DNA of 64,000 nt from Candidatus Altiarchaeota archaeon (GTDB taxonomy: Archaea; Altiarchaeota; Altiarchaeia; IMC4; SCGC-AAA252-I15). The number at the start of each line of letters is the position of its first letter. The stretch's first letter is position 1. Positions 1 to 64,000 of the stretch are shown one piece after another. Both the position numbers and the translations under genes were made by a program. The notes beneath the pieces were generated by a model. It saw only the letters and a program-made list of their open reading frames with translations, did no database searches and was not told the DNA's origin. The stretch is taken from NCBI GenBank assembly GCA_043800705.1, contig JAZDMS010000010.1, positions 128,001 through 192,000 on the forward strand, read 5' to 3'.

Positions 1-81
1 ATCAAGGACAAGGATATAGTACTCTTTATTCAACAAAATGGCAAATTCATTGTCCAGATTCATCGGGGCGATAAAACATGA
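1..81 (+). CDS. possible 3' end of a CDS entering the window
   Basis: Frame 1 reads IKDKDIVLFIQQNGKFIVQIHRGDKT* to TGA at 79-81; too short to identify. Confidence 0.3.
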   Translation: MKDKDIVLFIQQNGKFIVQIHRGDKT

Positions 82-214
82 TAATTGGGGCTGCCTGCGT
101 ACGACTGAATAGGAAAGGTCAGGGAATAATTGAAATTCCGAAACTGGTCTACTATACGATACTTAGCAAAGCTGAATACTCCCTTGAATTAGTGTCGTAA
201 ACGGAAAAAATAAA

Positions 215-835
215 ATGGACGTGACTAAAGCAATAAAAAAACGTAGGAGTATCAGAAAATACTCCCCCAAAGCTGTCCCTCTACACAAGATAATGGAAAT
301 CCTAGATGCGGCAAGACTGGCACCATCTGGATGTAACGTACAACCTACTCGCTTCATCCTAATCCGGTCTGCCAGGATGAAAGAGAAATTAAAAAAGAAA
401 AAAGTTTTCCCCCAGGACTGGGTATATACCGCTCCATTGATAATAGTGTACTGCGGGAATCCAAAAGATTACGGAAACTTTGAAGGCGCAAAATATCAGC
501 AAGAAGACGGTACATTACCTACGGATATTACTAAAGTTTACCCTTATTTTAGTGATCCGGAAGAACGAACACTAAAAGATCTTTCTATATCCTCAGCATT
601 CACTATGTTACGAGCTGTTGAATTAGGCCTTGGAACTTGTTATATAGGGTTAGTCGATCGGGTAAAAATAAAAACCATATTGAAAATTCCAAAGAACTTT
701 ATTATTCCTTTTGCCTTAACGATAGGTTTTCCTGCTGAAAAGCCACATCAAAGAGATAGAAAATCGCTGAAAAAACTCATTTTAAAGATAAAAAATAATG
801 GTCGTAGCCTTAACTATTCCTCATCCAGCAAATAG
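215..835 (+). CDS. nitroreductase family flavoprotein
   Basis: Motifs RRSIRKY, ARLAPSGCNVQP, LGLGTCYIG and LTIGFP. Confidence 0.9.
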   Translation: MDVTKAIKKRRSIRKYSPKAVPLHKIMEILDAARLAPSGCNVQPTRFILIRSARMKEKLKKKKVFPQDWVYTAPLIIVYCGNPKDYGNFEGAKYQQEDGTLPTDITKVYPYFSDPEERTLKDLSISSAFTMLRAVELGLGTCYIGLVDRVKIKTILKIPKNFIIPFALTIGFPAEKPHQRDRKSLKKLILKIKNNGRSLNYSSSSK

Positions 836-1859
836 GGTCTGATATATTGTGGTCTCCTGCTATTAATGAGGCAGCAGCCCTGCAACCCCAGCAAAATGTA
901 TTCTTTTCGCATTTGCTGCAATGTCCTTTAATTTTTTTTGGCTCATGGAGTTCCTTACATAACAGTGTGTCGCTGTTTTCTTCGAATAGTTCTTTGAATC
1001 GTCTCTTATGAACGCTACCGACATATGTCGGTAGCACCATCGAACACGACATTACATCGCCATGATAATTTATCACACATTTAGTTCCGCAGTAAAATTT
1101 TGTACCGAATCCCGGGCCGCTAAGGATTCCATCCTTAGAGTTCCGGTACATGTACACTTCCCTCATCTCATCAAATGTTGGTGAGAGCCTGTCTGTCTTC
1201 TTTGCCAGGCCAAATGCCCGATAGGGGTAGAGTATGACCGAAATCCCTTTTTCATCATATGCCCAGTCGATCGTTTCCTTATAGTCAGCATCCTCTATTA
1301 ATGGTTTTGTAACCGTGATTGCCAACGCAACATTATCTGGACAGAAGCCGCTATCCAAGAGGTTCTCTAATCCAAGGATCTGTTTTTCAAGGTATTCCAG
1401 ACGGCTATAATGCGTTTTTTTAAACACTTTCTCGCTTAATGTGTCTATGTGAATATGTGCCAGGTCAACAATTTCGTTGACATTTTCTAGATTTTTTTTA
1501 TTTACTAATGGTGCACCATTTGTCATAAGAAGATTGGATAGTCCTTTCTCCTTTGCATAGGCCATTATCTCAAACCAGTTACTTCTTGTTAGAGGTTCTC
1601 CACCCCCCCAGTTTATCTGTCTAGCTCCTAAATCAGATATGTCATCGACTATTTCATGGAGTTTAATATCATCTATTTTTTTTACATTTTCAGGAACTGA
1701 TTCTGCGTAACAGTAACTACACCCACCGTCACAGAAAGACGTTAATCCCACCTCTACCGTATAAAGCCTGCACTCGTCGAAGAATTTTATCTGTTCCTCT
1801 ATGTCGTTCGTGAACCCTTTTCTGACTTTATTTTTACAATTTATGAAATTTTCCATCAT
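810..1859 (-). CDS. radical SAM protein with SPASM domain
   Basis: CDGGCSYC (CxxxCxxC), GGGEP, TNG; C-terminal C..GDVMSC..CSKC...CWGCRA...C. Confidence 0.9.
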   Translation of the reverse strand: MMENFINCKNKVRKGFTNDIEEQIKFFDECRLYTVEVGLTSFCDGGCSYCYAESVPENVKKIDDIKLHEIVDDISDLGARQINWGGGEPLTRSNWFEIMAYAKEKGLSNLLMTNGAPLVNKKNLENVNEIVDLAHIHIDTLSEKVFKKTHYSRLEYLEKQILGLENLLDSGFCPDNVALAITVTKPLIEDADYKETIDWAYDEKGISVILYPYRAFGLAKKTDRLSPTFDEMREVYMYRNSKDGILSGPGFGTKFYCGTKCVINYHGDVMSCSMVLPTYVGSVHKRRFKELFEENSDTLLCKELHEPKKIKGHCSKCEKNTFCWGCRAAASLIAGDHNISDPICWMRNS

Positions 1860-2830
1860 TTCCCCCTCGCTTTATCCAACTCTTTTAACCTTTTTCTGAG
1901 TTCACTGAATATCCTATCCTTTTCCGGCCCTGAAATGTCGATTGCATTTTCGCAGTTTTTTTGGAATTCCTCTTTTGCCCTAATTGCGGTTGACGACGAT
2001 TTTATGTATATCCCCCCAATTGCCATTTGTTTGGAATCCCTTACAAACATGAAATAGTCTTGTAATACCTCGCCCTCTGGGAGTAGTACATCCATCCCAT
2101 ATGGGAATTCTGTATACATCACCTTCAGATTTTTATTGAGTGAGACTAGGCTTTCGAGGTTTGTGATCGCAGCATCGCATTCTTTGATCGCCATATCATG
2201 GTCATTGTGTATGCTCATGAATCTATCATAAGGATATTCGATCGAAAGGCTTGTCAGATAGTTTATTTCGAGACTTTTTTCCTTAAAGCATTTTCTTCGC
2301 ATAACCTCTAAGTATCTTTCTAACTTTAATCCATCTGAGAGCGTATATGGATAACTTATATTTGTGAATTTTGAAACTACGTAATATCTCTTAGAACGTT
2401 CGAGAAGTTTCGCGATCTTATCAAACATTTCATTATATTCAAGGTATTCTACCATGGGTTTTTCGGGATTAGCTGTCGTCTTCTTGAAGTATTCTTCCAG
2501 TTCGCCTGACAGTTGTTCATAGTGTGTTATCTTCTGTTGGTATTCGGTCTTTCTTTGGTCTAGTGTTTTTTTGAGGCCTTCTAGGTTCAGTTTGTAGTTG
2601 GCCTCGCCTTCTCGCGTCAGGAAGTCTTTGTCTTGGAGTATCTTCATCTGTCTGAAGAGGTTGCTTTTTTGGATTCCTCCCCCGAAATCCTTTGCGTAGG
2701 TCAGTTCGATCTCTTTCGGGGAGGCGGCCTTGTTCTTCGAGGATAGCTTATAGACCGTCTTCAGAAGGTTCAGCTGCTGGTCAGTTATGCCGAGGATGCC
2801 TGGAGCATCTATGTCCTCGATTTTAGCCAT
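1856..2830 (-). CDS. putative TrmB-like transcriptional regulator (wHTH, coiled coil, sensor domain)
   Basis: N-terminal wHTH-like segment SPKEIE..IQKSNLFRQMKILQDKDFL followed by a coiled coil; 4-nt overlap with the rSAM gene. Confidence 0.6.
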   Translation of the reverse strand: MAKIEDIDAPGILGITDQQLNLLKTVYKLSSKNKAASPKEIELTYAKDFGGGIQKSNLFRQMKILQDKDFLTREGEANYKLNLEGLKKTLDQRKTEYQQKITHYEQLSGELEEYFKKTTANPEKPMVEYLEYNEMFDKIAKLLERSKRYYVVSKFTNISYPYTLSDGLKLERYLEVMRRKCFKEKSLEINYLTSLSIEYPYDRFMSIHNDHDMAIKECDAAITNLESLVSLNKNLKVMYTEFPYGMDVLLPEGEVLQDYFMFVRDSKQMAIGGIYIKSSSTAIRAKEEFQKNCENAIDISGPEKDRIFSELRKRLKELDKARGK

Positions 2831-2881
2831 CTACTCAGTCCCCCTACTATCTGATAGGAACAAACCTTTAAATATTAATGG

Positions 2882-2907
2882 GTGTACGAGTGTAAACACT
2901 AGTACAC
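2882..2907. promoter_or_regulatory. imperfect palindrome, putative operator
   Basis: GTGTAC-G-AGTGT-AA-ACACT-A-GTACAC just upstream of the regulator's AT-rich TATA region. Confidence 0.5.
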
Positions 2908-2965
2908 TACATTATGATAGTACTTTTTAAATAAATCTGACAAGAAGATAACCAAAGTAAGTAAA

Positions 2966-2982
2966 TTTGACATAATGTCAAA
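2966..2982. promoter_or_regulatory. palindrome with perfect 8-bp arms, putative operator
   Basis: TTTGACAT-A-ATGTCAAA in the divergent intergenic region. Confidence 0.55.
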
Positions 2983-2984
2983 AA

Positions 2985-3113
2985 ATGGGGTGTATGGGGA
3001 TGGATTTGTCTGCGTTTTTGGGGTTTGTGGTGTTCGGGGAATTGTTGACGTTTTTTTGGATGCTGGAAGTGGCCGATAAGCGCATTACCTGCCATCCTTA
3101 TGGGGTGCTCTGA
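2985..3113 (+). CDS. putative small membrane peptide (not in ORF track)
   Basis: MGCMGMDLSAFLGFVVFGELLTFFWMLEVADKRITCHPYGVL*; TGATG coupling to the next ORF. Confidence 0.35.
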   Translation: MGCMGMDLSAFLGFVVFGELLTFFWMLEVADKRITCHPYGVL

Positions 3114-3337
3114 TGTCTGCATACTTTGATCTTTCCAGGTGGGGTCTGTTCGCCGGATTCACTTCCATGATCGATAGGTTGGCCGAGGATGAGGCCGTCG
3201 ATTACGAGTTCGACCCTGCGGAGGCCGACTTCGTCGTGGTCTCGGAGCTGAAGGGTTGCGACCCTGCGGCGGAGACTGCGAAGCTGCGGGGCCATATAGT
3301 CGTCTCTTTGGAGGGCGAGGATGCCGAAGAGGGGTGA
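3113..3337 (+). CDS. small acidic hypothetical protein
   Basis: 74-aa ORF with host-like codon usage; ends in a GGGGTGA that doubles as an RBS for the next ORF. Confidence 0.5.
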   Translation: MSAYFDLSRWGLFAGFTSMIDRLAEDEAVDYEFDPAEADFVVVSELKGCDPAAETAKLRGHIVVSLEGEDAEEG

Positions 3338-3344
3338 GGGGGGT

Positions 3345-3563
3345 GTGGGGGTCATCCTCCATCACCTTGTCGGTGAGGTCTGCTGTGTCACGAAGACCAT
3401 CAAGGCCAGGCAGGCGGGTTTAGTCCGCATTTGGGGGAAGGATTTCGAGGCAACGGGGGAGACGAAGATCCCGAGGGGCCGGTGGGTCCGGGTCATCGCT
3501 CATAGCGACGAAAATCTGGAAGTCGTCCCGTTGAACGTGTGGCTCGGCAGCTGCTGCTGCTGA
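3345..3563 (+). CDS. stand-alone NfeD-like C-terminal OB-fold protein
   Basis: LVGEVCCVTKTI...GLVRIWGKDFEA...IPRGRWVRVI...LEVVP fits the NfeD C-domain pattern; GTG start after RBS. Confidence 0.7.
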   Translation: MGVILHHLVGEVCCVTKTIKARQAGLVRIWGKDFEATGETKIPRGRWVRVIAHSDENLEVVPLNVWLGSCCC

Positions 3564-3604
3564 GGTTTTTTCATATTTATAGTCTCTTCGGTTACCTATT
3601 TATC

Positions 3605-3820
3605 ATGGCAATGGACTACAACGTCATCATCGAGGAGGGAACCGACGGTTATCTGATATCGGAGGTCATAGAGCTGCCTGGGTGCCATACGCAGGCGAAA
3701 AACTTGGACGAGCTTATGAAGAGGACCAAGGAAGCGATTTCATTATACCTAAAATGCTCAAAGGGCGTCAAGGCTGAAGGAAGGTTCATCGGCGTACAGA
3801 AGGTAACAGTCGGTGCCTAG
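3605..3820 (+). CDS. hicB: HicB family antitoxin (UPF0150)
   Basis: YNVIIEEGTDGYLISEVIELPGCHTQAKNLDELMKRTKEAISLYL. Confidence 0.9.
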   Translation: MAMDYNVIIEEGTDGYLISEVIELPGCHTQAKNLDELMKRTKEAISLYLKCSKGVKAEGRFIGVQKVTVGA

Positions 3821-4047
3821 ATGGCGAAGCTGCCCATGCTCTCTGCAAGAGAAATGCCAAAATCCTGAAATCGATGGGATTCGCCTTCGTCCGCCAGGAA
3901 GGAAGCCATATGTTCTTCCGGCATATGGATGGCAGGACAACGGTTGTCCCGAATCACCGGGGAGAAGACCTTGATAGGGGATTGCTGAGCAAGATTATAA
4001 AGAAAGACCTGAAGATGGAAGTCGAAGAGTTCTTGAAATGCAAATAA
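3821..4047 (+). pseudogene. hicA: HicA toxin, frameshifted (1-bp deletion near 3855)
   Basis: MAKLPMLSARE, then in a shifted frame AKILKSMGFAFVRQEGSHMFFRHMDGRTTVVPNHRGEDLDRGLLSKIIKKDLKMEVEEFLKCK*; GSH motif present. Confidence 0.85.
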
Positions 4048-4084
4048 CGGCTCTATTTAAATATCTTTTGTCTATTCTGTAGGG

Positions 4085-4564
4085 ATGGATGTCACGGTGA
4101 TGATAGAGATCCCCAAGGGTAGCAGGAACAAGTACGAGTACGACAAGCACAGGGGCGCGATAAAGTTCGACAGGATGCTCTTCTCCTCCGTCCATTACCC
4201 TACCGATTACGGCTTCATCCCCGGCACGCTCGCCAAGGACGGCGACCCGTTGGATGCGCTCGTCCTCGTATGGGAGCCGACGTTCCCCGGCTGCATCATC
4301 GAGGCGAAACCTATTGGCGTTTTCCTGATGGAGGATGAGAAGGGCGTGGACGAGAAGATACTGTGCGTCCCCCTCCATGACCCCCAGTGGAACCACTTAA
4401 AATCGTTGAAGGACGTCCCCCCACACCTACTCAAGGAGATCGAGCATTTCTTCACCATCTACAAGGACCTGGAAGGCAAAAAGGTCAAGGTAGAGGGTTG
4501 GGCCGATAAGGAAGCCGCTTTGAGGATCATCAAGGAATCCAAGGCCATGTACAAGAACGGTTGA
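4085..4564 (+). CDS. ppa: family I inorganic pyrophosphatase
   Basis: IEIPKGSRNKYE, YPTDYGFIP, DGDPLD, DEK; TTTAAA box about 25 nt upstream. Confidence 0.95.
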   Translation: MDVTVMIEIPKGSRNKYEYDKHRGAIKFDRMLFSSVHYPTDYGFIPGTLAKDGDPLDALVLVWEPTFPGCIIEAKPIGVFLMEDEKGVDEKILCVPLHDPQWNHLKSLKDVPPHLLKEIEHFFTIYKDLEGKKVKVEGWADKEAALRIIKESKAMYKNG

Positions 4565-5424
4565 GTATGGACTCTCGGGTCATGGGCGTCTTATCCCTTG
4601 TTTTGGCGTCATTTTTCATGGGGATGAACGGGGTTTTTTTGGTTCCCCTAAACAGTCGTCTGCCCATGTGGGAGATAGTGGGTCTGCGTTTTGTCCTGAC
4701 GTTCGTTTGTGTCGCCATACTGGCTGCCGCCCTGGGAAAGGGTTCAAAGACAAAGGACCTGAAAGGCGAGGTCGCGATGGGCCTCATCGGCGGAGTACTC
4801 ATCCTGTCCTATTTCCTCTCGATAGTCTCTTTGGGCTTGTCGGTGGCTGCGCTGCTCCTGTATACTGCCCCTTTGTTCGGCACCGTTTTTTCGCATTTCA
4901 TCCTTGGCGAGCGGATTCGGCGGGCGCATGTCATCTGCCTCATGACTGCGTTCATTGGCCTGCTCATGGTACTGAAGCCGAGCCTCTTCCTGGACCCCAG
5001 ACTTTTAGTGGGTGTCGTCGCACCTGTCTGCTATGGGTTCAAAATGGTCTATAACCGGCGTCTTGGCAGAGTAGACTCGACATGGGTCATCACCTACTAC
5101 TATATGCTTGTTCCATCTGTCCTTTTTTTAGCCTACTTGGCGATGAACTCCTGGGCGTTCGTGGTGCCTGTCATGGGTGACCTGCCCTATCTCGGCGGGC
5201 TTGTCCTTCTGTGTTCCGTCATCGGACTACTCCTGCAGCACTATGGGGCCTCGGTCCTGGATGTGTCTGTGAGCAGCGTAGTCCTGATGTCGGAGGCGGT
5301 CTTTTCCGTGCTTTTTGGCATCATGGTGTTCGGTGAAAGACTCGATGCAGGCACCTTGGTGGGCGGTCTGCTGGTGATTGCATCAGGGGCGTACCTAGGA
5401 TTTACTCGCAATGTTGATAATTAA
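4561..5424 (+). CDS. EamA/DMT family transporter
   Basis: About 10 TM segments in two repeats with LGER/FGER motifs. Confidence 0.85.
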   Translation: MSMDSRVMGVLSLVLASFFMGMNGVFLVPLNSRLPMWEIVGLRFVLTFVCVAILAAALGKGSKTKDLKGEVAMGLIGGVLILSYFLSIVSLGLSVAALLLYTAPLFGTVFSHFILGERIRRAHVICLMTAFIGLLMVLKPSLFLDPRLLVGVVAPVCYGFKMVYNRRLGRVDSTWVITYYYMLVPSVLFLAYLAMNSWAFVVPVMGDLPYLGGLVLLCSVIGLLLQHYGASVLDVSVSSVVLMSEAVFSVLFGIMVFGERLDAGTLVGGLLVIASGAYLGFTRNVDN

Positions 5425-5536
5425 TTCATTTTTTTATTCGATTATTAATGATTTTTTCATAAAATAGTCAGGTATTTATAGTGGATTGTCCATATTATCT
5501 GTATTAATCTTCTCTTGTACCTATTCGGTGAAATAA

Positions 5537-7645
5537 ATGGCTGAAACAAAAAACCAGGAAACGGACGAGATCTCTAAAATCTACGGGCAGAATGTCTTCA
5601 ACCTGAAGGCCATGGCGGAGTTCCTGCCTGCGAACGTCTTCAGCGCAGTGAAGGCCACCATTGAAAAAGGGGAGCCTCTTGCGCAGGGCCTTGCAGGAGA
5701 CGTCGCCGAGGGGATGAAGCGGTGGGCTTTAAGCAAGGGCGCCACGCATTACACTCACTGGTTTCAGCCGATGACCGGGCTGACGGCGGAGAAGCACGAC
5801 TCGTTCGTCTACCCGACGAGGGAGGGCGGGATGATAGTGAAGTTCTCCGGGAAGGAACTCACCCAAGGAGAGCCCGATGCGTCGAGCTTCCCGTCGGGGG
5901 GCCTGAGGGCGACGTTCGAGGCCAGGGGATACACCGCCTGGGACCCGACCAGTCCCGCGTTCATCAAGTACGTCGAAGATGCGCCGACCCTATGCATACC
6001 GACGGCGTTCATCTCATACCACGGCGAGTGCCTCGACAAGAAGACGCCGCTTCTGCGCTCGATGCAGGCCTTGTCGAATTCGACGAGGCGGCTTCTGAAG
6101 CTGTTCGACGGAGCCGTCCCTGACGGGAAGGCATACGCGACTTTGGGCGCCGAGCAGGAGTATTTCCTCATCGACCGGGAGTTCTACCTGTCGAGGCCCG
6201 ACCTCATCCTTACCGGCAGGACGCTGTTCGGAAGGAGGCCGGCGAAGCACCAGCAGATGGAGGACCACTATTTCGGCTCCATCAAGCGGAGGATCGTGGC
6301 GTTCATGGAGGACGTGGACCGGGAGTGCTGGAAGCTCGGCATCCCCGCGAAGACGCGCCACAACGAGGTCGCGCCTGCGCAGTTCGAGATAGCGCCGGTC
6401 TTTGAGGAGCTGAACCTCGCAGTCGACCACAACATGATGGTCATGCAGATCCTGAAGGAGACTGCTGAAAGGCACGGACTCGTCTGCCTCATGCACGAGA
6501 AGCCGTTTGCCGGCATCAACGGCTCCGGGAAGCACAACAACTGGAGCCTTTCGGCGCCGGACGGGAAGAACCTCATTGACCCCGGGAAGAACCCGCATGA
6601 GAACGCGAAGTTCCTGACCGTCCTTTGCGCCATCTTGGGGGGTGTGGACCGGCATGCGAGGCTCTTGAGGATGTCGGTGAGCTCGGCGGGCAACGATCAC
6701 AGGCTCGGAGCCAACGAGGCGCCGCCGGCCATAGTGTCCGTGTTCCTGGGGGAGCAGCTGACGGAAATAATCGGCCAGATGGAGGCGGGGGCTGCGAAGA
6801 CCAGCAAAGCCAATGGCGTCATGAAGCTGGGGGTCACATCGTTGCCGGATTTCCCGAAGGACGTCACCGACAGGAACAGGACGTCGCCGTTCGCGTTCAC
6901 GGGCACGAAGTTCGAGTTCAGGATGGTGGGTTCTGCCATCTCATGCTCGGGCCCGAACACGGTGCTCAACACGATCGTCGCTGAATCGCTGGATGAGATA
7001 TCCGACGGGCTGGATGCTGCCAAAGCCAAAGGTGAGGACTTCAACAAGGCCCTGCAGGGTATTCTGCAGGATATCGTGAAGAAGCACAAGAGGATAATCT
7101 TCAACGGAGACAACTACACGAAGGAATGGGAGAGGGAGGCCGCAAGGCGCGGTTTGCCGAACATCAAGACTACCGATGAGGCGATTAAGGCGTTGACGTC
7201 AAAGGAGACGGTCGCCTTGTTCGAGAAGTATGGGGTCCTGTCCCGGGTGGAGTTGGACTCGAGGTATCACATCTTCAAGGAGGCGTACGAGAAGACGATA
7301 GACTTCGAAGGAAACTGCGCGCTGGATATGGCGAAGACCATGATCCTGCCTGCAGCGCTGAAGAGGCAGACGAGGCTCGCGAAGGGCATCTCAGCATTGA
7401 AGAAGGCCGGGGTGAGCGTCCCATCGAAGACGGGTATGCGCAGGCAGCTGACTAAGGTCGGCGGCCTTGTTGCGAGGCTCTATGTCGAGTCGGACGCCCT
7501 TGAGAGGGCCTTGGCTAAGAGGGATGCGAAGGCCGTCCTAAGGTGCATGACAGCATTGAGGGTCGTTGCTGACGCGTTGGAGGGTGAAGTGGACGAGAGT
7601 TCATGGCCTCTGCCGAAGTACAGGGACATGCTGTTCATCTACTAG
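5537..7645 (+). CDS. glnA: glutamine synthetase type III
   Basis: THWFQPMTGLTAEKHD, GEPDASSFPSGGLRATFEARGYTAWD, GINGSGKHNNWS, DRNRTSPFAFTG, WPLPKY; 702 aa. Confidence 0.95.
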   Translation: MAETKNQETDEISKIYGQNVFNLKAMAEFLPANVFSAVKATIEKGEPLAQGLAGDVAEGMKRWALSKGATHYTHWFQPMTGLTAEKHDSFVYPTREGGMIVKFSGKELTQGEPDASSFPSGGLRATFEARGYTAWDPTSPAFIKYVEDAPTLCIPTAFISYHGECLDKKTPLLRSMQALSNSTRRLLKLFDGAVPDGKAYATLGAEQEYFLIDREFYLSRPDLILTGRTLFGRRPAKHQQMEDHYFGSIKRRIVAFMEDVDRECWKLGIPAKTRHNEVAPAQFEIAPVFEELNLAVDHNMMVMQILKETAERHGLVCLMHEKPFAGINGSGKHNNWSLSAPDGKNLIDPGKNPHENAKFLTVLCAILGGVDRHARLLRMSVSSAGNDHRLGANEAPPAIVSVFLGEQLTEIIGQMEAGAAKTSKANGVMKLGVTSLPDFPKDVTDRNRTSPFAFTGTKFEFRMVGSAISCSGPNTVLNTIVAESLDEISDGLDAAKAKGEDFNKALQGILQDIVKKHKRIIFNGDNYTKEWEREAARRGLPNIKTTDEAIKALTSKETVALFEKYGVLSRVELDSRYHIFKEAYEKTIDFEGNCALDMAKTMILPAALKRQTRLAKGISALKKAGVSVPSKTGMRRQLTKVGGLVARLYVESDALERALAKRDAKAVLRCMTALRVVADALEGEVDESSWPLPKYRDMLFIY

Positions 7646-7687
7646 GGCGGCTTGGCATTCTTATCTTTCATTCGAGTATGGATAATC

Positions 7688-8131
7688 ATGCCCGCATCAG
7701 GGGATATCCTCAAGCAGGCCATCGGTACCGAGCAGGCGGCCTACGAGTTCTATCGCAAGTGTGCGGATGCCACCGCGCAGGAGAACCTGAAGGGGCTTTT
7801 CTCCAAGCTGGCCTCCGAGGAGCTGAAGCATAAGGAGATGCTTTCGAGCCTGAACCCCGAATCCTCGGAGATGGTGGCTTCTTCGATCAGCTGGTTCAAT
7901 GTCGTCGACACGCTGTGGACGTCAAACTCGGAGAACACGAAAAACGTGCGGAACATTTTGGAATTCGCCATGGGGAGGGAGCTGAAGGAGGGGGAATATT
8001 ACAGAAGCCTCTCGGAAATGCTGGCTGAGCCGAGGCTGAAGAGGCTCTGCGCTTCTCTGGCAGTCGTCGAGTCCGGGCACTACAGTCTCCTGAGGGCGGA
8101 ATATGAGCGTTTCATCGGATCGATCCGGTGA
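7688..8131 (+). CDS. ferritin-like/rubrerythrin family protein
   Basis: Paired E..A.EFY and EExxH (EELKH, ESGH) motifs. Confidence 0.85.
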   Translation: MPASGDILKQAIGTEQAAYEFYRKCADATAQENLKGLFSKLASEELKHKEMLSSLNPESSEMVASSISWFNVVDTLWTSNSENTKNVRNILEFAMGRELKEGEYYRSLSEMLAEPRLKRLCASLAVVESGHYSLLRAEYERFIGSIR

Positions 8132-8137
8132 ATCAGA

Positions 8138-8317
8138 TCATTCCGTGGCGGCTGGGACCTGTAATTCCCCAGAGATGCCGCCGCTGTCCCCCCAGTTGTC
8201 ATCGTAGTCGTAGCTGCTGTCTGCGAATCCTGACGGGCCGCATCCTCCGCAGCACAGGCAGCCGGAGCCGGTGAGGACAAGCAGCAGAACCAGCAGAATG
8301 ATCATGTATCCTTTCAT
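8138..8317 (-). CDS. small putative lipoprotein (not in ORF track)
   Basis: MKGYMIILLVLLLVLTGSGCLCCGGCGPSGFADSSYDYDDNWGDSGGISGELQVPAATE*, 59 aa; GGTGA RBS. Confidence 0.65.
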   Translation of the reverse strand: MKGYMIILLVLLLVLTGSGCLCCGGCGPSGFADSSYDYDDNWGDSGGISGELQVPAATE

Positions 8318-8413
8318 AGCATCACCTTGTTCTGGTATTCGAATCGGCGGTTAAAAAATGGCGCGTTTGGCCTATAATTCTCGTATTTATTCACGCAACG
8401 AGGGTAATTAACA

Positions 8414-9355
8414 ATGGGTGTGACCCGGAGAGTCTTGCATCTGGATGTGCGCAGAGTTAATGATGATGGACTATACTCGGTCGAACAGGCGCGCGATATG
8501 CGCCCGCGCAGATCGAGGGGTCTTGGCGCAAGCATCGCATTTGCCGCCGTGGCTGCCGCGGCCCTTGTCTCACAGGCGGGGAAGGCTTTGGGCGACACAG
8601 TTCACCTGAGGGCCGGCAAATCCGTCGATAACGTCGAAGTGTCCTCCTCCGGCGACGGCAGGTTCATAGATGTTCCCGGCGCTACTGCATTGCCCATTGG
8701 TGTCGGCAAGGATTCCATACGGGACGTCGAAATCAAGGAGGTGCAGGCCCCTTCATCGACCGCAGAGGCCAATGACAGGTGGGTCGCGGCGATGAATGCG
8801 GTACGGGAGACGGAGGGGCTGCCGCCGATGACGCGGGGGGAGGCAGCTCGCGAACTGAATGTGAGGCCTCCGACCATAAAGCGGAGCGAGCCGGCGTTGG
8901 GGGATGCGCCTCTGGAGCGGGTACCTCTTTTCAGCTCAAGAAGCTCTGCTCCCCTGGAGCCGGAGGTTTCGTCGCCTGGGGCGCACGATGGGGGCCAATG
9001 GTCGGCGCCCGAATACCTGAAATACGGCGTGTTGGCGGGTGCTGGCGCGCTCCTTTATCTGTTTGGCTTCTCTTCCGGCTGGCGCGCGCATCGCAGGTCC
9101 TCGATTATCCACGATTCCCTCGCCAGTTTCGCCAACTTCCGCCACAACATGGATTCCGTCATGGCGCATGCGGATTCCCTGGAGGAGATGGGCAGGGTCG
9201 ACCTCGCCTTGCCCTGGTGGCGGCGTGTCGCCGTCGACGACGAGCGCAGGGGAAACCGCAAACGGCTTAGGGTCATCGGGGAGAAACTCGTCAAGGCTGG
9301 CTGCAGACAGGAAGGCGCAGGCCTTATAGCGGCATCGGATCTCGGGTCTGAGTGA
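8414..9355 (+). CDS. hypothetical membrane-anchored protein
   Basis: 313-aa ORF with two hydrophobic segments; no family recognised. Confidence 0.6.
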   Translation: MGVTRRVLHLDVRRVNDDGLYSVEQARDMRPRRSRGLGASIAFAAVAAAALVSQAGKALGDTVHLRAGKSVDNVEVSSSGDGRFIDVPGATALPIGVGKDSIRDVEIKEVQAPSSTAEANDRWVAAMNAVRETEGLPPMTRGEAARELNVRPPTIKRSEPALGDAPLERVPLFSSRSSAPLEPEVSSPGAHDGGQWSAPEYLKYGVLAGAGALLYLFGFSSGWRAHRRSSIIHDSLASFANFRHNMDSVMAHADSLEEMGRVDLALPWWRRVAVDDERRGNRKRLRVIGEKLVKAGCRQEGAGLIAASDLGSE

Positions 9356-9391
9356 ACTCGTTTTTTTATCCTGCGGGACAATATTCTGCCT

Positions 9392-11854
9392 ATGGGGAAG
9401 GTCAGCTCTCTGCGGAAGGATCTGCTCACGGTATTCCTCCTCGCAGCCGGCTTCAGGCTGCTTCTGAACATCGCATTCTATGCGGTATGGGGACCCCATT
9501 CGGTCAACCACCTCGAGCTGTGGCTGTATTATGCCGTCGCTGCGGGGATCAACTCCACCGCGCAGGGGGACGCCGACCCGACGACCTGGTTCTTCGGGCT
9601 TATGGGCTCATTCTTCGAAGGCGACGCGTTGTTCTACGCGGTCGGCCTTTCGAGCGTCATCCTCACGTCGATCGCCTCGGTCTTTGTCTGCCTCATCGGA
9701 CGCGAGGTCTACGGCGGGAGGGCGGGACTTTTCAGCGGCCTGATATATGCCTTCCTGAATCAGACCCTCAGCCTCTCCATGGTCGGCTTCACCCACGACC
9801 ACCTGATGATGCCGCTCGCTCTTGCCGTGCTATTCCTTGTGATTTGGGCGCTGAAGGCCAAGGGAATGCTGCGGTGGGCTTATGCCGTATCGGCCTCGGT
9901 CCTCTTCTTTCTTGGGACGAAGATACACGTCGGCATGTACGTCACTCTGGCTGTGGTCGGGATAGTCTTGGCCTCGCGCATAGTCGCAGGGTACCGCAAA
10001 TATGTGCTGTATTTCACTGTCTTGCTGGCTGCTGGGATTCTCCTTGGGGGATCCTGCATATTGCCCCGGGTCGTCGACCTGGAGATCGGAAGGCTTCCGC
10101 AGGGACGCCTCGGCAGCGCAGATGTTGTTCCCGTCTCGGCGTCAGGTTTATGGCTGAAATACAGCCTGCTTCTGGTCTTCATCCCATGGGGTCTGTATGC
10201 GGCATATCGCCGAAGGGAATTTATCGCCATTTCCTATTCGCTGATAGGGTTCGTCTTCGGCCTCGTGATGGAGCGGGGTACGCGGTTTCTGGACATCGGC
10301 GTCGCCTTGCTTGTCGCGTATGCCCTCGTCGAGTGGACTGGAAAGGATAGGCGGCTGATATTGGCCTTGTCTGCGTTGTCTGCGGTGGTGGTTCTCGTCT
10401 TGTCCCTGCCGATCCCTTATCAGGCTTTCTTCATCGTATCGCTCATCGCGCTTGTCTGGATTGTCTGTTATTCCAGGTATGACGCCGCGAAGGTATTGGC
10501 GCTTCTTTGCCTGGTCGGTTGCGTGCTCGCGTCGGCTTCTTTATTCCTGTCAGAGGACCACGTTGTGGCGGAGGCGGAATATTTCCTCTATTCTAACACG
10601 CTCAGGGGCCTTGAGCCCGGCAGCGTCCTCGCCTCCTGGGACCGCGGCTTCATGATAGATGCGCTTTCGGGCATGAGGGCGGTCTCGTCTCCCGCATACA
10701 TCGACTACCTGGCGCATGAGGCGTTGTGGCTGCCGCAGGAGCAGGCGCATCGGCTTCTGAGAAGCCGCGGAGTCGACTATGTGGTCCTGGCAGACAGCCA
10801 ATACAACGAACTCGTCTACAAAGGCGCGCCCTACTATCTCCTCAAGGGGGGCATGGCGCTCACGCCCAAGGACATTCCGCCGATAAGCCTTTCGAACTAC
10901 CTCGCCATCCATGCCCTGAGGTATGGGCAGGCAAATCCGTCGTATTTCACGGCCGTTGCCGTAGCCGACGATCCGGTCGGAGGCAACAGGATTATGGTGT
11001 ATCGCCTCACGGACTCGGGTGGGGATAACGGGACCCTCGTGTCCATAATAGCGGAAAACAACGAGGACAGAACGCTCACCGCGAACGTCGAGCTCGAGGT
11101 CCTGAGGTTTCCTGGCGGAAAGAAGCCGGTGCCGGAATACGGCCCCCCCATGGCATCCCTCCTTGAAGCCGGCGACAATCTTAGGTGCTTCGCACGCACG
11201 TCCGCGGGCATGGGCTTCCTGGGATCGCTGTCCGTGCTTCTTTTCTCCTGGAGGCGCGAACGGAGTATGGTGCGAAGGTATCTTCCTTATTTGGTCGTGC
11301 TGTTGGTCGCCTGCGGCATGGTTTATTCCCTCCTCGGCTCATGCTGCCAGGGCGAACAAACAATTGAGAGAAGCGGATCGGGGATGGAGGTCGTGCACAA
11401 GACATTCCAGGCGGAATTCCCCCCCTCTAAGCTGACGGAGGCCTCGTTCGATGCGGGGGACGTCGGGGACATATACGGCTGCAGCGTCACGATAAACGGG
11501 GGACAGCCCGCCGGATTCGTGGGAAGGGTCGCCTTCATGGCGTTGTGCGACGAAGTGGACGAGGAGGCGAAGATACTACTCGTCGACTCGAACGCGTCGC
11601 AGACGTACGGGAAGATGGCCATCGAGGACGAGCGGACCGTGAAGCTGCGCCTCACGAAGGGGCAGGAGAAACCCGTCGACTACGCCTTCCAGAGGAAAAA
11701 CCCCGGCCACGTATACGCCGTCGGATTCGGGAAATCCCAGTGCGTCGCAGCGGTCGCGGAAGGCTCGGTCGAGCCGAGGCCGTCGGGGGTGGAGCTCAGG
11801 CACGCGTTCTGCGGCAGGGCAACCGATCTTCGCGACTACGAACGCATAACCTGA
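9392..11854 (+). CDS. STT3/AglB-like GT-C membrane protein (divergent oligosaccharyltransferase paralog)
   Basis: Multi-TM N-terminus with DADP and GFTHDH; VLASWDRGF in the position of WWDYG; RGVDYVV. Confidence 0.7.
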   Translation: MGKVSSLRKDLLTVFLLAAGFRLLLNIAFYAVWGPHSVNHLELWLYYAVAAGINSTAQGDADPTTWFFGLMGSFFEGDALFYAVGLSSVILTSIASVFVCLIGREVYGGRAGLFSGLIYAFLNQTLSLSMVGFTHDHLMMPLALAVLFLVIWALKAKGMLRWAYAVSASVLFFLGTKIHVGMYVTLAVVGIVLASRIVAGYRKYVLYFTVLLAAGILLGGSCILPRVVDLEIGRLPQGRLGSADVVPVSASGLWLKYSLLLVFIPWGLYAAYRRREFIAISYSLIGFVFGLVMERGTRFLDIGVALLVAYALVEWTGKDRRLILALSALSAVVVLVLSLPIPYQAFFIVSLIALVWIVCYSRYDAAKVLALLCLVGCVLASASLFLSEDHVVAEAEYFLYSNTLRGLEPGSVLASWDRGFMIDALSGMRAVSSPAYIDYLAHEALWLPQEQAHRLLRSRGVDYVVLADSQYNELVYKGAPYYLLKGGMALTPKDIPPISLSNYLAIHALRYGQANPSYFTAVAVADDPVGGNRIMVYRLTDSGGDNGTLVSIIAENNEDRTLTANVELEVLRFPGGKKPVPEYGPPMASLLEAGDNLRCFARTSAGMGFLGSLSVLLFSWRRERSMVRRYLPYLVVLLVACGMVYSLLGSCCQGEQTIERSGSGMEVVHKTFQAEFPPSKLTEASFDAGDVGDIYGCSVTINGGQPAGFVGRVAFMALCDEVDEEAKILLVDSNASQTYGKMAIEDERTVKLRLTKGQEKPVDYAFQRKNPGHVYAVGFGKSQCVAAVAEGSVEPRPSGVELRHAFCGRATDLRDYERIT

Positions 11855-11890
11855 CTGCGGCTTTTAAACCTGTGGGGGTGAATTAATACC

Positions 11891-12412
11891 ATGGAATACG
11901 GATACGCCGACAAGTCCGCGAACCTGCAGCGCTTCCAGAACGTCCAGATGCTCGCCCTCTCCGCATTGGGCTTCCTCATCCCGTTCACCGTCGGACACCC
12001 CCAGTTGATCGTGGGCGTCCTCGTGAATGCGTTCATCATCAGGGCTGCGATGAGCCTCCCACGGGAGAAGGCCCTGCCAGTCGTCTTCACCCCGACATTG
12101 GGCGTACTCGCGCGAGGCCTCCTGTTCGGCCCCTTCACGGCGTACGTCATCTTCATGCTGCCTTTCATCTGGGTCGGCAACTACATACTGTTGTGGGCCT
12201 TCAGCCAGCGAACCCATTATACTGTTACCCTAATCATGTCGTCGGCTGCCAAGGCCGGATTCCTCTACGGGGCAGCGTACCTCCTCTTCTCACAGGGCAT
12301 AGTCCCCGAGATATTCCTCACGTCGATGGGGATATTCCAGTATGCGACGGCGTTAGCGGGCGGTATCCTCGCATACGGGGAGTTGGAGGCTGAGAAGCGC
12401 CTTTTTAGGTAA
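11891..12412 (+). CDS. small polytopic membrane protein, ECF S-component-like
   Basis: PQLIVGVLVNA, LPFIWVGN, QYATALAGG; 5-6 TM. Confidence 0.55.
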   Translation: MEYGYADKSANLQRFQNVQMLALSALGFLIPFTVGHPQLIVGVLVNAFIIRAAMSLPREKALPVVFTPTLGVLARGLLFGPFTAYVIFMLPFIWVGNYILLWAFSQRTHYTVTLIMSSAAKAGFLYGAAYLLFSQGIVPEIFLTSMGIFQYATALAGGILAYGELEAEKRLFR

Positions 12413-12535
12413 GCTCGTCGTTTATCTTGGGTGCCTTTGTTTTGGCGGTTTTCCCTGCATTAATCTGGTAACCTTCTGGGCGGATGATGTGCACCACCAA
12501 TGCGATGGATAACTTGAACCGCAGACTGCGAAAAG

Positions 12536-14074
12536 TCACGAAGACGAAGGGCGTGTTTCCAAGTGAGCAGGAGCCCTTTCGTCGGATGCCTTCGTCGACT
12601 TCGGGTTCTCATAGAGAAACACACCCGCCCTGATAAAACTCTTGTTTTCGATGAGCTTCAATTCGGCGCCAAAACGAGATATGACCGTTTTATCTGGTAT
12701 TCTGTGGGCATAGATTAGCCATACGTATCGTGGGTTCTTGTCTGCTATCGCCTTGCTGAGCTTTTGCATGTCCTCCCCGCAGGACTTCACATCCACCCTC
12801 TTTTGTGAGCCCCTCTTCTGGAAGTAATGGTCGAAATAGAACTTATCCCAAGAGCAGCCTACCACAAACGAGTCACCGTATACGGCGTCTCTATCAGCTA
12901 GGTAATAAGCGGCTTCGCGGAATTGCGCCTTTATCGGCCGGCTGTAGTAAGCTTGGTCGGATATGAGGTTGAAGAGGAATGCGGTTACCACAATAATCGC
13001 AACGATTGCCTGGGATGTGTTGCTTATCGGCAGTTTCGTTATTGCGCGAGCTAGCAGCAGGTATGCGGCTGGTAGTATGATGATAAGGTTGCCATAATGG
13101 CTAAGAGATGGGTTCTCCAATCTGGACTTCAAATAGACTTGGGAAAATGGTATGATAAGCCATAGGATGACCAGCATATCCGGTGACATGAGTAGCTTTC
13201 GCACATTAAGGTGTGCTTTCGACTTGTATGCTCCGTATATTATGCGGGAGATAAGAAGGAGGTACAATGCCGACACCAGAAGCCATAGATCCGGTGACTT
13301 GTTGAAGAAAATCTGAAGGAAGATTTCAAGTCTTAATTTCTCAAGGGGCGTTGAATAGATTCTCTCAGCATTCAGGTCCGCCATGAACATGGGGATCCAT
13401 GGTATGAACAGGATGATGATCGCAGAGTAGATGAGCAGAATCCTCAGCAGGGCTTTTCGCCGCATAAGAAAAAAAATCACAGTACACGCTCCCTGCGATG
13501 AAACCAGGATGCCTCCGTAATAGTGGGTATACCCTGATGCGGCGGCTGCCAGAATGTACCCGACCGCTTCTGGCATCCGGATCTTGGAGTCTGCATCAAG
13601 GCTCTTCAGAATCGGCAGCCAAAGATACGTCGTCAGTATGCTTAAAAGGAGCAGGATAGAATAAGACCTTGCCTCCTGGCTATAATATACTGGGAACCAC
13701 AGGAACGCCACCAACGCGGACGCTATGAGTCCTTCCCTGTGCGAGAAAAGACGAGACCCCAGAAGGAATATGGCCGGTATCGACAGGATGCCGGCAATTG
13801 CCGAGGGAAGCCTTAAAGCAGCCTCAGAGTCGCCGATGAATTTCAGGGCAAAGTGCATGAATAACACGTAACCTGGCGGATGGTATGTGTTTCGGACTGA
13901 CCCGATTACCTGGGATAACGTCCGGGGGCTGCTTTCATACAAGGTCCCGAGCTCGTCGTTCGAAAGCGACTGAGTCTCAAGGCCGTAAAGCCTTAAAACC
14001 GCTCCGAGGACGGTTATTAAAATTAGAAGCGCCAAGACGTTTTTTGGGTAAGCCCCCATCTTATCTTCCCCCAT
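12536..14074 (-). CDS. GT-C glycosyltransferase (GT39/PMT_2-like)
   Basis: LRLYGL..SLSNDE, HPPGY, LRLPS, YYSQEARSY, YTHY. Confidence 0.85.
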   Translation of the reverse strand: MGEDKMGAYPKNVLALLILITVLGAVLRLYGLETQSLSNDELGTLYESSPRTLSQVIGSVRNTYHPPGYVLFMHFALKFIGDSEAALRLPSAIAGILSIPAIFLLGSRLFSHREGLIASALVAFLWFPVYYSQEARSYSILLLLSILTTYLWLPILKSLDADSKIRMPEAVGYILAAAASGYTHYYGGILVSSQGACTVIFFLMRRKALLRILLIYSAIIILFIPWIPMFMADLNAERIYSTPLEKLRLEIFLQIFFNKSPDLWLLVSALYLLLISRIIYGAYKSKAHLNVRKLLMSPDMLVILWLIIPFSQVYLKSRLENPSLSHYGNLIIILPAAYLLLARAITKLPISNTSQAIVAIIVVTAFLFNLISDQAYYSRPIKAQFREAAYYLADRDAVYGDSFVVGCSWDKFYFDHYFQKRGSQKRVDVKSCGEDMQKLSKAIADKNPRYVWLIYAHRIPDKTVISRFGAELKLIENKSFIRAGVFLYENPKSTKASDERAPAHLETRPSSS

Positions 14075-14083
14075 TCCGTTGGA

Positions 14084-14209
14084 TCATATCCTGGCTATCT
14101 TCTGCAGATGGATGCGTATTTTCCTAAGCTCACTCAGGAATAGGATACCCACGATAAGCAGAAGGACTTGGCTCAGCATCACAGCGTCCGCAGTCGACAT
14201 ATCCCACAT
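14084..14209 (-). CDS. small single-TM protein (not in ORF track)
   Basis: MWDMSTADAVMLSQVLLLIVGILFLSELRKIRIHLQKIARI*; TTTAAA upstream; ends 10 nt before the GT39-like start. Confidence 0.5.
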   Translation of the reverse strand: MWDMSTADAVMLSQVLLLIVGILFLSELRKIRIHLQKIARI

Positions 14210-14413
14210 GGGATAGATCTCTGAATGATGGTTTAAATAGTTAACGTTGACATGGACGTCCACCTCCCGTGCAGAGGCTGACCCAAGCGCAACTGCAAAC
14301 GGATTATGTTCGACTCCAGAAAGAGGCTATGAGGATGCATCGGCGGGAAGCGGATTTTTTTAGGGGAGCTGACTTTCTGAAGAGGATGCGGAATACCCGC
14401 GGCTGCTACAGGT

Positions 14414-15175
14414 TCATAGCAGCCTCAATGCCCTTTGGAATACCGATAGGCCAATACGCGACGACACGAGAAGAAATATTCTATTCATGCCAGAGATATT
14501 TAAACACGTGTGATTTTCTATAATCCACCTGTCAAAGAAATTATTCATCGCAATCATGTGATCCCTTGAAAAACCAGTTTCGGCATAATTTCTGGGTTTA
14601 GAGACCACAACTTCGTTCACCTGCAAACCGTGCTTTCTGGCTTCGAGAATCATCTCCAAGTCGATTTCAAAACCCTCTTCTTTGAGCCTTACTTTACTGA
14701 GGTACTCTCTCGTCATGGCTCTGAAGCCGCAATTTGTGTCTGATAGCCGGTATCCTGTCGCGGCTTTCATGAAAAAACACGTGAAGTTATTCATTATTTC
14801 GCGGCTTTTAGACCTCGCCCACTTGTTTTTTTTGAACCGTGTACCGACTACTAAGTCCGCACTTCCATTTTTTAGTTCACTCAAGAACCGCGGGACATCT
14901 TTCGGATCATGTTCTTCATCCCCGTCCAATGTGACCACTAGCTCTGCGCCGTCTTGTAGCGCTTTCTCCAAACCTTTTCTAACGGAATAGCCCTTTCCCT
15001 TGTTTTCAGCGTTTAATAGGACGATTGCACCCCCTTTTCTGGCGTTTTCTGCCGTGTTATCGCATGAGCCGTCGTCTACGACTATAACCTCGTCAACATA
15101 GTTCTTAGTCTCCCTTGCGATGTTGAGGATGGTGTTTTCTTCATTGACAACGGGGATGACTGCAACAGTCTTCAT
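14414..15175 (-). CDS. GT2 glycosyltransferase (DPM1-like)
   Basis: VIPVVNEE, VVDDGSCD, NKGKG, LDGDEEHDP, DTNCGFRA. Confidence 0.9.
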   Translation of the reverse strand: MKTVAVIPVVNEENTILNIARETKNYVDEVIVVDDGSCDNTAENARKGGAIVLLNAENKGKGYSVRKGLEKALQDGAELVVTLDGDEEHDPKDVPRFLSELKNGSADLVVGTRFKKNKWARSKSREIMNNFTCFFMKAATGYRLSDTNCGFRAMTREYLSKVRLKEEGFEIDLEMILEARKHGLQVNEVVVSKPRNYAETGFSRDHMIAMNNFFDRWIIENHTCLNISGMNRIFLLVSSRIGLSVFQRALRLL

Positions 15176-15176
15176 C

Positions 15177-16565
15177 TTAGCTTTTTTGAAAAAACAACCT
15201 CCGCCATAAGTCAACGGTAGCCTTCGTGAAATCCACCAGCCTCTTCTTTGATTTAACGTGTTTGATCGACTTTACGATGATTGACGGACGCACGTAAAAT
15301 CGCCTGAACGCGGTATTATAGAGCAATTCAAGCTCCCCGGCGTTTATTTCAGTGAATTTTTCATTTAATTTTGTCTTGAACTTCCCATACTCCAGCACGT
15401 GCCGTAATGATATTTCCCCCTCTTTCTCGAGTTTGTCATAAATCTTGGTTCCTGGAAGGGGGATGAACACGTCGAATGAGGCATAGTCTGGGTCTAACTT
15501 AATGGCGAAGTCTATGGTGTTCTGGACGTCCTTGGCATTTTCCCCGGGATTCCCGATCATAAAGTGTGCGAGAGACTCTATGCCGAGTTTGTTGCATAAC
15601 CCGAATGTTTTTTCAATTCCTCGTATCGTGGTTTTCTTGCCAAGCATCTTGAGAGTCTTCTGGCTGCTTGATTCTACGCCGAATTTTATGAGATGGCATC
15701 CGGATTTTTTCATTAATGCAAGCGTTTTCTCGTCAAGAGTGTCAACGCGGGAATTGCACATCCATGAATAGTCCATCTTTTGGGCAATCATGCCTTTGCA
15801 TATCTCCTGCACGTACCCTCTGTCGAAAGTGATGTTCTCATCCCTGAAAAAGATTTCACGATACGTTCCCCTCAACGAATTAAGCTCTTTTATCACGTTC
15901 TCGACAGACCTTTTCCTGAATCTCCCCCCGTAGAATGCGGGGGAAGTGCAGAAGTCGCACGAAAACGAGCATCCGCGCGTGGCAATAAATGTCGTGAAGG
16001 GATTGTGTACGGCGAACGGGTTGGCGTATTTCCCCGCGAAGAGTTCTCTGGCCGGGAAGGGGAGTGAGTCCAAGTCTTCTACGTGCACTTTTTCCATGAT
16101 GTGCCCTCTCGTGCAGACTCCGGGGGCTTCAGAGGCATCTTGAGAGACCACCTGATCCAGCACGGCTTCAGCGTCCCCTCTTATCGCATAGTCGACTGTT
16201 TTTTCTGAAATAGTCTCCTTTGGAAGCACCGTTGGTTGCACTCCGCAGACTATCGTCTTCACATCAATCCGTTCCCTGATTTTTTTCAGGAAGTCCACGT
16301 CGTCTAAAAAAGAGGTTGTCGCTGATTCAATGACCAGATAATCCGGATCTAACAGAACTACCCTTTCTACGGCTTCCTTGAAGGATAATGAACTGGCTTG
16401 ACAATCCAGAATTTTCACGTGATTGCGCGGCATCAGGACGGCGGCATAATACGCCAGATTGAGCGGCGGCCAAAGGTACTGGACTTTCCTCTCATGCCAG
16501 CAGCCGTAGGATACGTCCCGTATGGTGTTACCCGGCGGGACAACCAAGCAGACGTCCATATGCAT
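15177..16565 (-). CDS. cobalamin-binding radical SAM protein
   Basis: N-terminal B12 domain (WPPLNLAY), TRGCSFSCDFC, GVES, FMIGNPGE. Confidence 0.9.
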   Translation of the reverse strand: MHMDVCLVVPPGNTIRDVSYGCWHERKVQYLWPPLNLAYYAAVLMPRNHVKILDCQASSLSFKEAVERVVLLDPDYLVIESATTSFLDDVDFLKKIRERIDVKTIVCGVQPTVLPKETISEKTVDYAIRGDAEAVLDQVVSQDASEAPGVCTRGHIMEKVHVEDLDSLPFPARELFAGKYANPFAVHNPFTTFIATRGCSFSCDFCTSPAFYGGRFRKRSVENVIKELNSLRGTYREIFFRDENITFDRGYVQEICKGMIAQKMDYSWMCNSRVDTLDEKTLALMKKSGCHLIKFGVESSSQKTLKMLGKKTTIRGIEKTFGLCNKLGIESLAHFMIGNPGENAKDVQNTIDFAIKLDPDYASFDVFIPLPGTKIYDKLEKEGEISLRHVLEYGKFKTKLNEKFTEINAGELELLYNTAFRRFYVRPSIIVKSIKHVKSKKRLVDFTKATVDLWRRLFFQKS

Positions 16566-16624
16566 GAAGATATGGCGTCATTAATAATAAAAGAAAATCA
16601 CTTAATCTACATAGTGGAACTAGG

Positions 16625-17989
16625 ATGAACGTCTTGCTTTTGAATTTGCCGTATCAGGATAAGTATATGATTGAGGGCAGGTGCCAGCAGAAGGCGTCAA
16701 CGTATTCGGATAGTCTGCTGCCGCCGATAACCCTCGCATACATTGCTTCGTTGCTTGACGGAAAAGCCGACGTTTCTGTGATAGATTGCATCGCGGAGTC
16801 GATGAATCTAGAGGGGCTTAAGAACGAGATTTTGAATCTCAAGCCAGATTACCTGATTGCCAACGTTACTACTCCGACAATCGAATTCGACTTGGATTCA
16901 CTGAGCGAGATTAAGGGGGTTTTTCCCCGTGTGAAAACCGCCGTCATGGGGATTCACGCAACCTATTTCGCGGAAGAGCTTGCCGCACACCCTGCGATAG
17001 ACTATGTGATACGCGGTGAGCCGGATTTGACGGCATATGAACTGCCTTTGAAAGACCCGCATGAGGTAAAAGGTCTGGTTTTCAAGGAGGGGGGCAGGAT
17101 TATCGAGACTGAAAAGAGGCCTTACCTTGACGTCGGCGAGCTCCCGCACCCTGCCTGGGATAAACTGAAGCTTTCTGCATACAGGCTTCCCATCAAAAAC
17201 AAAAAATACGTGATTGTGATGCCTGGAAGAGGGTGCCCTTATAACTGCTCCTTCTGTGTTGCGCCATATTATTACGGCCAAAAGATGAGAACGCGAAGTG
17301 CCGACTCAGTAATCGGGGAAGTAGAGCATGTGCGCGAAAAATACGGCATAGACGAGTTCTTTTTCTTTGTCGAGACTTTCACGCTAAACAAGGGATTCAT
17401 CATTGAGTTGTGTGATAAACTCGTCGAGAGAAAAATTAAGATATCATGGATGTGCAACAGCCGCGTGGATAAGCTGGACCAGGAAATGCTCCAGAAAATG
17501 AAAGCATCAGGGTGCTGGTTGATGTCATTCGGGATTGAGAGCGCCAACCAGGGGATACTTGATCGGGCAGGGAAGGGCATCACTCCCGAAAAATCAAGGC
17601 AGACCATCCGGCTCGCGAATAGGCTCGGAATTGCGACGTTGGGCCACTTCGTTCTGGGTCTTCCAGGAGAGACGGAAGAGACCATTAAAAAAACCATCGA
17701 GTTCTCGAAAACACTTGAATTGGATTTCGCAGAGTACTACATCGCGGTCCCCTATCCTGGAAGCAGGTTATACGAGGAGTACAAGGGCGCGATAAACGCA
17801 TCTTGGGCCCAATTCGATTACACGAAGAACATCCTCCCTTCGAACCTTGATTTAGAGTGCTATAAAAAGAAGGCGTACAAAAACTTTTACTTAAGGCCCG
17901 TACACATGCTGAAAGTCATTAAAAAACTCGGTTTGCGAAAAAGCGCCCCAAACATGCTCCAAGGAATGAACTTCCTCAAAAGCTGGTAG
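16625..17989 (+). CDS. cobalamin-binding radical SAM protein
   Basis: PPITLAYIAS, GRGCPYNCSFC, GIES, FVLGLPGE; paralog of the divergent neighbour. Confidence 0.9.
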   Translation: MNVLLLNLPYQDKYMIEGRCQQKASTYSDSLLPPITLAYIASLLDGKADVSVIDCIAESMNLEGLKNEILNLKPDYLIANVTTPTIEFDLDSLSEIKGVFPRVKTAVMGIHATYFAEELAAHPAIDYVIRGEPDLTAYELPLKDPHEVKGLVFKEGGRIIETEKRPYLDVGELPHPAWDKLKLSAYRLPIKNKKYVIVMPGRGCPYNCSFCVAPYYYGQKMRTRSADSVIGEVEHVREKYGIDEFFFFVETFTLNKGFIIELCDKLVERKIKISWMCNSRVDKLDQEMLQKMKASGCWLMSFGIESANQGILDRAGKGITPEKSRQTIRLANRLGIATLGHFVLGLPGETEETIKKTIEFSKTLELDFAEYYIAVPYPGSRLYEEYKGAINASWAQFDYTKNILPSNLDLECYKKKAYKNFYLRPVHMLKVIKKLGLRKSAPNMLQGMNFLKSW

Positions 17990-18006
17990 CATACTCTCAT
18001 AGGCCC

Positions 18007-19734
18007 TTATTTGCAGTCTCCGAATATGCACCTGTTCGTGTACTTGGTGTGCAGCAGCTTGTGGGCGCGCTCTGATCCGAATTCGCCGAGGTAATCCTTG
18101 TAAAGCTGCAGCACTGCGGGGTTCTGGTGGCTCTTTCGGAGCATCTTCCCCTTGTCCTCTATGTTCAGGGCCTCGGCCCTTTTCGCGAGTATCTCCTTCC
18201 TGTGGGGCGTCGGCTGGCCGCCTCCCCCGACGCATCCGCCGTAGCAGGCCATGATCTCGATGAAGTGGTAGGGGCTTTTGCCGTCCTTTATCTGGTCCAT
18301 GAGCTTCCTCGCCTCCCCAAGGGTGTGGACGACGCAGATCCGCACCTCCTTGCCTGCGAGGTTCAAGGTCGCCTCCTTCATCGTCTCCATGCCGCGGACA
18401 GGCAGGTATTCGACATTGGAGAGGTCCTCCCCGGTCACCATGTCGGCGACGGTCCTGAGCGCGGCCTCCATGACGCCTCCTGAGCGGCCGAATATGTCGC
18501 CCGCCCCGGTCGCGATGCCCATGGGGTTGTCGAACTTGGACGGCTCCAGGTTGAGGAAGTCTATGCTGTACTGCTTGATGAGCTTCGCAAGCTCGACCGT
18601 CGTCAGCACATAGTCCGCCTCTCCCGCGAACTCGGGCCTCTGTATCTCGAACTTCTTCGCGGTGCACGGCATGATGTCTATGAGGACGATGTCCTTCGGG
18701 TCCTTCCCTATCTTCTCCGCGTAGTAGGTCTTGATGAGCGACGCCATGATGGCCTGCGGGCTGCGGCAGCTTGACATGTGGTTGAGCTGGTGGTAGAAGA
18801 ACTGCTCCGCGAACTTGATCCATGCGGGGCAGCATGTGGTTATCATCGGCAGGTCGCGGTTCTCCCTGAACCTCTTCACGAACTCCGTCGCCTCCTCGAC
18901 GATGGTTATGTCCGCCGCCATGTTGGTGTCGAATACCTTGTGGAAGCCGATCTCCCGCAATGCGGCCACCATCTGGCCGGTGACCGGGGTCCCGGGAGGC
19001 AGGCCGAACAGCTCCCCCAATGCGGCCCTTATGGACGGCGCCGTCTGGACTATGAGGTATTTGTCGGAGTTGAGGGCGTCCATGACCTCGTTGATGCTGC
19101 TTCGCTCCGTCAGGGCGCCTGTCGGGCATGCGACGACGCATTGGCCGCAGTTGACGCAGGAGCTTTCGGCCATGTTCATTTCGAGGGCGGGGCTGACTTT
19201 GGTGTCGAATCCGCGGTTTCTGAGGCCTATCGCGTAGACGGTCTGGATCTTGTTGCAGACCTGGACGCACTGCTCGCAGAGGATGCAGCGGTTGTTGTTC
19301 CTGACGATGGAGACGCTGGAGAGGTCCACTTCGCTGTCGCGCTTCTTGCCTGCGAACGGCGTGTCGGTGATCATGAGGTCGTGGCAGTACTGCTGCAGGC
19401 GGCATGTGAGGTTCCTCGGGCATACTACGCAGTTGAGGTCGTGGTTGGCAAGGAGCAGCTCGAGGTTCATCCTCCTGGCCTCGAGGACCCTCGGCGTGTG
19501 GGTCTTGACCTTCATGCCCTCTGCGACGGGCGTGCAGCATGAGGCTATGAGCCTGGGGGCTCCTTCGACCTCGACTATGCACATCCTGCATGCGCCGATG
19601 CGGTCGAGGCGGCGGTTCCAGCAGAAGTGGGGTATGTCTATCTTGTTCCTCCTGGCGACGTCGATGAGCATCTCCCCCTCTTGGGCCTCGACAGTCTGAC
19701 CGTTCAGGGTTATCTTCACGGTCCTATTTTCCAC
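18007..19734 (-). CDS. hydA: group A [FeFe]-hydrogenase catalytic subunit
   Basis: H-cluster motifs TTCCPAW, MPCTAKKFE, EIMACYGGCVGGGGQP; N-terminal [2Fe-2S], His-ligated [4Fe-4S] and 2x[4Fe-4S] motifs. Confidence 0.97.
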   Translation of the reverse strand: MENRTVKITLNGQTVEAQEGEMLIDVARRNKIDIPHFCWNRRLDRIGACRMCIVEVEGAPRLIASCCTPVAEGMKVKTHTPRVLEARRMNLELLLANHDLNCVVCPRNLTCRLQQYCHDLMITDTPFAGKKRDSEVDLSSVSIVRNNNRCILCEQCVQVCNKIQTVYAIGLRNRGFDTKVSPALEMNMAESSCVNCGQCVVACPTGALTERSSINEVMDALNSDKYLIVQTAPSIRAALGELFGLPPGTPVTGQMVAALREIGFHKVFDTNMAADITIVEEATEFVKRFRENRDLPMITTCCPAWIKFAEQFFYHQLNHMSSCRSPQAIMASLIKTYYAEKIGKDPKDIVLIDIMPCTAKKFEIQRPEFAGEADYVLTTVELAKLIKQYSIDFLNLEPSKFDNPMGIATGAGDIFGRSGGVMEAALRTVADMVTGEDLSNVEYLPVRGMETMKEATLNLAGKEVRICVVHTLGEARKLMDQIKDGKSPYHFIEIMACYGGCVGGGGQPTPHRKEILAKRAEALNIEDKGKMLRKSHQNPAVLQLYKDYLGEFGSERAHKLLHTKYTNRCIFGDCK

Positions 19735-21367
19735 TTTTACCCCCCGGTTTAAGGTTTTTGCAGACCCCCGTGCGGCAGGTCTTCTTGACGACGTGTTCGG
19801 CGTATTCCTCCATGAAGTAGTTCATGGTCGACAGTATCGGGTTCGGCGCAGTCTGGCCGAGGCCGCAGAGCGAGCAGTCCTTTACGAATATCGCGAGCTT
19901 CTTGATGGATCCGAGGTCCTTCGGAGTGGATGTGCCGCCCGTTATCTTCTCCATGTATTCGAGGAGGCGGGCGTTGCCTTCCCTGCACGGCGTGCATTTG
20001 CCGCAGGACTCCTCCTTGATGAAGTTCATATAGTATCTTGCTATCTCGACCATGCAGTCCTCGTCGTTGAGGACTATCATCCCCCCGGAGCCGATGATGG
20101 CTCCGAGCTTCGTGACGGTCTCGTAGTCGAGGGGCGTGTCCATGAGGTTCGCGGGTATGCAGCCGCCGGATGGTCCGCCCATCTGCACCGCCTTGAATTC
20201 CGTGCCTTCCAGGGCGCCTCCGCCTATGTCGAACACGATATCCCTCAGCGTCGTCCCGAACGGGACTTCGACGACACCCGCCCTCCTGATCTTGCCGACG
20301 AGGCAGATGGCCTTCGTGCCCTTCGTGTTCTCCGTCCCGACCTTCGAATATTCTTCGGAGCCGATCCTGAAAAGGGTTGCGACGTTCCCTAGGGTGTCGA
20401 CGTTGTTGATGTTCGTCGGCTTCCCCCAAAGGCCGCGCTCGCCCGGGAAAGGAGGCCTCGGCATCGGGTAGCCCCTGTTGCCCATTATCGAGTTCATGAG
20501 GGCGGTCTCCTCGCCGCATACGAACGCGCCGGCCCCCTTCTTGAGCGATATCTCCAGGTTGAATCCCTGCCTGTCGAGTATGTTCTGCCCCAGGAGGCCC
20601 CGGTCCTTGAGGATCTGTATGGCTTGGTTGATCGTCTTGATGGCAAGGGGGTACTCCTCCCTCGTGTAGACGAACGCCTCGTCGGAGCCTATGGCGTACG
20701 CGGCTATCATCATGCCCTCGAGGACCCTGAACGGGTCGCTCTCAAGGAGGGTGCGGTTCATGAACGCGCCGGGGTCGCCCTCGTCGCCGTTGCAGACGAG
20801 GTACTTCTTCCCCTCCCTCTTCGAGATGATGTCCCACTTCTTCCCTGCAGGGAAGCCTGCGCCTCCGCGGCCCCTCACCTTCGAGTCCAGGACGTATTTG
20901 ATCACCTGCGCAGGCTCCATCGACAGGGCGCGGTCGAGGCCCTTGAACCCCCCTGAGGCGACGTACTGTTCCAGGCTCAGAGTATCGATTATCCCGCAGC
21001 TTTCCATCACCAGCCTCTTCTGCTTCTTGTAGTAGTCTATGTCCAGGAGGCTGTGGCCGACGAGGCAGCTGTCGTAGGTTCCGCCATACTTTATGGATGA
21101 TATGAGCTCGTCGACGTTATCCTTTACTATGTGGGCGTATATCGAGTTTGTTCCGTTCTGTTTCACGTTGACTATCGGCTCGTTATAGCACATCCCGGAG
21201 CAGCCTACGGGGTCCACGGGGATGCCGAGGTCCGAGTGCCTGAGCTTCTCCAGGACCGGCATCGCGCCCGCAGATATGCCGCATGTTGCGACCCCGACGG
21301 TAATCCTGTCCCCGGCCAGGTGCTTCTCTGCCTTCTCAGGGTCTATGATATCTGTTATCGTCTTCAT
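19724..21367 (-). CDS. hydB: NuoF-like diaphorase subunit (HydB/HndC-like)
   Basis: GRGGAGFP, NGDEGDPGAFMNR, GAGAFVCGEET, GGPSGG, ESCGKCTPCREG, CSLCGLG; N-terminal thioredoxin-like Cys domain. Confidence 0.95.
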   Translation of the reverse strand: MKTITDIIDPEKAEKHLAGDRITVGVATCGISAGAMPVLEKLRHSDLGIPVDPVGCSGMCYNEPIVNVKQNGTNSIYAHIVKDNVDELISSIKYGGTYDSCLVGHSLLDIDYYKKQKRLVMESCGIIDTLSLEQYVASGGFKGLDRALSMEPAQVIKYVLDSKVRGRGGAGFPAGKKWDIISKREGKKYLVCNGDEGDPGAFMNRTLLESDPFRVLEGMMIAAYAIGSDEAFVYTREEYPLAIKTINQAIQILKDRGLLGQNILDRQGFNLEISLKKGAGAFVCGEETALMNSIMGNRGYPMPRPPFPGERGLWGKPTNINNVDTLGNVATLFRIGSEEYSKVGTENTKGTKAICLVGKIRRAGVVEVPFGTTLRDIVFDIGGGALEGTEFKAVQMGGPSGGCIPANLMDTPLDYETVTKLGAIIGSGGMIVLNDEDCMVEIARYYMNFIKEESCGKCTPCREGNARLLEYMEKITGGTSTPKDLGSIKKLAIFVKDCSLCGLGQTAPNPILSTMNYFMEEYAEHVVKKTCRTGVCKNLKPGGKSGK

Positions 21368-21807
21368 TTATACCCCGCCAAGACCTTGTCGACCTTCTCC
21401 TTGGTCAGCTGTCCGAAGACTTCCTCGTCTATCATCATGCTCGGCGCGTATGCGCAGGCTCCGAGGCAGTTGACGGATTCGAGCGTGAATAGGCCGTCCT
21501 TGGTCGTCTCCTTATCCTTTACGCCGAGCTTCTCCGAGACGTATTCATGGATGAGGTCGGAGCGCCTCACATGGCATGCCGTCCCCGAACAGACTTTGAT
21601 GACGTGCTTCCCCGACGGGATCAGCTTGAAGGCCGCGTAGAAGGTGACGACTCCGTAGATGTCGACTATCGGGATCTTGAGCCTCTGCTCTATCCTTCGC
21701 ATGTTCTCCTCGGAGACGTAGCCGAAAGTCTCCTGGATATCCTCCAAGACGGCGATGAGGTCGGAACGGCCCGAATACTTGGCGAGGATGTCGTCCACGG
21801 AAGCCAT
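21364..21807 (-). CDS. hydC: NuoE-like [2Fe-2S] subunit (HydC/HndA-like)
   Basis: YGVVTFY, VCSGTAC, NCLGAC. Confidence 0.95.
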   Translation of the reverse strand: MASVDDILAKYSGRSDLIAVLEDIQETFGYVSEENMRRIEQRLKIPIVDIYGVVTFYAAFKLIPSGKHVIKVCSGTACHVRRSDLIHEYVSEKLGVKDKETTKDGLFTLESVNCLGACAYAPSMMIDEEVFGQLTKEKVDKVLAGYK

Positions 21808-21887
21808 GCTTAACCAATTGCGATTGCTAATAAAAATACGCCTACTTGGAGACCCGCTTATAATCTGATTCGCATAATAAGGTTCCG

Positions 21888-22973
21888 ATGCAGCTGAAGA
21901 AAACGCCGCTTTGCGGTACTCACGAAAAACTCGGCGCCAGGATGGTGGACTTCGGAGGATGGTACATGCCGGTCCAGTACTCCGGCGTGGTCGAAGAGCA
22001 TAACGCCGTCCGCAACGAAGCAGGCCTTTTCGATGTCAGCCACATGGGCGAATTCGACGTCCAAGGGGCGAAGGGCGAGGCGTTCCTGAACAGGCTCGTC
22101 GCGAACGACGTCTCGAAGATGGCAGACGGCATGTGCCTCTACACCCCGATGTGCTACGAGAACGGCACCATAGTCGACGACCTCATCATCTACAGATACG
22201 ACGGGGAACACTACCTGCTTGTGGTCAACGCTGGCAACATCCAGAAGGACTGGGACTGGGTCAACAAGAACAACAAGGAGGGCGTCATGCTCCGAAACGA
22301 CAGCGACAAGACCGCGGAAGTCGCGATACAGGGGCCAAAGGCCGTTGGAATACTGCAGATGCTCTCCGACTACGACCTGTCGACGCTGAAGAAGTTCAGG
22401 TTCGCCAAGATGAAGGTCGCGGGGATCGGTGCCCTCGTCTCGAGAACGGGATACACCGGAGAGGACGGCTTCGAAATCTACGTCGACAGCGGTAAGGCGG
22501 TCAAATTGTGGGACGCGCTCATGGAGGCGGGGGAAGGTGTCCTGAAGCCAGCTGGCCTCGGTGCAAGGGATACGCTCCGCCTTGAGTCCGCGATGATGCT
22601 CTACGGCAACGACATCGACAATACGACCACCCCCATAGAGGCCGGCATAGGATGGACTGTGAAGCCCGAAAAGGGGGAATTCATCGGGAAGGCCGTCGTC
22701 GGCAAACAGAAGGCGGAAGGCACTAAGAGGCGGCTAGTCGGGTTCAAGATGGTCGGGCCAGGCATAGGGCGCCACGGCTACGAAGTCCAGATAGGCGGGA
22801 AAACCTCTGGAAAGGTCACATCCGGAACATACAGCCCGACGCTGAAGACGGCGATTGGGCTCGCATACCTGCCGGTAGAGAACTCGACAATAGGCTCGGA
22901 GTTCGACGTGATGATCAGGGACAAACCGGTGAAGACGGTCGTCGTGGAGACGCCGTTCATAAAGAAGAAATAA
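21888..22973 (+). CDS. gcvT: glycine cleavage system T protein
   Basis: FGGWYMPVQY, FDVSHMGE, SRTGYTGEDGFE, GLGARDTLRLE. Confidence 0.97.
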   Translation: MQLKKTPLCGTHEKLGARMVDFGGWYMPVQYSGVVEEHNAVRNEAGLFDVSHMGEFDVQGAKGEAFLNRLVANDVSKMADGMCLYTPMCYENGTIVDDLIIYRYDGEHYLLVVNAGNIQKDWDWVNKNNKEGVMLRNDSDKTAEVAIQGPKAVGILQMLSDYDLSTLKKFRFAKMKVAGIGALVSRTGYTGEDGFEIYVDSGKAVKLWDALMEAGEGVLKPAGLGARDTLRLESAMMLYGNDIDNTTTPIEAGIGWTVKPEKGEFIGKAVVGKQKAEGTKRRLVGFKMVGPGIGRHGYEVQIGGKTSGKVTSGTYSPTLKTAIGLAYLPVENSTIGSEFDVMIRDKPVKTVVVETPFIKKK

Positions 22974-23010
22974 AGCCGTTATTTAATTCTGCCGGTTGCG
23001 ATATTTAACC

Positions 23011-24519
23011 ATGGCCGGTGTGGTCTTTGAAAAATCCCCCTCTGAAGGCGGACTCCTCAAGGACCTGTCGTCCATGTTCGCAATGCTTGCGGCATTTTTG
23101 CTCCTGTTTTGCTCGATTTTATTCGGAGTGTTCGGGGATCGCCCTCTGGAGACCGGTATCACATACTCTCTCGCCTCCATTTTTGTTTTCAGCTTCATCT
23201 CCCTCGCCGCCGTCTCGGACATATACGACCTGAAGCTGGGAAGGTTCGGAATGAACAACGTCGTCTTGTCGTTTGTCTCGGGAATAATGTTTCTTGTTTC
23301 AGCCAAGGTCGCCGGACCGCTGGCTTCAGGCATCCTTTTCTCCCTGACGTTCGTATTCTACTTCGCCTGGAATTCCCTCTCATTTTCCGCCAGGAACAGG
23401 AGGGTTGCATCGTTCGCAAAAAAATACAGGCTTGCTGTCAAAGACGGGGGAGTATTCGGCATGTCGTCTGTCAGAGGATCTGTCGGCGGGAGGATGTTCA
23501 AGGGTTCCTTCAACCCGAAAAACAGGCTTGCGTATGCGGGATCGTATCATTCCTCCGTCTACGAGGTCGAGATCGGGACCCGCGCATATAAAGGGGCAGC
23601 ATTCGCCGTCTACCGGAGCATGACGCCGATAGGCGCAGGAGAAAACATGCTCTCCAGCATGGCGGGATACGGCGAAGGCTTCGGAGAGGGCTCGCTCAAG
23701 CTCGTGGCAGGATTGAATCCGATTTGGCTAAGATACAACCAAGTGGGGGTTCCCGCGGCCATCGAAGCCAAAAAAGAATCGCTGATATCGTGTATGGGGC
23801 TCGCAGGGCTCCTGAGGATAAGCCTGAAGGACGGCGTCCTGAAGGCCGAGGTCCGCGCAGACATGGCCGAATCGCTGCCGCAGATAGCTTACTGGCTTGG
23901 AGAGATCGCCAAGGCGGCGGATGGCATCGCCTCATCGGACAATATGGTGCCCTCAGAAGAGACGAAGTCCATTATACTCCCTAAGACACTGAAAAGCCTC
24001 ATATACGGCGCAGCCGTGATTATGCTTGGAATCTTTGCCGTATTTTTCCTCTTCTTCGGCTGTATGCTCGCATTCTTCGGCTTCAACGTCATTGACTCCC
24101 TCGGCGACAGGCCTAATCCTACGGGCGCCTTCGAGTGCGAATCCAAATGGCTCTTCACGGAAAGCAACGAATGCTTCATGGAGCTTGCGTTCAGGCAAAA
24201 GGATCCCTCCTTGTGCGCCAGGATGTCGCCGGTTGAAAGCTCGTCCTTAAGGAAAGACACCCGCCTCGGGGAAAGGGGGTACATGATAGGCAGGACCTAC
24301 TGCTACTTTTGGCTGGCGAAGGACACCGACAATCCCGAATTGTGCAAAAGGATAGTCGGGAAACGGTCGCAGGAGCTCTGCGTCGCAGAGGTTGCAAGAT
24401 CGAGAAAAGACCCGTCGTTATGCAAAGGGATGGAATACCTGAACGTGCGCGGCTGGTGCCTCGACGCCAGCACAGGCAAGCTCCCCCTGAAAGACCGGCC
24501 GCCCATGTTCCTCGATTGA
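23011..24519 (+). CDS. membrane protein with C-terminal Cys repeats
   Basis: About 5 TM; three C..xA...D/NPxLC repeats. Confidence 0.7.
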   Translation: MAGVVFEKSPSEGGLLKDLSSMFAMLAAFLLLFCSILFGVFGDRPLETGITYSLASIFVFSFISLAAVSDIYDLKLGRFGMNNVVLSFVSGIMFLVSAKVAGPLASGILFSLTFVFYFAWNSLSFSARNRRVASFAKKYRLAVKDGGVFGMSSVRGSVGGRMFKGSFNPKNRLAYAGSYHSSVYEVEIGTRAYKGAAFAVYRSMTPIGAGENMLSSMAGYGEGFGEGSLKLVAGLNPIWLRYNQVGVPAAIEAKKESLISCMGLAGLLRISLKDGVLKAEVRADMAESLPQIAYWLGEIAKAADGIASSDNMVPSEETKSIILPKTLKSLIYGAAVIMLGIFAVFFLFFGCMLAFFGFNVIDSLGDRPNPTGAFECESKWLFTESNECFMELAFRQKDPSLCARMSPVESSSLRKDTRLGERGYMIGRTYCYFWLAKDTDNPELCKRIVGKRSQELCVAEVARSRKDPSLCKGMEYLNVRGWCLDASTGKLPLKDRPPMFLD

Positions 24520-24556
24520 CGGGCGATTTAAATTCTCCCTCCCATATCTCCACCGT

Positions 24557-25441
24557 ATGGACCTCCTGACGCAGCTGGAGTACGACGGCAAATGGGTGAA
24601 AGGCGTAATAGGCGACGCGAAAAAGCTGAAGAAGGGTGGAAAAAGATACAGCGAATCCCTCGAAGGGAGAGTCCTCACAATGCTGTTCATGAAGAACTCC
24701 ACCCGCACACGCGTCAGCTTCGAGGCAGGGTTCGCGCAGCTCGGAGGCCACGCCATCTTCCTCGACTGGCGGACGACCAACTTCGACAAAGGCTCGCTCA
24801 GGGACGAGATCAGGTGCCTGGACAGATACAGCGACATAATCATGGCTCGCGTATTCCGCCACCAGGAAATCGTCGACATAGCCGACGCAGCCGAAGTCCC
24901 GGTGATAAACGGCCTCTGCGACACATACCACCCCTGCCAGGCCCTCGCGGATGTAATGACCATATATGAAAAGCTGAAGAGATACAAGTTCAAGCTCGCA
25001 TACACAGGCGACGGCAACAACGTATGCAACTCCCTCATGATAGCGTGCGCCAAAGTCGGGGCCGAGATGTCGGTCGCGACGCCGAAGGGATATGAACCCG
25101 CAGCAAACGCCGTCAACTATGCAAAGACACACGGGACACTCACACTCACCAGCGACCCCAACGAGGCCGCCAAAGACGCTGATGTCGTATACACCGACGC
25201 ATGGGTCGGCCTCGGCCAGGAAGGGGAAAAAGACAGGCGGATGAAGGCCTTCGCAGGCTATACCGTCACGAAGGAACTCCTAGGCGACGCCTACTTCATG
25301 CACTGCCTGCCCGCCGTCCGAGGACTCGAAGCGACCGACGAAGTCCTCGACAGCGAGAAGTCGATAATCTACGACGAGGCCGAGAACCGTATGCATGCCC
25401 AAAAGGCCGTGATGCTGAGACTCCTTCGTAAAAAAATCTGA
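24557..25441 (+). CDS. argF: ornithine carbamoyltransferase-like transcarbamylase
   Basis: STRT, HPCQ, GDGNNV, HCLP, EAENR; the SMG loop is replaced by VGLG. Confidence 0.85.
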   Translation: MDLLTQLEYDGKWVKGVIGDAKKLKKGGKRYSESLEGRVLTMLFMKNSTRTRVSFEAGFAQLGGHAIFLDWRTTNFDKGSLRDEIRCLDRYSDIIMARVFRHQEIVDIADAAEVPVINGLCDTYHPCQALADVMTIYEKLKRYKFKLAYTGDGNNVCNSLMIACAKVGAEMSVATPKGYEPAANAVNYAKTHGTLTLTSDPNEAAKDADVVYTDAWVGLGQEGEKDRRMKAFAGYTVTKELLGDAYFMHCLPAVRGLEATDEVLDSEKSIIYDEAENRMHAQKAVMLRLLRKKI

Positions 25442-25499
25442 CCACCAAGAGGCGATAGAATTTCCGCTATTTTAAGCTCAAATATCCTGTTTGTGTTCG

Positions 25500-25994
25500 A
25501 TGGAAAAGCCCACCCATGTGAAGTTGATGGGCGCGTTGGTTTTTTTGATAGTGTTGGTCCTGTCCGTCATCATAATCGTTGCGGTCTTCACGAAGTATGG
25601 GGATTCGGAGACGTTCCGGATGGACTGGTGGTTTTCCCCGGGCCCCCAGGTCACGACCACCTCGGTGACCGTGTCAACTACGACAACGACGCAGCCGGCC
25701 TCTACGACGTCGTCGACGAGCACCACGACGTCATCCACGTCTTCGACGCTGCATTCGGGGAACAGGAGCCTCAGGATCCCCGACCTGCCGAAGCCGGAGC
25801 TCATAGGCGACCTCGATAACAACCTCGGCAGGATATTCGTAAACAAGTCGATCGTATTCAACGAAACAGGCGGCCTAAGCCGCATATCCGGGACTGTGCG
25901 GCAGCTTGTCGAGATCGACGAAGCAGACATCGGAAAATACGATGGGGACGAGATATACCTCCAATACTGGAACGGGACGTGGGTACGTCTGTGA
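25500..25994 (+). CDS. membrane-anchored Thr/Ser-rich protein
   Basis: N-terminal TM followed by a poly-Thr/Ser linker. Confidence 0.7.
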   Translation: MEKPTHVKLMGALVFLIVLVLSVIIIVAVFTKYGDSETFRMDWWFSPGPQVTTTSVTVSTTTTTQPASTTSSTSTTTSSTSSTLHSGNRSLRIPDLPKPELIGDLDNNLGRIFVNKSIVFNETGGLSRISGTVRQLVEIDEADIGKYDGDEIYLQYWNGTWVRL

Positions 25995-26032
25995 TAAGGA
26001 AAAAATGTGGGGGATATCACCCCCAACATCCT

Positions 26033-28241
26033 TCAGGGTCTGTGTTTCTTCTTCAAAGCAAAGAAGGAAAACAATGCCAGGACCACGATAGCAGCTGCAG
26101 CGATGGCGTATGTCGTACTATTGTCCTGCGGTTCGACGGCCTTTCTGGGGTTTTCCTCCTTCGCGGCAATGGCTTCTTTGGGGGGTTTGTCTTGCGCCTT
26201 CTTCTCGGAGGGGGGCGTGTATGCTTCCACCTCCCCTTTGATGCCTTTTAACTCCTTCAAGGCCTTCATGCACCTGCCTGCTTTGATATTATCTTTTACG
26301 TCATCAATCCTCTGCGCCCACCCGTCTTTGATGTTTTCAGGCGCTTTCGAGGCTTCTGATGCGGCTCTCGCATCTGATTCTGCCTTGGATACGTCCTCAT
26401 CAAGCGGGTATAGGATGATCGACCTTTTTTCGCTGATCTTGTTGAACAAGTCCTTGAACCATGTAAAGTTTTCTGCTGGGATCTCCCCTTCTATGAACTG
26501 TATCCTCGCCTTCGCGTTGATTGCGTTGGTGTCCTCGTCCACGCCCGAAGACGATGATACCTTCAGGAACGGGTAGTCCATGCCCTCCACGAAGGGGTAG
26601 TCCTCTATCCCGAAGCATGCGGGAAGCGTGCTGTTGGCTTCGATATCGATGATTATTGCGGGATATACGGATATGGGGAACCTTCTCTTCTCCTTCGAGA
26701 CGACGGCGGCGAACCCCCCGCCTCTGTCGCCCAGGTCATTTTCGGTCTCGAAGATGAGCTTGTTGCCTGACCTCGATGCCGCCTTCGCGCATGTGTAGTC
26801 GAATGCCGTTTCCATTTTCGAGTCGTTGAGGCTTATCCTCATATTCTTTATGGTTGCGTCGCCGCACTTGGCTGTCAATTTCGTCGCCATGGTCTCTTTC
26901 ATGGCTGCCTCTAGGGGAGGAGACTCCCTGGGTTTTCATGCTTTTAGCTATCGCATAAGGGGCGTCCCCGACTATCACCATCCTGATTGCCCCGTTCTCG
27001 GAGCCGTTGCCGTCGATTTCGGAGTCTTCGGAGGCATAGAGGTACGATGCCTTCTCGGGGGGGAGTTCCATGGTCTTCGTGAATCCTCTTCTGTCGTCGA
27101 AGAGGACTAGGGCGTTTATCCCCTGCACGGTGGTTGGGATGTGTCCTGGGGGGCAATATGTGCAGGTGGTGTCCAGCCACATGCCATTATCGACTTCCGG
27201 GACGTAGACGACACTATGGAAGAATGCGAACGGTCCTGGGACGTCCTTTTCGACGTCGCGATATGTGAGGATGACGGGATATGCCTTTATCCCCGCCTGT
27301 TTGAGCATCGTCGCCAGCAGGGCGGTTTGGCCTTTGCAGTCACCGCTTTCGCGGATCAGGGTCTGTTTCAGCTCGGCAGGTTTGTATCCGGACAGGAATG
27401 TAAGTCCGTAGTTCTCATATGTTATGTTCTCGCGGACGTAGCTGTAGAGGCGTTCAACCTTGGCCTTTTCCGACATGTCTTTCGTTGTTATGTTAGAGAC
27501 CAGGTCCTGGACGTATTGGGTCTTGATGACTTCGGTGAATAGGTCCTCGAACCATTCCTCGACCTCGTCCCATGACCCGAAGGTTGTGAACGACACCCTG
27601 TCGAGGCTGTATCTTGCGGGTGGCATCATGTCCTCTTTCTCGTAGTAGGGGACGTTGTCGACCGCCCAGGTGTATGTCTTCTTTTCGCCGAGGTCCTCGA
27701 TAATGGGCTGGGACTTCGTCGCGATATATCTGAAGTTAATCCCAGACGGCACATCCACTGCAAGCCTCTGTTTTTCGATGGGCATCTGGCCTTCGAGGTA
27801 TATGTCTTCGGGGCTCCATGCGGTTCCTTCCTTTGGGAATTTTATGTCCTCCTGGTACCTGATGTTTAAGGCATCTCCGACCTGCATCGAAGGGTAGTCG
27901 ATTATCACCCCATCTGTGTACGTGTGGATGAGGTCGCTTTTGCATTTTTCGACCTTCTCGTCGGCCCTGATGATGGTGCAGTTCAGGAGGCCGAATTTGC
28001 CGTATTGGCCGTTCACGACTCTTGTGATCTGGTATTCGTTTGCCTCATTTGGCTTGCACATCCTATACTGTTCCGTCGTCGTTATGACATCGCGGCCTTC
28101 GGTCAGTTTGTGGTTCTGGTCCCATATCGCCAGTATGGCCCGCCCGTTCTTGGGATTGATGTCGCTGCAGGTGAATGCCGTTGCGGAGGTTGCATATATC
28201 AGAAAAAACAGTCCGATTGATGCTGTTGTCCTATAGTTCAT
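26033..28241 (-). pseudogene. secreted DUF3857/transglutaminase-like protein with C-terminal anchor, split by a frameshift near 26914-26917
   Basis: GDCKG, FHSVV, WLDTT triad; deleting one C from TCCCCT joins ORFs 26736..28241 and 26033..26902 (…VSSLEAAMKETMAT…). Confidence 0.75.
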
Positions 28242-28320
28242 GATGTCTTATTCGCTTAGTTGATTTAAAATGTTGAGGGTTTAATTATATTACTATCTTT
28301 TACTATAGTCTTTTTAGTGG

Positions 28321-29094
28321 CTAGGTAATTCTTCTTCTCTCCTTCATGAACGGGTATTTTTCCCTGTTCTTTCTGACATCTTCGGCCGAGATGTCGGCTG
28401 CTATGAACCCTTCCTTATCGCCTGCTTCTGCAATCACTTCCCCGTGGGGGTTGACGATCTTCGACGCGCCGAAGAATGTGTTATTCGGCGACTTCCCCGC
28501 CTGGTTGACTCCTGCGACGTAGGCCTGGCATTCGATGGCCCTCGCCTTCAGGAGGGTGTCCCAATGGGATTTTCGGGGGTTCGGCCAGTTGGCCTGGACT
28601 ATGAGCAGGTCCGCTCCCTTGTCGAGCCCGGCCTGGAACAGCCCCGGGAACCTGAGGTCGTAGCATATCGCGGTCGTTGCTGTGAATTCCCCCAGCCTGT
28701 AGGCGACGGCCGAGGGCTTGCCAAGCGAATAACCCTTGTCTTCTCCCCCGTATGTGAACAGGTGTGTCTTGTGGTATTTTGACAAGACTGTGCCTTTGGC
28801 ATCGAATGTTATCGACGTGTTCAAAGGCAGATGGCCGCCATTTTCCTCGATGTATGAGCCGACCACTGTAATCCTGTTCTCCATGGCCTGTCTGCGGAGG
28901 AACTTGAATGTCCCCCCATCCCGGCTTTCCGCGAACCTCCCCGAATCAAGTGTGACTCCGGTGGAGAAGAGCTCCGGGAGACACACCACTTCGCAGCCGT
29001 CTTCGGCTGCCTTACTTATCAGGCCTGCGGCCTTTTCGTAATTCCTCTCCTGGTCCTCCCATCCGATGTCAAGTTGGGCCAGCCCTACCCTCAT
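28321..29094 (-). CDS. carbon-nitrogen hydrolase (nitrilase superfamily)
   Basis: LPELF, YHKTHLF, ICYDLRFP, ARAIE. Confidence 0.92.
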   Translation of the reverse strand: MRVGLAQLDIGWEDQERNYEKAAGLISKAAEDGCEVVCLPELFSTGVTLDSGRFAESRDGGTFKFLRRQAMENRITVVGSYIEENGGHLPLNTSITFDAKGTVLSKYHKTHLFTYGGEDKGYSLGKPSAVAYRLGEFTATTAICYDLRFPGLFQAGLDKGADLLIVQANWPNPRKSHWDTLLKARAIECQAYVAGVNQAGKSPNNTFFGASKIVNPHGEVIAEAGDKEGFIAADISAEDVRKNREKYPFMKERRRIT

Positions 29095-29202
29095 GCTTCG
29101 GCCCCCCTATTCGTCGCATCGTCCATCGTAGAATTATTGCCTACGGTGCTTATATTTCCCCTTGGTCAATACATAGTGTTTTCGACGTTTGCAGGTGTCA
29201 AG

Positions 29203-29586
29203 ATGGAGTATCCAAACGAGCTGAAATATACCAAGGACCATGAGTGGATCAGGATCGAAGGCGATGTGGCCGTCGTCGGAGTGACCGATTATGCGCAGCA
29301 TGCGCTCGGCGATATCGTATTCGTCGAACTGCCAAAGGTGGGCGCGGACGTAGTCAAAGGCAAGGGTGCCGGCGTAGTCGAATCGGTCAAGTCGGTCTCC
29401 GACGTCTTCTCCCCCATAAGCGGGAAGGTCGTGGACGTGAACAAGGCGCTGGAATCCAGCCCCGAGACGGTCAACAAGAGCCCGTACAGGGACGGGTGGA
29501 TGTTCAAGGTCAAGGTCTCAGACAAAAAGGAGCTGGAGACCCTGATGGATTCGAAGGATTATCAGAAGCTTGTCGACAAGAAGTAA
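29203..29586 (+). CDS. gcvH: glycine cleavage system H protein
   Basis: YTKDHEW, GVTDYAQHALGDIVFVELP, VESVK (lipoyl Lys), PY.DGW. Confidence 0.97.
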   Translation: MEYPNELKYTKDHEWIRIEGDVAVVGVTDYAQHALGDIVFVELPKVGADVVKGKGAGVVESVKSVSDVFSPISGKVVDVNKALESSPETVNKSPYRDGWMFKVKVSDKKELETLMDSKDYQKLVDKK

Positions 29587-29587
29587 G

Positions 29588-30883
29588 ATGCATTACAACC
29601 CGAACAGCCCGCAGGAGCGGGAACAGATGCTCAGCCGCGTCGGTGCTAAAAAAGTAGAAGACCTGTACGCCGACATACCCGAAGGCGTGAGGCTGAAGGG
29701 CGGATTGAGGCTGCCCAAGGGGTTGAGCGAGATGCAGCTGCGCCGGCACATGGGCGAACTTGCCGGGATGAACCGGGTCAGGACGTCGTTCCTCGGCGCA
29801 GGCGCATACGAGCACCACATCCCCTCCGCAGTCGGGCATATGGTCGGCAGGAGCGAATTCTACACCGCCTACACCCCCTACCAGGCCGAAGTCAGCCAGG
29901 GAGTTTTGCAGGCGCTGTTCGAATATCAGAGCATAATGTGCGAACTAACCGGTCAGGAGGTCTCCAACGCCACCTTATATGACGGGGCCACGGCGTTGGC
30001 GGAGGCCTCCGTCATGGCGCACAACATAACAAAGCGCAATGAGATCCTCGTCTCCGACACGCTTCACCCGGAGTACCGGATGGTCTTGAAGACCTACTGC
30101 GAAGCCGGCGGCTTGGAGCTGCGGGTTGTCGCCTCCGGTGACGGCACATCGTCGAACCTTGTTCCCACGGAAAAGACCGCGGCGGTCGTGATCCAGAGCC
30201 CGAACTTCTTCGGCATAGTGGAGGACTCGGATGCGCTCCAGAAGAGGGCGCATGAGATGGGCAGCCTCCTGATAGGGTGCGTCGTAGAGGCCGCGTCCCT
30301 CGGGATGCTGAAGCCGCCGCCTGCGGACATCGTCGTCGGGGACGGCCAGTCATTCGGGAACCCGGTATCTTTCGGGGGCCCCACGTTCGGTTTCCTGACG
30401 ACAAGCATGAAATACGTCCGGCATGTGCCCGGGCGGCTGGTGGGGGAGACCGCCGACTCGGACGGGAAAAGGGGATATGTTCTCACCCTCCAGGCCAGGG
30501 AGCAGCACATCCGCAGGGAGAAGGCGACCTCTAACATATGCACCGCGCAGAGCCTCTGCGGCATCGCGGCAGCGGCCCATATCGCGCTATTGGGGCCGGA
30601 AGGCCTGAAGCGGATGAGTATGAACTCCCACAAGAATGCCGTATACCTTGCCGGAAGGCTCTCGAAGCTCAAAGGTTTCTCCTTGGTCTACAAGAAGCCG
30701 TTCTTCAACGAGTTCGTCCTGCGCTGCCCTGAAGGGACTTATGGGAGGCTTCGGACGGCGGGGTTCACACCGGGCCTGGAACTCGGAAGGTTCTATCCCG
30801 GGCTCAAGGGATGCCTCCTGTTATGTACGACGGAGGTCCACTCGAAGTCCGAGCTGGACGCGGTCGCGGAGGCGCTGGGATGA
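29588..30883 (+). CDS. gcvPA: glycine dehydrogenase subunit 1
   Basis: [31 protein letters not shown]. Confidence 0.96.
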
Positions 30884-32322
30884 ACACGCTCATGGAGGAT
30901 TCGGTGAAGGGACGTGTCGGCGTGCTCCCTGCCGAGTCGGAGGTCGACGTCGCGGTCGGCGTCCCGAAGGCGATGCTCAGGGATTCGCTGAGGCTGCCGG
31001 AGCTGGGCGAAGTCGACGTCGTTAGGCACTACACTAACCTCTCCAGGCTGAACTTCGGCCTCGACACGGGATTCTACCCCCTTGGTTCCTGCACGATGAA
31101 GTACAATCCGAAGGTCAACGAGGACGTTGCGCGCCTTGACGGATTCTCCAGGATCCATCCCTACCAGGACGAGAGTGATGTCCAGGGTGCGCTGAAGGTC
31201 ATGCACGGGCTGGAAAAGGCATTGTGCGAAATAACGGGCATGGATGCCTTCACCCTGCAACCGTCGGCGGGCGCCCACGGGGAATTGGCGGGCGTGATGG
31301 TGATAAGGGCGTATTTCACGGACAGGAGGCAGGAGCGCAGGAAGATCCTGGTGCCTGACTCCAGTCACGGCACGAATCCGGCGACAGCCGCATACTGCGG
31401 ATACGAAGTCATCACGATTAAGTCGAAGGAGGACGGGAACCTCGACCTCGACGACCTGGCGGCCAACATGTCTGAGGACGTGGCCGGCCTCATGCTCACC
31501 AACCCGAACACACTGGGGCTTTTCGACCGAAACATATCCAGGATAACGGAGATAGTCCACGCGAAGGGGGGGCTCGTCTACTATGACGGGGCTAACATGA
31601 ACCCGATCATGGGCTTCGCAAGGCCTGGCGACATGGGATACGACCTAGTCCACATAAACCTGCACAAGACCTTCTCCACTCCGCACGGGGGCGGCGGGCC
31701 CGGTTCGGGGCCGGTCGGGGTCGTGAAGGCTCTTGCCCCGTATCTGCCAGTCCCGAGGGTGGTCGAGAAAGGCGGCAAGTATTCCTTGTCCTATGATGCG
31801 CCGAAGTCCATCGGGAAGGTGAGGGCGTTCCACGGCAGCTTCGGGATAATCGTCAGGGCGTACGCATACGTCATGGCGCTGGGGGCGGAGGGCTTGAAGG
31901 ACGCGAGCGCCCAGGCGGTGCTGAACGCGAACTACCTGATGTCGCTTCTGAAGGGCCACTATGACCTTCCTTTCGAGCGCGTGTGCATGCACGAGTTCGT
32001 GCTTTCCGGGCGGAAGCAGGCGTATGAGTACGGCGTGCACACCCTCGACATAGGAAAGCGCCTCCTAGACTACGGGTTCCACGCCCCGACCATATACTTC
32101 CCCCTCATCGTGGAGGAGGCGATAATGATCGAGCCGACGGAGACTGAGAACAAGGCTACCCTGGACGGATTCGCAGAGGCAATGATCGAGATTGCCGACG
32201 AATGCCGGACTGCCCCTGATACTGTGAAAGCCGCGCCCCAAAAGACGCCGGTCAAGAGGCTCGACAACACGCTTGCCGCTAGGCATCCTGTGCTTTCCTG
32301 GAGCCAGACACGCAACAAGTGA
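30880..32322 (+). CDS. gcvPB: glycine dehydrogenase subunit 2
   Basis: [34 protein letters not shown]; ATGA overlap with gcvPA. Confidence 0.96.
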
Positions 32323-32356
32323 CCGGATATTAATTCCTGCTCGGATAGTATTAGGG

Positions 32357-34618
32357 ATGGGAAAAAGACCGGATATGTCGGGCCTGATCAGGCGGTATTC
32401 TCCAGTCTTCCTTCTCCTGGCTTTCGCGGTCCTGGGCTCGTACTTCGTCGTCTACAGCGGGCCTACAGGCGGAGGCCTGTCCTGGTTCTTCTCATCCGAT
32501 CCCGGCTGCGGAAGAGACTACTGGATGGACGGCAACTGGTCGAAGGCCAGTATCCCCTACGTGTCGGCTTCCCCTCCAAAGAACTCATGCTTCATCGGGG
32601 TCGGGCCGGTGCCCGAAAATCTCGTGGTCAGGGCTGAAGACCTGGTGACGGCAGCATTTGCCGACGGGAACAGGATATATTCTAATACGGCGGGCAATAT
32701 GCGCTGCGTCGACTGCGCAGGCAGGCAGATCAACGTTGGGGAAGGGCATGGGTGGGTCCTTTTCGACGTCGCCAAATTCGGCGGCATGCTGCGTTTCGAC
32801 GCATATCCCGTGAAACCGACGCCTGAGGTCCAGATCATCGCATTGGCGCTGATCATCGCATTCCTCCTTATCACCCCTGAAGGGACGTTAAAGCGGGCGT
32901 CGACCGTCGCGGCCGTGGCCTTCCTCGCGGGCGTATCGTTCCTTCTGCCTATATATGAGAACGTCGGATACTGGGGGCGGGGGGACTGGGATTACGTGTT
33001 CACCAATATCGCGGTGGTGGGAAACGTCCTGATGCAGCAGCATCAGCTGCCTTTCTGGAACCCATACCTCTGCGGAGGTTCGCCGCTGCTCGGGTTCCCG
33101 GGATGGATAAAGGCGGATCCCTTCCTGATCGTCCCTTTCGTGCTGGGTGTTGTCGCCGGCGTGAAGGTCAATCTCCTGCTTTTCACGATGGTCGGAATGT
33201 TCGGGTGCCATCTATTGGCCTCCTTTCTTAGGATCAGGACAATATCGCGCTATCATCTGTCTGTCGTCTTCATGTTTAGCGGGTTCTTCGCCTACAGGCT
33301 GTATGAAGGTCACTACCAGTATTTTGCGCTCATGTACCTGCCCTACATCACCCTGTTTCTCCTGAAATCGTTCAACGACCTGAGGCATGCGCTGGCGCTC
33401 TCCCTGTTTATAGCATTATTCGTCCTATTCGCGCATCCGATCATGGACGTGTTCCTGGGGCTGTTCCTCGCCTCCATATCCGTCGCAGAGGCTGCCGTCA
33501 CGGCTTCCAGGAGGGGCGCATCGAAACCATGGTGGAGGCCGTTGGCAGCCCCGGCAGTCGCGTGCGGACTTGCATGCCTGCTTCTGGCATTCCTCCTCTT
33601 GCCGGAACTCGAATTTTCCCTCTTGCATCCAAGACAGCTTATAGAAAAGCTGCTTCCCGACTTCGACATTCAGCTTCTATACTCTTCGCTTGCCAGGGCT
33701 CCCACCGATCCGTTGGTTCCGAAGTGGTGGGGCTGGCATGAGTTCGGCGGCTTCATAGGCATACCCGCACTCATGCTGTCGTTTTTCGGATTCGTTGCAT
33801 CGCTGCGCAGAGGGGGACTGTTGGGGCCGGCTGTCGCCCTCGTCGTCTTCCTCCTTATCATCCTCGGATCAAACTCCCCTTTCGACCTGTGGGGTTTGTT
33901 GCATGATCTGCCGATGGTTCACTCGCTTCGCGACCCCGAACGGGGGATAGGTTTCGTTGTATTCATCCTGGCGATATATTCCTCCATCGGCCTATCCGGC
34001 CTTGAGGGGCGGTTTCCCCGCATTGCCAATGTGGTTTTCGCAGCATCGTTCGCCCTCATTTTCCTGTCGAACACCCAACTGCTATACGGCGTGTTCGGCG
34101 TCATACCCTACGATGTCGCGGGATCGGCTGATGGTTTCCGTCAGATAAAGTATCCGCTCACGCAGGGGGCGTACTCCAACATGTACCCCTACATAGGCGC
34201 CGGGGTCGGCTTGACGAATTGCTATTCTTCCGGGCTCCTAGAGCGGCGGACGACATCCGATACTCAGCAGGCGTACCGGGGCGAGGCATATCTCCTCGGA
34301 TCCAGAGGGACCGCTGCATTGTCGGCATTTTCCCAGAATTCGTTCACCGTGGACGTCGATGCCGCCGGCGACGACCTGCTAATAGTCAACCAGAACTATG
34401 AGCAGAATTGGAGAGTAGAAGGCGGCTTTGTCAGGGAATACAAGGGCCTCATCGCAGCCAACGTCACATCAGGGAGGCACCAGATGAGGTTCTATTACCT
34501 GCCTTGGGCCTTCCTTGCAGGTTGCGTATTGAGCATTGCGGGGCTTTTCGCATTCGCATATCTCGCAAGGAAATACGGGCTCGGTCCTTTCCGCCCGGAG
34601 GCGGACGATGGACGGTAG
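32357..34618 (+). CDS. YfhO-like GT-C fold membrane protein
   Basis: GDWD, PFWNPYLCGGSP, EGH, RDPER, NQNYEQNW; many TM; overlaps the lipA start. Confidence 0.7.
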   Translation: MGKRPDMSGLIRRYSPVFLLLAFAVLGSYFVVYSGPTGGGLSWFFSSDPGCGRDYWMDGNWSKASIPYVSASPPKNSCFIGVGPVPENLVVRAEDLVTAAFADGNRIYSNTAGNMRCVDCAGRQINVGEGHGWVLFDVAKFGGMLRFDAYPVKPTPEVQIIALALIIAFLLITPEGTLKRASTVAAVAFLAGVSFLLPIYENVGYWGRGDWDYVFTNIAVVGNVLMQQHQLPFWNPYLCGGSPLLGFPGWIKADPFLIVPFVLGVVAGVKVNLLLFTMVGMFGCHLLASFLRIRTISRYHLSVVFMFSGFFAYRLYEGHYQYFALMYLPYITLFLLKSFNDLRHALALSLFIALFVLFAHPIMDVFLGLFLASISVAEAAVTASRRGASKPWWRPLAAPAVACGLACLLLAFLLLPELEFSLLHPRQLIEKLLPDFDIQLLYSSLARAPTDPLVPKWWGWHEFGGFIGIPALMLSFFGFVASLRRGGLLGPAVALVVFLLIILGSNSPFDLWGLLHDLPMVHSLRDPERGIGFVVFILAIYSSIGLSGLEGRFPRIANVVFAASFALIFLSNTQLLYGVFGVIPYDVAGSADGFRQIKYPLTQGAYSNMYPYIGAGVGLTNCYSSGLLERRTTSDTQQAYRGEAYLLGSRGTAALSAFSQNSFTVDVDAAGDDLLIVNQNYEQNWRVEGGFVREYKGLIAANVTSGRHQMRFYYLPWAFLAGCVLSIAGLFAFAYLARKYGLGPFRPEADDGR

Positions 34619-35441
34619 GAAGCCTCCGTGGCTGAAGGTCAGATTGGGCGGGTCCGGGGAATACCCTCACGTGCACAGCAGCATAAAACGTCACGGCCTC
34701 CACACTGTCTGCGAGGAGGCCCGCTGCCCGAACATGGGTGAATGCTGGGGGTGCGGGACGGCCACCTTCCTGATCATGGGCGAGCTCTGCACCAGAAACT
34801 GCAGGTTCTGCGCGGTGAAGACGGGCGCAAGCGGTTCCCCTCTCGATGGGCGGGAGCCCGCCGAACTGGCGGCCTGCGTCAAGGAACTCGGCATCAGATA
34901 CGCGGTGATCACGTCAGTCGACCGCGACGACCTGCCGGACAAGGGTGCGGGACACTTTGCGGAATGCATCAAGGCCCTGAAATCCACGGGAGCCAGGGTG
35001 GAGGCGCTCATACCCGACTATGCCGGAAAGAGCATCTCAACAGTCGTCGCAGCCGGGCCTGATGTGCTGGCGCATAATATCGAAGTCGTGAAGAGGCTTC
35101 AGGGCCTTAGAGATGCGAGGGCGTCGTATGAGAAAAGCCTGGAGACGCTGCGGCTTGCCAAGACTGAAGGCAGTAGACTGAAGACAAAGTCGTCGATAAT
35201 GCTCGGCCTCGGCGAGACGGATTCCGAGGTGCTTGAGGCGATGGACGGCCTGCGGTCGGTCGGCTGCGACCACCTGACCATCGGCCAGTACCTGCAGCCT
35301 ACGAGGAGGCAGGTGCCTGTGGCGGAGTACGTCAGCCCGGAGAAATTCAGGGAATATGCGGACGCAGCATCTGGCCGGGGATTCAGCAGGGTCGTCTCGG
35401 AACCGCTCGCCAGGACCAGCTACAAGGCAGGGGAAAAATGA
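34608..35441 (+). CDS. lipA: lipoyl synthase
   Basis: KPPWLK, CEEARCPNMGECW, CTRNCRFC, TIGQYLQP, RTSY. Confidence 0.96.
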   Translation: MDGRKPPWLKVRLGGSGEYPHVHSSIKRHGLHTVCEEARCPNMGECWGCGTATFLIMGELCTRNCRFCAVKTGASGSPLDGREPAELAACVKELGIRYAVITSVDRDDLPDKGAGHFAECIKALKSTGARVEALIPDYAGKSISTVVAAGPDVLAHNIEVVKRLQGLRDARASYEKSLETLRLAKTEGSRLKTKSSIMLGLGETDSEVLEAMDGLRSVGCDHLTIGQYLQPTRRQVPVAEYVSPEKFREYADAASGRGFSRVVSEPLARTSYKAGEK

Positions 35442-35445
35442 ACCG

Positions 35446-35631
35446 TCACATCCTCGCCTTGCAGAACAGCGCAATGAGTATCACAAGGCCGATGAGCGAA
35501 TACGGCCAAGGCGCGAGTATCCCTACGGACAGGCCGATCAGGTACAGGGCCATCCCGCCCGGTGTCTGCAGCGGGCAGCATCCGTCTTTGCATGTCTTCC
35601 CCGTTTTCGTGACGCTTGGTTCTTCACTCAT
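35446..35631 (-). CDS. small 2-TM protein with CxxxCC
   Basis: MSEEPSVTKTGKTCKDGCCPLQTPGGMALYLIG…; ATGAGTGA coupling with the upstream ORF. Confidence 0.55.
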   Translation of the reverse strand: MSEEPSVTKTGKTCKDGCCPLQTPGGMALYLIGLSVGILAPWPYSLIGLVILIALFCKARM

Positions 35632-35815
35632 CGCTGTCGCCCCCAGAGGAGGATTCACTGCCAAAGGAGCTATCCCCTGAGGATGAGCTTTCCCCGCCGG
35701 ACTCGGATGGGCTGCTGTCTCCGCCGTCCAAGCCCCTGCTTATGATCTCGACCCCCTTGGAGACTATGTGCAGCCTGCCCAAGCTCCCCAGAATGTCGGA
35801 TATCGGCCCGCCCAT
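35624..35815 (-). CDS. small Ser/Gly/acidic hypothetical protein
   Basis: MGGPISDILGSLGRLHIVSKGVEIISRGLDGGDSSPSESGG…; fills the lipA-lplB gap. Confidence 0.45.
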   Translation of the reverse strand: MGGPISDILGSLGRLHIVSKGVEIISRGLDGGDSSPSESGGESSSSGDSSFGSESSSGGDSDE

Positions 35816-35845
35816 GTTTAATATGATTCCGTTCAATACTATAAA

Positions 35846-36118
35846 GTGATCGGCAAAGTCGTCCACAAGGTGCCTGGCGGCAAGCTACTGAAAGTCACCG
35901 TCGAACATGACGGGAAGTCCATCCTGAAGGCCAGCATAAGCGGAGATTTCTTCATACATCCGGAGGACTCCGTCGACCGCCTGGAGGCGAGGCTGAGGGA
36001 TGCGAAGCCTCTGGAGGTCGGCAAAATAGTGGAGTCCAGCCTGTCGGGTGCGAGGCTGTTCGGCGTCGACGCAAAATCGATAACGGATGCGATACTGGAG
36101 GCTTACGGTGGAGTGTAG
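35846..36118 (+). CDS. lplB: lipoate-protein ligase accessory subunit (LplA C-terminal domain)
   Basis: KVPGGKLLKV, ISGDFFIHPE. Confidence 0.88.
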   Translation: MIGKVVHKVPGGKLLKVTVEHDGKSILKASISGDFFIHPEDSVDRLEARLRDAKPLEVGKIVESSLSGARLFGVDAKSITDAILEAYGGV

Positions 36119-36860
36119 GTTCATAGACAGCGGCGTGGGTAAGGCATACTTTAACATGGGCCTCGACGAAGCGATCCTGGAGCATGTATCCGATTCCAGA
36201 AGCCCTGCTACGCTGAGGTTTTACGGGTGGGCTCCGCGGGCGGTATCCATCGGATACTTCCAGAGCATGCGGGAGGAGGTCGACGTCGACGCCTGCTTCA
36301 AGGACGGCGTAGATGTGGTCCGCAGGATAACCGGCGGCGGCGCGGTCTATCACGACCGGGAGCTGACATACAGTTACATCGCGAAGGAAGATGCGGTCCC
36401 GGACGACATCCTGGAATCGTACAGGCTCATATGCGGCGGCCTAATCCGCGGATTCAATGGGTTGGGGCTCAAGGCGGAGTTCGCGCCCCTCAACGACATA
36501 CTCTCGGGCGGCAGGAAGATCAGCGGAAACGCCCAGACGAGGCGGATGGGCTGCGTCATGCAGCATGGCACGATCCTCCTTGACGTGGACGTTGATAGGA
36601 TGTTCCGCTACCTAAAGGTCCCGTCTGAGAAGATGCGGGACAAGGCGGTCAAAGACGTCAAGGAGAGGGTCACGTCACTGAAGCATCTGACCGGCAAGGA
36701 AGTCCCCTGCGGGAAGGCGGCCGAGGCCTTCAAGAAGGGATTCGCGGAGGCGTTGAAGCTCAGACTGAAGCCGGCCTCTCCCACACCGTCTGAACTCGCG
36801 CAGGCCCAGAGCCTCGCGGAATGCAAATATTTCACCCTGGAATGGAACGATAAAAGATGA
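36108..36860 (+). CDS. lplA: lipoate-protein ligase catalytic subunit
   Basis: NMGLDEA, SIGYFQ, RRITGGGAVYHD, KISGNAQ, QHGT. Confidence 0.93.
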   Translation: MECRFIDSGVGKAYFNMGLDEAILEHVSDSRSPATLRFYGWAPRAVSIGYFQSMREEVDVDACFKDGVDVVRRITGGGAVYHDRELTYSYIAKEDAVPDDILESYRLICGGLIRGFNGLGLKAEFAPLNDILSGGRKISGNAQTRRMGCVMQHGTILLDVDVDRMFRYLKVPSEKMRDKAVKDVKERVTSLKHLTGKEVPCGKAAEAFKKGFAEALKLRLKPASPTPSELAQAQSLAECKYFTLEWNDKR

Positions 36861-38179
36861 AATACGATGCGATAATAATCGGGGCGGGTCCTGGCGGCTG
36901 CGAGACTGCATTATGGATACACCGCCTTGGGGGGCGGGCCGTACTCGTGGAAAAGGGAGAGGTAGGTGGCGTCTGCACGAACCGCGGATGCATACCCACA
37001 AAGGCCATGGCCTCAGGATGCGAGGCTCTCGATTCGGTAAAGCGTGCGGGGGAGTTCGGCATCGAAACAGGGCAGCCCAAGGTTGACCCGGAAGCCCTCT
37101 TCAAGCGGAGGGACCGCGTATGCCTGACCCTGCGGAAGGGGGTCGAGAAGCTCCTTTCTGACGCCGGCGTCGAGGTGTTCAGAGGCGAAGGCAGAATCAC
37201 GTCTGCGAACACGGTGGAAGCTGCGGGAAAGCCGCTGGAGGGAAAGGCATTGGTCATCGCGACAGGTTCGACGCCCGTAGGCCTGCCGGGGATGGAAATA
37301 GACCACGAATATGTGCTCTCCGGGGACGACGCCGCGACATCGAAGACGCTGCCGAAGGCGGTCGTCATCGTCGGCGGAGGCTTCATCGGATGCGAGTACG
37401 CATCCATCTACGCCAGGCTCGGCTGCAAGGTGACCCTCATAGAAGCATTAAACCGCATCCTCCCGTCGGAAGACGAGGAGATATCTGCGGCGCTGCAGGC
37501 CTCCCTCTCCAAACAGGCCGATATACTCGTCGGCATCAGGGTGGATTCGATAGATAAAAAAGCAAAGGACGTGACTGCGGGCGGCAGACGGATACCTGCC
37601 GACCTCGTTCTCATGGCCGTCGGAAGGCGACCTCTCATGCCCGCAGGCCTCGAAGGGACCGGGGTGGCAGTCGACAGATCAGGGATCAAAGTGGACAAGG
37701 CCATGCGGACCAACGTCGAGGGCGTCTTCGCCGTCGGCGATGCCGCCGCGGGTTTGAAGCTGGCCCACGTCGCCTACGCAGGGGCGGAGGCCGCGGCAAG
37801 GAACATCATGGGCGAGCATTTTGAAGCTGATTTCTCTGCCATCCCATGGTGCGTTTTCACATCGCCGGAGGTCGCGCGCGTCGGCTTGGCGCAGAATGAG
37901 GCGAAGACGCCGGTGCGCACGGGCAGGTCGGAATACATTGAAAACGGGAAGGCAAGATGCCAGGGGGAGCGGGAAGGATTCTGCAAGGTAGTGGCTGACG
38001 AAGCAACTGGCGCACTTATTGGGGTCCACTTCATCGGCGCCCACGCGTCCGACCTCATCGGGGAGGCGTCGCTGGCTGTGCGTATGAAGATGACCTGCCG
38101 AGAAATCGCCAAGACGATACACCCGCATCCCACGCTTTCCGAACTCTTGCCCGAAGCATGCCGCAAGGCCGGTTTCTAA
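36857..38179 (+). CDS. lpdA: dihydrolipoyl dehydrogenase (GCS L protein)
   Basis: GAGPGG, GGVCTNRGCIP, GGGFIG, HPHPTLSE. Confidence 0.93.
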   Translation: MKYDAIIIGAGPGGCETALWIHRLGGRAVLVEKGEVGGVCTNRGCIPTKAMASGCEALDSVKRAGEFGIETGQPKVDPEALFKRRDRVCLTLRKGVEKLLSDAGVEVFRGEGRITSANTVEAAGKPLEGKALVIATGSTPVGLPGMEIDHEYVLSGDDAATSKTLPKAVVIVGGGFIGCEYASIYARLGCKVTLIEALNRILPSEDEEISAALQASLSKQADILVGIRVDSIDKKAKDVTAGGRRIPADLVLMAVGRRPLMPAGLEGTGVAVDRSGIKVDKAMRTNVEGVFAVGDAAAGLKLAHVAYAGAEAAARNIMGEHFEADFSAIPWCVFTSPEVARVGLAQNEAKTPVRTGRSEYIENGKARCQGEREGFCKVVADEATGALIGVHFIGAHASDLIGEASLAVRMKMTCREIAKTIHPHPTLSELLPEACRKAGF

Positions 38180-38655
38180 GACTCGATGTTGCCCCAGATC
38201 CTTCCGGAACTCTGATAGACGTTCTCGGCGGTCCTGTTGTCCTTATAGAGGATGACTATCTGGGCGTCGAACCTCCTGCCCGACGAATCGCCCCACTCCG
38301 GCTTGGCCAACTGCATTGTCCAGGACTTGCCGGGCATGACGATGCAATTCTGAAGGAGACATAGTATCTCCATAGACTGCTGGTCGATGGTTGCGTTATA
38401 GGACATGATGGACAGGTTGGCGCCTGCGTTGTTGACGAAACTGACCTCCAAAAGGCCGTCCGAATGGAGGATAAACTCGTTTCCGTTCTGGATGACGAGC
38501 CCGAAGAAGCCGAAACTTCCGGGGTCGATGTTCTGGCCCATGCTGAAAAGGCCCCACTGCCACATCACGACCAATACTATGAGGATGGTGATCAGGACCC
38601 ACCCATAGGTCATCAGGAACTCGAGGGAAGCCTGCCCCCTGCGGTTGTTTGTCAT
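38176..38655 (-). CDS. class III signal peptide (archaeal pilin-like) protein
   Basis: RRG/QASLEFLMTYGW followed by a hydrophobic helix. Confidence 0.85.
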   Translation of the reverse strand: MTNNRRGQASLEFLMTYGWVLITILIVLVVMWQWGLFSMGQNIDPGSFGFFGLVIQNGNEFILHSDGLLEVSFVNNAGANLSIMSYNATIDQQSMEILCLLQNCIVMPGKSWTMQLAKPEWGDSSGRRFDAQIVILYKDNRTAENVYQSSGRIWGNIES

Positions 38656-38687
38656 CAATATCAACTTAGGTGCAGAAGAATAAAAGA

Positions 38688-39266
38688 TTAATAGCCTCTC
38701 ATCTTGTCGAGGATGACCTGTTCATGGGCTTTGAACGCCTCCTCCTGCGGCTCCAGCTTGATCGCGGCCCTGATGGTGTCCAATGCCTCCTCGAACCTGT
38801 TGAGGTATGTCTGGATCCTAGCCTTCCCTGCGAGAGCCCACCCTGACTTGTCCCCCAAGCGTATGGCCTTCTCATAGGAGTCCAACGATCCTGAGATCTT
38901 CCCAAGCCGGTCCTCGACCAGCGCCTTCTCGATCCAGAAATCAGCCCTTAGGGGCTTCAATTTGACGGCCTTCCCGAAGCATGCGAGCGCCTCGTCGTCC
39001 CTGCCAAGCTCGAAAAGCAGCTGTCCCTTGCGGAATGATGCCCAGGCGGAGCGCGGATTCAGCGAGAGTGCCTCGTCGAAGGACCTCTCAGCATCATCAT
39101 TCCTCCTCATGTTCTGCAAAATCCATCCCTTCAGCACCTTAATCATGTGGTCGTCAGGCTCGCTTTTCTCCTTTGCCTCGACGACCCTCAGCAATCCGCT
39201 AAAGTCGTCGGTGAGTTTGCTCATCGCCATGAGCCTGCCCATGAACTCGTCGATAGACTCTGCCAT
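38688..39266 (-). CDS. TPR repeat protein
   Basis: Repeated W..KG..L...A...F.KA..L.P. Confidence 0.85.
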   Translation of the reverse strand: MAESIDEFMGRLMAMSKLTDDFSGLLRVVEAKEKSEPDDHMIKVLKGWILQNMRRNDDAERSFDEALSLNPRSAWASFRKGQLLFELGRDDEALACFGKAVKLKPLRADFWIEKALVEDRLGKISGSLDSYEKAIRLGDKSGWALAGKARIQTYLNRFEEALDTIRAAIKLEPQEEAFKAHEQVILDKMRGY

Positions 39267-39282
39267 TGGCTAATAGATTGAC

Positions 39283-39813
39283 CTACTTCCTTAAAGAATT
39301 CACCGCCGACAGACCGACCGCGATCATTTCCTCGATGCCGAACCTGCCCGTGTTCAGGACGACGTCATAGACGCTCAAATCATCCAAGTCGATGCCGTAA
39401 AACCGAAGATAACGCGCCCTCTCACTGCCGTCCCTGCCGTTCAGATCCGCCAAAGCGGACTCGAAGATGGAGCACTTCTCGCCGCGACAGAGGACCCGTT
39501 TCGCCCTCACATCCGCGGGGGCGACTAGCCAGAAACTCAGCTCAGGGTCGAGGAAATACCTTGAAAGGCGGCCGTCGACTACGCAGTCGCCCTTAGCCGC
39601 GTCCTTCTGCCGTTTGTCAATCTCCTTGTCGACCTCGGGATGGCCCTCCGCGTATCTGGAGAACTCCAGAAGGGATATGCCGCGTTCGGCGGCCATGTCC
39701 CTCATCGTCTGGCCCGCGGAAACATGCCTGATGCCGAGCCTGGACGCCAACGCCTTGGCCAGCGTCGTCTTACCAGAGGCGGCCTGCCCCCCGACAGTGA
39801 CTAGCATCCTCAC
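39283..39813 (-). CDS. cmk: archaeal cytidylate kinase
   Basis: GQAASGKTT, SAGQTMR, VDGRLS, YGIDLDDLSVYD; downstream of eL34. Confidence 0.93.
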   Translation of the reverse strand: MRMLVTVGGQAASGKTTLAKALASRLGIRHVSAGQTMRDMAAERGISLLEFSRYAEGHPEVDKEIDKRQKDAAKGDCVVDGRLSRYFLDPELSFWLVAPADVRAKRVLCRGEKCSIFESALADLNGRDGSERARYLRFYGIDLDDLSVYDVVLNTGRFGIEEMIAVGLSAVNSLRK

Positions 39814-39819
39814 TTATCC

Positions 39820-40308
39820 TCACTTCGCCTTCTTGGATTTAGCCTTCTCCTTGAACTTCTTCTTTGGCTTCGAAGCGGCCTTTGGCTCCTTCTTCGACTT
39901 CTTCTTCGGCTTCGACTTTGCGGATTTTACCTTCAACTTGCCCGACGTCACCTGCGACCAGAAGCCGCGCGGCAGATACTTCTCGAGCGTGAGGTCCCTA
40001 TCGATCGACATGGCAGCGTACTCCGGGGAGGAAAACTTCACGTGCATGCGCGTGGAATACCTTATAAGGGAATCGAGGCATTCGGGGCACAAGACGCCGC
40101 CGTACGGCCTTTCCGGGACCTTCTGGCTGCCTGTGAGATTGCTCATCTTCGTCGCCGATCCTGTCGCGACCCCTGACATCTGCGTGCCGCATCGTCCGCA
40201 GGTCGCCCTGCCGGCCTTCTCAGCCTTGAAATGTGTTACCTTCCTGCCTCCGGGCGTAACCAGCTTGACCTTCTTCCTTGACCGTGTCCTTAAACTCCTT
40301 GAAACCAT
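39820..40308 (-). CDS. rpl34e: 50S ribosomal protein eL34 with long C-terminal extension
   Basis: TPGG, CGRCG, PERPYGGVLCPEC. Confidence 0.92.
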   Translation of the reverse strand: MVSRSLRTRSRKKVKLVTPGGRKVTHFKAEKAGRATCGRCGTQMSGVATGSATKMSNLTGSQKVPERPYGGVLCPECLDSLIRYSTRMHVKFSSPEYAAMSIDRDLTLEKYLPRGFWSQVTSGKLKVKSAKSKPKKKSKKEPKAASKPKKKFKEKAKSKKAK

Positions 40309-40317
40309 TTTAACCTC

Positions 40318-41127
40318 CTAGGTGATACCGAATATTTTGTTTAATATCATAGAAGATACGAAACTGCATAATATATACCACCTCAGCCAGCCGAGGCCGA
40401 CCCCGAAGACTGTGGTCACATAGTAAGGATTCCGGTTCTCGTACGCCAGATCGTAGGATACTACTGAGCCCTCCACCCTGATGTTCTCCTTCTTTACCGT
40501 GAGATCAGCGTTCGGGTCATCGGTCCTTGCTGAGCTGAATTCCTGGATCGACCCGTTCACGTAATATGATACGTAGTCGGCGGTAAGTTCCGATCTCACA
40601 GCGCTTGGGGCGTTTTTGAACGTCAGATTGACCCTGACGATGCCGTCACCATACCAGCCGAACCTCTCCCACTCCCAGGGATAGGTGAGGTTGCCGAAAA
40701 CCCAGACGACGGAGCCGTCACGGATGGAATGGTTCAACTGCGGGATGCTGGAGACATCAGCCACCTCGGCCCCTTCAGGGATCGGGTCGACGACCAAAAC
40801 GTTATGGATGTTTCCGATGTCGTTGTATTGGGCCCCCATCCAGCTGAACACGATGAGGAACGGGATCATGGTGAAGATCATAGGCTTCATGTTGTGCCTC
40901 ATCTGGTCGCTCATGACCGACATCATGCTCTCCTGGTGCTTCTGCACGCCCTTCATGTCCTTGTTCTTCTGGGCCTGCTTCATCTGCTCCTGGTGGTATC
41001 TTATCTGCTCCTTGTGCTCCTTGACCTTTTCCTTGTCGAGGACAAGATGGCGGACGAGGGTGCTCAGGAACGTCATCCCCACCGTTATGGCGCCGATGAT
41101 CGCACCGGCAGATGTGATATCAAGCAC
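40318..41127 (-). CDS. DUF106/EMC3-TMCO1 (Oxa1 superfamily) membrane protein with inserted domain
   Basis: Coiled coil, MKPMIFTMIP, GWLRWYILCSF; conserved adk-DUF106-eL34 synteny. Confidence 0.88.
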   Translation of the reverse strand: MLDITSAGAIIGAITVGMTFLSTLVRHLVLDKEKVKEHKEQIRYHQEQMKQAQKNKDMKGVQKHQESMMSVMSDQMRHNMKPMIFTMIPFLIVFSWMGAQYNDIGNIHNVLVVDPIPEGAEVADVSSIPQLNHSIRDGSVVWVFGNLTYPWEWERFGWYGDGIVRVNLTFKNAPSAVRSELTADYVSYYVNGSIQEFSSARTDDPNADLTVKKENIRVEGSVVSYDLAYENRNPYYVTTVFGVGLGWLRWYILCSFVSSMILNKIFGIT

Positions 41128-41707
41128 TTAGAACCCCCAATAGAGTCTCGGCAGCCTGCGGCAGCGTCCCCTCAGGCTTCCAGATTATCTTGATCGGCGT
41201 GCCTGTGAGGACTGAATATGCCATGGATATGCTCCTGTTGACGCTCTGATGCCTCTCGATGCCCTCGAGGTTGTCGACCTCGCGCCTCCTGAAATCGTTG
41301 CCGATGTCCTTCTTCCTGAACTTGTTGATGTCTTCGGGCCTGCTTTCCAATACGACTATGACGTCCGGCTTCAGCTCCCTCAGGACCCACTCGGGCATGC
41401 CGGGTATGTACCCCCTCGGCGTCTCGATCGCCGCATGGGTGTCCAATATGATCCTCTTCTTGTCCGCGAGCCTGCGTATCTCCTTCGCCGCGCCCTTCTG
41501 GATCTCGTGCTGCTTCTCGATCGGCAGATGCCTCATCTCGTCGCGGTGCTTGACGAGGCCCTTCTCCGTCGCCGACTTCAGCATCATGTCGCCGAAGTTG
41601 ACCATCTCATAATCCACGCTCTTGCCCTGCTCCCTCCCGATCTCGAAAGACTTCTTCACGACCGTGGACTTTCCCACGCCCGGAACGCCTGTCATGACAA
41701 CCAACAT
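41120..41707 (-). CDS. adkA: archaeal adenylate kinase
   Basis: TGVPGVGKST, NFGD, RDEMR, DTH, GYIPGMP. Confidence 0.94.
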   Translation of the reverse strand: MLVVMTGVPGVGKSTVVKKSFEIGREQGKSVDYEMVNFGDMMLKSATEKGLVKHRDEMRHLPIEKQHEIQKGAAKEIRRLADKKRIILDTHAAIETPRGYIPGMPEWVLRELKPDVIVVLESRPEDINKFRKKDIGNDFRRREVDNLEGIERHQSVNRSISMAYSVLTGTPIKIIWKPEGTLPQAAETLLGVLSA

Positions 41708-41793
41708 CCAAAACACCTCAGAAAATAATTCAGAATATATGGAATCTGCGTATAAAAAAAGGGATAAGGGGCTAAAAAGCCCCAAAACGACAG

Positions 41794-42261
41794 CTAAGGC
41801 GTTACGAACTTCCTGTTGACGTCCATTATGAGGCTGTCGCAGTCCTGCTTGATCTTCTCCAGGTTGGCCACGATCCGCGTCTTCTCCTGCTCTACGGAGT
41901 CGATCATCTCATAGGCCTCGATGGCGGTCTTGAAATCGTCTATCTCCACCATCGTATACTCGCTCTGGTTCATCTTCCTAGCGACCTTCCTGCACAGGGA
42001 CTCGAGCCAGACATTCATGCCCTCCTTGACCCTGCGCCTGATCATCTTGTCACCGTCCATCTCCTGCTTCATGAGACGCACGATCGGCGCCATCGGGAAG
42101 ACGTACTTCGCCTCATCCTCCGGCGAGAACTCCTCCTCTTCGACGGGAGCCTGTGCCGCGACAGGCGCTTGAGCGGGAGCCTTCTCCTCGTCTACTCCCT
42201 GCTTTTCTTCAACTTTCTCATCTAAATCTTCGACCGCAGCATCTTTTTTCTTCCTTGACAT
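41794..42261 (-). CDS. histone-fold protein with acidic N-tail and C-terminal coiled coil
   Basis: FPMAPIVRLMK…TMVEIDDFKTA histone fold; heptad-rich C-terminus. Confidence 0.75.
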   Translation of the reverse strand: MSRKKKDAAVEDLDEKVEEKQGVDEEKAPAQAPVAAQAPVEEEEFSPEDEAKYVFPMAPIVRLMKQEMDGDKMIRRRVKEGMNVWLESLCRKVARKMNQSEYTMVEIDDFKTAIEAYEMIDSVEQEKTRIVANLEKIKQDCDSLIMDVNRKFVTP

Positions 42262-42556
42262 TTTTCAATCACACATTAACGCAATAGGGCACCGAAAACG
42301 ATCCTCTAATCGGCAGGCATTTTGTCTAAAACACCCAGACCCTCCACCCTAAAAACTACCAATAATATTACAAAAACGACAATAAAAACGCCAAAAAACG
42401 CACATTTTTAACCCAATACGCCACTATATATGACTCAAACGCGTACTAGCGGTTGCAAGCCACAAAACGCCCAAAAAAGCCGAAAAAACACCGATTAAAA
42501 TCCAATCCACCTAGTAAAAATCCAGACTCCAAGACTGGGGACAGAAGACCACCAAC

Positions 42557-42631
42557 GCGGGGGTCCAAGCGGCTTCGCCGCAGGATCCCAGGCCTTCGGC
42601 CCCGAATCGCCAAGCCTGGTTAGGAATCGCC
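42557..42631 (+). pseudogene. partial tRNA-Cys copy interrupted by hairpins
   Basis: GCGGGGG + insert + TCGCCAAGCCTGGTTAGG-AATCGCC matches the 5' half of the tRNA at 42760; upstream flank also duplicated. Confidence 0.6.
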
Positions 42632-42723
42632 GAGCCCTTTCTTTCTGAAGAGAGAAAGTGTTTCACCCCAAAGAAAGAGGAATCTTTCGCGCATAAAAAT
42701 CCAATTCACCTAGTTAAAAAACA

Positions 42724-42751
42724 CAGGACCGAAGACCGAGGACCGAAGACC
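42724..42751 (+). repeat. heptamer repeats (GAAGACC family)
   Basis: CAGGACC GAAGACC GAGGACC GAAGACC directly 5' of tRNA-Cys. Confidence 0.7.
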
Positions 42752-42759
42752 CTATACAT

Positions 42760-42832
42760 GCGGGGGTCGCCAAGCCTGGTTAGGCAATCGCCTGCAGAGC
42801 GATTAACGGGAGTTCAAATCTCTCCCCCCGCT
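42760..42832 (+). tRNA. tRNA-Cys (GCA)
   Basis: Acceptor GCGGGGG/CCCCCGC, anticodon arm ATCGC-CTGCAGA-GCGAT, T arm GGGAG-TTCAAAT-CTCTC, U discriminator, no encoded CCA. Confidence 0.92.
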
Positions 42833-42901
42833 AACATTTTTCTTATTTTTGTTTTGATATGTATCTCTCCTTTTAATGGCATATTCCATATTCTTGAGGA
42901 G

Positions 42902-45304
42902 ATGGCCGACAACCAGTATGATCCGAGGGTTTCCGAGCCCAGGTGGCAGAGGTTCTGGGAGGACGAGGGAGTCTACCGCTTCGACCCCGACAGCGGCGCC
43001 GAAGTCTACTCAGTCGACACGCCTCCGCCGACGGTGTCGGGGAAGATGCACCTCGGCCATGCGTTCAGCTACAGCCAGCAGGATTTCATCGTCAGGTACA
43101 AGCGGATGAGGGGGTACAATATATTCTACCCGTTCGGCACCGACGACAACGGCATCCCCACGGAGAGGCTCGTTGAGAAGGAGAAGAAGGTCAGGGCCCG
43201 CGACATGGACCGGCAGGCGTTCGTTAAGCTCTGCATGAAGACCCTTGAAGAGGAGCTGAGGCCCAAGTACATAGCGGACTGGAAGAGGATCGGGATGAGC
43301 TGCGACTGGAGGATTTTCTACACCACCATCAACACGCACTGCCAGAGGATCTCGCAGAAGTCGTTCATCGACCTGTACCGGGCGGGCCGCGAATACCGCA
43401 AGGATGCGCCGACGATGTGGTGCCCCGAATGCCAGACCGGGATAAGCCAGGTCGAATGCCAGGACAAGGAACTGGATTCGAACTTCAACGACATCGTGTT
43501 CACGGTCGGCGGCAAGAGCCTGCTCATCGCGACGACGAGGCCGGAGCTCCTGCCGGCGTGCGTCGCCATATTCTACCACCCCGAAGACGAGAGATACGCC
43601 GGATACAAGGGCAGGACGGCGAAGGTCCCGCTGTTCGATTTCGAGGTTCCTATATTGCCTGACGAGCGTGCCGACCCGGCGAAGGGGACGGGCATCGTCA
43701 TGTGCTGTACCTTCGGCGACCAGACCGACATGGAATGGCAGAAGGCGCACAATCTGCCGATAAAGGTCGTAATCTCCCCTAACGGGAAGTTGACTAAGCT
43801 CGCGGGAAAATACGGGGGCCTGAAGGTGTCAGAGGCCAGGCGCGCCATAATTGATGATCTTAAGGCTGCGGGGCTCCTTGTGGGGCAGAAGCCGATTAAG
43901 CACATGGTAAACGTCCACGAGCGCTGCGGGACCGAGATAGAGTACCTCAAGAGCAAGCAGTGGTTCATCAGGTACCTAGACCTCAAGGACGAGATGCTCG
44001 AATGGGGGCAAGAGCTGAACTGGTTCCCCGACCATATGCGGCACAGGTTCAACCACTGGGTCAACGGCCTCCAATGGGACTGGCTCATATCGAGGCAGAG
44101 GTACTTCGGCGTCCCCTTCCCCGTCTGGTACTGCGAAAAATGCGACGAGATAATCCTGGCGGACGAAAAAGACCTGCCAGTCGACCCGATAGTGAGCCAG
44201 CCGCCCATAAAAAAGTGCCCCAAATGCGGCCACGACAAATTCGTGCCGGAGAAGGACATCCTCGACACGTGGGCAACGTCTTCGCTCACTCCCCACCTGT
44301 CATGCGACCAGTTCAAGGACAAGCCCATATACGAGCGGATTTACCCGATGAGCCTGAGGCCGCAGGCCCACGACATAATCACGTTCTGGCTCTTCAACAC
44401 CGTCGTCAAGTCGAGGCTCCACGACGGGGTAAATCCGTGGAAGGACGTGGTCATATCAGGGCACGCCCAGGACCCCCATGGGAGGAAGATGAGCAAGAGC
44501 AAGGGCAACGTCGTCGAGCCGCAGGTGATGATAGAAAAGTATTCCGCGGATGCGCTCAGGTTCTGGGCTGCAGGCTGCAAGCTGGGGGAGGACCTGCCCT
44601 TCAGCGAGAAGGACCTCGTCACTGGGATGAAGTTCACGACGAAGATCTGGAACGCGTCGAAGTTCGTGTTCATGCACCTTGAGGATTTCGACGGGTCGGA
44701 ACCGAAGGAGCTTGAGGACGCCGACCGGTGGATTCTCACGAAGCTTTCGAGGATCGTCAAGGGGTCGACTGAGGCGTTCGACGGCTACGAGTATTCGCGG
44801 ACGAAGGCGGAGGTCGAGAAGTTCTTCTGGCAGACGTTCTGCGACTACTACCTGGAGATCGTGAAGGAGCGCCTCTACAAGCCCGACAAGCGGGGCGTAC
44901 AGTCTAGGAAGGCTGCGCAGTATACGCTGTACCAGTGCCTCCTCGCGATTGTGAAGATGATGGCGCCGATAATGCCCCACATCACCGAGGAACTATATCA
45001 GATCCATTTCAGGGCTAAGGAGGCTGCGAAGTCCGTACACAACGCGGAATGGCCGAAGGCTTCGGTCTTGGACGAGGCTGCGGAGCGGAAGGGGGACCTC
45101 CTGGTCGAGGCCATCGCACAGGCGAGGAAGCGTAAATCTGACATGAAGATATCGATAGCAAAGGACGTCGATAAGGCCGTGATACGCGCCAAATCCGGTG
45201 ATCTGGAGCTGTTGAAGTCCATGGAGGCCGATTTCAAGGGGACTGCGAAGGTCCTGTCAGTGGAATACGCGGCCGCGGAGCAGGTATCCGTTGAACTGTC
45301 TTAA
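42902..45304 (+). CDS. valS: valine--tRNA ligase (archaeal type)
   Basis: DTPPPTVSGKMHLGH, DWLISRQRYFG, PQAHDII, KMSKS. Confidence 0.96.
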   Translation: MADNQYDPRVSEPRWQRFWEDEGVYRFDPDSGAEVYSVDTPPPTVSGKMHLGHAFSYSQQDFIVRYKRMRGYNIFYPFGTDDNGIPTERLVEKEKKVRARDMDRQAFVKLCMKTLEEELRPKYIADWKRIGMSCDWRIFYTTINTHCQRISQKSFIDLYRAGREYRKDAPTMWCPECQTGISQVECQDKELDSNFNDIVFTVGGKSLLIATTRPELLPACVAIFYHPEDERYAGYKGRTAKVPLFDFEVPILPDERADPAKGTGIVMCCTFGDQTDMEWQKAHNLPIKVVISPNGKLTKLAGKYGGLKVSEARRAIIDDLKAAGLLVGQKPIKHMVNVHERCGTEIEYLKSKQWFIRYLDLKDEMLEWGQELNWFPDHMRHRFNHWVNGLQWDWLISRQRYFGVPFPVWYCEKCDEIILADEKDLPVDPIVSQPPIKKCPKCGHDKFVPEKDILDTWATSSLTPHLSCDQFKDKPIYERIYPMSLRPQAHDIITFWLFNTVVKSRLHDGVNPWKDVVISGHAQDPHGRKMSKSKGNVVEPQVMIEKYSADALRFWAAGCKLGEDLPFSEKDLVTGMKFTTKIWNASKFVFMHLEDFDGSEPKELEDADRWILTKLSRIVKGSTEAFDGYEYSRTKAEVEKFFWQTFCDYYLEIVKERLYKPDKRGVQSRKAAQYTLYQCLLAIVKMMAPIMPHITEELYQIHFRAKEAAKSVHNAEWPKASVLDEAAERKGDLLVEAIAQARKRKSDMKISIAKDVDKAVIRAKSGDLELLKSMEADFKGTAKVLSVEYAAAEQVSVELS

Positions 45305-45346
45305 CTGCATGTTTTATTTCACGCCTGCGCATATCTAAACTAAATA

Positions 45347-46576
45347 ATGGATGCGATAGTCCTGGCTGCCGGCGAAGGGGTGCGTCTGAGGCCTTTGACG
45401 AGCACGAAGCCTAAGCCGATGCTGCCTGTCGTCGGCAAGCCTATTCTGGAGTGGGACCTGGAGGCCCTTGACTGTGTGGGTGTCAAGAACGTCTATGTCA
45501 TCGTCGGATACAAGGCGGACGCCATCAGGAAGCATTTCGGCGACAGGTTCAGGGGCATGCGGCTTCATTACCTTACCCAGGATCAGCAGCTTGGCACCGG
45601 CGACGCCGTCTCAAAAGCGAAGGGCATGGTCAAGGGCGAATTCATCGTCATGAACGGCGACCTCTTCATCACCAGGTCGTTCATCATGGAGCTCGTGAAG
45701 AGCCACCGGCGGAAGAAGGCCGGGAATTCGATGTCTCTCGTGCGTGTGAAGGAGCCGCAGAACTTCGGGATTGTCGAGCTGAAGGGTTCGAAGGTCTCCT
45801 CTCTCGAGGAGAAGCCTGCGATGCCCAAAAGCAACCTGGCCAATGCGGGCGTGTACATATTCGATCAGGGGATATTCGACATGCTTCAGAATATCCAGCG
45901 CTCTCCGAGGGGAGAATATGAGCTCACCGATGCGATTAAGATGCTGATCAGGGACGGACAGGTCAACGGCTGCGAGTGCGAGGCCGGGCAGTGGATAGAT
46001 ATCGGCCTACCCTGGAACCTCCTGGACGCAAACGAGATAGTCATGGGCGTCGTCGACCTCAAAAGGAGCAGGAAGGCGAAGATCGAGAAATACGCGGTAT
46101 TGAAGGGAGACGTCGCGGTCGGCGACGGGACAATCATCAAATCCGGCGCCTACATCGAAGGGCCGGTCTACATCGGGAAGGACTGCGTCATCGGCCCCAA
46201 CTGTTTTGTGAGGGCATATTCCGTTATAATGGACGGCTGCAAGGTCGGCAACGCGGTAGAGGTGAAAAACAGCATCCTCATGAAGGGCACACACGTAGGC
46301 CACCTGAGCTACGTCGGGGACAGCATCATCGGCGAAAAATGCAACTTTGGTGCGGGGACGCTGGTCGCCAACCTCCGCTTCGACGACGGCGAGGTCAGGA
46401 TCGAAGTCAAGAACAAGATGGTCCAGTGCGGCAGGAGGAAGTTCGGCTGCATAATGGGGGACGGCGTAAAGACCGGTATTAACGTAAGCATACTCCCCGG
46501 CAGGAGCATCTACCCGGGCGCATACGTCGATGCCGGATCGTTAGTCAAGGACACGATATACTCCGAACAGACATGA
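45347..46576 (+). CDS. glmU: bifunctional sugar-1-phosphate nucleotidylyltransferase/acetyltransferase (archaeal GlmU)
   Basis: LAAGEGVRLRPLT..PKPM, EEKP, hexapeptide repeats, HLSYVGDS, NFGAGT. Confidence 0.9.
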   Translation: MDAIVLAAGEGVRLRPLTSTKPKPMLPVVGKPILEWDLEALDCVGVKNVYVIVGYKADAIRKHFGDRFRGMRLHYLTQDQQLGTGDAVSKAKGMVKGEFIVMNGDLFITRSFIMELVKSHRRKKAGNSMSLVRVKEPQNFGIVELKGSKVSSLEEKPAMPKSNLANAGVYIFDQGIFDMLQNIQRSPRGEYELTDAIKMLIRDGQVNGCECEAGQWIDIGLPWNLLDANEIVMGVVDLKRSRKAKIEKYAVLKGDVAVGDGTIIKSGAYIEGPVYIGKDCVIGPNCFVRAYSVIMDGCKVGNAVEVKNSILMKGTHVGHLSYVGDSIIGEKCNFGAGTLVANLRFDDGEVRIEVKNKMVQCGRRKFGCIMGDGVKTGINVSILPGRSIYPGAYVDAGSLVKDTIYSEQT

Positions 46577-46724
46577 GGTCTCCAGTCCTCGGTTTTCAGG
46601 CTTGACCGAAGACCGTGGACTTCCGAGAACCGAAGACGGGAAACCGGAGACTTCTGAAAACCGTGAACTGAAGACCGTAGACGGGAGACCGAAGACAGGA
46701 AACCGAAAACCGTGAACTGAAAAC
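46577..46724. repeat. degenerate heptamer array with inverted halves between convergent genes
   Basis: GGTCTCC AGTCCTC GGTTTTC, then about 15 units of CCGAAGA/CTGAAAA/CCGTGAA type. Confidence 0.85.
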
Positions 46725-46928
46725 CTACTTCTCTCGGGCAAGCCTGATGTCTTCCGCCTTCACGGTGACCCTTCCCGCGTGCCTGGCCAGCTGGGCGGCG
46801 CGTTCGGCGACTTCGAGGCCGTACTCCTCCAGGACGTCCCTCAATGCAACAGCCGCATCGTCGCCGACCCTGTCGATGTTGGCCTTCTTGAGTATCCGCA
46901 CCATCGGCGCGACGGGTATCTCTGCCAT
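46725..46928 (-). CDS. archaeal histone (HMf-like)
   Basis: MAEIPVAPMVRILKK..RVGDDA…ARHAGRVTVKAEDIRLA, 67 aa; TATAAAA upstream. Confidence 0.96.
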   Translation of the reverse strand: MAEIPVAPMVRILKKANIDRVGDDAAVALRDVLEEYGLEVAERAAQLARHAGRVTVKAEDIRLAREK

Positions 46929-46981
46929 ATAAGCTATTGTCCTTCGTCGCTTTTATATGCCGGGGACTAATTAAAACTTCG

Positions 46982-47803
46982 ATGATAAGGAGTCCTGCCG
47001 TGGCCGGGCAGTTCTATTCCGGCAGCGTTTCGGGCCTGAAGGAGCAGGTAGAAGGCTGCCTGGAGGATGTGAAGGACAAGGTCCCGGCCCTGGGGGTCGT
47101 ATGCCCCCATGCGGGGCTCATGTATTCCGGGAAGGTCGCCGGCGCCGTCTATTCGAGGATTCGGATGCCGGACACGTTCGTCATGCTCGGGCCGAACCAT
47201 TTCGGCCTCGGACCCGATTACAGCATCATGACCGACGGCATCTGGCGTATGCCTTTCGGCGACGTCAGGGTCGATCCCATCGTCGCCAAGGAGGTGTTCA
47301 GGCATTCCAGGCACCTGGAGGAGGACATGTTCGCGCAGGAGCGGGAGCACAGCCTCGAGGTCCAGCTGCCTTTCATGCAGCATTTCAGCAGGGATTTCCA
47401 GATCGTCCCCCTCTGCCTGAGGCACTATGAGCCCGATGACGGATTCCTTCGGGTCTGCGAGGAGATAGGGCACGACATAGCATCGGCGCTCAAGGCGCTG
47501 AAGTGCAGCTGCACAATCGTCGCAAGCTCCGACCTGACCCATTATCAGTCCCGGGAGGTAGCAAACGAGAACGACATGGCGGCATTGGATGCCGTCGCAG
47601 CCTTGGATGCGAAACGGCTTTTCAGGGAGGTCAGGGAAAGGGAGATATCCATGTGCGGATATGCCCCCGTCGCTGCGATGCTGACGGCGTGCCGGGACCT
47701 CGGCGCCAGGAAGGCCGAGTTGGTGAAGTACCTCACATCCGGGGATGTGACCGGGGACTATGGGCAGGTCGTCGGATACGGCGGCATGATAGTCCGAAAA
47801 TAG
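46982..47803 (+). CDS. MEMO1 family protein
   Basis: PAVAGQFY, PHAG.MYSG, GPNH, EHSLEVQLPF, SSDLTHY, SMCG. Confidence 0.93.
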   Translation: MIRSPAVAGQFYSGSVSGLKEQVEGCLEDVKDKVPALGVVCPHAGLMYSGKVAGAVYSRIRMPDTFVMLGPNHFGLGPDYSIMTDGIWRMPFGDVRVDPIVAKEVFRHSRHLEEDMFAQEREHSLEVQLPFMQHFSRDFQIVPLCLRHYEPDDGFLRVCEEIGHDIASALKALKCSCTIVASSDLTHYQSREVANENDMAALDAVAALDAKRLFREVREREISMCGYAPVAAMLTACRDLGARKAELVKYLTSGDVTGDYGQVVGYGGMIVRK

Positions 47804-47839
47804 CGGCATGTGTTCAGGCCCCTGGGCTGAGATAGTCTC

Positions 47840-48043
47840 CTACGGTTTGGGGTTCGGGCGGAAGAATTTTCCAATCGTGTCTGCAGAGTTGCTGAGGTTG
47901 ATAAACAGGATGATTGCGAGTATCGCGCCCGCGACGGCGAACCAGAGGTTCTGCCTGGATACTGGATCCATCTCGTCGTATTTCGCCTTCAGCTCGCCCA
48001 GGGATATCATGGTTGAGATATTGTCTCCAGGAATATAAATCAT
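47840..48043 (-). CDS. small single-TM protein
   Basis: One hydrophobic helix; start may lie at an internal Met. Confidence 0.5.
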   Translation of the reverse strand: MIYIPGDNISTMISLGELKAKYDEMDPVSRQNLWFAVAGAILAIILFINLSNSADTIGKFFRPNPKP

Positions 48044-48086
48044 GTCTGCAGGCGATATTTATACCACTCTATTAATTATATTACCT

Positions 48087-48176
48087 ATGCCATGCGGTAG
48101 GAAAAGGAAGCTTCAGAAGATGCGCAAGCACAAGCTGAAGAAGAGAAGGAAGAAGATGCGGCACCTGAAGAAGTAG
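48087..48176 (+). CDS. AURKAIP1/COX24 (bS22/mS38-like) small basic protein (not in ORF track)
   Basis: MPCGRKRKLQKMRKHKLKKRRKKMRHLKK*; TTTATA box at 48058-48063. Confidence 0.85.
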   Translation: MPCGRKRKLQKMRKHKLKKRRKKMRHLKK

Positions 48177-48180
48177 GCGC

Positions 48181-49956
48181 TCAGCCTCTTCTCAACTGGT
48201 ATGCGAGATATGCGACTGCGACGAAGATTATCGCCCCCACCACTGCTACGGCGTATCCCGAATCGTCTTCTGCCCTCTTTCTGACCGCCTTATAGGTGGT
48301 TGTCGTGGATTCCGTCGTTGAAGTCGTGGTGGTCTCCACTATGGCGTCCTTTTCGCAGAGGCCAATCAGGCGTTCTGCGGACAAAGCAGCCTGCGGGTCG
48401 CCTATCGCCCTGTATTTCTCCACGGCCTTCCTCGCATATTCGAGGCACATGTCGCCCGTGCCGTTCACATACTGCGCCTCTGCAGAGCCTAAAAGGCCGT
48501 CAGCCTCCGCGCGGGCTCCTGCGTTTTTCTCGGCGTCTCGGATATAGTTTCCCATCCGTTCGTCAAGCTTCGCCGACCTCTCCAATCCGTCTGTGAAATT
48601 ATGCCGCAGATAGGCTGCTCTCGCATTCTTGAGGTGAGGTTCGGCCTGGGCATATTTGCCTTCCTGGGCGTATTTCTCGGCCTTTTTGAAGGCGTCGTCG
48701 GCCAATGCGATGTCGAGAGCCTTCATCTCGAGGTATCTGGCGTCGGATGCGTTGGATTTCGCACTCATCCTGTCGTATGCCGTGTAGGCGCTTCGCGCAT
48801 ATTCTGCCGAGATGTTATACTCCTTGCCGGCAAAAGCTGCGAGCGCCTTGGCGTATGTGGCGTCGGCTTCCTTGCCGATGAAGAAGCCCATGTCGATGCT
48901 GACTGCCTGGATCCCGTCCCTCAATCCGACGATGATCATGGGGTTTGCGCCTTCCTCGGAGACTTTGACCGCTTGCGCACGTTCCCTCAGCCTGTATCTC
49001 AGCAGTTCCTTGCCTTCTTTGTCGAGGAAAAGCAGCATGTCGTCGCTTGCGACTACGAGATACCTATTCTTCTGGATCCCTACAGTGCCTAAATCGGCGG
49101 TTTTTTCGGCCTTTGCCGTCCAGATCTCGTTGCCGCCATTGTCGTAGGAACGCAGCATCCCGTTCGAGTATCCGATGTATTGGGGTATCCCGTCCCCCTT
49201 AAGGTCCGCGACGATCGTGTTCTCGTATTTGTCGCCTGATGAAACATTCCACACGGCATATCCTCTGGCGTCGACCAGCGTCATCCCTCCGTAGCCTCCG
49301 GCAAGGAACGAATAATCCTTCACGGTTTTGTTCTTTAGCTCGGATGCGTTTCCAGCCGGGGGGACCGGCGTCACGTGCCATAGGCTGAATTCAGTCGTTA
49401 TATTGAGGATTTCACTTCCGTTCTGGGCGAACACCCTGACAGTGTCGTCCATCGAGGAGGTTATTATCTCCTCTTTGCCGTCTCCGTCGACGTCCCTGAA
49501 GGAGATGGATGTCACCTGTCCTATTCCTCTCACCATCCACTCGAGGCGGGTGTATGTTCTCTTCAGATGCACGTCCGGCATCCTCTGAAACCTGTATAGG
49601 CGGTGGTCTGTGATGAGCCCCGCATTTATAACCGCGGATGTCACGATATCCGGGAAGCCGTTCCGGTCAATGTCGGACACGGCAGCGGTGTAGGTCTCCT
49701 CTTTCCCGCTCTCCTGGCCCCCCTCCCTGGATGCGACGGTCTCATAGAGCAGATTGCCTTCCAGGTCGTAGGCATACACCATCGTCCTCTCCCCGACGCT
49801 CACAGCATATGCTTCAGGGCCGCCCTCTCCGTCTACGTCAAGGACGTATATGCCCTGTACGCCCCCCTGTATGTGGTGGTACCAATCCTCGCTCACCTGT
49901 TCCTGGGCAATGGCCGCCTGGGACAGAAGGATTAGTGCGACAAGCGCCCATCTCAT
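48181..49956 (-). CDS. secreted FG-GAP/VCBS beta-propeller + helical repeat protein with C-terminal TM
   Basis: Signal peptide, DVDGEG/DIDRNG/DVDGDG/DLKGDG repeats, Thr linker, TM-RRG tail. Confidence 0.8.
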   Translation of the reverse strand: MRWALVALILLSQAAIAQEQVSEDWYHHIQGGVQGIYVLDVDGEGGPEAYAVSVGERTMVYAYDLEGNLLYETVASREGGQESGKEETYTAAVSDIDRNGFPDIVTSAVINAGLITDHRLYRFQRMPDVHLKRTYTRLEWMVRGIGQVTSISFRDVDGDGKEEIITSSMDDTVRVFAQNGSEILNITTEFSLWHVTPVPPAGNASELKNKTVKDYSFLAGGYGGMTLVDARGYAVWNVSSGDKYENTIVADLKGDGIPQYIGYSNGMLRSYDNGGNEIWTAKAEKTADLGTVGIQKNRYLVVASDDMLLFLDKEGKELLRYRLRERAQAVKVSEEGANPMIIVGLRDGIQAVSIDMGFFIGKEADATYAKALAAFAGKEYNISAEYARSAYTAYDRMSAKSNASDARYLEMKALDIALADDAFKKAEKYAQEGKYAQAEPHLKNARAAYLRHNFTDGLERSAKLDERMGNYIRDAEKNAGARAEADGLLGSAEAQYVNGTGDMCLEYARKAVEKYRAIGDPQAALSAERLIGLCEKDAIVETTTTSTTESTTTTYKAVRKRAEDDSGYAVAVVGAIIFVAVAYLAYQLRRG

Positions 49957-50042
49957 CGGATAACTAATCGCATGCCAACCTTTAATACTGTCCGGAGATT
50001 TACGGGGAAGACTAATAAGCGTGCGCGGACTATGAGGTATCT

Positions 50043-50420
50043 ATGACCACTTTTCAGGAGCTGGTCGGGCTGATGGCCCGCCTGAGGGGGCCGGACGGCT
50101 GCGCATGGGACAGGGAGCAGACCATAGGCGATTTCAAGGTCCACTTCAGGAATGAGTCGCAGGAGGTCCTCGACGCCCTGGAGCGCAAAGACTATGAAAA
50201 CCTCAAGGAGGAGCTGGGAGACGTCCTCTGGCACGTCATATTCATCTCGGAAATCGCCAGGCAGGAGGGGCGGTTCTCGGTGGAGGACGTCATGGACGGC
50301 CTGAAGGAAAAGATGATGCGCAGGCACCCCCACGTCTTCGGCGGAAAAAAACTGTCAACAAGCGGGGAAGTGATGCGGGAATACCGGAAGATCAAGGCGG
50401 CCGAGAAGCGAAAGCAGTGA
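50043..50420 (+). CDS. mazG: MazG-family nucleotide pyrophosphohydrolase (single domain)
   Basis: LRGPDGCAWDREQT, EELGD, RRHPHVF. Confidence 0.92.
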   Translation: MTTFQELVGLMARLRGPDGCAWDREQTIGDFKVHFRNESQEVLDALERKDYENLKEELGDVLWHVIFISEIARQEGRFSVEDVMDGLKEKMMRRHPHVFGGKKLSTSGEVMREYRKIKAAEKRKQ

Positions 50421-50510
50421 GAGGCTCGGGCGCAGAGCATCGCACAAGAGGCAGATATTTATATTCCCCTGCTGCGAGTATTATCTTGGGTGTTTTCATT
50501 GTCAGACGAC

Positions 50511-50873
50511 ATGGAATACGAATACCATAATCTCGGAAACGACTACTACAAGCTCGGCGACTATAAGCGCGCCGTGGACCATTACACAAAGGCGATCATG
50601 CTGAAGCCCGACATGCTGGAGTCCTTCTTCAACCGCGGCCTCGCATACACGAGGATGCGAGAGTTCGAAAAGGCCGTGGAGGACCACACACAGGTGATCA
50701 AGCTGGACCCCGACCTTGTGGAGGCGTACTATACTCGCGGCCTCCTGTACGAGTACATGAAGCAGTACGATAACGCAGTCGGCGACTACAACCGGGTCAT
50801 GTCCCTGAAGCCTGACTATGAGGAAGTGAAGGAGCAGCGGGACATCGCGTTGAGGAAGAAGCTCAGCGGCTGA
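50511..50873 (+). CDS. TPR repeat protein
   Basis: Three canonical TPRs (NLG, NRG, TRG). Confidence 0.88.
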   Translation: MEYEYHNLGNDYYKLGDYKRAVDHYTKAIMLKPDMLESFFNRGLAYTRMREFEKAVEDHTQVIKLDPDLVEAYYTRGLLYEYMKQYDNAVGDYNRVMSLKPDYEEVKEQRDIALRKKLSG

Positions 50874-50885
50874 CTTTTCGGGCCG

Positions 50886-51632
50886 TTATCCTATCTTGTG
50901 CGCGAATTTTACGGCGGCTACGAGCGCAATGAAACCGATGGCGAGGATCATAAGGTATGTCATCGGGCTTGTGCCTTTGGCCTTCTCCCTGTCCCCTAAG
51001 GTGGTCGTAGTCTGCGGATTGAGCGGCCTATAGCATGAGGGGAGGTTATCCGAGCACTGACAGAGTATCTTCGTCGACGAGTTTCCGAAGCACGAAATCA
51101 CGCCGGCATTCTCCCCTGCGCAGTACGACATGCAATGTTCCAGGCATCCTGCGCATACGGGGTGGTTTTCCGGGTTGCAGCAGTCCGGTTTTCCGTTGGC
51201 GTCCGCGTCGTATTCTACGCTGCAGACGTATTCGGTCGCCCCGCAGATCCTGTTCTCGGGCAGCGTGTAGGTCGTTGCGGTGATCGGCCTGCCTGAAGAG
51301 CCGCTATCCGGATTTTTTCCTGGTTCGATCCTTTTTCTCTCCAGGCTTATGGGTATCGTTGTGGACGGGTACGTGGTGTTCCTGGCTTTCCTGTATCCAG
51401 CTCTTCCAAACTCCTCGGGGGGGATGCTTTCGATGCTCTCCTCCAAAGGTTCATCGGGTTGGTCGGAGGATATCGGGACCCCAAAGCTGCCTGGCGAATA
51501 GGAGTCGTCGGGGTAGACGGGCCCCTGCCCCAGGGTGTTTGTCGTAGTCGTGTATGGCTCCTCCTGGCCGCAGGCGGGGCAAACCATCGCGACAAGCACT
51601 GATAGCACGATTAAATACGCGTATTCACTCAT
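50886..51632 (-). CDS. secreted Cys-rich protein with C-terminal TM
   Basis: Signal peptide, about 12 Cys, Thr linker, TM tail. Confidence 0.75.
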   Translation of the reverse strand: MSEYAYLIVLSVLVAMVCPACGQEEPYTTTTNTLGQGPVYPDDSYSPGSFGVPISSDQPDEPLEESIESIPPEEFGRAGYRKARNTTYPSTTIPISLERKRIEPGKNPDSGSSGRPITATTYTLPENRICGATEYVCSVEYDADANGKPDCCNPENHPVCAGCLEHCMSYCAGENAGVISCFGNSSTKILCQCSDNLPSCYRPLNPQTTTTLGDREKAKGTSPMTYLMILAIGFIALVAAVKFAHKIG

Positions 51633-51701
51633 AAGACACTCAATACTATTTGTCCAAGGGGATTAAAAACATCGAATCCCATTTTTGGCAAGAGGACAGG
51701 T

Positions 51702-52379
51702 ATGAGCAGGCTGGGCGGATTGGGCGGGGGCGTGAAGGATAGGGCGTTGCCGGGAGCCAGTTCGCTATCCCAGATGGGGATGGTCGCCGCCGCCATTCTG
51801 CTGATACTCGCGGTCATCGGGACGGCCATCATCGCCGCAGCAGTATACTCCATGCTCGCGTCGGGGGCCCTGTCGTCCTCGTCCCCCCCGGCTGTTTCGT
51901 CCACGACCGTTTCGTCCACGACCTCGACGATCGCCTCCTTCACAACCACGTCGACCACGACCACTACGACCTCGTCGACCCTCGTCTCATCGACGACGAC
52001 CTCTTCGACGACGACCTCGACCCTCTCGAAGGACACGATCGCATTCTGCATGCGCAGCAGGATGAACGAGATATTCGTCTACGGCAGCAGCCTTCCGTCC
52101 GTCAACCTCAAGAACTACCTGAGCGGTTACGCCGCGCTCTTCTCGTACACGGACTGCTCTACCGACGAGGACAAGAAGACGTGCACGGAGACGATGAGGG
52201 CATACGCAAATGACAGCAGCCTCTATCTGCCTAACGGGAAATCCACGACCGTCATCCTCTATCCTGTAGTCATCCTCAGCAAGGACAACGCTGCCCACAT
52301 AGTGCCGTCCGTGGGTGAATTTGAGAAACTAATGGATTGCGGAAGCCTGAAAAACAGCTTTAATTCTACTCGGCCATAA
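51702..52379 (+). CDS. membrane-anchored Thr-rich protein with degenerate thioredoxin-like domain
   Basis: TM, poly-Thr, IAFC…YTDC…C…YP…LMDC pattern without CxxC. Confidence 0.6.
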   Translation: MSRLGGLGGGVKDRALPGASSLSQMGMVAAAILLILAVIGTAIIAAAVYSMLASGALSSSSPPAVSSTTVSSTTSTIASFTTTSTTTTTTSSTLVSSTTTSSTTTSTLSKDTIAFCMRSRMNEIFVYGSSLPSVNLKNYLSGYAALFSYTDCSTDEDKKTCTETMRAYANDSSLYLPNGKSTTVILYPVVILSKDNAAHIVPSVGEFEKLMDCGSLKNSFNSTRP

Positions 52380-52387
52380 TTCATCTC

Positions 52388-53185
52388 ATGCGCGTGATCT
52401 ACGTCGCATTGGCGGCTGTTCTCATGTCGTCGCATTCCTTTGCGCAGACCTCTCCCTGGAGGGTCGTCGTCCTGGCAAACAGCGTTGATGGGGGATTGGC
52501 CCATGATTTCTACGGCTACCTGGAGGGGCGCGGAATCGAGGTCGTGAGGGTCGACGCCGGCGCATTCGACAAACTTAAGGACACCCCTTTTATCGTCGTC
52601 CTCGGGGGGCAGAACAGTCCGGAGGGCGTCGGCGCCATCGCCGGCGGCATTCTCGACGCGGAGCAGAAACGGTCCATTCTCAGCTCAGGTGCCAGGGGAG
52701 CCTTCGAGAGGGACGGCGCGTTCGCAAGCGGGCAGAAGGTCTTCCTTTTCGCAGGCTACGGGGCGCAAGACACGAAGGCTGCATGGCTGGATGGCATGGG
52801 GCGCGTCGCCGATTCGATTATAGGCGATGCATGGGGCATCGGCGTAAGTGCGCCGCCCGCTGTCAGCATCGCGCCGAAGAGCAACACCCTCTCCTTCAGT
52901 TTCCCTATAAACGTTTCGAACTCCGGCAACTCCTCCGTGGCCGGCCTCGCCGTCGAAGCATACCTTAACGGGGGTATGCGCCTTGAAACGGAACCAGGAA
53001 GCATTGGCCTCGGCCCCGGCGACTCCATGAAGGTGATGGTGCGGCTTAATCCGAAAAACGTCTCCGACTCCGACGTCGTCACGGTACGGGTCGGCGGCGC
53101 CAGCTCTTCGGTGAGGCTCAACGTCTCCGGATACGAGCGCATCGACAAGCCGTGCAACATATGCGCAGCGAGCGGTGTGCCATGA
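52388..53185 (+). CDS. secreted S-layer-like + Ig-like protein with terminal CxxC
   Basis: VVLANSVD, IVVLGGQNSPEG, LFAG; C-terminal CNIC. Confidence 0.65.
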   Translation: MRVIYVALAAVLMSSHSFAQTSPWRVVVLANSVDGGLAHDFYGYLEGRGIEVVRVDAGAFDKLKDTPFIVVLGGQNSPEGVGAIAGGILDAEQKRSILSSGARGAFERDGAFASGQKVFLFAGYGAQDTKAAWLDGMGRVADSIIGDAWGIGVSAPPAVSIAPKSNTLSFSFPINVSNSGNSSVAGLAVEAYLNGGMRLETEPGSIGLGPGDSMKVMVRLNPKNVSDSDVVTVRVGGASSSVRLNVSGYERIDKPCNICAASGVP

Positions 53186-53979
53186 ACCTCTCCCTCTTCG
53201 CATCATTCGGGCTCATGGCCGCGCTGGTACTGAGCCTCGTCTTGGCAGCCGTATATCTCGCGCAGGAGGGTGCGGGAAGCGTCCAACCAGACAAGGGCCT
53301 GGCCAGTCCGAAAGACAAAGGATTGGCGGAGGCCTTCCTGGCTTTGTCAGGCATCCCTTCGACCTCGACGACCCTGGGTGCCAATAAACACATGTGGGTC
53401 GCGTATTCCCCAAAGAAGATCTATCGGGGAGGCGACGCCAGACTGAACGTGTTCTCAGACGGGCTGCCTCTGAAAGGAGCATCCATATACGTCGACGGCT
53501 CGTTCCTTTACCAGACATTGGATGACGACTACCCCCTCATGGGCCTTGAAGGCGGCAGCCACGACGTCGTCGTTCAGCTTGACGGATACGGGAACGCCTC
53601 TGTGACGATCGTAGTCGATTCCAAGACATACGCGGAATCGGAAGACCTCAAAGTCGGGCTGACGGATGCGCAGCGCAGGGGCAAATTATTGGCGGGGATG
53701 GCATACATCCGGCTCTATGAGGTCCCTGCATGCGTGAACTGCAAGATCATGGCAGACAGGATCGCCGCAATAGCCGACAAAAACCACGAATGCCTCGATT
53801 ACGAACGCCTGGGTTACTGGGCCCACATAGACGAACTAGAGGGGGAATTCGAGCCCATGGACGCGCTGCCGAACATCATAATCGAGGGAAAAAACGGCAG
53901 AGCCAAACTCACAGGTCTTGTGGACTCTTCGGATCTGAAGGCCAAGATCCGGGAAGTGTCGGAATGCGACCTGGCATGA
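53182..53979 (+). CDS. membrane-anchored PEGA-like + thioredoxin protein
   Basis: GASIYVDG..GSHDVVV..GY; CVNC; LP.IIIEG. Confidence 0.75.
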   Translation: MNLSLFASFGLMAALVLSLVLAAVYLAQEGAGSVQPDKGLASPKDKGLAEAFLALSGIPSTSTTLGANKHMWVAYSPKKIYRGGDARLNVFSDGLPLKGASIYVDGSFLYQTLDDDYPLMGLEGGSHDVVVQLDGYGNASVTIVVDSKTYAESEDLKVGLTDAQRRGKLLAGMAYIRLYEVPACVNCKIMADRIAAIADKNHECLDYERLGYWAHIDELEGEFEPMDALPNIIIEGKNGRAKLTGLVDSSDLKAKIREVSECDLA

Positions 53980-54032
53980 GCTGGGATTTATACTCCGGCG
54001 GCCTAATTTATTTGGCTCCCTTTAAAGATCAT

Positions 54033-54866
54033 ATGAATGTCCAGATGGTATTGTTGTTCGGGTTCATACTCTTCATGTTCGTGGCGATCGCAGTCCTGGT
54101 CGGGGGAATAATATACCTGGATTCGTCGAATCCCGGCGTATCTGTGTCGATGCCTCAAACGCAGACTTCCACGACCTCGTCATCCACGACCTCGACGTCG
54201 ACGACGTCGTCGACGCAGGCGCCGCCTGAGGAGCCGACGACGACCACGGCGTCTACGACGACAACCCTCCAACTGAAGCCGCTTCTGGCCTCATTCTCTC
54301 CGAAGGATCCCTACAAGGGCGACGACGTCATCGTGAACGCATCATCCTACGGCACACGGCTAGAAGGGCTCTCGGTCTACCTGGATGGAAGGCTCTACGG
54401 CGGATGCGACATCCAATGCGAGCTTCTGAGCATGGGGGGCGGAAGCCATACCGTTGTCTTGGCAAAGATGGGCTACGAGAACGCGACCCTGACGGTCGAG
54501 CTCGCCCCGACGACGTACGCCAACTCGCCGGCAGTCCGGACGAAACTGACGCCCGCCCAGCGGCAGGCGGCGATGAACGCGGGGAAGGCGAGCCTCAGGG
54601 TATACGACAGCCCGGGGTGCACCATCTGCGCCCAGGTGATGCCGATGATCAACAAGTTCGTGGACAACAACCGGGAGTGCGTCGCCTACGAGAAGCTGCA
54701 CGCATACGACCACGTGAGCGACCCGGACGTCAAGTCGTTCGGGGTCACCACGTTCCCGCTTATAGTGGTCGAAGGCTCGCGCGGAAAGTTCAAGGCCAAC
54801 GGCTACGTCACGGCGGCGATGATCAACAACCTGGTCGTCCAGGCTTCGGGGTGCGCCGCAGGATGA
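54033..54866 (+). CDS. membrane-anchored PEGA-like + thioredoxin protein (paralog of upstream gene)
   Basis: TM, Thr linker, GLSVYLDG..GSHTVV..GY; CTIC; FP.IVVEG. Confidence 0.78.
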   Translation: MNVQMVLLFGFILFMFVAIAVLVGGIIYLDSSNPGVSVSMPQTQTSTTSSSTTSTSTTSSTQAPPEEPTTTTASTTTTLQLKPLLASFSPKDPYKGDDVIVNASSYGTRLEGLSVYLDGRLYGGCDIQCELLSMGGGSHTVVLAKMGYENATLTVELAPTTYANSPAVRTKLTPAQRQAAMNAGKASLRVYDSPGCTICAQVMPMINKFVDNNRECVAYEKLHAYDHVSDPDVKSFGVTTFPLIVVEGSRGKFKANGYVTAAMINNLVVQASGCAAG

Positions 54867-55522
54867 ACCCGGAACTCATTATCACAAGCGTCATGTCCGG
54901 GCTCTTCGCAGCATTCAGCCCATGCAGCATCCCTGTCTATCCCGTGATACTGAACCTGATAGCGTCTGAAAAGAAGGACAGGCGGTCGTCAGCCATCGCA
55001 TTCTGCATCGGCCTCAGCATCACCTTCACCGCCTTCTACATAGCGGTCGGCTTCAGCATCAAGATGCTCGGCGACTCGGCAGGCGACTTCCTCGGCAGGG
55101 TATACTTCGCAGCATACGCTTTGGCCGCACTATCCTGTTTCCTGTCCGTGATCCAGACGGTTTCTGAACTCCGGATTTTAAACTTTTCACTGGGGCCGAG
55201 ATTCGGCGCCCGCGGGGGGCTTTTCGGCGCCGTGCTGACCGGCGCGCTGTTCGCCACAATAGTCAGCCCGTGCAACCTCGCGTTCATCATAACGGGCATC
55301 CTGCCCGTGGTCCTCGCACGTCCCACGGTCGCGGAGGGCGTGGTCTACATGTTCGCCTTCAGCATGAGCCTTGGCGCTCCCATGATGGCGTTCGGCCTGC
55401 TGTCAGGGCATGCATTCGACTCCTGGCTGAAGCGGCACATGCGCGGCATCGAGCTGGCGTCCGCCGCATTCCTCGCAATAGCCGGCACATACCTCGCCTA
55501 CATGGCCTGGCTCAACATCTGA
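54863..55522 (+). CDS. ccdA: CcdA/DsbD-family transmembrane thiol-disulfide electron transporter
   Basis: FSPCSIPVYP and VSPCN; 6 TM. Confidence 0.88.
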   Translation: MNPELIITSVMSGLFAAFSPCSIPVYPVILNLIASEKKDRRSSAIAFCIGLSITFTAFYIAVGFSIKMLGDSAGDFLGRVYFAAYALAALSCFLSVIQTVSELRILNFSLGPRFGARGGLFGAVLTGALFATIVSPCNLAFIITGILPVVLARPTVAEGVVYMFAFSMSLGAPMMAFGLLSGHAFDSWLKRHMRGIELASAAFLAIAGTYLAYMAWLNI

Positions 55523-55526
55523 AGAA

Positions 55527-57254
55527 ATGGCTATCTGGAAACTAGACGACCTATACGGAGACCTTGGCGAAAAGGCCATAAAGGAGCGGCTCAGACGGAA
55601 GTCTGACGCATTCAAGGCCGTCCGAAAAACCCTTGATTCCAAGCCGTCCGGCGGAGAATTCACTCGGATACTCGAAGACCTCGAGGAAATCGACGTATTG
55701 GCGGGGAGGGTTTCGGCCTACGCCAACCTCCGGCTTTCAGAGGACACCGCGGATTCCGAAAGGACGGCGCATGAGGCAATGATATCGCAGCTCATCGCAG
55801 ACGTCGGCAACGACACTATGTTTTTCGGCCTCTGGTTCCGGGACCTTGGCGACGCCGATGCGGAAAGATACCTGGCTGTCTCAGGCAAGCACCGCTACCC
55901 CCTGCAGCGGATCAGGGCGTTCAAAAAGCACACGCTTAAGGAATCCGAGGAGATGATAATCAACCTCAAGGACCTGACAGGCTCGGAATCCGCGGTCCGG
56001 CTTTACGACATGCTCACCGGCCGCTACAGGTTCATGTTCGAGGGGAGGAAGCTGTCCTATGACGAGATAAGCCATTACAAGCTGAGCCCGAAGAGGGGGC
56101 AGAGGGTGGAAGCATACGGCGCGACGCTCCGCCAGTACGCGGCAGACGGCGCGATACTCGGGGAGATTTACCGCCCGGTCTTAAACGACTCGAGGAACGA
56201 GGACGTGAAACTTCGGCACTTTGACTCCCCCCTTGCAGCCGTGAACCTTGGCAACGACGTCCCGGACGCGGCAGTGGACAATCTCCTGGAATCGGTGCGC
56301 AAGAACAGGCGGCTCTTCCAGGGATACTTCAGGCTGAAGGCGAAGGTCACAGGCATCCGGAGGATGGACAGATACGACCTCTACGTCCCCCACAGGGACA
56401 GGGAAAGGAGATACCCATACACTGATTCGATGCGGACGACGCTCCAGGTCTTCCGCGGATTCAGCGAGGACGCATATCTTATGGCAAAGCGGGTCTTCGA
56501 CGAAGGCCACGTCCACTCCGAACTCACCCGGAACAAGCAGCCCGGCGCCTTCTGCCACACCGTGGTCAGGGGGATGACGCCGTACCTCATGCTAAACCAC
56601 GTCGGGAAGACCGAGGACCTGTTCACGATGGTCCATGAGACCGGCCACGCAGTCCACTCCATGGCAGCCGCAGGCCAGACGGAATCGACATACCGGCCCG
56701 CTCTGCCGCTTGCGGAGACGGCGTCGATATTCGCGGAGATGCTGCTTACAGAGAAACTCCTCGCCGAAGCTGAAGATTCGGAGCGGGCCTCCATCATGGT
56801 CCGGTCCCTGGACAGGCAGTACGCCACCATCATTCGGCAGGCGTATTTCGCGATCTTCGAGCGCACAGCGCACGGCCTTGTGGAAGGGGGCGCCTCCGTC
56901 GAGGGCCTGGATGCGGCGTACATGAAGAACCTCAGGGAACAGTTCGGGTCGTCGATGTCGGTCCCAGAGATCTTCAGGCACGAATGGAAGGGCATCCAGC
57001 ACATCTTCTACAGCCCCTTCTATTGCTACACCTACGCCCTCGCCAACCTCGTCGTCCTCGCGCTCTACCGGCAGTATCGGACCGAAGGGGAGTCCTTCGT
57101 CCCAAAATACATGCGGATACTCTCGATGGGCGGCTCGAAGAGCCCAAGAAGCATACTCGAGGAGGCGGGATTGGACATAACAAAGGACGGCTTCTGGCAG
57201 ATGGGATTCGACGCTATACGGGAGGAACTCATGCAGCTGAAGAGGATTATTTAA
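55527..57254 (+). CDS. M3B oligoendopeptidase F
   Basis: WKLDDLY, GAFC, HETGH, AETAS.F.E, HIF..PFY.Y.Y. Confidence 0.92.
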   Translation: MAIWKLDDLYGDLGEKAIKERLRRKSDAFKAVRKTLDSKPSGGEFTRILEDLEEIDVLAGRVSAYANLRLSEDTADSERTAHEAMISQLIADVGNDTMFFGLWFRDLGDADAERYLAVSGKHRYPLQRIRAFKKHTLKESEEMIINLKDLTGSESAVRLYDMLTGRYRFMFEGRKLSYDEISHYKLSPKRGQRVEAYGATLRQYAADGAILGEIYRPVLNDSRNEDVKLRHFDSPLAAVNLGNDVPDAAVDNLLESVRKNRRLFQGYFRLKAKVTGIRRMDRYDLYVPHRDRERRYPYTDSMRTTLQVFRGFSEDAYLMAKRVFDEGHVHSELTRNKQPGAFCHTVVRGMTPYLMLNHVGKTEDLFTMVHETGHAVHSMAAAGQTESTYRPALPLAETASIFAEMLLTEKLLAEAEDSERASIMVRSLDRQYATIIRQAYFAIFERTAHGLVEGGASVEGLDAAYMKNLREQFGSSMSVPEIFRHEWKGIQHIFYSPFYCYTYALANLVVLALYRQYRTEGESFVPKYMRILSMGGSKSPRSILEEAGLDITKDGFWQMGFDAIREELMQLKRII

Positions 57255-57277
57255 ATCATCCAGCATTGTATTCTACC

Positions 57278-57829
57278 ATGCGTCTTATAATCATTTTGGC
57301 AGCCATCGCGCTTGTCTGCGGCTGCACGTTTCTAGAGGAGAAAAGCCAGTACCAGTACGTCTGCCCCGGCGGGCAGGTGGTTGCGAACCCCAACGACTGC
57401 GTCGCGCCATCGACGAGCACCACAACAACAGAATCCACGACCTCGACAACCTCGACTACAACAACCTCGACCGCATCATCCTCTTCCACGACAACTTCGA
57501 CGAACGCCGCGGCCCCGTCCACCACTCTCCAGTGCCAGAGCCAGGACGTCGACGGATACCTCCTCGTCACCGACCACGAGGACCGCTGCTGGCGCGGCTA
57601 CAGGTTCAGGCTCGACAACCAGAAATGGGACTGCTCGATCCCCCGCGAAGGATGCCACCTCGGCATAATCGTCACGAGGCCGGGCGGGGAGGTAGCGCAG
57701 GTGACTGCCGCCCAGGGCGTAGACGGCAGGGTCTCGTTCGGAATCGACGGCTTCTTCGGGGAAGTCGCATGGACCCGGGACGACCTCTCCGGCAGGGAAG
57801 CCCTCTTCCTGGGAGTAATAAAATTCTGA
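57278..57829 (+). CDS. Thr-rich lipoprotein
   Basis: Lipobox-like LVCGC, YVCPGGQVV..C motif, poly-Thr. Confidence 0.75.
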   Translation: MRLIIILAAIALVCGCTFLEEKSQYQYVCPGGQVVANPNDCVAPSTSTTTTESTTSTTSTTTTSTASSSSTTTSTNAAAPSTTLQCQSQDVDGYLLVTDHEDRCWRGYRFRLDNQKWDCSIPREGCHLGIIVTRPGGEVAQVTAAQGVDGRVSFGIDGFFGEVAWTRDDLSGREALFLGVIKF

Positions 57830-57845
57830 ACCTCCGTCGCCCTGT

Positions 57846-58042
57846 AGTCTTCGGTCCTCGGTCTTCCGTCCTATCGGAGGTCTTCGGTCTTCCGTCCTAT
57901 TGGAGGTCTTCAGTCTTCCGTCTTCGGTCTTGTTGGAGGTCTTCGGTCTTCCGTCCTATTGGAGGTCTTCAGTCTTCCGTCTTCGGTCCTGCTGAAACTG
58001 AAAACTGAAGACAGCAGACTGAAGACCGTGGACTGCAGACTC
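57846..58042. repeat. heptamer array (NGTCTTC) with higher-order repeat and inverted tail
   Basis: NGTCTTC units separated by TCCTATTGGA; about 59-bp unit repeated at ~57876 and ~57935; then CTGAAGA-type units in the opposite orientation. Confidence 0.9.
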
Positions 58043-58064
58043 CGGATATATACCGGCTGTAGAT

Positions 58065-58841
58065 CTATGCCTTGAGCGACTTCCCGTGCTTCTCCTTCAG
58101 CATCTTAACCGTCAGCCTGGCCAGCTCCTCGAGGTTTACTGTGTCGTCCCTGTTGTAGTCGACGAGCATCCTCAGCGCATCCTCGCCCGCGACCCTCCTG
58201 CCCGCGACTGTCACGGGCTTTTTGCTGCGGTAAGCATGCCAGAGGTAGACTGCGTCGAGGCCGGTGACTCCGTCGCTTCCGCGGGTGAGCCCAAGCTCTT
58301 TCTCGACGGCTTTGAGGCCTCCCCTGTAGCCCAAGGTCCGAAGCGGCTGCATGAGGTCGAGGTGTATCTGCGGGAACCTGAGGCCGAGGTTGTTGGACAG
58401 GAACGGCAGGTCGAACCTTGCGCCGTTGAACGTGACGATGTATTTGTACCCTGCTAGGTCGGCCTTCAGCTCCCCCATGTTCTGCTCATAGATGTACGTC
58501 TTGGTCCGCTTCGGGCTGTGGACGCAGACCGTCGTGACGTGGGCATAATCCGGCGAAAGCCCGGTGGTCTCGATGTCCAGATAGCATGCGCCGTCCTTGA
58601 ACGCGCCGTATGCGCGCCAGGCGAGCTTCCTCGGCAGGCACCTTGCGAAATACTCGTGGTCCTTGGCCTCAAGCCTGCTGATGCTCTCTTTGGCCCCGGC
58701 CTTGAGGCGGATATAGGCGTCCGCAGGCAGATTGAAATCGTCATCCAAGAGGCTCGACCAGCATCTGCATCCCCTGGCCCAGAGCCTCCTCTCGGTCCTT
58801 TCACCGACGCCGGGTATGTGTTGGAAAGTCGACTCAAGCAT
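58065..58841 (-). CDS. YprB-like RNase H-fold exonuclease
   Basis: IPGVGE (HhH), YLDIETTG, TFNGARFDLP, YNRDD. Confidence 0.88.
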   Translation of the reverse strand: MLESTFQHIPGVGERTERRLWARGCRCWSSLLDDDFNLPADAYIRLKAGAKESISRLEAKDHEYFARCLPRKLAWRAYGAFKDGACYLDIETTGLSPDYAHVTTVCVHSPKRTKTYIYEQNMGELKADLAGYKYIVTFNGARFDLPFLSNNLGLRFPQIHLDLMQPLRTLGYRGGLKAVEKELGLTRGSDGVTGLDAVYLWHAYRSKKPVTVAGRRVAGEDALRMLVDYNRDDTVNLEELARLTVKMLKEKHGKSLKA

Positions 58842-58894
58842 CAGAAGACATAAGGCACCAGAGTATTATAATATCCATGCCCTATCATTGTCCT

Positions 58895-59590
58895 ATGGGA
58901 ATCTTCAGGATCGCGTATCTGACTGCGCTCGCGGCGGCGCTGATACTCCTTGCGCCATCCATAGCCAACCACTTCGAATGGATGATCGGCGGCGAAGGGA
59001 TGCAGTACATCGTCAGGGGCCGCTGGGACATCGCCCTGGTCAACATCGCCTTCTTCTGCCTGTTCCTGATCCTGACGACGTACAAGCAGCATGTCAACTG
59101 GCGAAGCAGGAACATCTACGCGGCCTTCATAATCGCGCTCTTCGCCGAGATGTACGGCTTCCCCCTGACGGCATACTTCGTGTCCAGCTACCTCGGCGGC
59201 CCGGTCAGCGTCGACTACAGGCCGCAGTACCGCCTCGACTTCGACTTCATGGGCGTCATGTTCACGCTCCCGACGATGATGATAGTCGGAGGAGCCGTAA
59301 CTGTATTCGGCCTCTTCCTCATCAGCGCCGGCTGGTACCAGGTCTACAAGGGCAAGGGGAAGCTCGTCAGGGACGGCCTCTACCGGTATAGCCGGCACCC
59401 CCAATACGTGGGCATACTCCTTGTGACCCTGGGGTGGATAATACACTGGCCGACGATACCGACACTTGTCATGTGGCCGATCCTCGCGGTCGTCTACTAC
59501 CGCCTCGCGAAGGAAGAGGAGGCATACGTCGGGAAAAAGGGTGTGGAGGCGTTCGAAAAATACAAGAAGCAGACGCCGATGTTCATCTGA
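58895..59590 (+). CDS. isoprenylcysteine carboxyl methyltransferase/PEMT family membrane protein
   Basis: ALFAEMYGFPLT, GLYRYSRHPQY, EE, Y...TP.FI. Confidence 0.88.
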   Translation: MGIFRIAYLTALAAALILLAPSIANHFEWMIGGEGMQYIVRGRWDIALVNIAFFCLFLILTTYKQHVNWRSRNIYAAFIIALFAEMYGFPLTAYFVSSYLGGPVSVDYRPQYRLDFDFMGVMFTLPTMMIVGGAVTVFGLFLISAGWYQVYKGKGKLVRDGLYRYSRHPQYVGILLVTLGWIIHWPTIPTLVMWPILAVVYYRLAKEEEAYVGKKGVEAFEKYKKQTPMFI

Positions 59591-59593
59591 CCT

Positions 59594-60013
59594 TTACCTT
59601 GTGCTGAACTTGATCGTCCTCGCCAGCTGCTGGTGCTCGGTGTGCAGGTTCTTCATCGCCTTTATGAGGTCCGTCTCGGTGATGATCCCCGCCAGCTTCC
59701 CGGCTTCGGTAATGGCAAGCCTCCTGATGCCCTTGTCGCGCATGAGCTTCAATATGTCGTCGAGACTGGTGGATATGTCCGCGGTTATTACCGGGGAGCT
59801 CATCACCTCTCCGACCTTCGTCGCGGTCCGGTCCTTCCCCTCAAGGTAGATCCTAAGGAAATCCCGCTCGCTGATGATACCGACCGCTTTCTCGGCTTCC
59901 AACACCAGGATCGAGCTTATGCTCTTCCTTGACATCACCCTAGCCGCTTCCATCAGTGGGGCGTCGGGGCTGGTCGTTACCACCTCCCTGGTGATGATGT
60001 CTTTGAGCTCCAT
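59594..60013 (-). CDS. CBS domain pair protein
   Basis: GIISERD, MSSPV, GIITETD. Confidence 0.92.
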   Translation of the reverse strand: MELKDIITREVVTTSPDAPLMEAARVMSRKSISSILVLEAEKAVGIISERDFLRIYLEGKDRTATKVGEVMSSPVITADISTSLDDILKLMRDKGIRRLAITEAGKLAGIITETDLIKAMKNLHTEHQQLARTIKFSTR

Positions 60014-60136
60014 TGGCAGATAGAATCTTGTGCAGTGGAGCTAAAAAGCATTCCGTTTACTTTTCCTGCGCTCTAGGCGCCCCTGTTTATAAGCGCCCGG
60101 CAAACATCATAGCACTAGCTGATTGAAGCTAATAGA

Positions 60137-60166
60137 ATTTCCGGGGGATCGCTGGCCCCCGGAAAT
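60137..60166. terminator. perfect 11-bp GC-rich hairpin
   Basis: ATTTCCGGGGG-ATCGCTGG-CCCCCGGAAAT, 5 nt after the stop of 60172..61065; no U-tract. Confidence 0.45.
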
Positions 60167-60171
60167 GATTT

Positions 60172-61065
60172 CTAATACATGTGTCTTGTTTCCGGCAGGC
60201 AGGCCCCGTTGACGCAGCCTTTGGCGCATTTACCGTATGCGCTCTTCGCTTCTCCATTGCTGCAGTACCATTCCTGTATCCTCCTCTGCCCTACGCAGTC
60301 GTCGTTGTGGATGCCCCTGGGATCCGAGGACGTGCCGTTGGCGAAGAAGTCCCTTCCGCCGTCGGTTTCGGTGCAGGCTGACAGGGTCGTCGAGGTCGTC
60401 GGCACTGTGGTCGACGATGCCGTAACCTGCCCCGTGCCCGCCAAGGTAGTGGACGTGACGCTGGTGGTGGTCGTGGTACTGGTGGTCGACGTCTGCGACG
60501 TTGCCGTAACGGCCAAAGAAGTGGCGGTTATCGTCGTCCACGTCGAAGTCACCCATGTGGTTGGGTTGGAGTATTCGCCTGTGCAGGCGCCGCTGATGCA
60601 CATGTCAGGGCATATGTATGCCGTTGACATCGCCATTTTCCCCTTACAGTAGTATTCCCTGAGCCTGTGGTTGGTTATGCACCTGTCCTCCTTGTTGCCG
60701 TTGACGACCCCCCTCTTGAAATAGTCCGTCCCGTTGTCGGTGTCGGTGCAGACGTATGCGTGCGTTATGAGGTTGGGGTTGTCTGCGACGCATTCTCCGT
60801 CCGCGCAGCCGTATTCGCACCTGTGGATGACGGACCTCGCGGAGCCCGAGAGACAGTACCACTTCCTAAGGAATGTGGCGTTGACGCAGGTGTCGTTGTA
60901 GGCCCCGCTCGCGTCCCTCGTTATCCCCCAATGCAGGTAATCGAGGCTGTCGCCGGTTAAGCTGCAAATGCGCGTGGAATATGCGGTCGATAAGGCGGTC
61001 ACGGATACGGACGCAAGCATCACACAAAAGGCCGAAAATAACAGGCGGGACGTTCTCCTTTCCAT
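60172..61065 (-). CDS. secreted protein with three Cys-rich repeats
   Basis: Repeats of C.DTD.G.D....G…D.C…L.E.YC…C..GC..GAC plus Thr linker. Confidence 0.8.
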   Translation of the reverse strand: MERRTSRLLFSAFCVMLASVSVTALSTAYSTRICSLTGDSLDYLHWGITRDASGAYNDTCVNATFLRKWYCLSGSARSVIHRCEYGCADGECVADNPNLITHAYVCTDTDNGTDYFKRGVVNGNKEDRCITNHRLREYYCKGKMAMSTAYICPDMCISGACTGEYSNPTTWVTSTWTTITATSLAVTATSQTSTTSTTTTTSVTSTTLAGTGQVTASSTTVPTTSTTLSACTETDGGRDFFANGTSSDPRGIHNDDCVGQRRIQEWYCSNGEAKSAYGKCAKGCVNGACLPETRHMY

Positions 61066-61099
61066 GAATAAATGTTACTCATTTACCCTTAAATAGAGT

Positions 61100-61603
61100 T
61101 CAGAGGACGGCTCCGAAGATGGGCTTGACTATCGCCTTCGGCAGGATTTTCATGATGAGGCCGAGGATCATGGATAGTATGCCGTCGTTCTCGACCCTCA
61201 CGTTGGCTGCATACCTGGCGGTCCCGCTCTGTCCGCCGCTGTAGTGTATCAAAGCCGTTATCTGATAATCTCCAGCGGGAACCAGCCCCGGCACCTCGTA
61301 TGAGTTCGTGTTGTCCGTTGTCTCGAGCTCTTTCGGAAACTCGACGCTGTTTTCGATGTACGCCTCAAGGATCCCTCCGAGGGCGGAAGGGACAGAATTG
61401 ATCTCGACGCTGTCGACTACGATGTCGTCTGATTCCGCGTCGATCCTCACCGAGACGTCTGCAGCCTCGCCTGCCGTCACGACGGCGGTCTTCTTCGCGG
61501 GGTCGACTCCGTTGACTGAGACCTTGACGCTGAACGGGGCGGCGCATGCCGTCCCTGCAAGAACGAGGATGAAAAAAAACCCGAACACCGCACGCCTGTC
61601 CAT
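61100..61603 (-). CDS. secreted Ig-like protein with hydrophobic C-terminus
   Basis: Signal peptide; VPAGDYQI. Confidence 0.7.
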   Translation of the reverse strand: MDRRAVFGFFFILVLAGTACAAPFSVKVSVNGVDPAKKTAVVTAGEAADVSVRIDAESDDIVVDSVEINSVPSALGGILEAYIENSVEFPKELETTDNTNSYEVPGLVPAGDYQITALIHYSGGQSGTARYAANVRVENDGILSMILGLIMKILPKAIVKPIFGAVL

Positions 61604-61649
61604 GGAATGGATTATGAAGGCATATTAAAATAACCCCCTAATATGGGGT

Positions 61650-62957
61650 ATGGGTCCGCTTAGGTGGTTGTGCGTCCTGCTGGTCGCATCGACGCTTCTT
61701 TCCTCGTTCGCCATCGCCGCGACGTCAAAGGCTCCCATTAAATTGGTCGACGGCGACAAGCTAGAGGAGGATCTGAAGAACTCAGGCGGCCCCCTTGGCG
61801 AAATAATGACTGCGCTGTCGGCCGTGGAAGACGAGCTCGGAGCCGACTTCTCCACCCTCGATCAGAAAAGCGCATGGGTGATAACCGGCGAGGAACTAAA
61901 CGGCCCGGAGCGGGCCGCACTGGAGGCTGCGAAGGCCAATTCGCCTAAGATGTTCGCAGGAAGCGTGTCCGCGTCGGAGGTGTCCCTGCCGGATGTGAAA
62001 AAGAGCGCGAAACTGGTCGTCCTGATAGGAGGCCCAGCCCAGAACAGCATCAGCCGGCAGTTGGCGGATGAAGGCATCCTTTCGAAGGACCGGCACGAGT
62101 ACCTGAACCAGATCGTCATCGTCACGGGGAAATCCCCGGCGGGGGGGAAGTTCGTCGTCCTCTCCGACAAGCGGGGTTTCGTCAACATGCCGAGGAAGGC
62201 CGCGGCGTATTCTCCTCTCGCACTCTGCCTGCCGCTTCAGCTGGTGCCGGTCGTCGCTTCGATGTTCGGGGCGCTTCTCGCATCGATAATCACCCCTCTG
62301 GCGAACCTGGCTCAGACATACGTGGAGAACGTCATCGCGGAGAGGACGAAGAGCAAGATGGCGATTTCGCACGCGAAGTACAAGTTCGCGGGGATAAAGG
62401 CGCGGGAGGTCTTCGCCGTCGTCATGGCCTCCGTCGTCCTCGCCCTGGCGATATCGTGGACGTTCGCAGGCCCCACGTGGGACCTCCTGTGGCTGCTGCC
62501 GTTGAACGTCTTCGTCTGCCTCGTCGCAGGGTTCTCCCACGAGTCGGTCCACTGGGCGGCGGGCAGGGCCTTGAAGATAGAGACCGAGTACAGGTTCTGG
62601 CTTTCCGGCTCTCTGTCGACGATATTCTCCGCTTTCCTCGGGAATGCGTTCGGCCTCCAGGGCTTCCTCCTGGACGAGGTGAAGGAGGCGACGCCAAAAT
62701 GGAAGGTCGCATTGATGAAGATTTCCGCCCCGCTCTTCAGCGCCGCAGTCATGGTCTTCTTCGCAGCCGTCAACTTCTTCGTCCCCCACACGGTGTTCCA
62801 GATGATCTACTCCATCTCGGGCGTCCTGGCCATGGCGGAGATGCTGCCGTTCAAGCCCATGGACGGCTACGAGATAAGGAAATGGAATATTCTGGCGTGG
62901 TTCGTCGTCTTCTCAGGAGTGGGCGTCCTGTTCCTCGCAGCGAACTTCATCATCTAG
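61650..62957 (+). CDS. M50/site-2-protease-like membrane protein with N-terminal extracellular domain
   Basis: TM HESVH (HExxH), EMLPFKPMDG; N-terminal signal peptide and VLIGGPAQN. Confidence 0.7.
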   Translation: MGPLRWLCVLLVASTLLSSFAIAATSKAPIKLVDGDKLEEDLKNSGGPLGEIMTALSAVEDELGADFSTLDQKSAWVITGEELNGPERAALEAAKANSPKMFAGSVSASEVSLPDVKKSAKLVVLIGGPAQNSISRQLADEGILSKDRHEYLNQIVIVTGKSPAGGKFVVLSDKRGFVNMPRKAAAYSPLALCLPLQLVPVVASMFGALLASIITPLANLAQTYVENVIAERTKSKMAISHAKYKFAGIKAREVFAVVMASVVLALAISWTFAGPTWDLLWLLPLNVFVCLVAGFSHESVHWAAGRALKIETEYRFWLSGSLSTIFSAFLGNAFGLQGFLLDEVKEATPKWKVALMKISAPLFSAAVMVFFAAVNFFVPHTVFQMIYSISGVLAMAEMLPFKPMDGYEIRKWNILAWFVVFSGVGVLFLAANFII

Positions 62958-63571
62958 ATGCAGGCCCCGTCCCTGCACCCGTTAGCGCAGCGCTCAGAGG
63001 GAACGGCAGGCTGTGTCATGGTCTGGCCTACGAGCTTGACCTTCATCTTGCACTCCGCCCTAACGGTCCCCGGGCTGTTGCATAATGGATTAGTCTGCTG
63101 TCTGTAAACATCGCCGTCCTTGCAGACGTTCTCTATAACCTCCTGCCCGCAGTCGGAGTTCTTCACGCAGGCTATCGAGGCCTGGGTCGTGGTCGGCACA
63201 GGGGCGGTCGGCGTGGTCGGAGGCTCCGTGGTCGCGGTAGGCTCCGTCGTTGTGGTCGGCTCCTCCCCCAACTGCTCCTCCTCTTCGGGGGCCTGCTCAT
63301 CGGCCGGCGCATACTCCTCGCTGTCGCATACGCCGCTTCCGTCGCGGTCGAGGCAGCATGAGTCGCCGACCTGGATATACGGCTCCTGGCAGAACAGGGT
63401 CGTGGTGGTCGAACCGCCCTTGACCGCGTTCAAGGCCTTCCCAGGCACCGATGCGAGGCAGCCCGTCGACGGGGTGTCGTCGGAGTCCTCTGCGAAGGCG
63501 AGGCCGGAGCCGAAGAAGACGAAGAATGCCGACAATGCGGCGATGACCAATGAGGCGCTGTTTCGTGACAT
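62954..63571 (-). CDS. secreted Cys-rich, Thr-linker protein
   Basis: CQEPYIQVGDSCCLDRDGSGVCD, C..NSDCG, C.NGC.DGAC. Confidence 0.78.
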   Translation of the reverse strand: MSRNSASLVIAALSAFFVFFGSGLAFAEDSDDTPSTGCLASVPGKALNAVKGGSTTTTLFCQEPYIQVGDSCCLDRDGSGVCDSEEYAPADEQAPEEEEQLGEEPTTTTEPTATTEPPTTPTAPVPTTTQASIACVKNSDCGQEVIENVCKDGDVYRQQTNPLCNSPGTVRAECKMKVKLVGQTMTQPAVPSERCANGCRDGACI

Positions 63572-63604
63572 GGTTGAATATGTTGTCCTCTTAAAATAAA
63601 AATC

Positions 63605-64000
63605 CTATTGCTTCCCCCATATCCTCGTGTTGAGGTTGAGTTCGTCGGCGATTCCTATGATCAGTTGGAGGTCTTCGAAGTAGGGCCTGACCTGGTCGAA
63701 TTCCATCGTGGATTTGGACATGCTGGGCTCGAACAGGTTTTTCTTGTACGGGACTGCGACCATGATCCTGTTCCCGGTGAATGAGAAGTATACGTTCTTT
63801 CCGGTCTTGTCCCTGAACTCGGCCATCCTCTGCATCAGGGCCGGCGAGAGGATGTACCTCGCTTCGACCTGGTCTGTCCCGTAGACTACGAACAGCTTCT
63901 CGAATTCCGGGTCCTCCATCTTCACAAGATCCGGGCGGCCGCTTGTGTGCCCCTGGAAGAACGAGCCGATGAGTCCTCCAAACGCCTTTTGGGCGGTGTC
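63605..64000 (-). CDS. DUF3137-like protein (5' end outside window)
   Basis: EDPEFEKLFVVYGTDQVEARYILSP.LM, LNLNTRIW. Confidence 0.8.
   Translation of the reverse strand, partial: DTAQKAFGGLIGSFFQGHTSGRPDLVKMEDPEFEKLFVVYGTDQVEARYILSPALMQRMAEFRDKTGKNVYFSFTGNRIMVAVPYKKNLFEPSMSKSTMEFDQVRPYFEDLQLIIGIADELNLNTRIWGKQ

Follow-up and report, generated by a model that had tools for sequence, protein, structure and literature searches.

A truncated HydB subunit and a glycine-cleavage neighbourhood at the [FeFe]-hydrogenase locus of a small clade of Altiarchaeales

Overview

The 64,000-nt stretch of Candidatus Altiarchaeota DNA analysed here (the window) carries a group-A3-type trimeric [FeFe]-hydrogenase, encoded by hydC-hydB-hydA, whose HydB subunit lacks the C-terminal 2x[4Fe-4S] ferredoxin-like domain that holds clusters B3/B4. 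This loss has a single origin. The hydrogenase genes also stand beside gcvT. This neighbourhood goes back to a single event in the common ancestor of a few lineages, the branch on which HydB became truncated as well, and it is neither an operon nor a general archaeal linkage. Judging from the subunit architecture, the hydrogenase of this clade is probably an NADH-linked, non-bifurcating variant.

The survey covered 41 genomes (G000 and 40 relatives), 41 genome-contig loci (19 archaeal and 22 bacterial) and 80 metagenome loci. The window genome is 87.55% complete. Its archaeal origin, as given in the first-pass annotation, was confirmed by the 16S rRNA scores (1421.6 bits with the archaeal model versus 1092.2 with the bacterial model) and by the closest HydA loci, which bear the title Candidatus Altiarchaeales. 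The gene names assigned in that annotation also held in Pfam and NCBIfam profile matches.

The hydrogenase operon and its hydA-side flank

The three hyd genes lie on the minus strand from 21807 to 18007 and overlap by 4 and 11 nt. The first, hydC (21364-21807), encodes a NuoE-like [2Fe-2S] subunit of 147 aa that matches 2Fe-2S_thioredx (168 bits) as well as NuoE-family NCBIfam models. It is followed by hydB (19724-21367), encoding a 547-aa NuoF-like flavoprotein subunit with Complex1_51K, SLBB and NADH_4Fe-4S domains, and by hydA (18007-19734), encoding the 575-aa catalytic subunit. In HydA, Fe_hyd_lg_C (315 bits) and Fe_hyd_SSU occur together with FeS domains at the N-terminus; the protein exceeds the cut-off of NCBIfam NF040763 (806 bits versus 765) and carries TTCCPAW, MPCTAKKFE and EIMACYGGCVGGGGQP, the three cysteine motifs of the H-cluster. 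The hyd genes of the window clade are under purifying selection, with dN/dS of 0.08-0.18 at dS of 0.9-1.5; for hydA, dN/dS is approximately 0.11-0.12 against L091, L092 and G003, the other members of the clade.

Beyond the hydA end of the operon, a gene on the plus strand (11891-12412) encodes a 173-aa multi-pass membrane protein with no Pfam match even at E <= 1 and no NCBIfam match. Of the 19 archaeal loci, 12 have a homologue of this protein next to hydA or hydC, as against none of the 22 bacterial loci, so that it is the usual hydABC neighbour in archaeal relatives. In the Atlas, the protein has a feature match (0.93) to the cluster '[Fe] hydrogenase, HymD subunit family', 11% of whose members carry ECF_trnsprt; this match makes HymD-like a lead only. 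In relatives the membrane-protein gene directly abuts hydA or hydC, and in the window a lower-GC island (0.46-0.51; 12536-17989) lies between it and hydA. By Pfam, the island codes for one PMT_2 and one GT2 glycosyltransferase and for a pair of B12-binding radical SAM proteins. The radical SAM proteins were considered as HydE or HydG and rejected, their best NCBIfam matches being HpnJ/BchE-like and below cut-off. The window holds peptidase genes as well.

Truncation of HydB

The truncation of HydB reported in the first-pass annotation was upheld by alignment to PDB chains and by a census of the tail. Window HydB can be aligned to five HydB-type chains (9bov_B, 9n5u_B, 8oh5_B, 7t2r_B and 7p5h_B) as far as its residues 538-540; the protein itself ends 8 residues after the last aligned position, at residue 547, whereas the five chains run on for another 45-60 residues. 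No CxxCxxCxxxC motif was found in the tail of window HydB or nearby, and no separate 2x[4Fe-4S] ORF was found near the hyd genes in the window, G003 (a congener of the window genome), L091 or L092 (both metagenome contigs). HydB is 536-547 aa long in these four lineages versus 594-601 aa in DSAL01 and all other relatives. Every other archaeal HydB homologue inspected among the genome loci keeps the C-terminal domain, as do 72 of the 80 metagenome loci; where the full hydABC context is found, it is missing only in these four. In a tree of concatenated HydB and HydA (33 rows) they form one clade (SH-aLRT 100) within Altiarchaeales sequences that bear the domain, so one loss suffices. Between truncated and full-length orthologues, identity is 62-69% for HydB and 74-78% for HydA.

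Ferredoxin has been proposed to dock on HydB's C-terminal domain and to take electrons from B4, according to the available part of PMC10021017. If this is so, electrons from NADH would enter the window enzyme at the HydB FMN, travel along the FeS clusters of HydB and then HydA, and reach the H-cluster to form H2, or take the reverse course, free of ferredoxin, and such a non-bifurcating NAD(H)-linked hydrogenase would evolve H2 only at low H2 pressure. Window HydB could still use ferredoxin by another route.

Comparison with characterised hydrogenases

Over residues 40-540, window HydB aligns to T. maritima 7p5h_B (E 8e-156), with which it shares the retained motifs GDPGAFMNR, GAGAFVCGEE and GGPSG. 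Compared with the solved bifurcating HydABC enzymes (Thermotoga maritima 7p5h, Acetobacterium woodii and Thermoanaerobacter kivui), it lacks the B3/B4 domain. Judged against the length of T. maritima HydA, the window HydA is likewise without the additional [2Fe-2S] 'bridge' domain at the C-terminus, its last Pfam domain (Fe_hyd_SSU) ending at residue 568 of 575.

The characterised non-bifurcating enzymes share with the window the absence of an extra C-terminal FeS domain in the beta subunit and, on this architecture, the expectation of NADH-only chemistry at low H2 (Losey et al. 2020, PMC7311640). Their beta subunits form a clade of their own, have fewer FeS domains, lack GGPSG, and have A and M replaced by T/S and K/S/A, and F by Y (PMC7311640). 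Window HydB differs from them at each of these residues. The A and M of its GDPGAFMNR align to A232 and M234 of 7p5h_B, where T/S (232) and K/S/A (234) would mark a non-bifurcating subunit by T. maritima numbering. At the FMN/NADH site, the F of GAGAFVCGEE is found in the window and in T. maritima alike (position 367 in the numbering of Losey et al. 2020, residue 312 when counted on 7p5h_B), and MGGPSGGC aligns to positions 427-431 of 7p5h_B in the SLBB region. As all of the bifurcating-type signatures are kept, window HydB falls outside the characterised non-bifurcating clade. Since it also sits among archaeal sequences that bear the C-terminal domain, its likeness to the non-bifurcating enzymes is convergent.

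[FeFe]-hydrogenases of this type have already been published from 'Altarchaeota' (PMC11216029, available part). One of the closest described counterparts, the HydABC complex modelled from DSAL01 sp011380095 (Greening et al. 2024, PMC11216029, available part), has the same hydC-hydB-hydA operon, subunit families and phylum-level lineage; its contig is L035, also L093, and its HydA and HydB are 78% and 67% identical to those of the window. DSAL01 HydB keeps the C-terminal 2x[4Fe-4S] domain that the window clade has lost, and no gcv neighbour was seen at the DSAL01 hyd locus. The published archaeal A3 form is predicted to be bifurcating in the available part of PMC11216029, whereas the truncated form probably is not. 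The word 'glycine' occurs nowhere in the main text of PMC11216029.

Glycine cleavage and lipoylation genes

On the plus strand, the window encodes a complete glycine cleavage system (GCS) together with lipoylation enzymes, and each GCS component (T, H, P alpha, P beta and L) exceeds the cut-off of its NCBIfam model. The set begins with gcvT (21888-22973; GCV_T 323 bits; NF001567 475.7 bits, cut-off 300). The 127-aa lipoyl carrier GcvH (29203-29586; NF002270 183.5 bits, cut-off 117), whose true start is 29203, contains K63 within VESVKSVSD, the lipoyl-lysine, which is unchanged in all five aligned homologues. It is followed by gcvPA (29570-30883; NF001696 564 bits, cut-off 364) and gcvPB (ORF as listed, 30811-32322; NF003346 746 bits, cut-off 441). 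The true start of gcvPB is probably later than listed, as the family alignment begins at residue 25. Next are lipA (34536-35441; lipoyl synthase; TIGR00510 328 bits, cut-off 310), an lplB-like gene for a small lipoate-protein ligase subunit (35846-36118; NF053749 54.5 bits, E 9.6e-15, below the cut-off of 65) with homologues at the same position in G006 and G010, lplA for the catalytic large subunit (36087-36860; LplA-B_cat 192.6 bits, passing Pfam but below the NCBIfam cut-off at 191.6 versus 480) and lpdA for dihydrolipoyl dehydrogenase, the L protein (36857-38179; TIGR01350 443.5 bits, cut-off 408.8).

The first-pass annotation had all of these genes following gcvT; they do lie downstream, but not contiguously. 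A block of approximately 6.2 kb with unrelated genes on both strands (22996-29094) separates gcvT from gcvH. It holds an unknown 507-aa ORF and argF (24557-25441; NF001986 360 bits, cut-off 306) on the plus strand, and four genes on the strand opposite to gcv: two unknown ORFs, a transglutaminase-like gene (26736-28241) and a CN-hydrolase gene (28321-29094). A second interruption, between gcvPB and lipA, is the plus-strand gene (32273-34618) of a 781-aa membrane protein with weak Wzy_C and YfhO matches, both below cut-off. Relatives keep the set unbroken from gcvT, to lpdA in G006 and G010 and to lipA, where the set ends, in G016, and none of the three has a membrane gene of the 781-aa type between gcvPB and lipA. 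Thus all components of gcvT-H-PA-PB-lipA-lplB-lplA-lpdA in G006 and G010 are common to the window, whose set is broken twice. The inserted genes are predicted to split it into at least two transcription units.

Folate and formate genes

Of the one-carbon genes sought to follow up the first-pass annotation, fhs, folD and glyA (read in two frames) were found, clustered with purH on another contig, and formate dehydrogenase was not: Fdh-alpha had no match at E <= 0.001 in the 87.55% complete genome. These genes bear on an H2-driven reductive glycine pathway, proposed in the same annotation, in which H2 would reduce NAD+ and formate or CO2 would be assimilated through Fhs, FolD and a reversed GCS. 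The presence of fhs, folD, glyA and a full GCS is in keeping with it, and an enzyme that does not bifurcate would run exergonically from H2 to NAD+. With the formate dehydrogenase undetected, glyA in two frames and a location beside purH that suggests purine and folate biosynthesis, the pathway is nevertheless very improbable.

The hydC-gcvT junction and its distribution

As first described, hydC and gcvT are divergent with starts 80 bp apart, which both coordinates and sequence confirm. The intergenic region (21808-21887) contains two A/T-rich boxes, each approximately 20-30 nt upstream of one start codon, that may represent back-to-back archaeal TATA boxes.

An adjacency unique to this genome was named at first pass as a refuting outcome; the arrangement recurs in G003, L091 and L092, and among the loci surveyed only there. 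In G003 the linkage runs through an exact 138-nt overlap of contig ends that is unique to those two ends. Among the 80 metagenome loci it is seen in two (L091 and L092) and not in the other 78, it is found on one contig in 0 of 41 genome-contig loci, and none of nine hyd loci of relatives, taken with their flanks, shows it on the same stretch. Since all four carriers belong to one clade, this is one inherited arrangement and not repeated co-localisation, and the hyd-gcv "supercluster" fails as an archaea-wide linkage. Only in the window is the gap between hydC and gcvT free of genes. The other three lineages each have an intervening gene, which is MscS-like in G003, a low-complexity ORF of 265 aa in L091 and an Na+/H+ exchanger gene in L092. 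The MscS-like gene is also the divergent neighbour of gcvT in G002, G004 and G016, which have no hyd genes, and in G015, where the HydA match is on another contig. On the other side, argF follows gcvT in L091 and L092 as well, carB is upstream of argF in L092, and carA follows gcvT in G001.

Co-occurrence of HydA and GcvT, a further point raised at first pass, is near chance level. HydA was found in 14 and GcvT in 15 of the 41 genomes, with both in 7 where independence expects 5.1; within the family (n=21) the counts are 10, 15 and 7 (expected 7.1). Of the four congeners in the collection, three possess gcvT but no HydA. Conversely, searches of the 13 relatives with HydA yielded no gcvT in 7, among them G024 (97% complete) and G023 (93%).

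Maturases

The hydE, hydF and hydG genes, also sought to follow up the first-pass annotation, were not found in the 87.55% complete window genome. Profile search gave no HydG match, and the HydF search gave only GTPase-domain matches below cut-off, with none above cut-off in any of the 41 genomes. With tblastn, the HydG of G003 had no match in the window genome and its HydE-like protein only one, 77 aa long at 32% identity; at the syntenic site where G003 has both hydG and hydE, the window genome has neither. This absence could mark the hydrogenase as a decaying or non-catalytic relic. However, the three hyd genes are intact, the H-cluster motifs are present and dN/dS is low, as given above. 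In the available part of PMC11216029, most archaeal genomes with [FeFe]-hydrogenases, those of the DSAL01 type largely included, likewise lack maturases, active enzyme was made heterologously from one such genome, and Greening et al. consider an alternative archaeal maturation pathway probable. A relic is thus very unlikely.

Such an alternative pathway might also admit a coupling of the GCS to H-cluster assembly, with aminomethyl-lipoyl-H-protein supplying the dithiomethylamine bridge, another proposal of the first-pass annotation. A role of the H protein has been demonstrated in vitro (PMC11736057 and PMC12752695, available parts), and window GcvH has the conserved lysine. The known H-protein route, however, needs HydE, HydF and HydG, the neighbour of hyd is gcvT with gcvH 7.4 kb away, and the HydA-bearing relatives in which no gcvT was found form a majority. 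The coupling drew little support, and we consider it the most improbable of the explanations.

Metabolic relation of the two gene sets

The GCS yields NADH and no reduced ferredoxin. We lean modestly towards the view that the hyd and gcv sets are separate modules lying side by side, with a non-bifurcating NAD(H)-linked hydrogenase and with NAD(H) as their only meeting point; glycine cleavage would be linked to the hydrogenase through the NADH pool at most. Against separate modules, none of the four lineages has lost the adjacency, although synonymous sites are saturated and the surroundings heavily rearranged, and its survival, together with its origin on the branch of the HydB truncation, is as a functional link would predict.

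Such a link is the core of the remaining first-pass proposal, that NADH from glycine is vented as H2. In a dedicated module of this kind, the ferredoxin branch would have been deleted, NADH from the GCS L protein and FolD would be reoxidised by the hydrogenase, selection would hold gcvT close, and glycine would be fermented in company with syntrophic H2 consumers, with CO2 and NH3, formate or C1 units, H2 and (through Fhs) ATP as the products. The proposal fits the loss of the HydB ferredoxin branch, as the NADH-only output of the GCS would match a hydrogenase without it. The shared branch of truncation and adjacency, the retention of the latter by four of four clade members whose dS is roughly 1 or higher, fhs and folD in the genome, argF (and carB in L092) travelling with gcvT, and the peptidase genes of the window all speak for it. 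A bacterial parallel is provided by GCS-mediated syntrophic acetate oxidation, proposed to pair the GCS and folate enzymes with an HydABC-type H2 outlet (bioRxiv 10.1101/2021.07.06.451242, available part); there the proposed HydABC is confurcating and uses ferredoxin, and no gene adjacency is claimed in that part of the source. On the other side, a single evolutionary event gives no independent replication, the junction is interrupted in three lineages and the gcv set itself is broken up in the window, gcvT and HydA often occur apart among congeners and relatives, carAB and argF are more simply arginine biosynthesis genes, and glyA is in two frames. A dedicated glycine-to-H2 module is accordingly possible and rather unlikely. 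The fuller scenario, in which one clean HydB deletion, with all other bifurcating-type signatures retained, made the HydABC of an Altiarchaeales clade ferredoxin-independent and NADH-only on the branch that placed it beside gcv, giving a glycine-fermenting H2 module that dispenses with HydE, HydF and HydG, is a shade more doubtful still. Gene identities, the domain loss and its single origin, purifying selection and the spread of the adjacency are observed here; that bifurcation was lost, which way electrons flow and any metabolic coupling are inferences.

Conclusions

HydB's C-terminal domain is thought to be essential for bifurcation on the basis of comparisons between distantly related enzymes. 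The window clade and its full-length relatives provide near-isogenic natural pairs that differ in the presence of this domain, and the truncated form is kept under purifying selection in four lineages. A truncated and a full orthologue would bear on the need of the domain for ferredoxin coupling, and also on whether the residue criteria that separate bifurcating from non-bifurcating beta subunits are diagnostic. The locus is a further example of an [FeFe]-hydrogenase that is itself intact while its maturase genes have demonstrably been lost from their syntenic site. As the arrangement with gcvT is common only to a few close relatives, it is a modest lead and not a new pathway; within those limits, the glycine-cleavage neighbourhood offers a concrete hypothesis for the role that an NADH-only enzyme may have in uncultured sediment archaea.

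Gene content of the hydrogenase and glycine cleavage region

The window (G000:C35:128001-192000) belongs to the Candidatus Altiarchaeota genome G000, which comprises 2.0 Mb in 43 contigs and is 87.55% complete. Its 16S scores 1421.6 bits against the archaeal model and 1092.2 bits against the bacterial model. In the species-representative collection, the contigs encoding the closest HydA relatives carry Candidatus Altiarchaeales or Altiarchaeia titles (74-78% identity), followed by Woesearchaeota and MAGs labelled 'Methanosarcinales' (63-71%) and by bacteria (<50%).

The hydrogenase operon is encoded on the minus strand and is composed of hydC (21364-21807), hydB (19724-21367; 547 aa) and hydA (18007-19734), which are joined by overlapping stops and starts. 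HydA exceeds the cut-off of NCBIfam NF040763 (806 bits, cut-off 765), and profile search identified N-terminal 2Fe-2S, His-ligated 4Fe-4S and 2x4Fe-4S domains followed by the H-domain and a small-subunit-like tail. The three H-cluster motifs are present. The gcvT gene begins on the plus strand, 80 bp from the hydC start. NCBIfam cut-offs are exceeded by GcvT, GcvH, GcvPA, GcvPB, LipA and LpdA, LplA passes with its Pfam match, and the conserved lysine is kept in GcvH. The gene names of the first-pass annotation were therefore recovered with Pfam and NCBIfam for the hyd trio and the gcv/lip set, though the 90-aa LplB-like ORF stays below its cut-off (54.5 bits versus 65).

The gcv genes had been described as all following gcvT; they are present, but their contiguity is broken at two places. 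Between gcvT and gcvH, whose true start is at 29203, lies a gap of about 6.2 kb that contains an unknown 507-aa ORF, argF, two further unknown ORFs, a transglutaminase-like protein and a CN-hydrolase, four of these on the opposite strand. A 781-aa membrane protein separates gcvPB from lipA. In contrast, two relatives (G006 and G010) encode a contiguous gcvT-H-PA-PB-lipA-lplB-lplA-lpdA set, and a third (G016) is contiguous from gcvT through lipA, where its set ends. Upstream in the window is a type III glutamine synthetase (5537-7645, plus strand; GSIII_N 253 bits). The sole [NiFe]-hydrogenase large-subunit-like match in G000 is a 68-position N-terminal match (47 bits) within a 394-aa frame at G000:C35:47107-47310, on the same contig outside the window.

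Loss of HydB's C-terminal domain

Window HydB aligns to the solved chains 9bov_B, 9n5u_B, 8oh5_B, 7t2r_B and T. maritima 7p5h_B (E 1e-174 to 1e-156) only to residue 538-540, and these chains run 45-60 residues past its aligned end. The missing piece is a ferredoxin-like 2x[4Fe-4S] domain some 57 residues long, which holds clusters B3 and B4. The presence of this domain was surveyed after HydB reading frames had been extended in all fetched loci. Among the genome loci it is found in every other archaeal HydB homolog and in most bacterial ones, and in a metagenome scan by HydB it is found in 72 of 80 loci, the best 80 of at least 577 relatives. The only full hydABC loci without it are those of the window (547 aa), the congener G003 (536 aa) and the metagenome contigs L091 (544 aa) and L092 (542 aa), which are exactly the four lineages with gcvT in the neighborhood. 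No separately encoded ferredoxin-like ORF was found near hyd in any of the four. The truncation noted from the sequence alone is thus borne out by both the alignment to solved chains and the frame extension.

Two further proteins without the domain (L126 and L147; 47-49% identity) were rejected as HydABC members: in the first, a NuoG-like N-terminal domain is all that follows, with no full HydA, and the second runs off its contig end. In two Planctomycetales loci (L057, L068) and two metagenome loci (L127, L156) a long extension takes the place of the domain, bringing the protein to as much as about 1028 aa, and in L057 and L068 this extension features a GxGxxG nucleotide-binding stretch that by eye resembles GltD/NfnB.

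A concatenated HydB and HydA tree of 33 rows was built by quick search without bootstraps, with the C-terminal domain columns left outside the alignment. The window, G003, L091 and L092 form one clade (SH-aLRT 100) nested inside an Altiarchaeales clade of 16 rows (SH-aLRT 100), so a single loss of the domain suffices. Pairwise dN/dS within the four-member clade is 0.11-0.12 for hydA, 0.13-0.18 for hydB and 0.08-0.13 for hydC, ratios that are rough since dS (0.9-1.5) is near saturation. Such low values at this divergence indicate that the truncated operon has long been maintained by selection. From these comparisons, the loss of the ferredoxin-branch domain is best read as derived and selectively maintained in the hyd-gcvT clade.

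Distribution of the hyd-gcvT neighborhood

The first-pass annotation placed the two gene sets in one supercluster, for which co-occurrence across archaeal MAGs would be expected. Of 41 genomes (G000 and 40 relatives), 14 have a HydA match, 15 a GcvT match and 7 both, where independence predicts 5.1; within the family (21 genomes) the counts are 10, 15 and 7, with 7.1 expected. Co-occurrence is therefore about that of independent genes. Three of four congeners encode gcvT without detectable HydA, and gcvT went undetected in 7 of the 13 HydA-bearing relatives, including genomes that are 92-97% complete.

No gcv gene was found beside 41 HydA loci of the genome collection in the flanks that could be inspected (10 kb at most), nor on the same stretch in nine relatives' hyd loci fetched with flanks. 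In G003, the hyd contig ends with a 138-nt stretch that is identical, in matching orientation, to the start of the gcvT contig; this 138-mer has no other occurrence in that genome, and a single MscS-like ORF spans the junction. This gives the order hydA, hydB, hydC and MscS on one strand, followed by divergent gcvT, gcvH and gcvPA. No such overlap of at least 20 nt was found in the fetched parts of five other genomes with both genes (G008, G011, G013, G015, G020), several of these loci being partial contigs. Adjacency was seen in 2 of the best 80 of at least 577 metagenome relatives, and these (L091 and L092) are the window's two closest relatives among those 80, with HydA identities of 84.5% and 83.3%. 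L091 encodes hydABC, 78 nt, a 265-aa low-complexity ORF, gcvT, argF, gcvH, PA and PB. In L092, hydABC is preceded by a Na+/H+ exchanger, which lies between hydC and gcvT; then come 62 nt, gcvT, a carA fragment, carB and argF.

Adjacency is thus shared by G003, L091 and L092 rather than unique to the window genome, but all four belong to a single clade. General hyd-gcv synteny is rejected: none of the 41 genome loci shows it, and of the metagenome loci (best 80 of at least 577) 2 do, the positives being close kin. Of the original observation, the genes and the 80-bp hydC-gcvT divergence stand; the contiguous gcv set does not. What was called a 'supercluster' is an inherited neighborhood, loosely organized and specific to one clade, and not a general archaeal linkage.

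The hydC and gcvT genes are directly back to back only in the window among the four cases. The MscS-like gene is also the divergent neighbor of gcvT in the hyd-less genomes G002, G004 and G016 and in G015, whose HydA match is on another contig, and this arrangement looks like the ancestral state.

Maturases and folate enzymes

The weakest of the three proposed readings, a coupling of glycine cleavage to H-cluster assembly, is highly improbable. HydG was not found in G000. In G003, the space between a 171-aa ORF and thiC is occupied by hydG (572 bits) and by a HydE-like gene that scores 247 bits, slightly below the cut-off of 254.6, and the G000 homologs of these two flanking genes are 143 nt apart with no gene between. 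None of the 41 genomes has a HydF above cut-off, HydG exceeds its own in only 4 of the 14 HydA-bearing ones, and it is gcvT, not gcvH, that adjoins hyd. The G003 pair directly adjoins thiC, and its HydE-like radical SAM protein (L085, G003:C52, 7560-8882, minus strand) carries a HypC/HupF-like domain at its N terminus (48.1 bits, cut-off 48). Three genomes in which HydA was not detected (G001, G014, G029; 92-93% complete) have HydG well over cut-off, and HydG is missing from 10 of the 14 HydA-bearing genomes, so the two proteins track poorly in this order. The general scarcity of maturases agrees with Greening et al. 2024 (PMC11216029), in which 5 of 130 archaeal genomes had the complete set and an alternative pathway is proposed.

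An H2-driven reductive glycine pathway is also very unlikely. Fhs and FolD are found in G000, but the folate enzymes are encoded together with purH on a different contig, formate dehydrogenase was not detected, and glyA is matched in two frames. The latter gene (L089, G000:C20, 15118-16364, minus strand) is split into two overlapping pieces covering profile positions 1-129 and 125-399, pointing to a frameshift or to an error in assembly.

Genes flanking hydA

Between hydA and a 173-aa multi-pass membrane protein is a lower-GC island of 5.6 kb (GC 0.46-0.51) that adjoins hydA and holds two glycosyltransferases and two divergent B12-binding radical SAM genes (15177-16565, minus strand; 16625-17989, plus strand). 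The radical SAM genes match the HpnJ/BchE-like NCBIfam families best, far below cut-offs, and being B12-binding and HpnJ/BchE-like they were ruled out as a hidden HydE/HydG pair. The island is possibly a cassette for lipid or glycan modification gained by lateral transfer.

The membrane protein (11891-12412, plus strand) matches no Pfam or NCBIfam family. A homolog adjoins hydABC in 12 of 19 archaeal loci (L035, L036, L039, L040, L042, L044-L047, L051, L069 and L075) versus 0 of 22 bacterial loci. It has an Atlas feature match of 0.93 to a cluster named 'HymD subunit', in which 11% of members carry an ECF-transporter S-component Pfam. A transporter-like hydrogenase partner in organisms without HydEFG deserves attention. 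The region around hyd has clearly been rearranged repeatedly.

Predicted function of the truncated hydrogenase

Glycine cleavage yields NADH and no reduced ferredoxin, which makes it chemically coherent that the hydrogenase could be a dedicated module venting glycine-oxidation NADH as H2. Fhs and FolD are present in G000, and the HydB truncation and the gcvT neighborhood arose on one shared branch. That shared origin is a single event, however, intervening genes separate hydC from gcvT in three of the four lineages, and gcvT in this clade is accompanied by carA, carB and argF, genes that look biosynthetic. The dedicated module is possible, though doubtful, and the weaker statement that the hydrogenase and the glycine cleavage system would share an NADH pool forms part of the best explanation. 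The first-pass interpretation thus keeps its coherent link between truncated HydB and NADH; its reductive and H-cluster readings are little borne out, and no general archaeal linkage was found.

The domain has an assigned role in known enzymes. According to Furlan et al. 2022 (PMC9499530), it is present in all characterized bifurcating [FeFe]-hydrogenases, absent from non-bifurcating NAD+-dependent multimeric enzymes and deemed essential to the mechanism, and Katsyv et al. 2023 (PMC10021017) place the ferredoxin docking site on it, with electrons passed from B4. Given this role, its loss would remove the ferredoxin branch, and the clade's enzyme would be expected to work as a hydrogenase with NAD(H) alone. 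By the criteria of Losey et al. 2020 (PMC7311640), window HydB differs from the non-bifurcating family in carrying residues of the bifurcating type: A and M within GDPGAFMNR, F within GAGAFVCGEE, and the GGPSG motif. These residues and the nesting among sequences bearing the domain place it, at the sequence level, outside the known non-bifurcating family. The truncated HydB would be a new route to an architecture similar to that of non-bifurcating enzymes, and the activities predicted from domain and from residues disagree.

A group-A3 HydABC of 'Altarchaeota' has been published, the complex having been modelled from DSAL01 sp011380095 by Greening et al. 2024 (PMC11216029), and a contig with this prefix is among the loci (L035/L093). 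The main text of that paper makes no mention of glycine. Its supplementary Tables S2 and S3, on domain structure, gene neighborhoods and maturases, may list HydB lengths and neighbors for the 44 archaeal A3 enzymes, and truncated HydB may already appear there or in the supplements of Losey et al. 2020. A search for published work linking the Altiarchaeales type to glycine cleavage returned nothing relevant, only a lipoate-assembly paper naming both. The available part of a study of bacterial syntrophic acetate oxidizers (bioRxiv 10.1101/2021.07.06.451242) proposes a glycine cleavage pathway with a confurcating HydABC, a functional analog for which it claims no gene linkage. The feature worth following is the loss of HydB's ferredoxin-branch domain, derived and kept by selection in this clade, which makes the enzyme a variant of a known one and a natural experiment on electron bifurcation.
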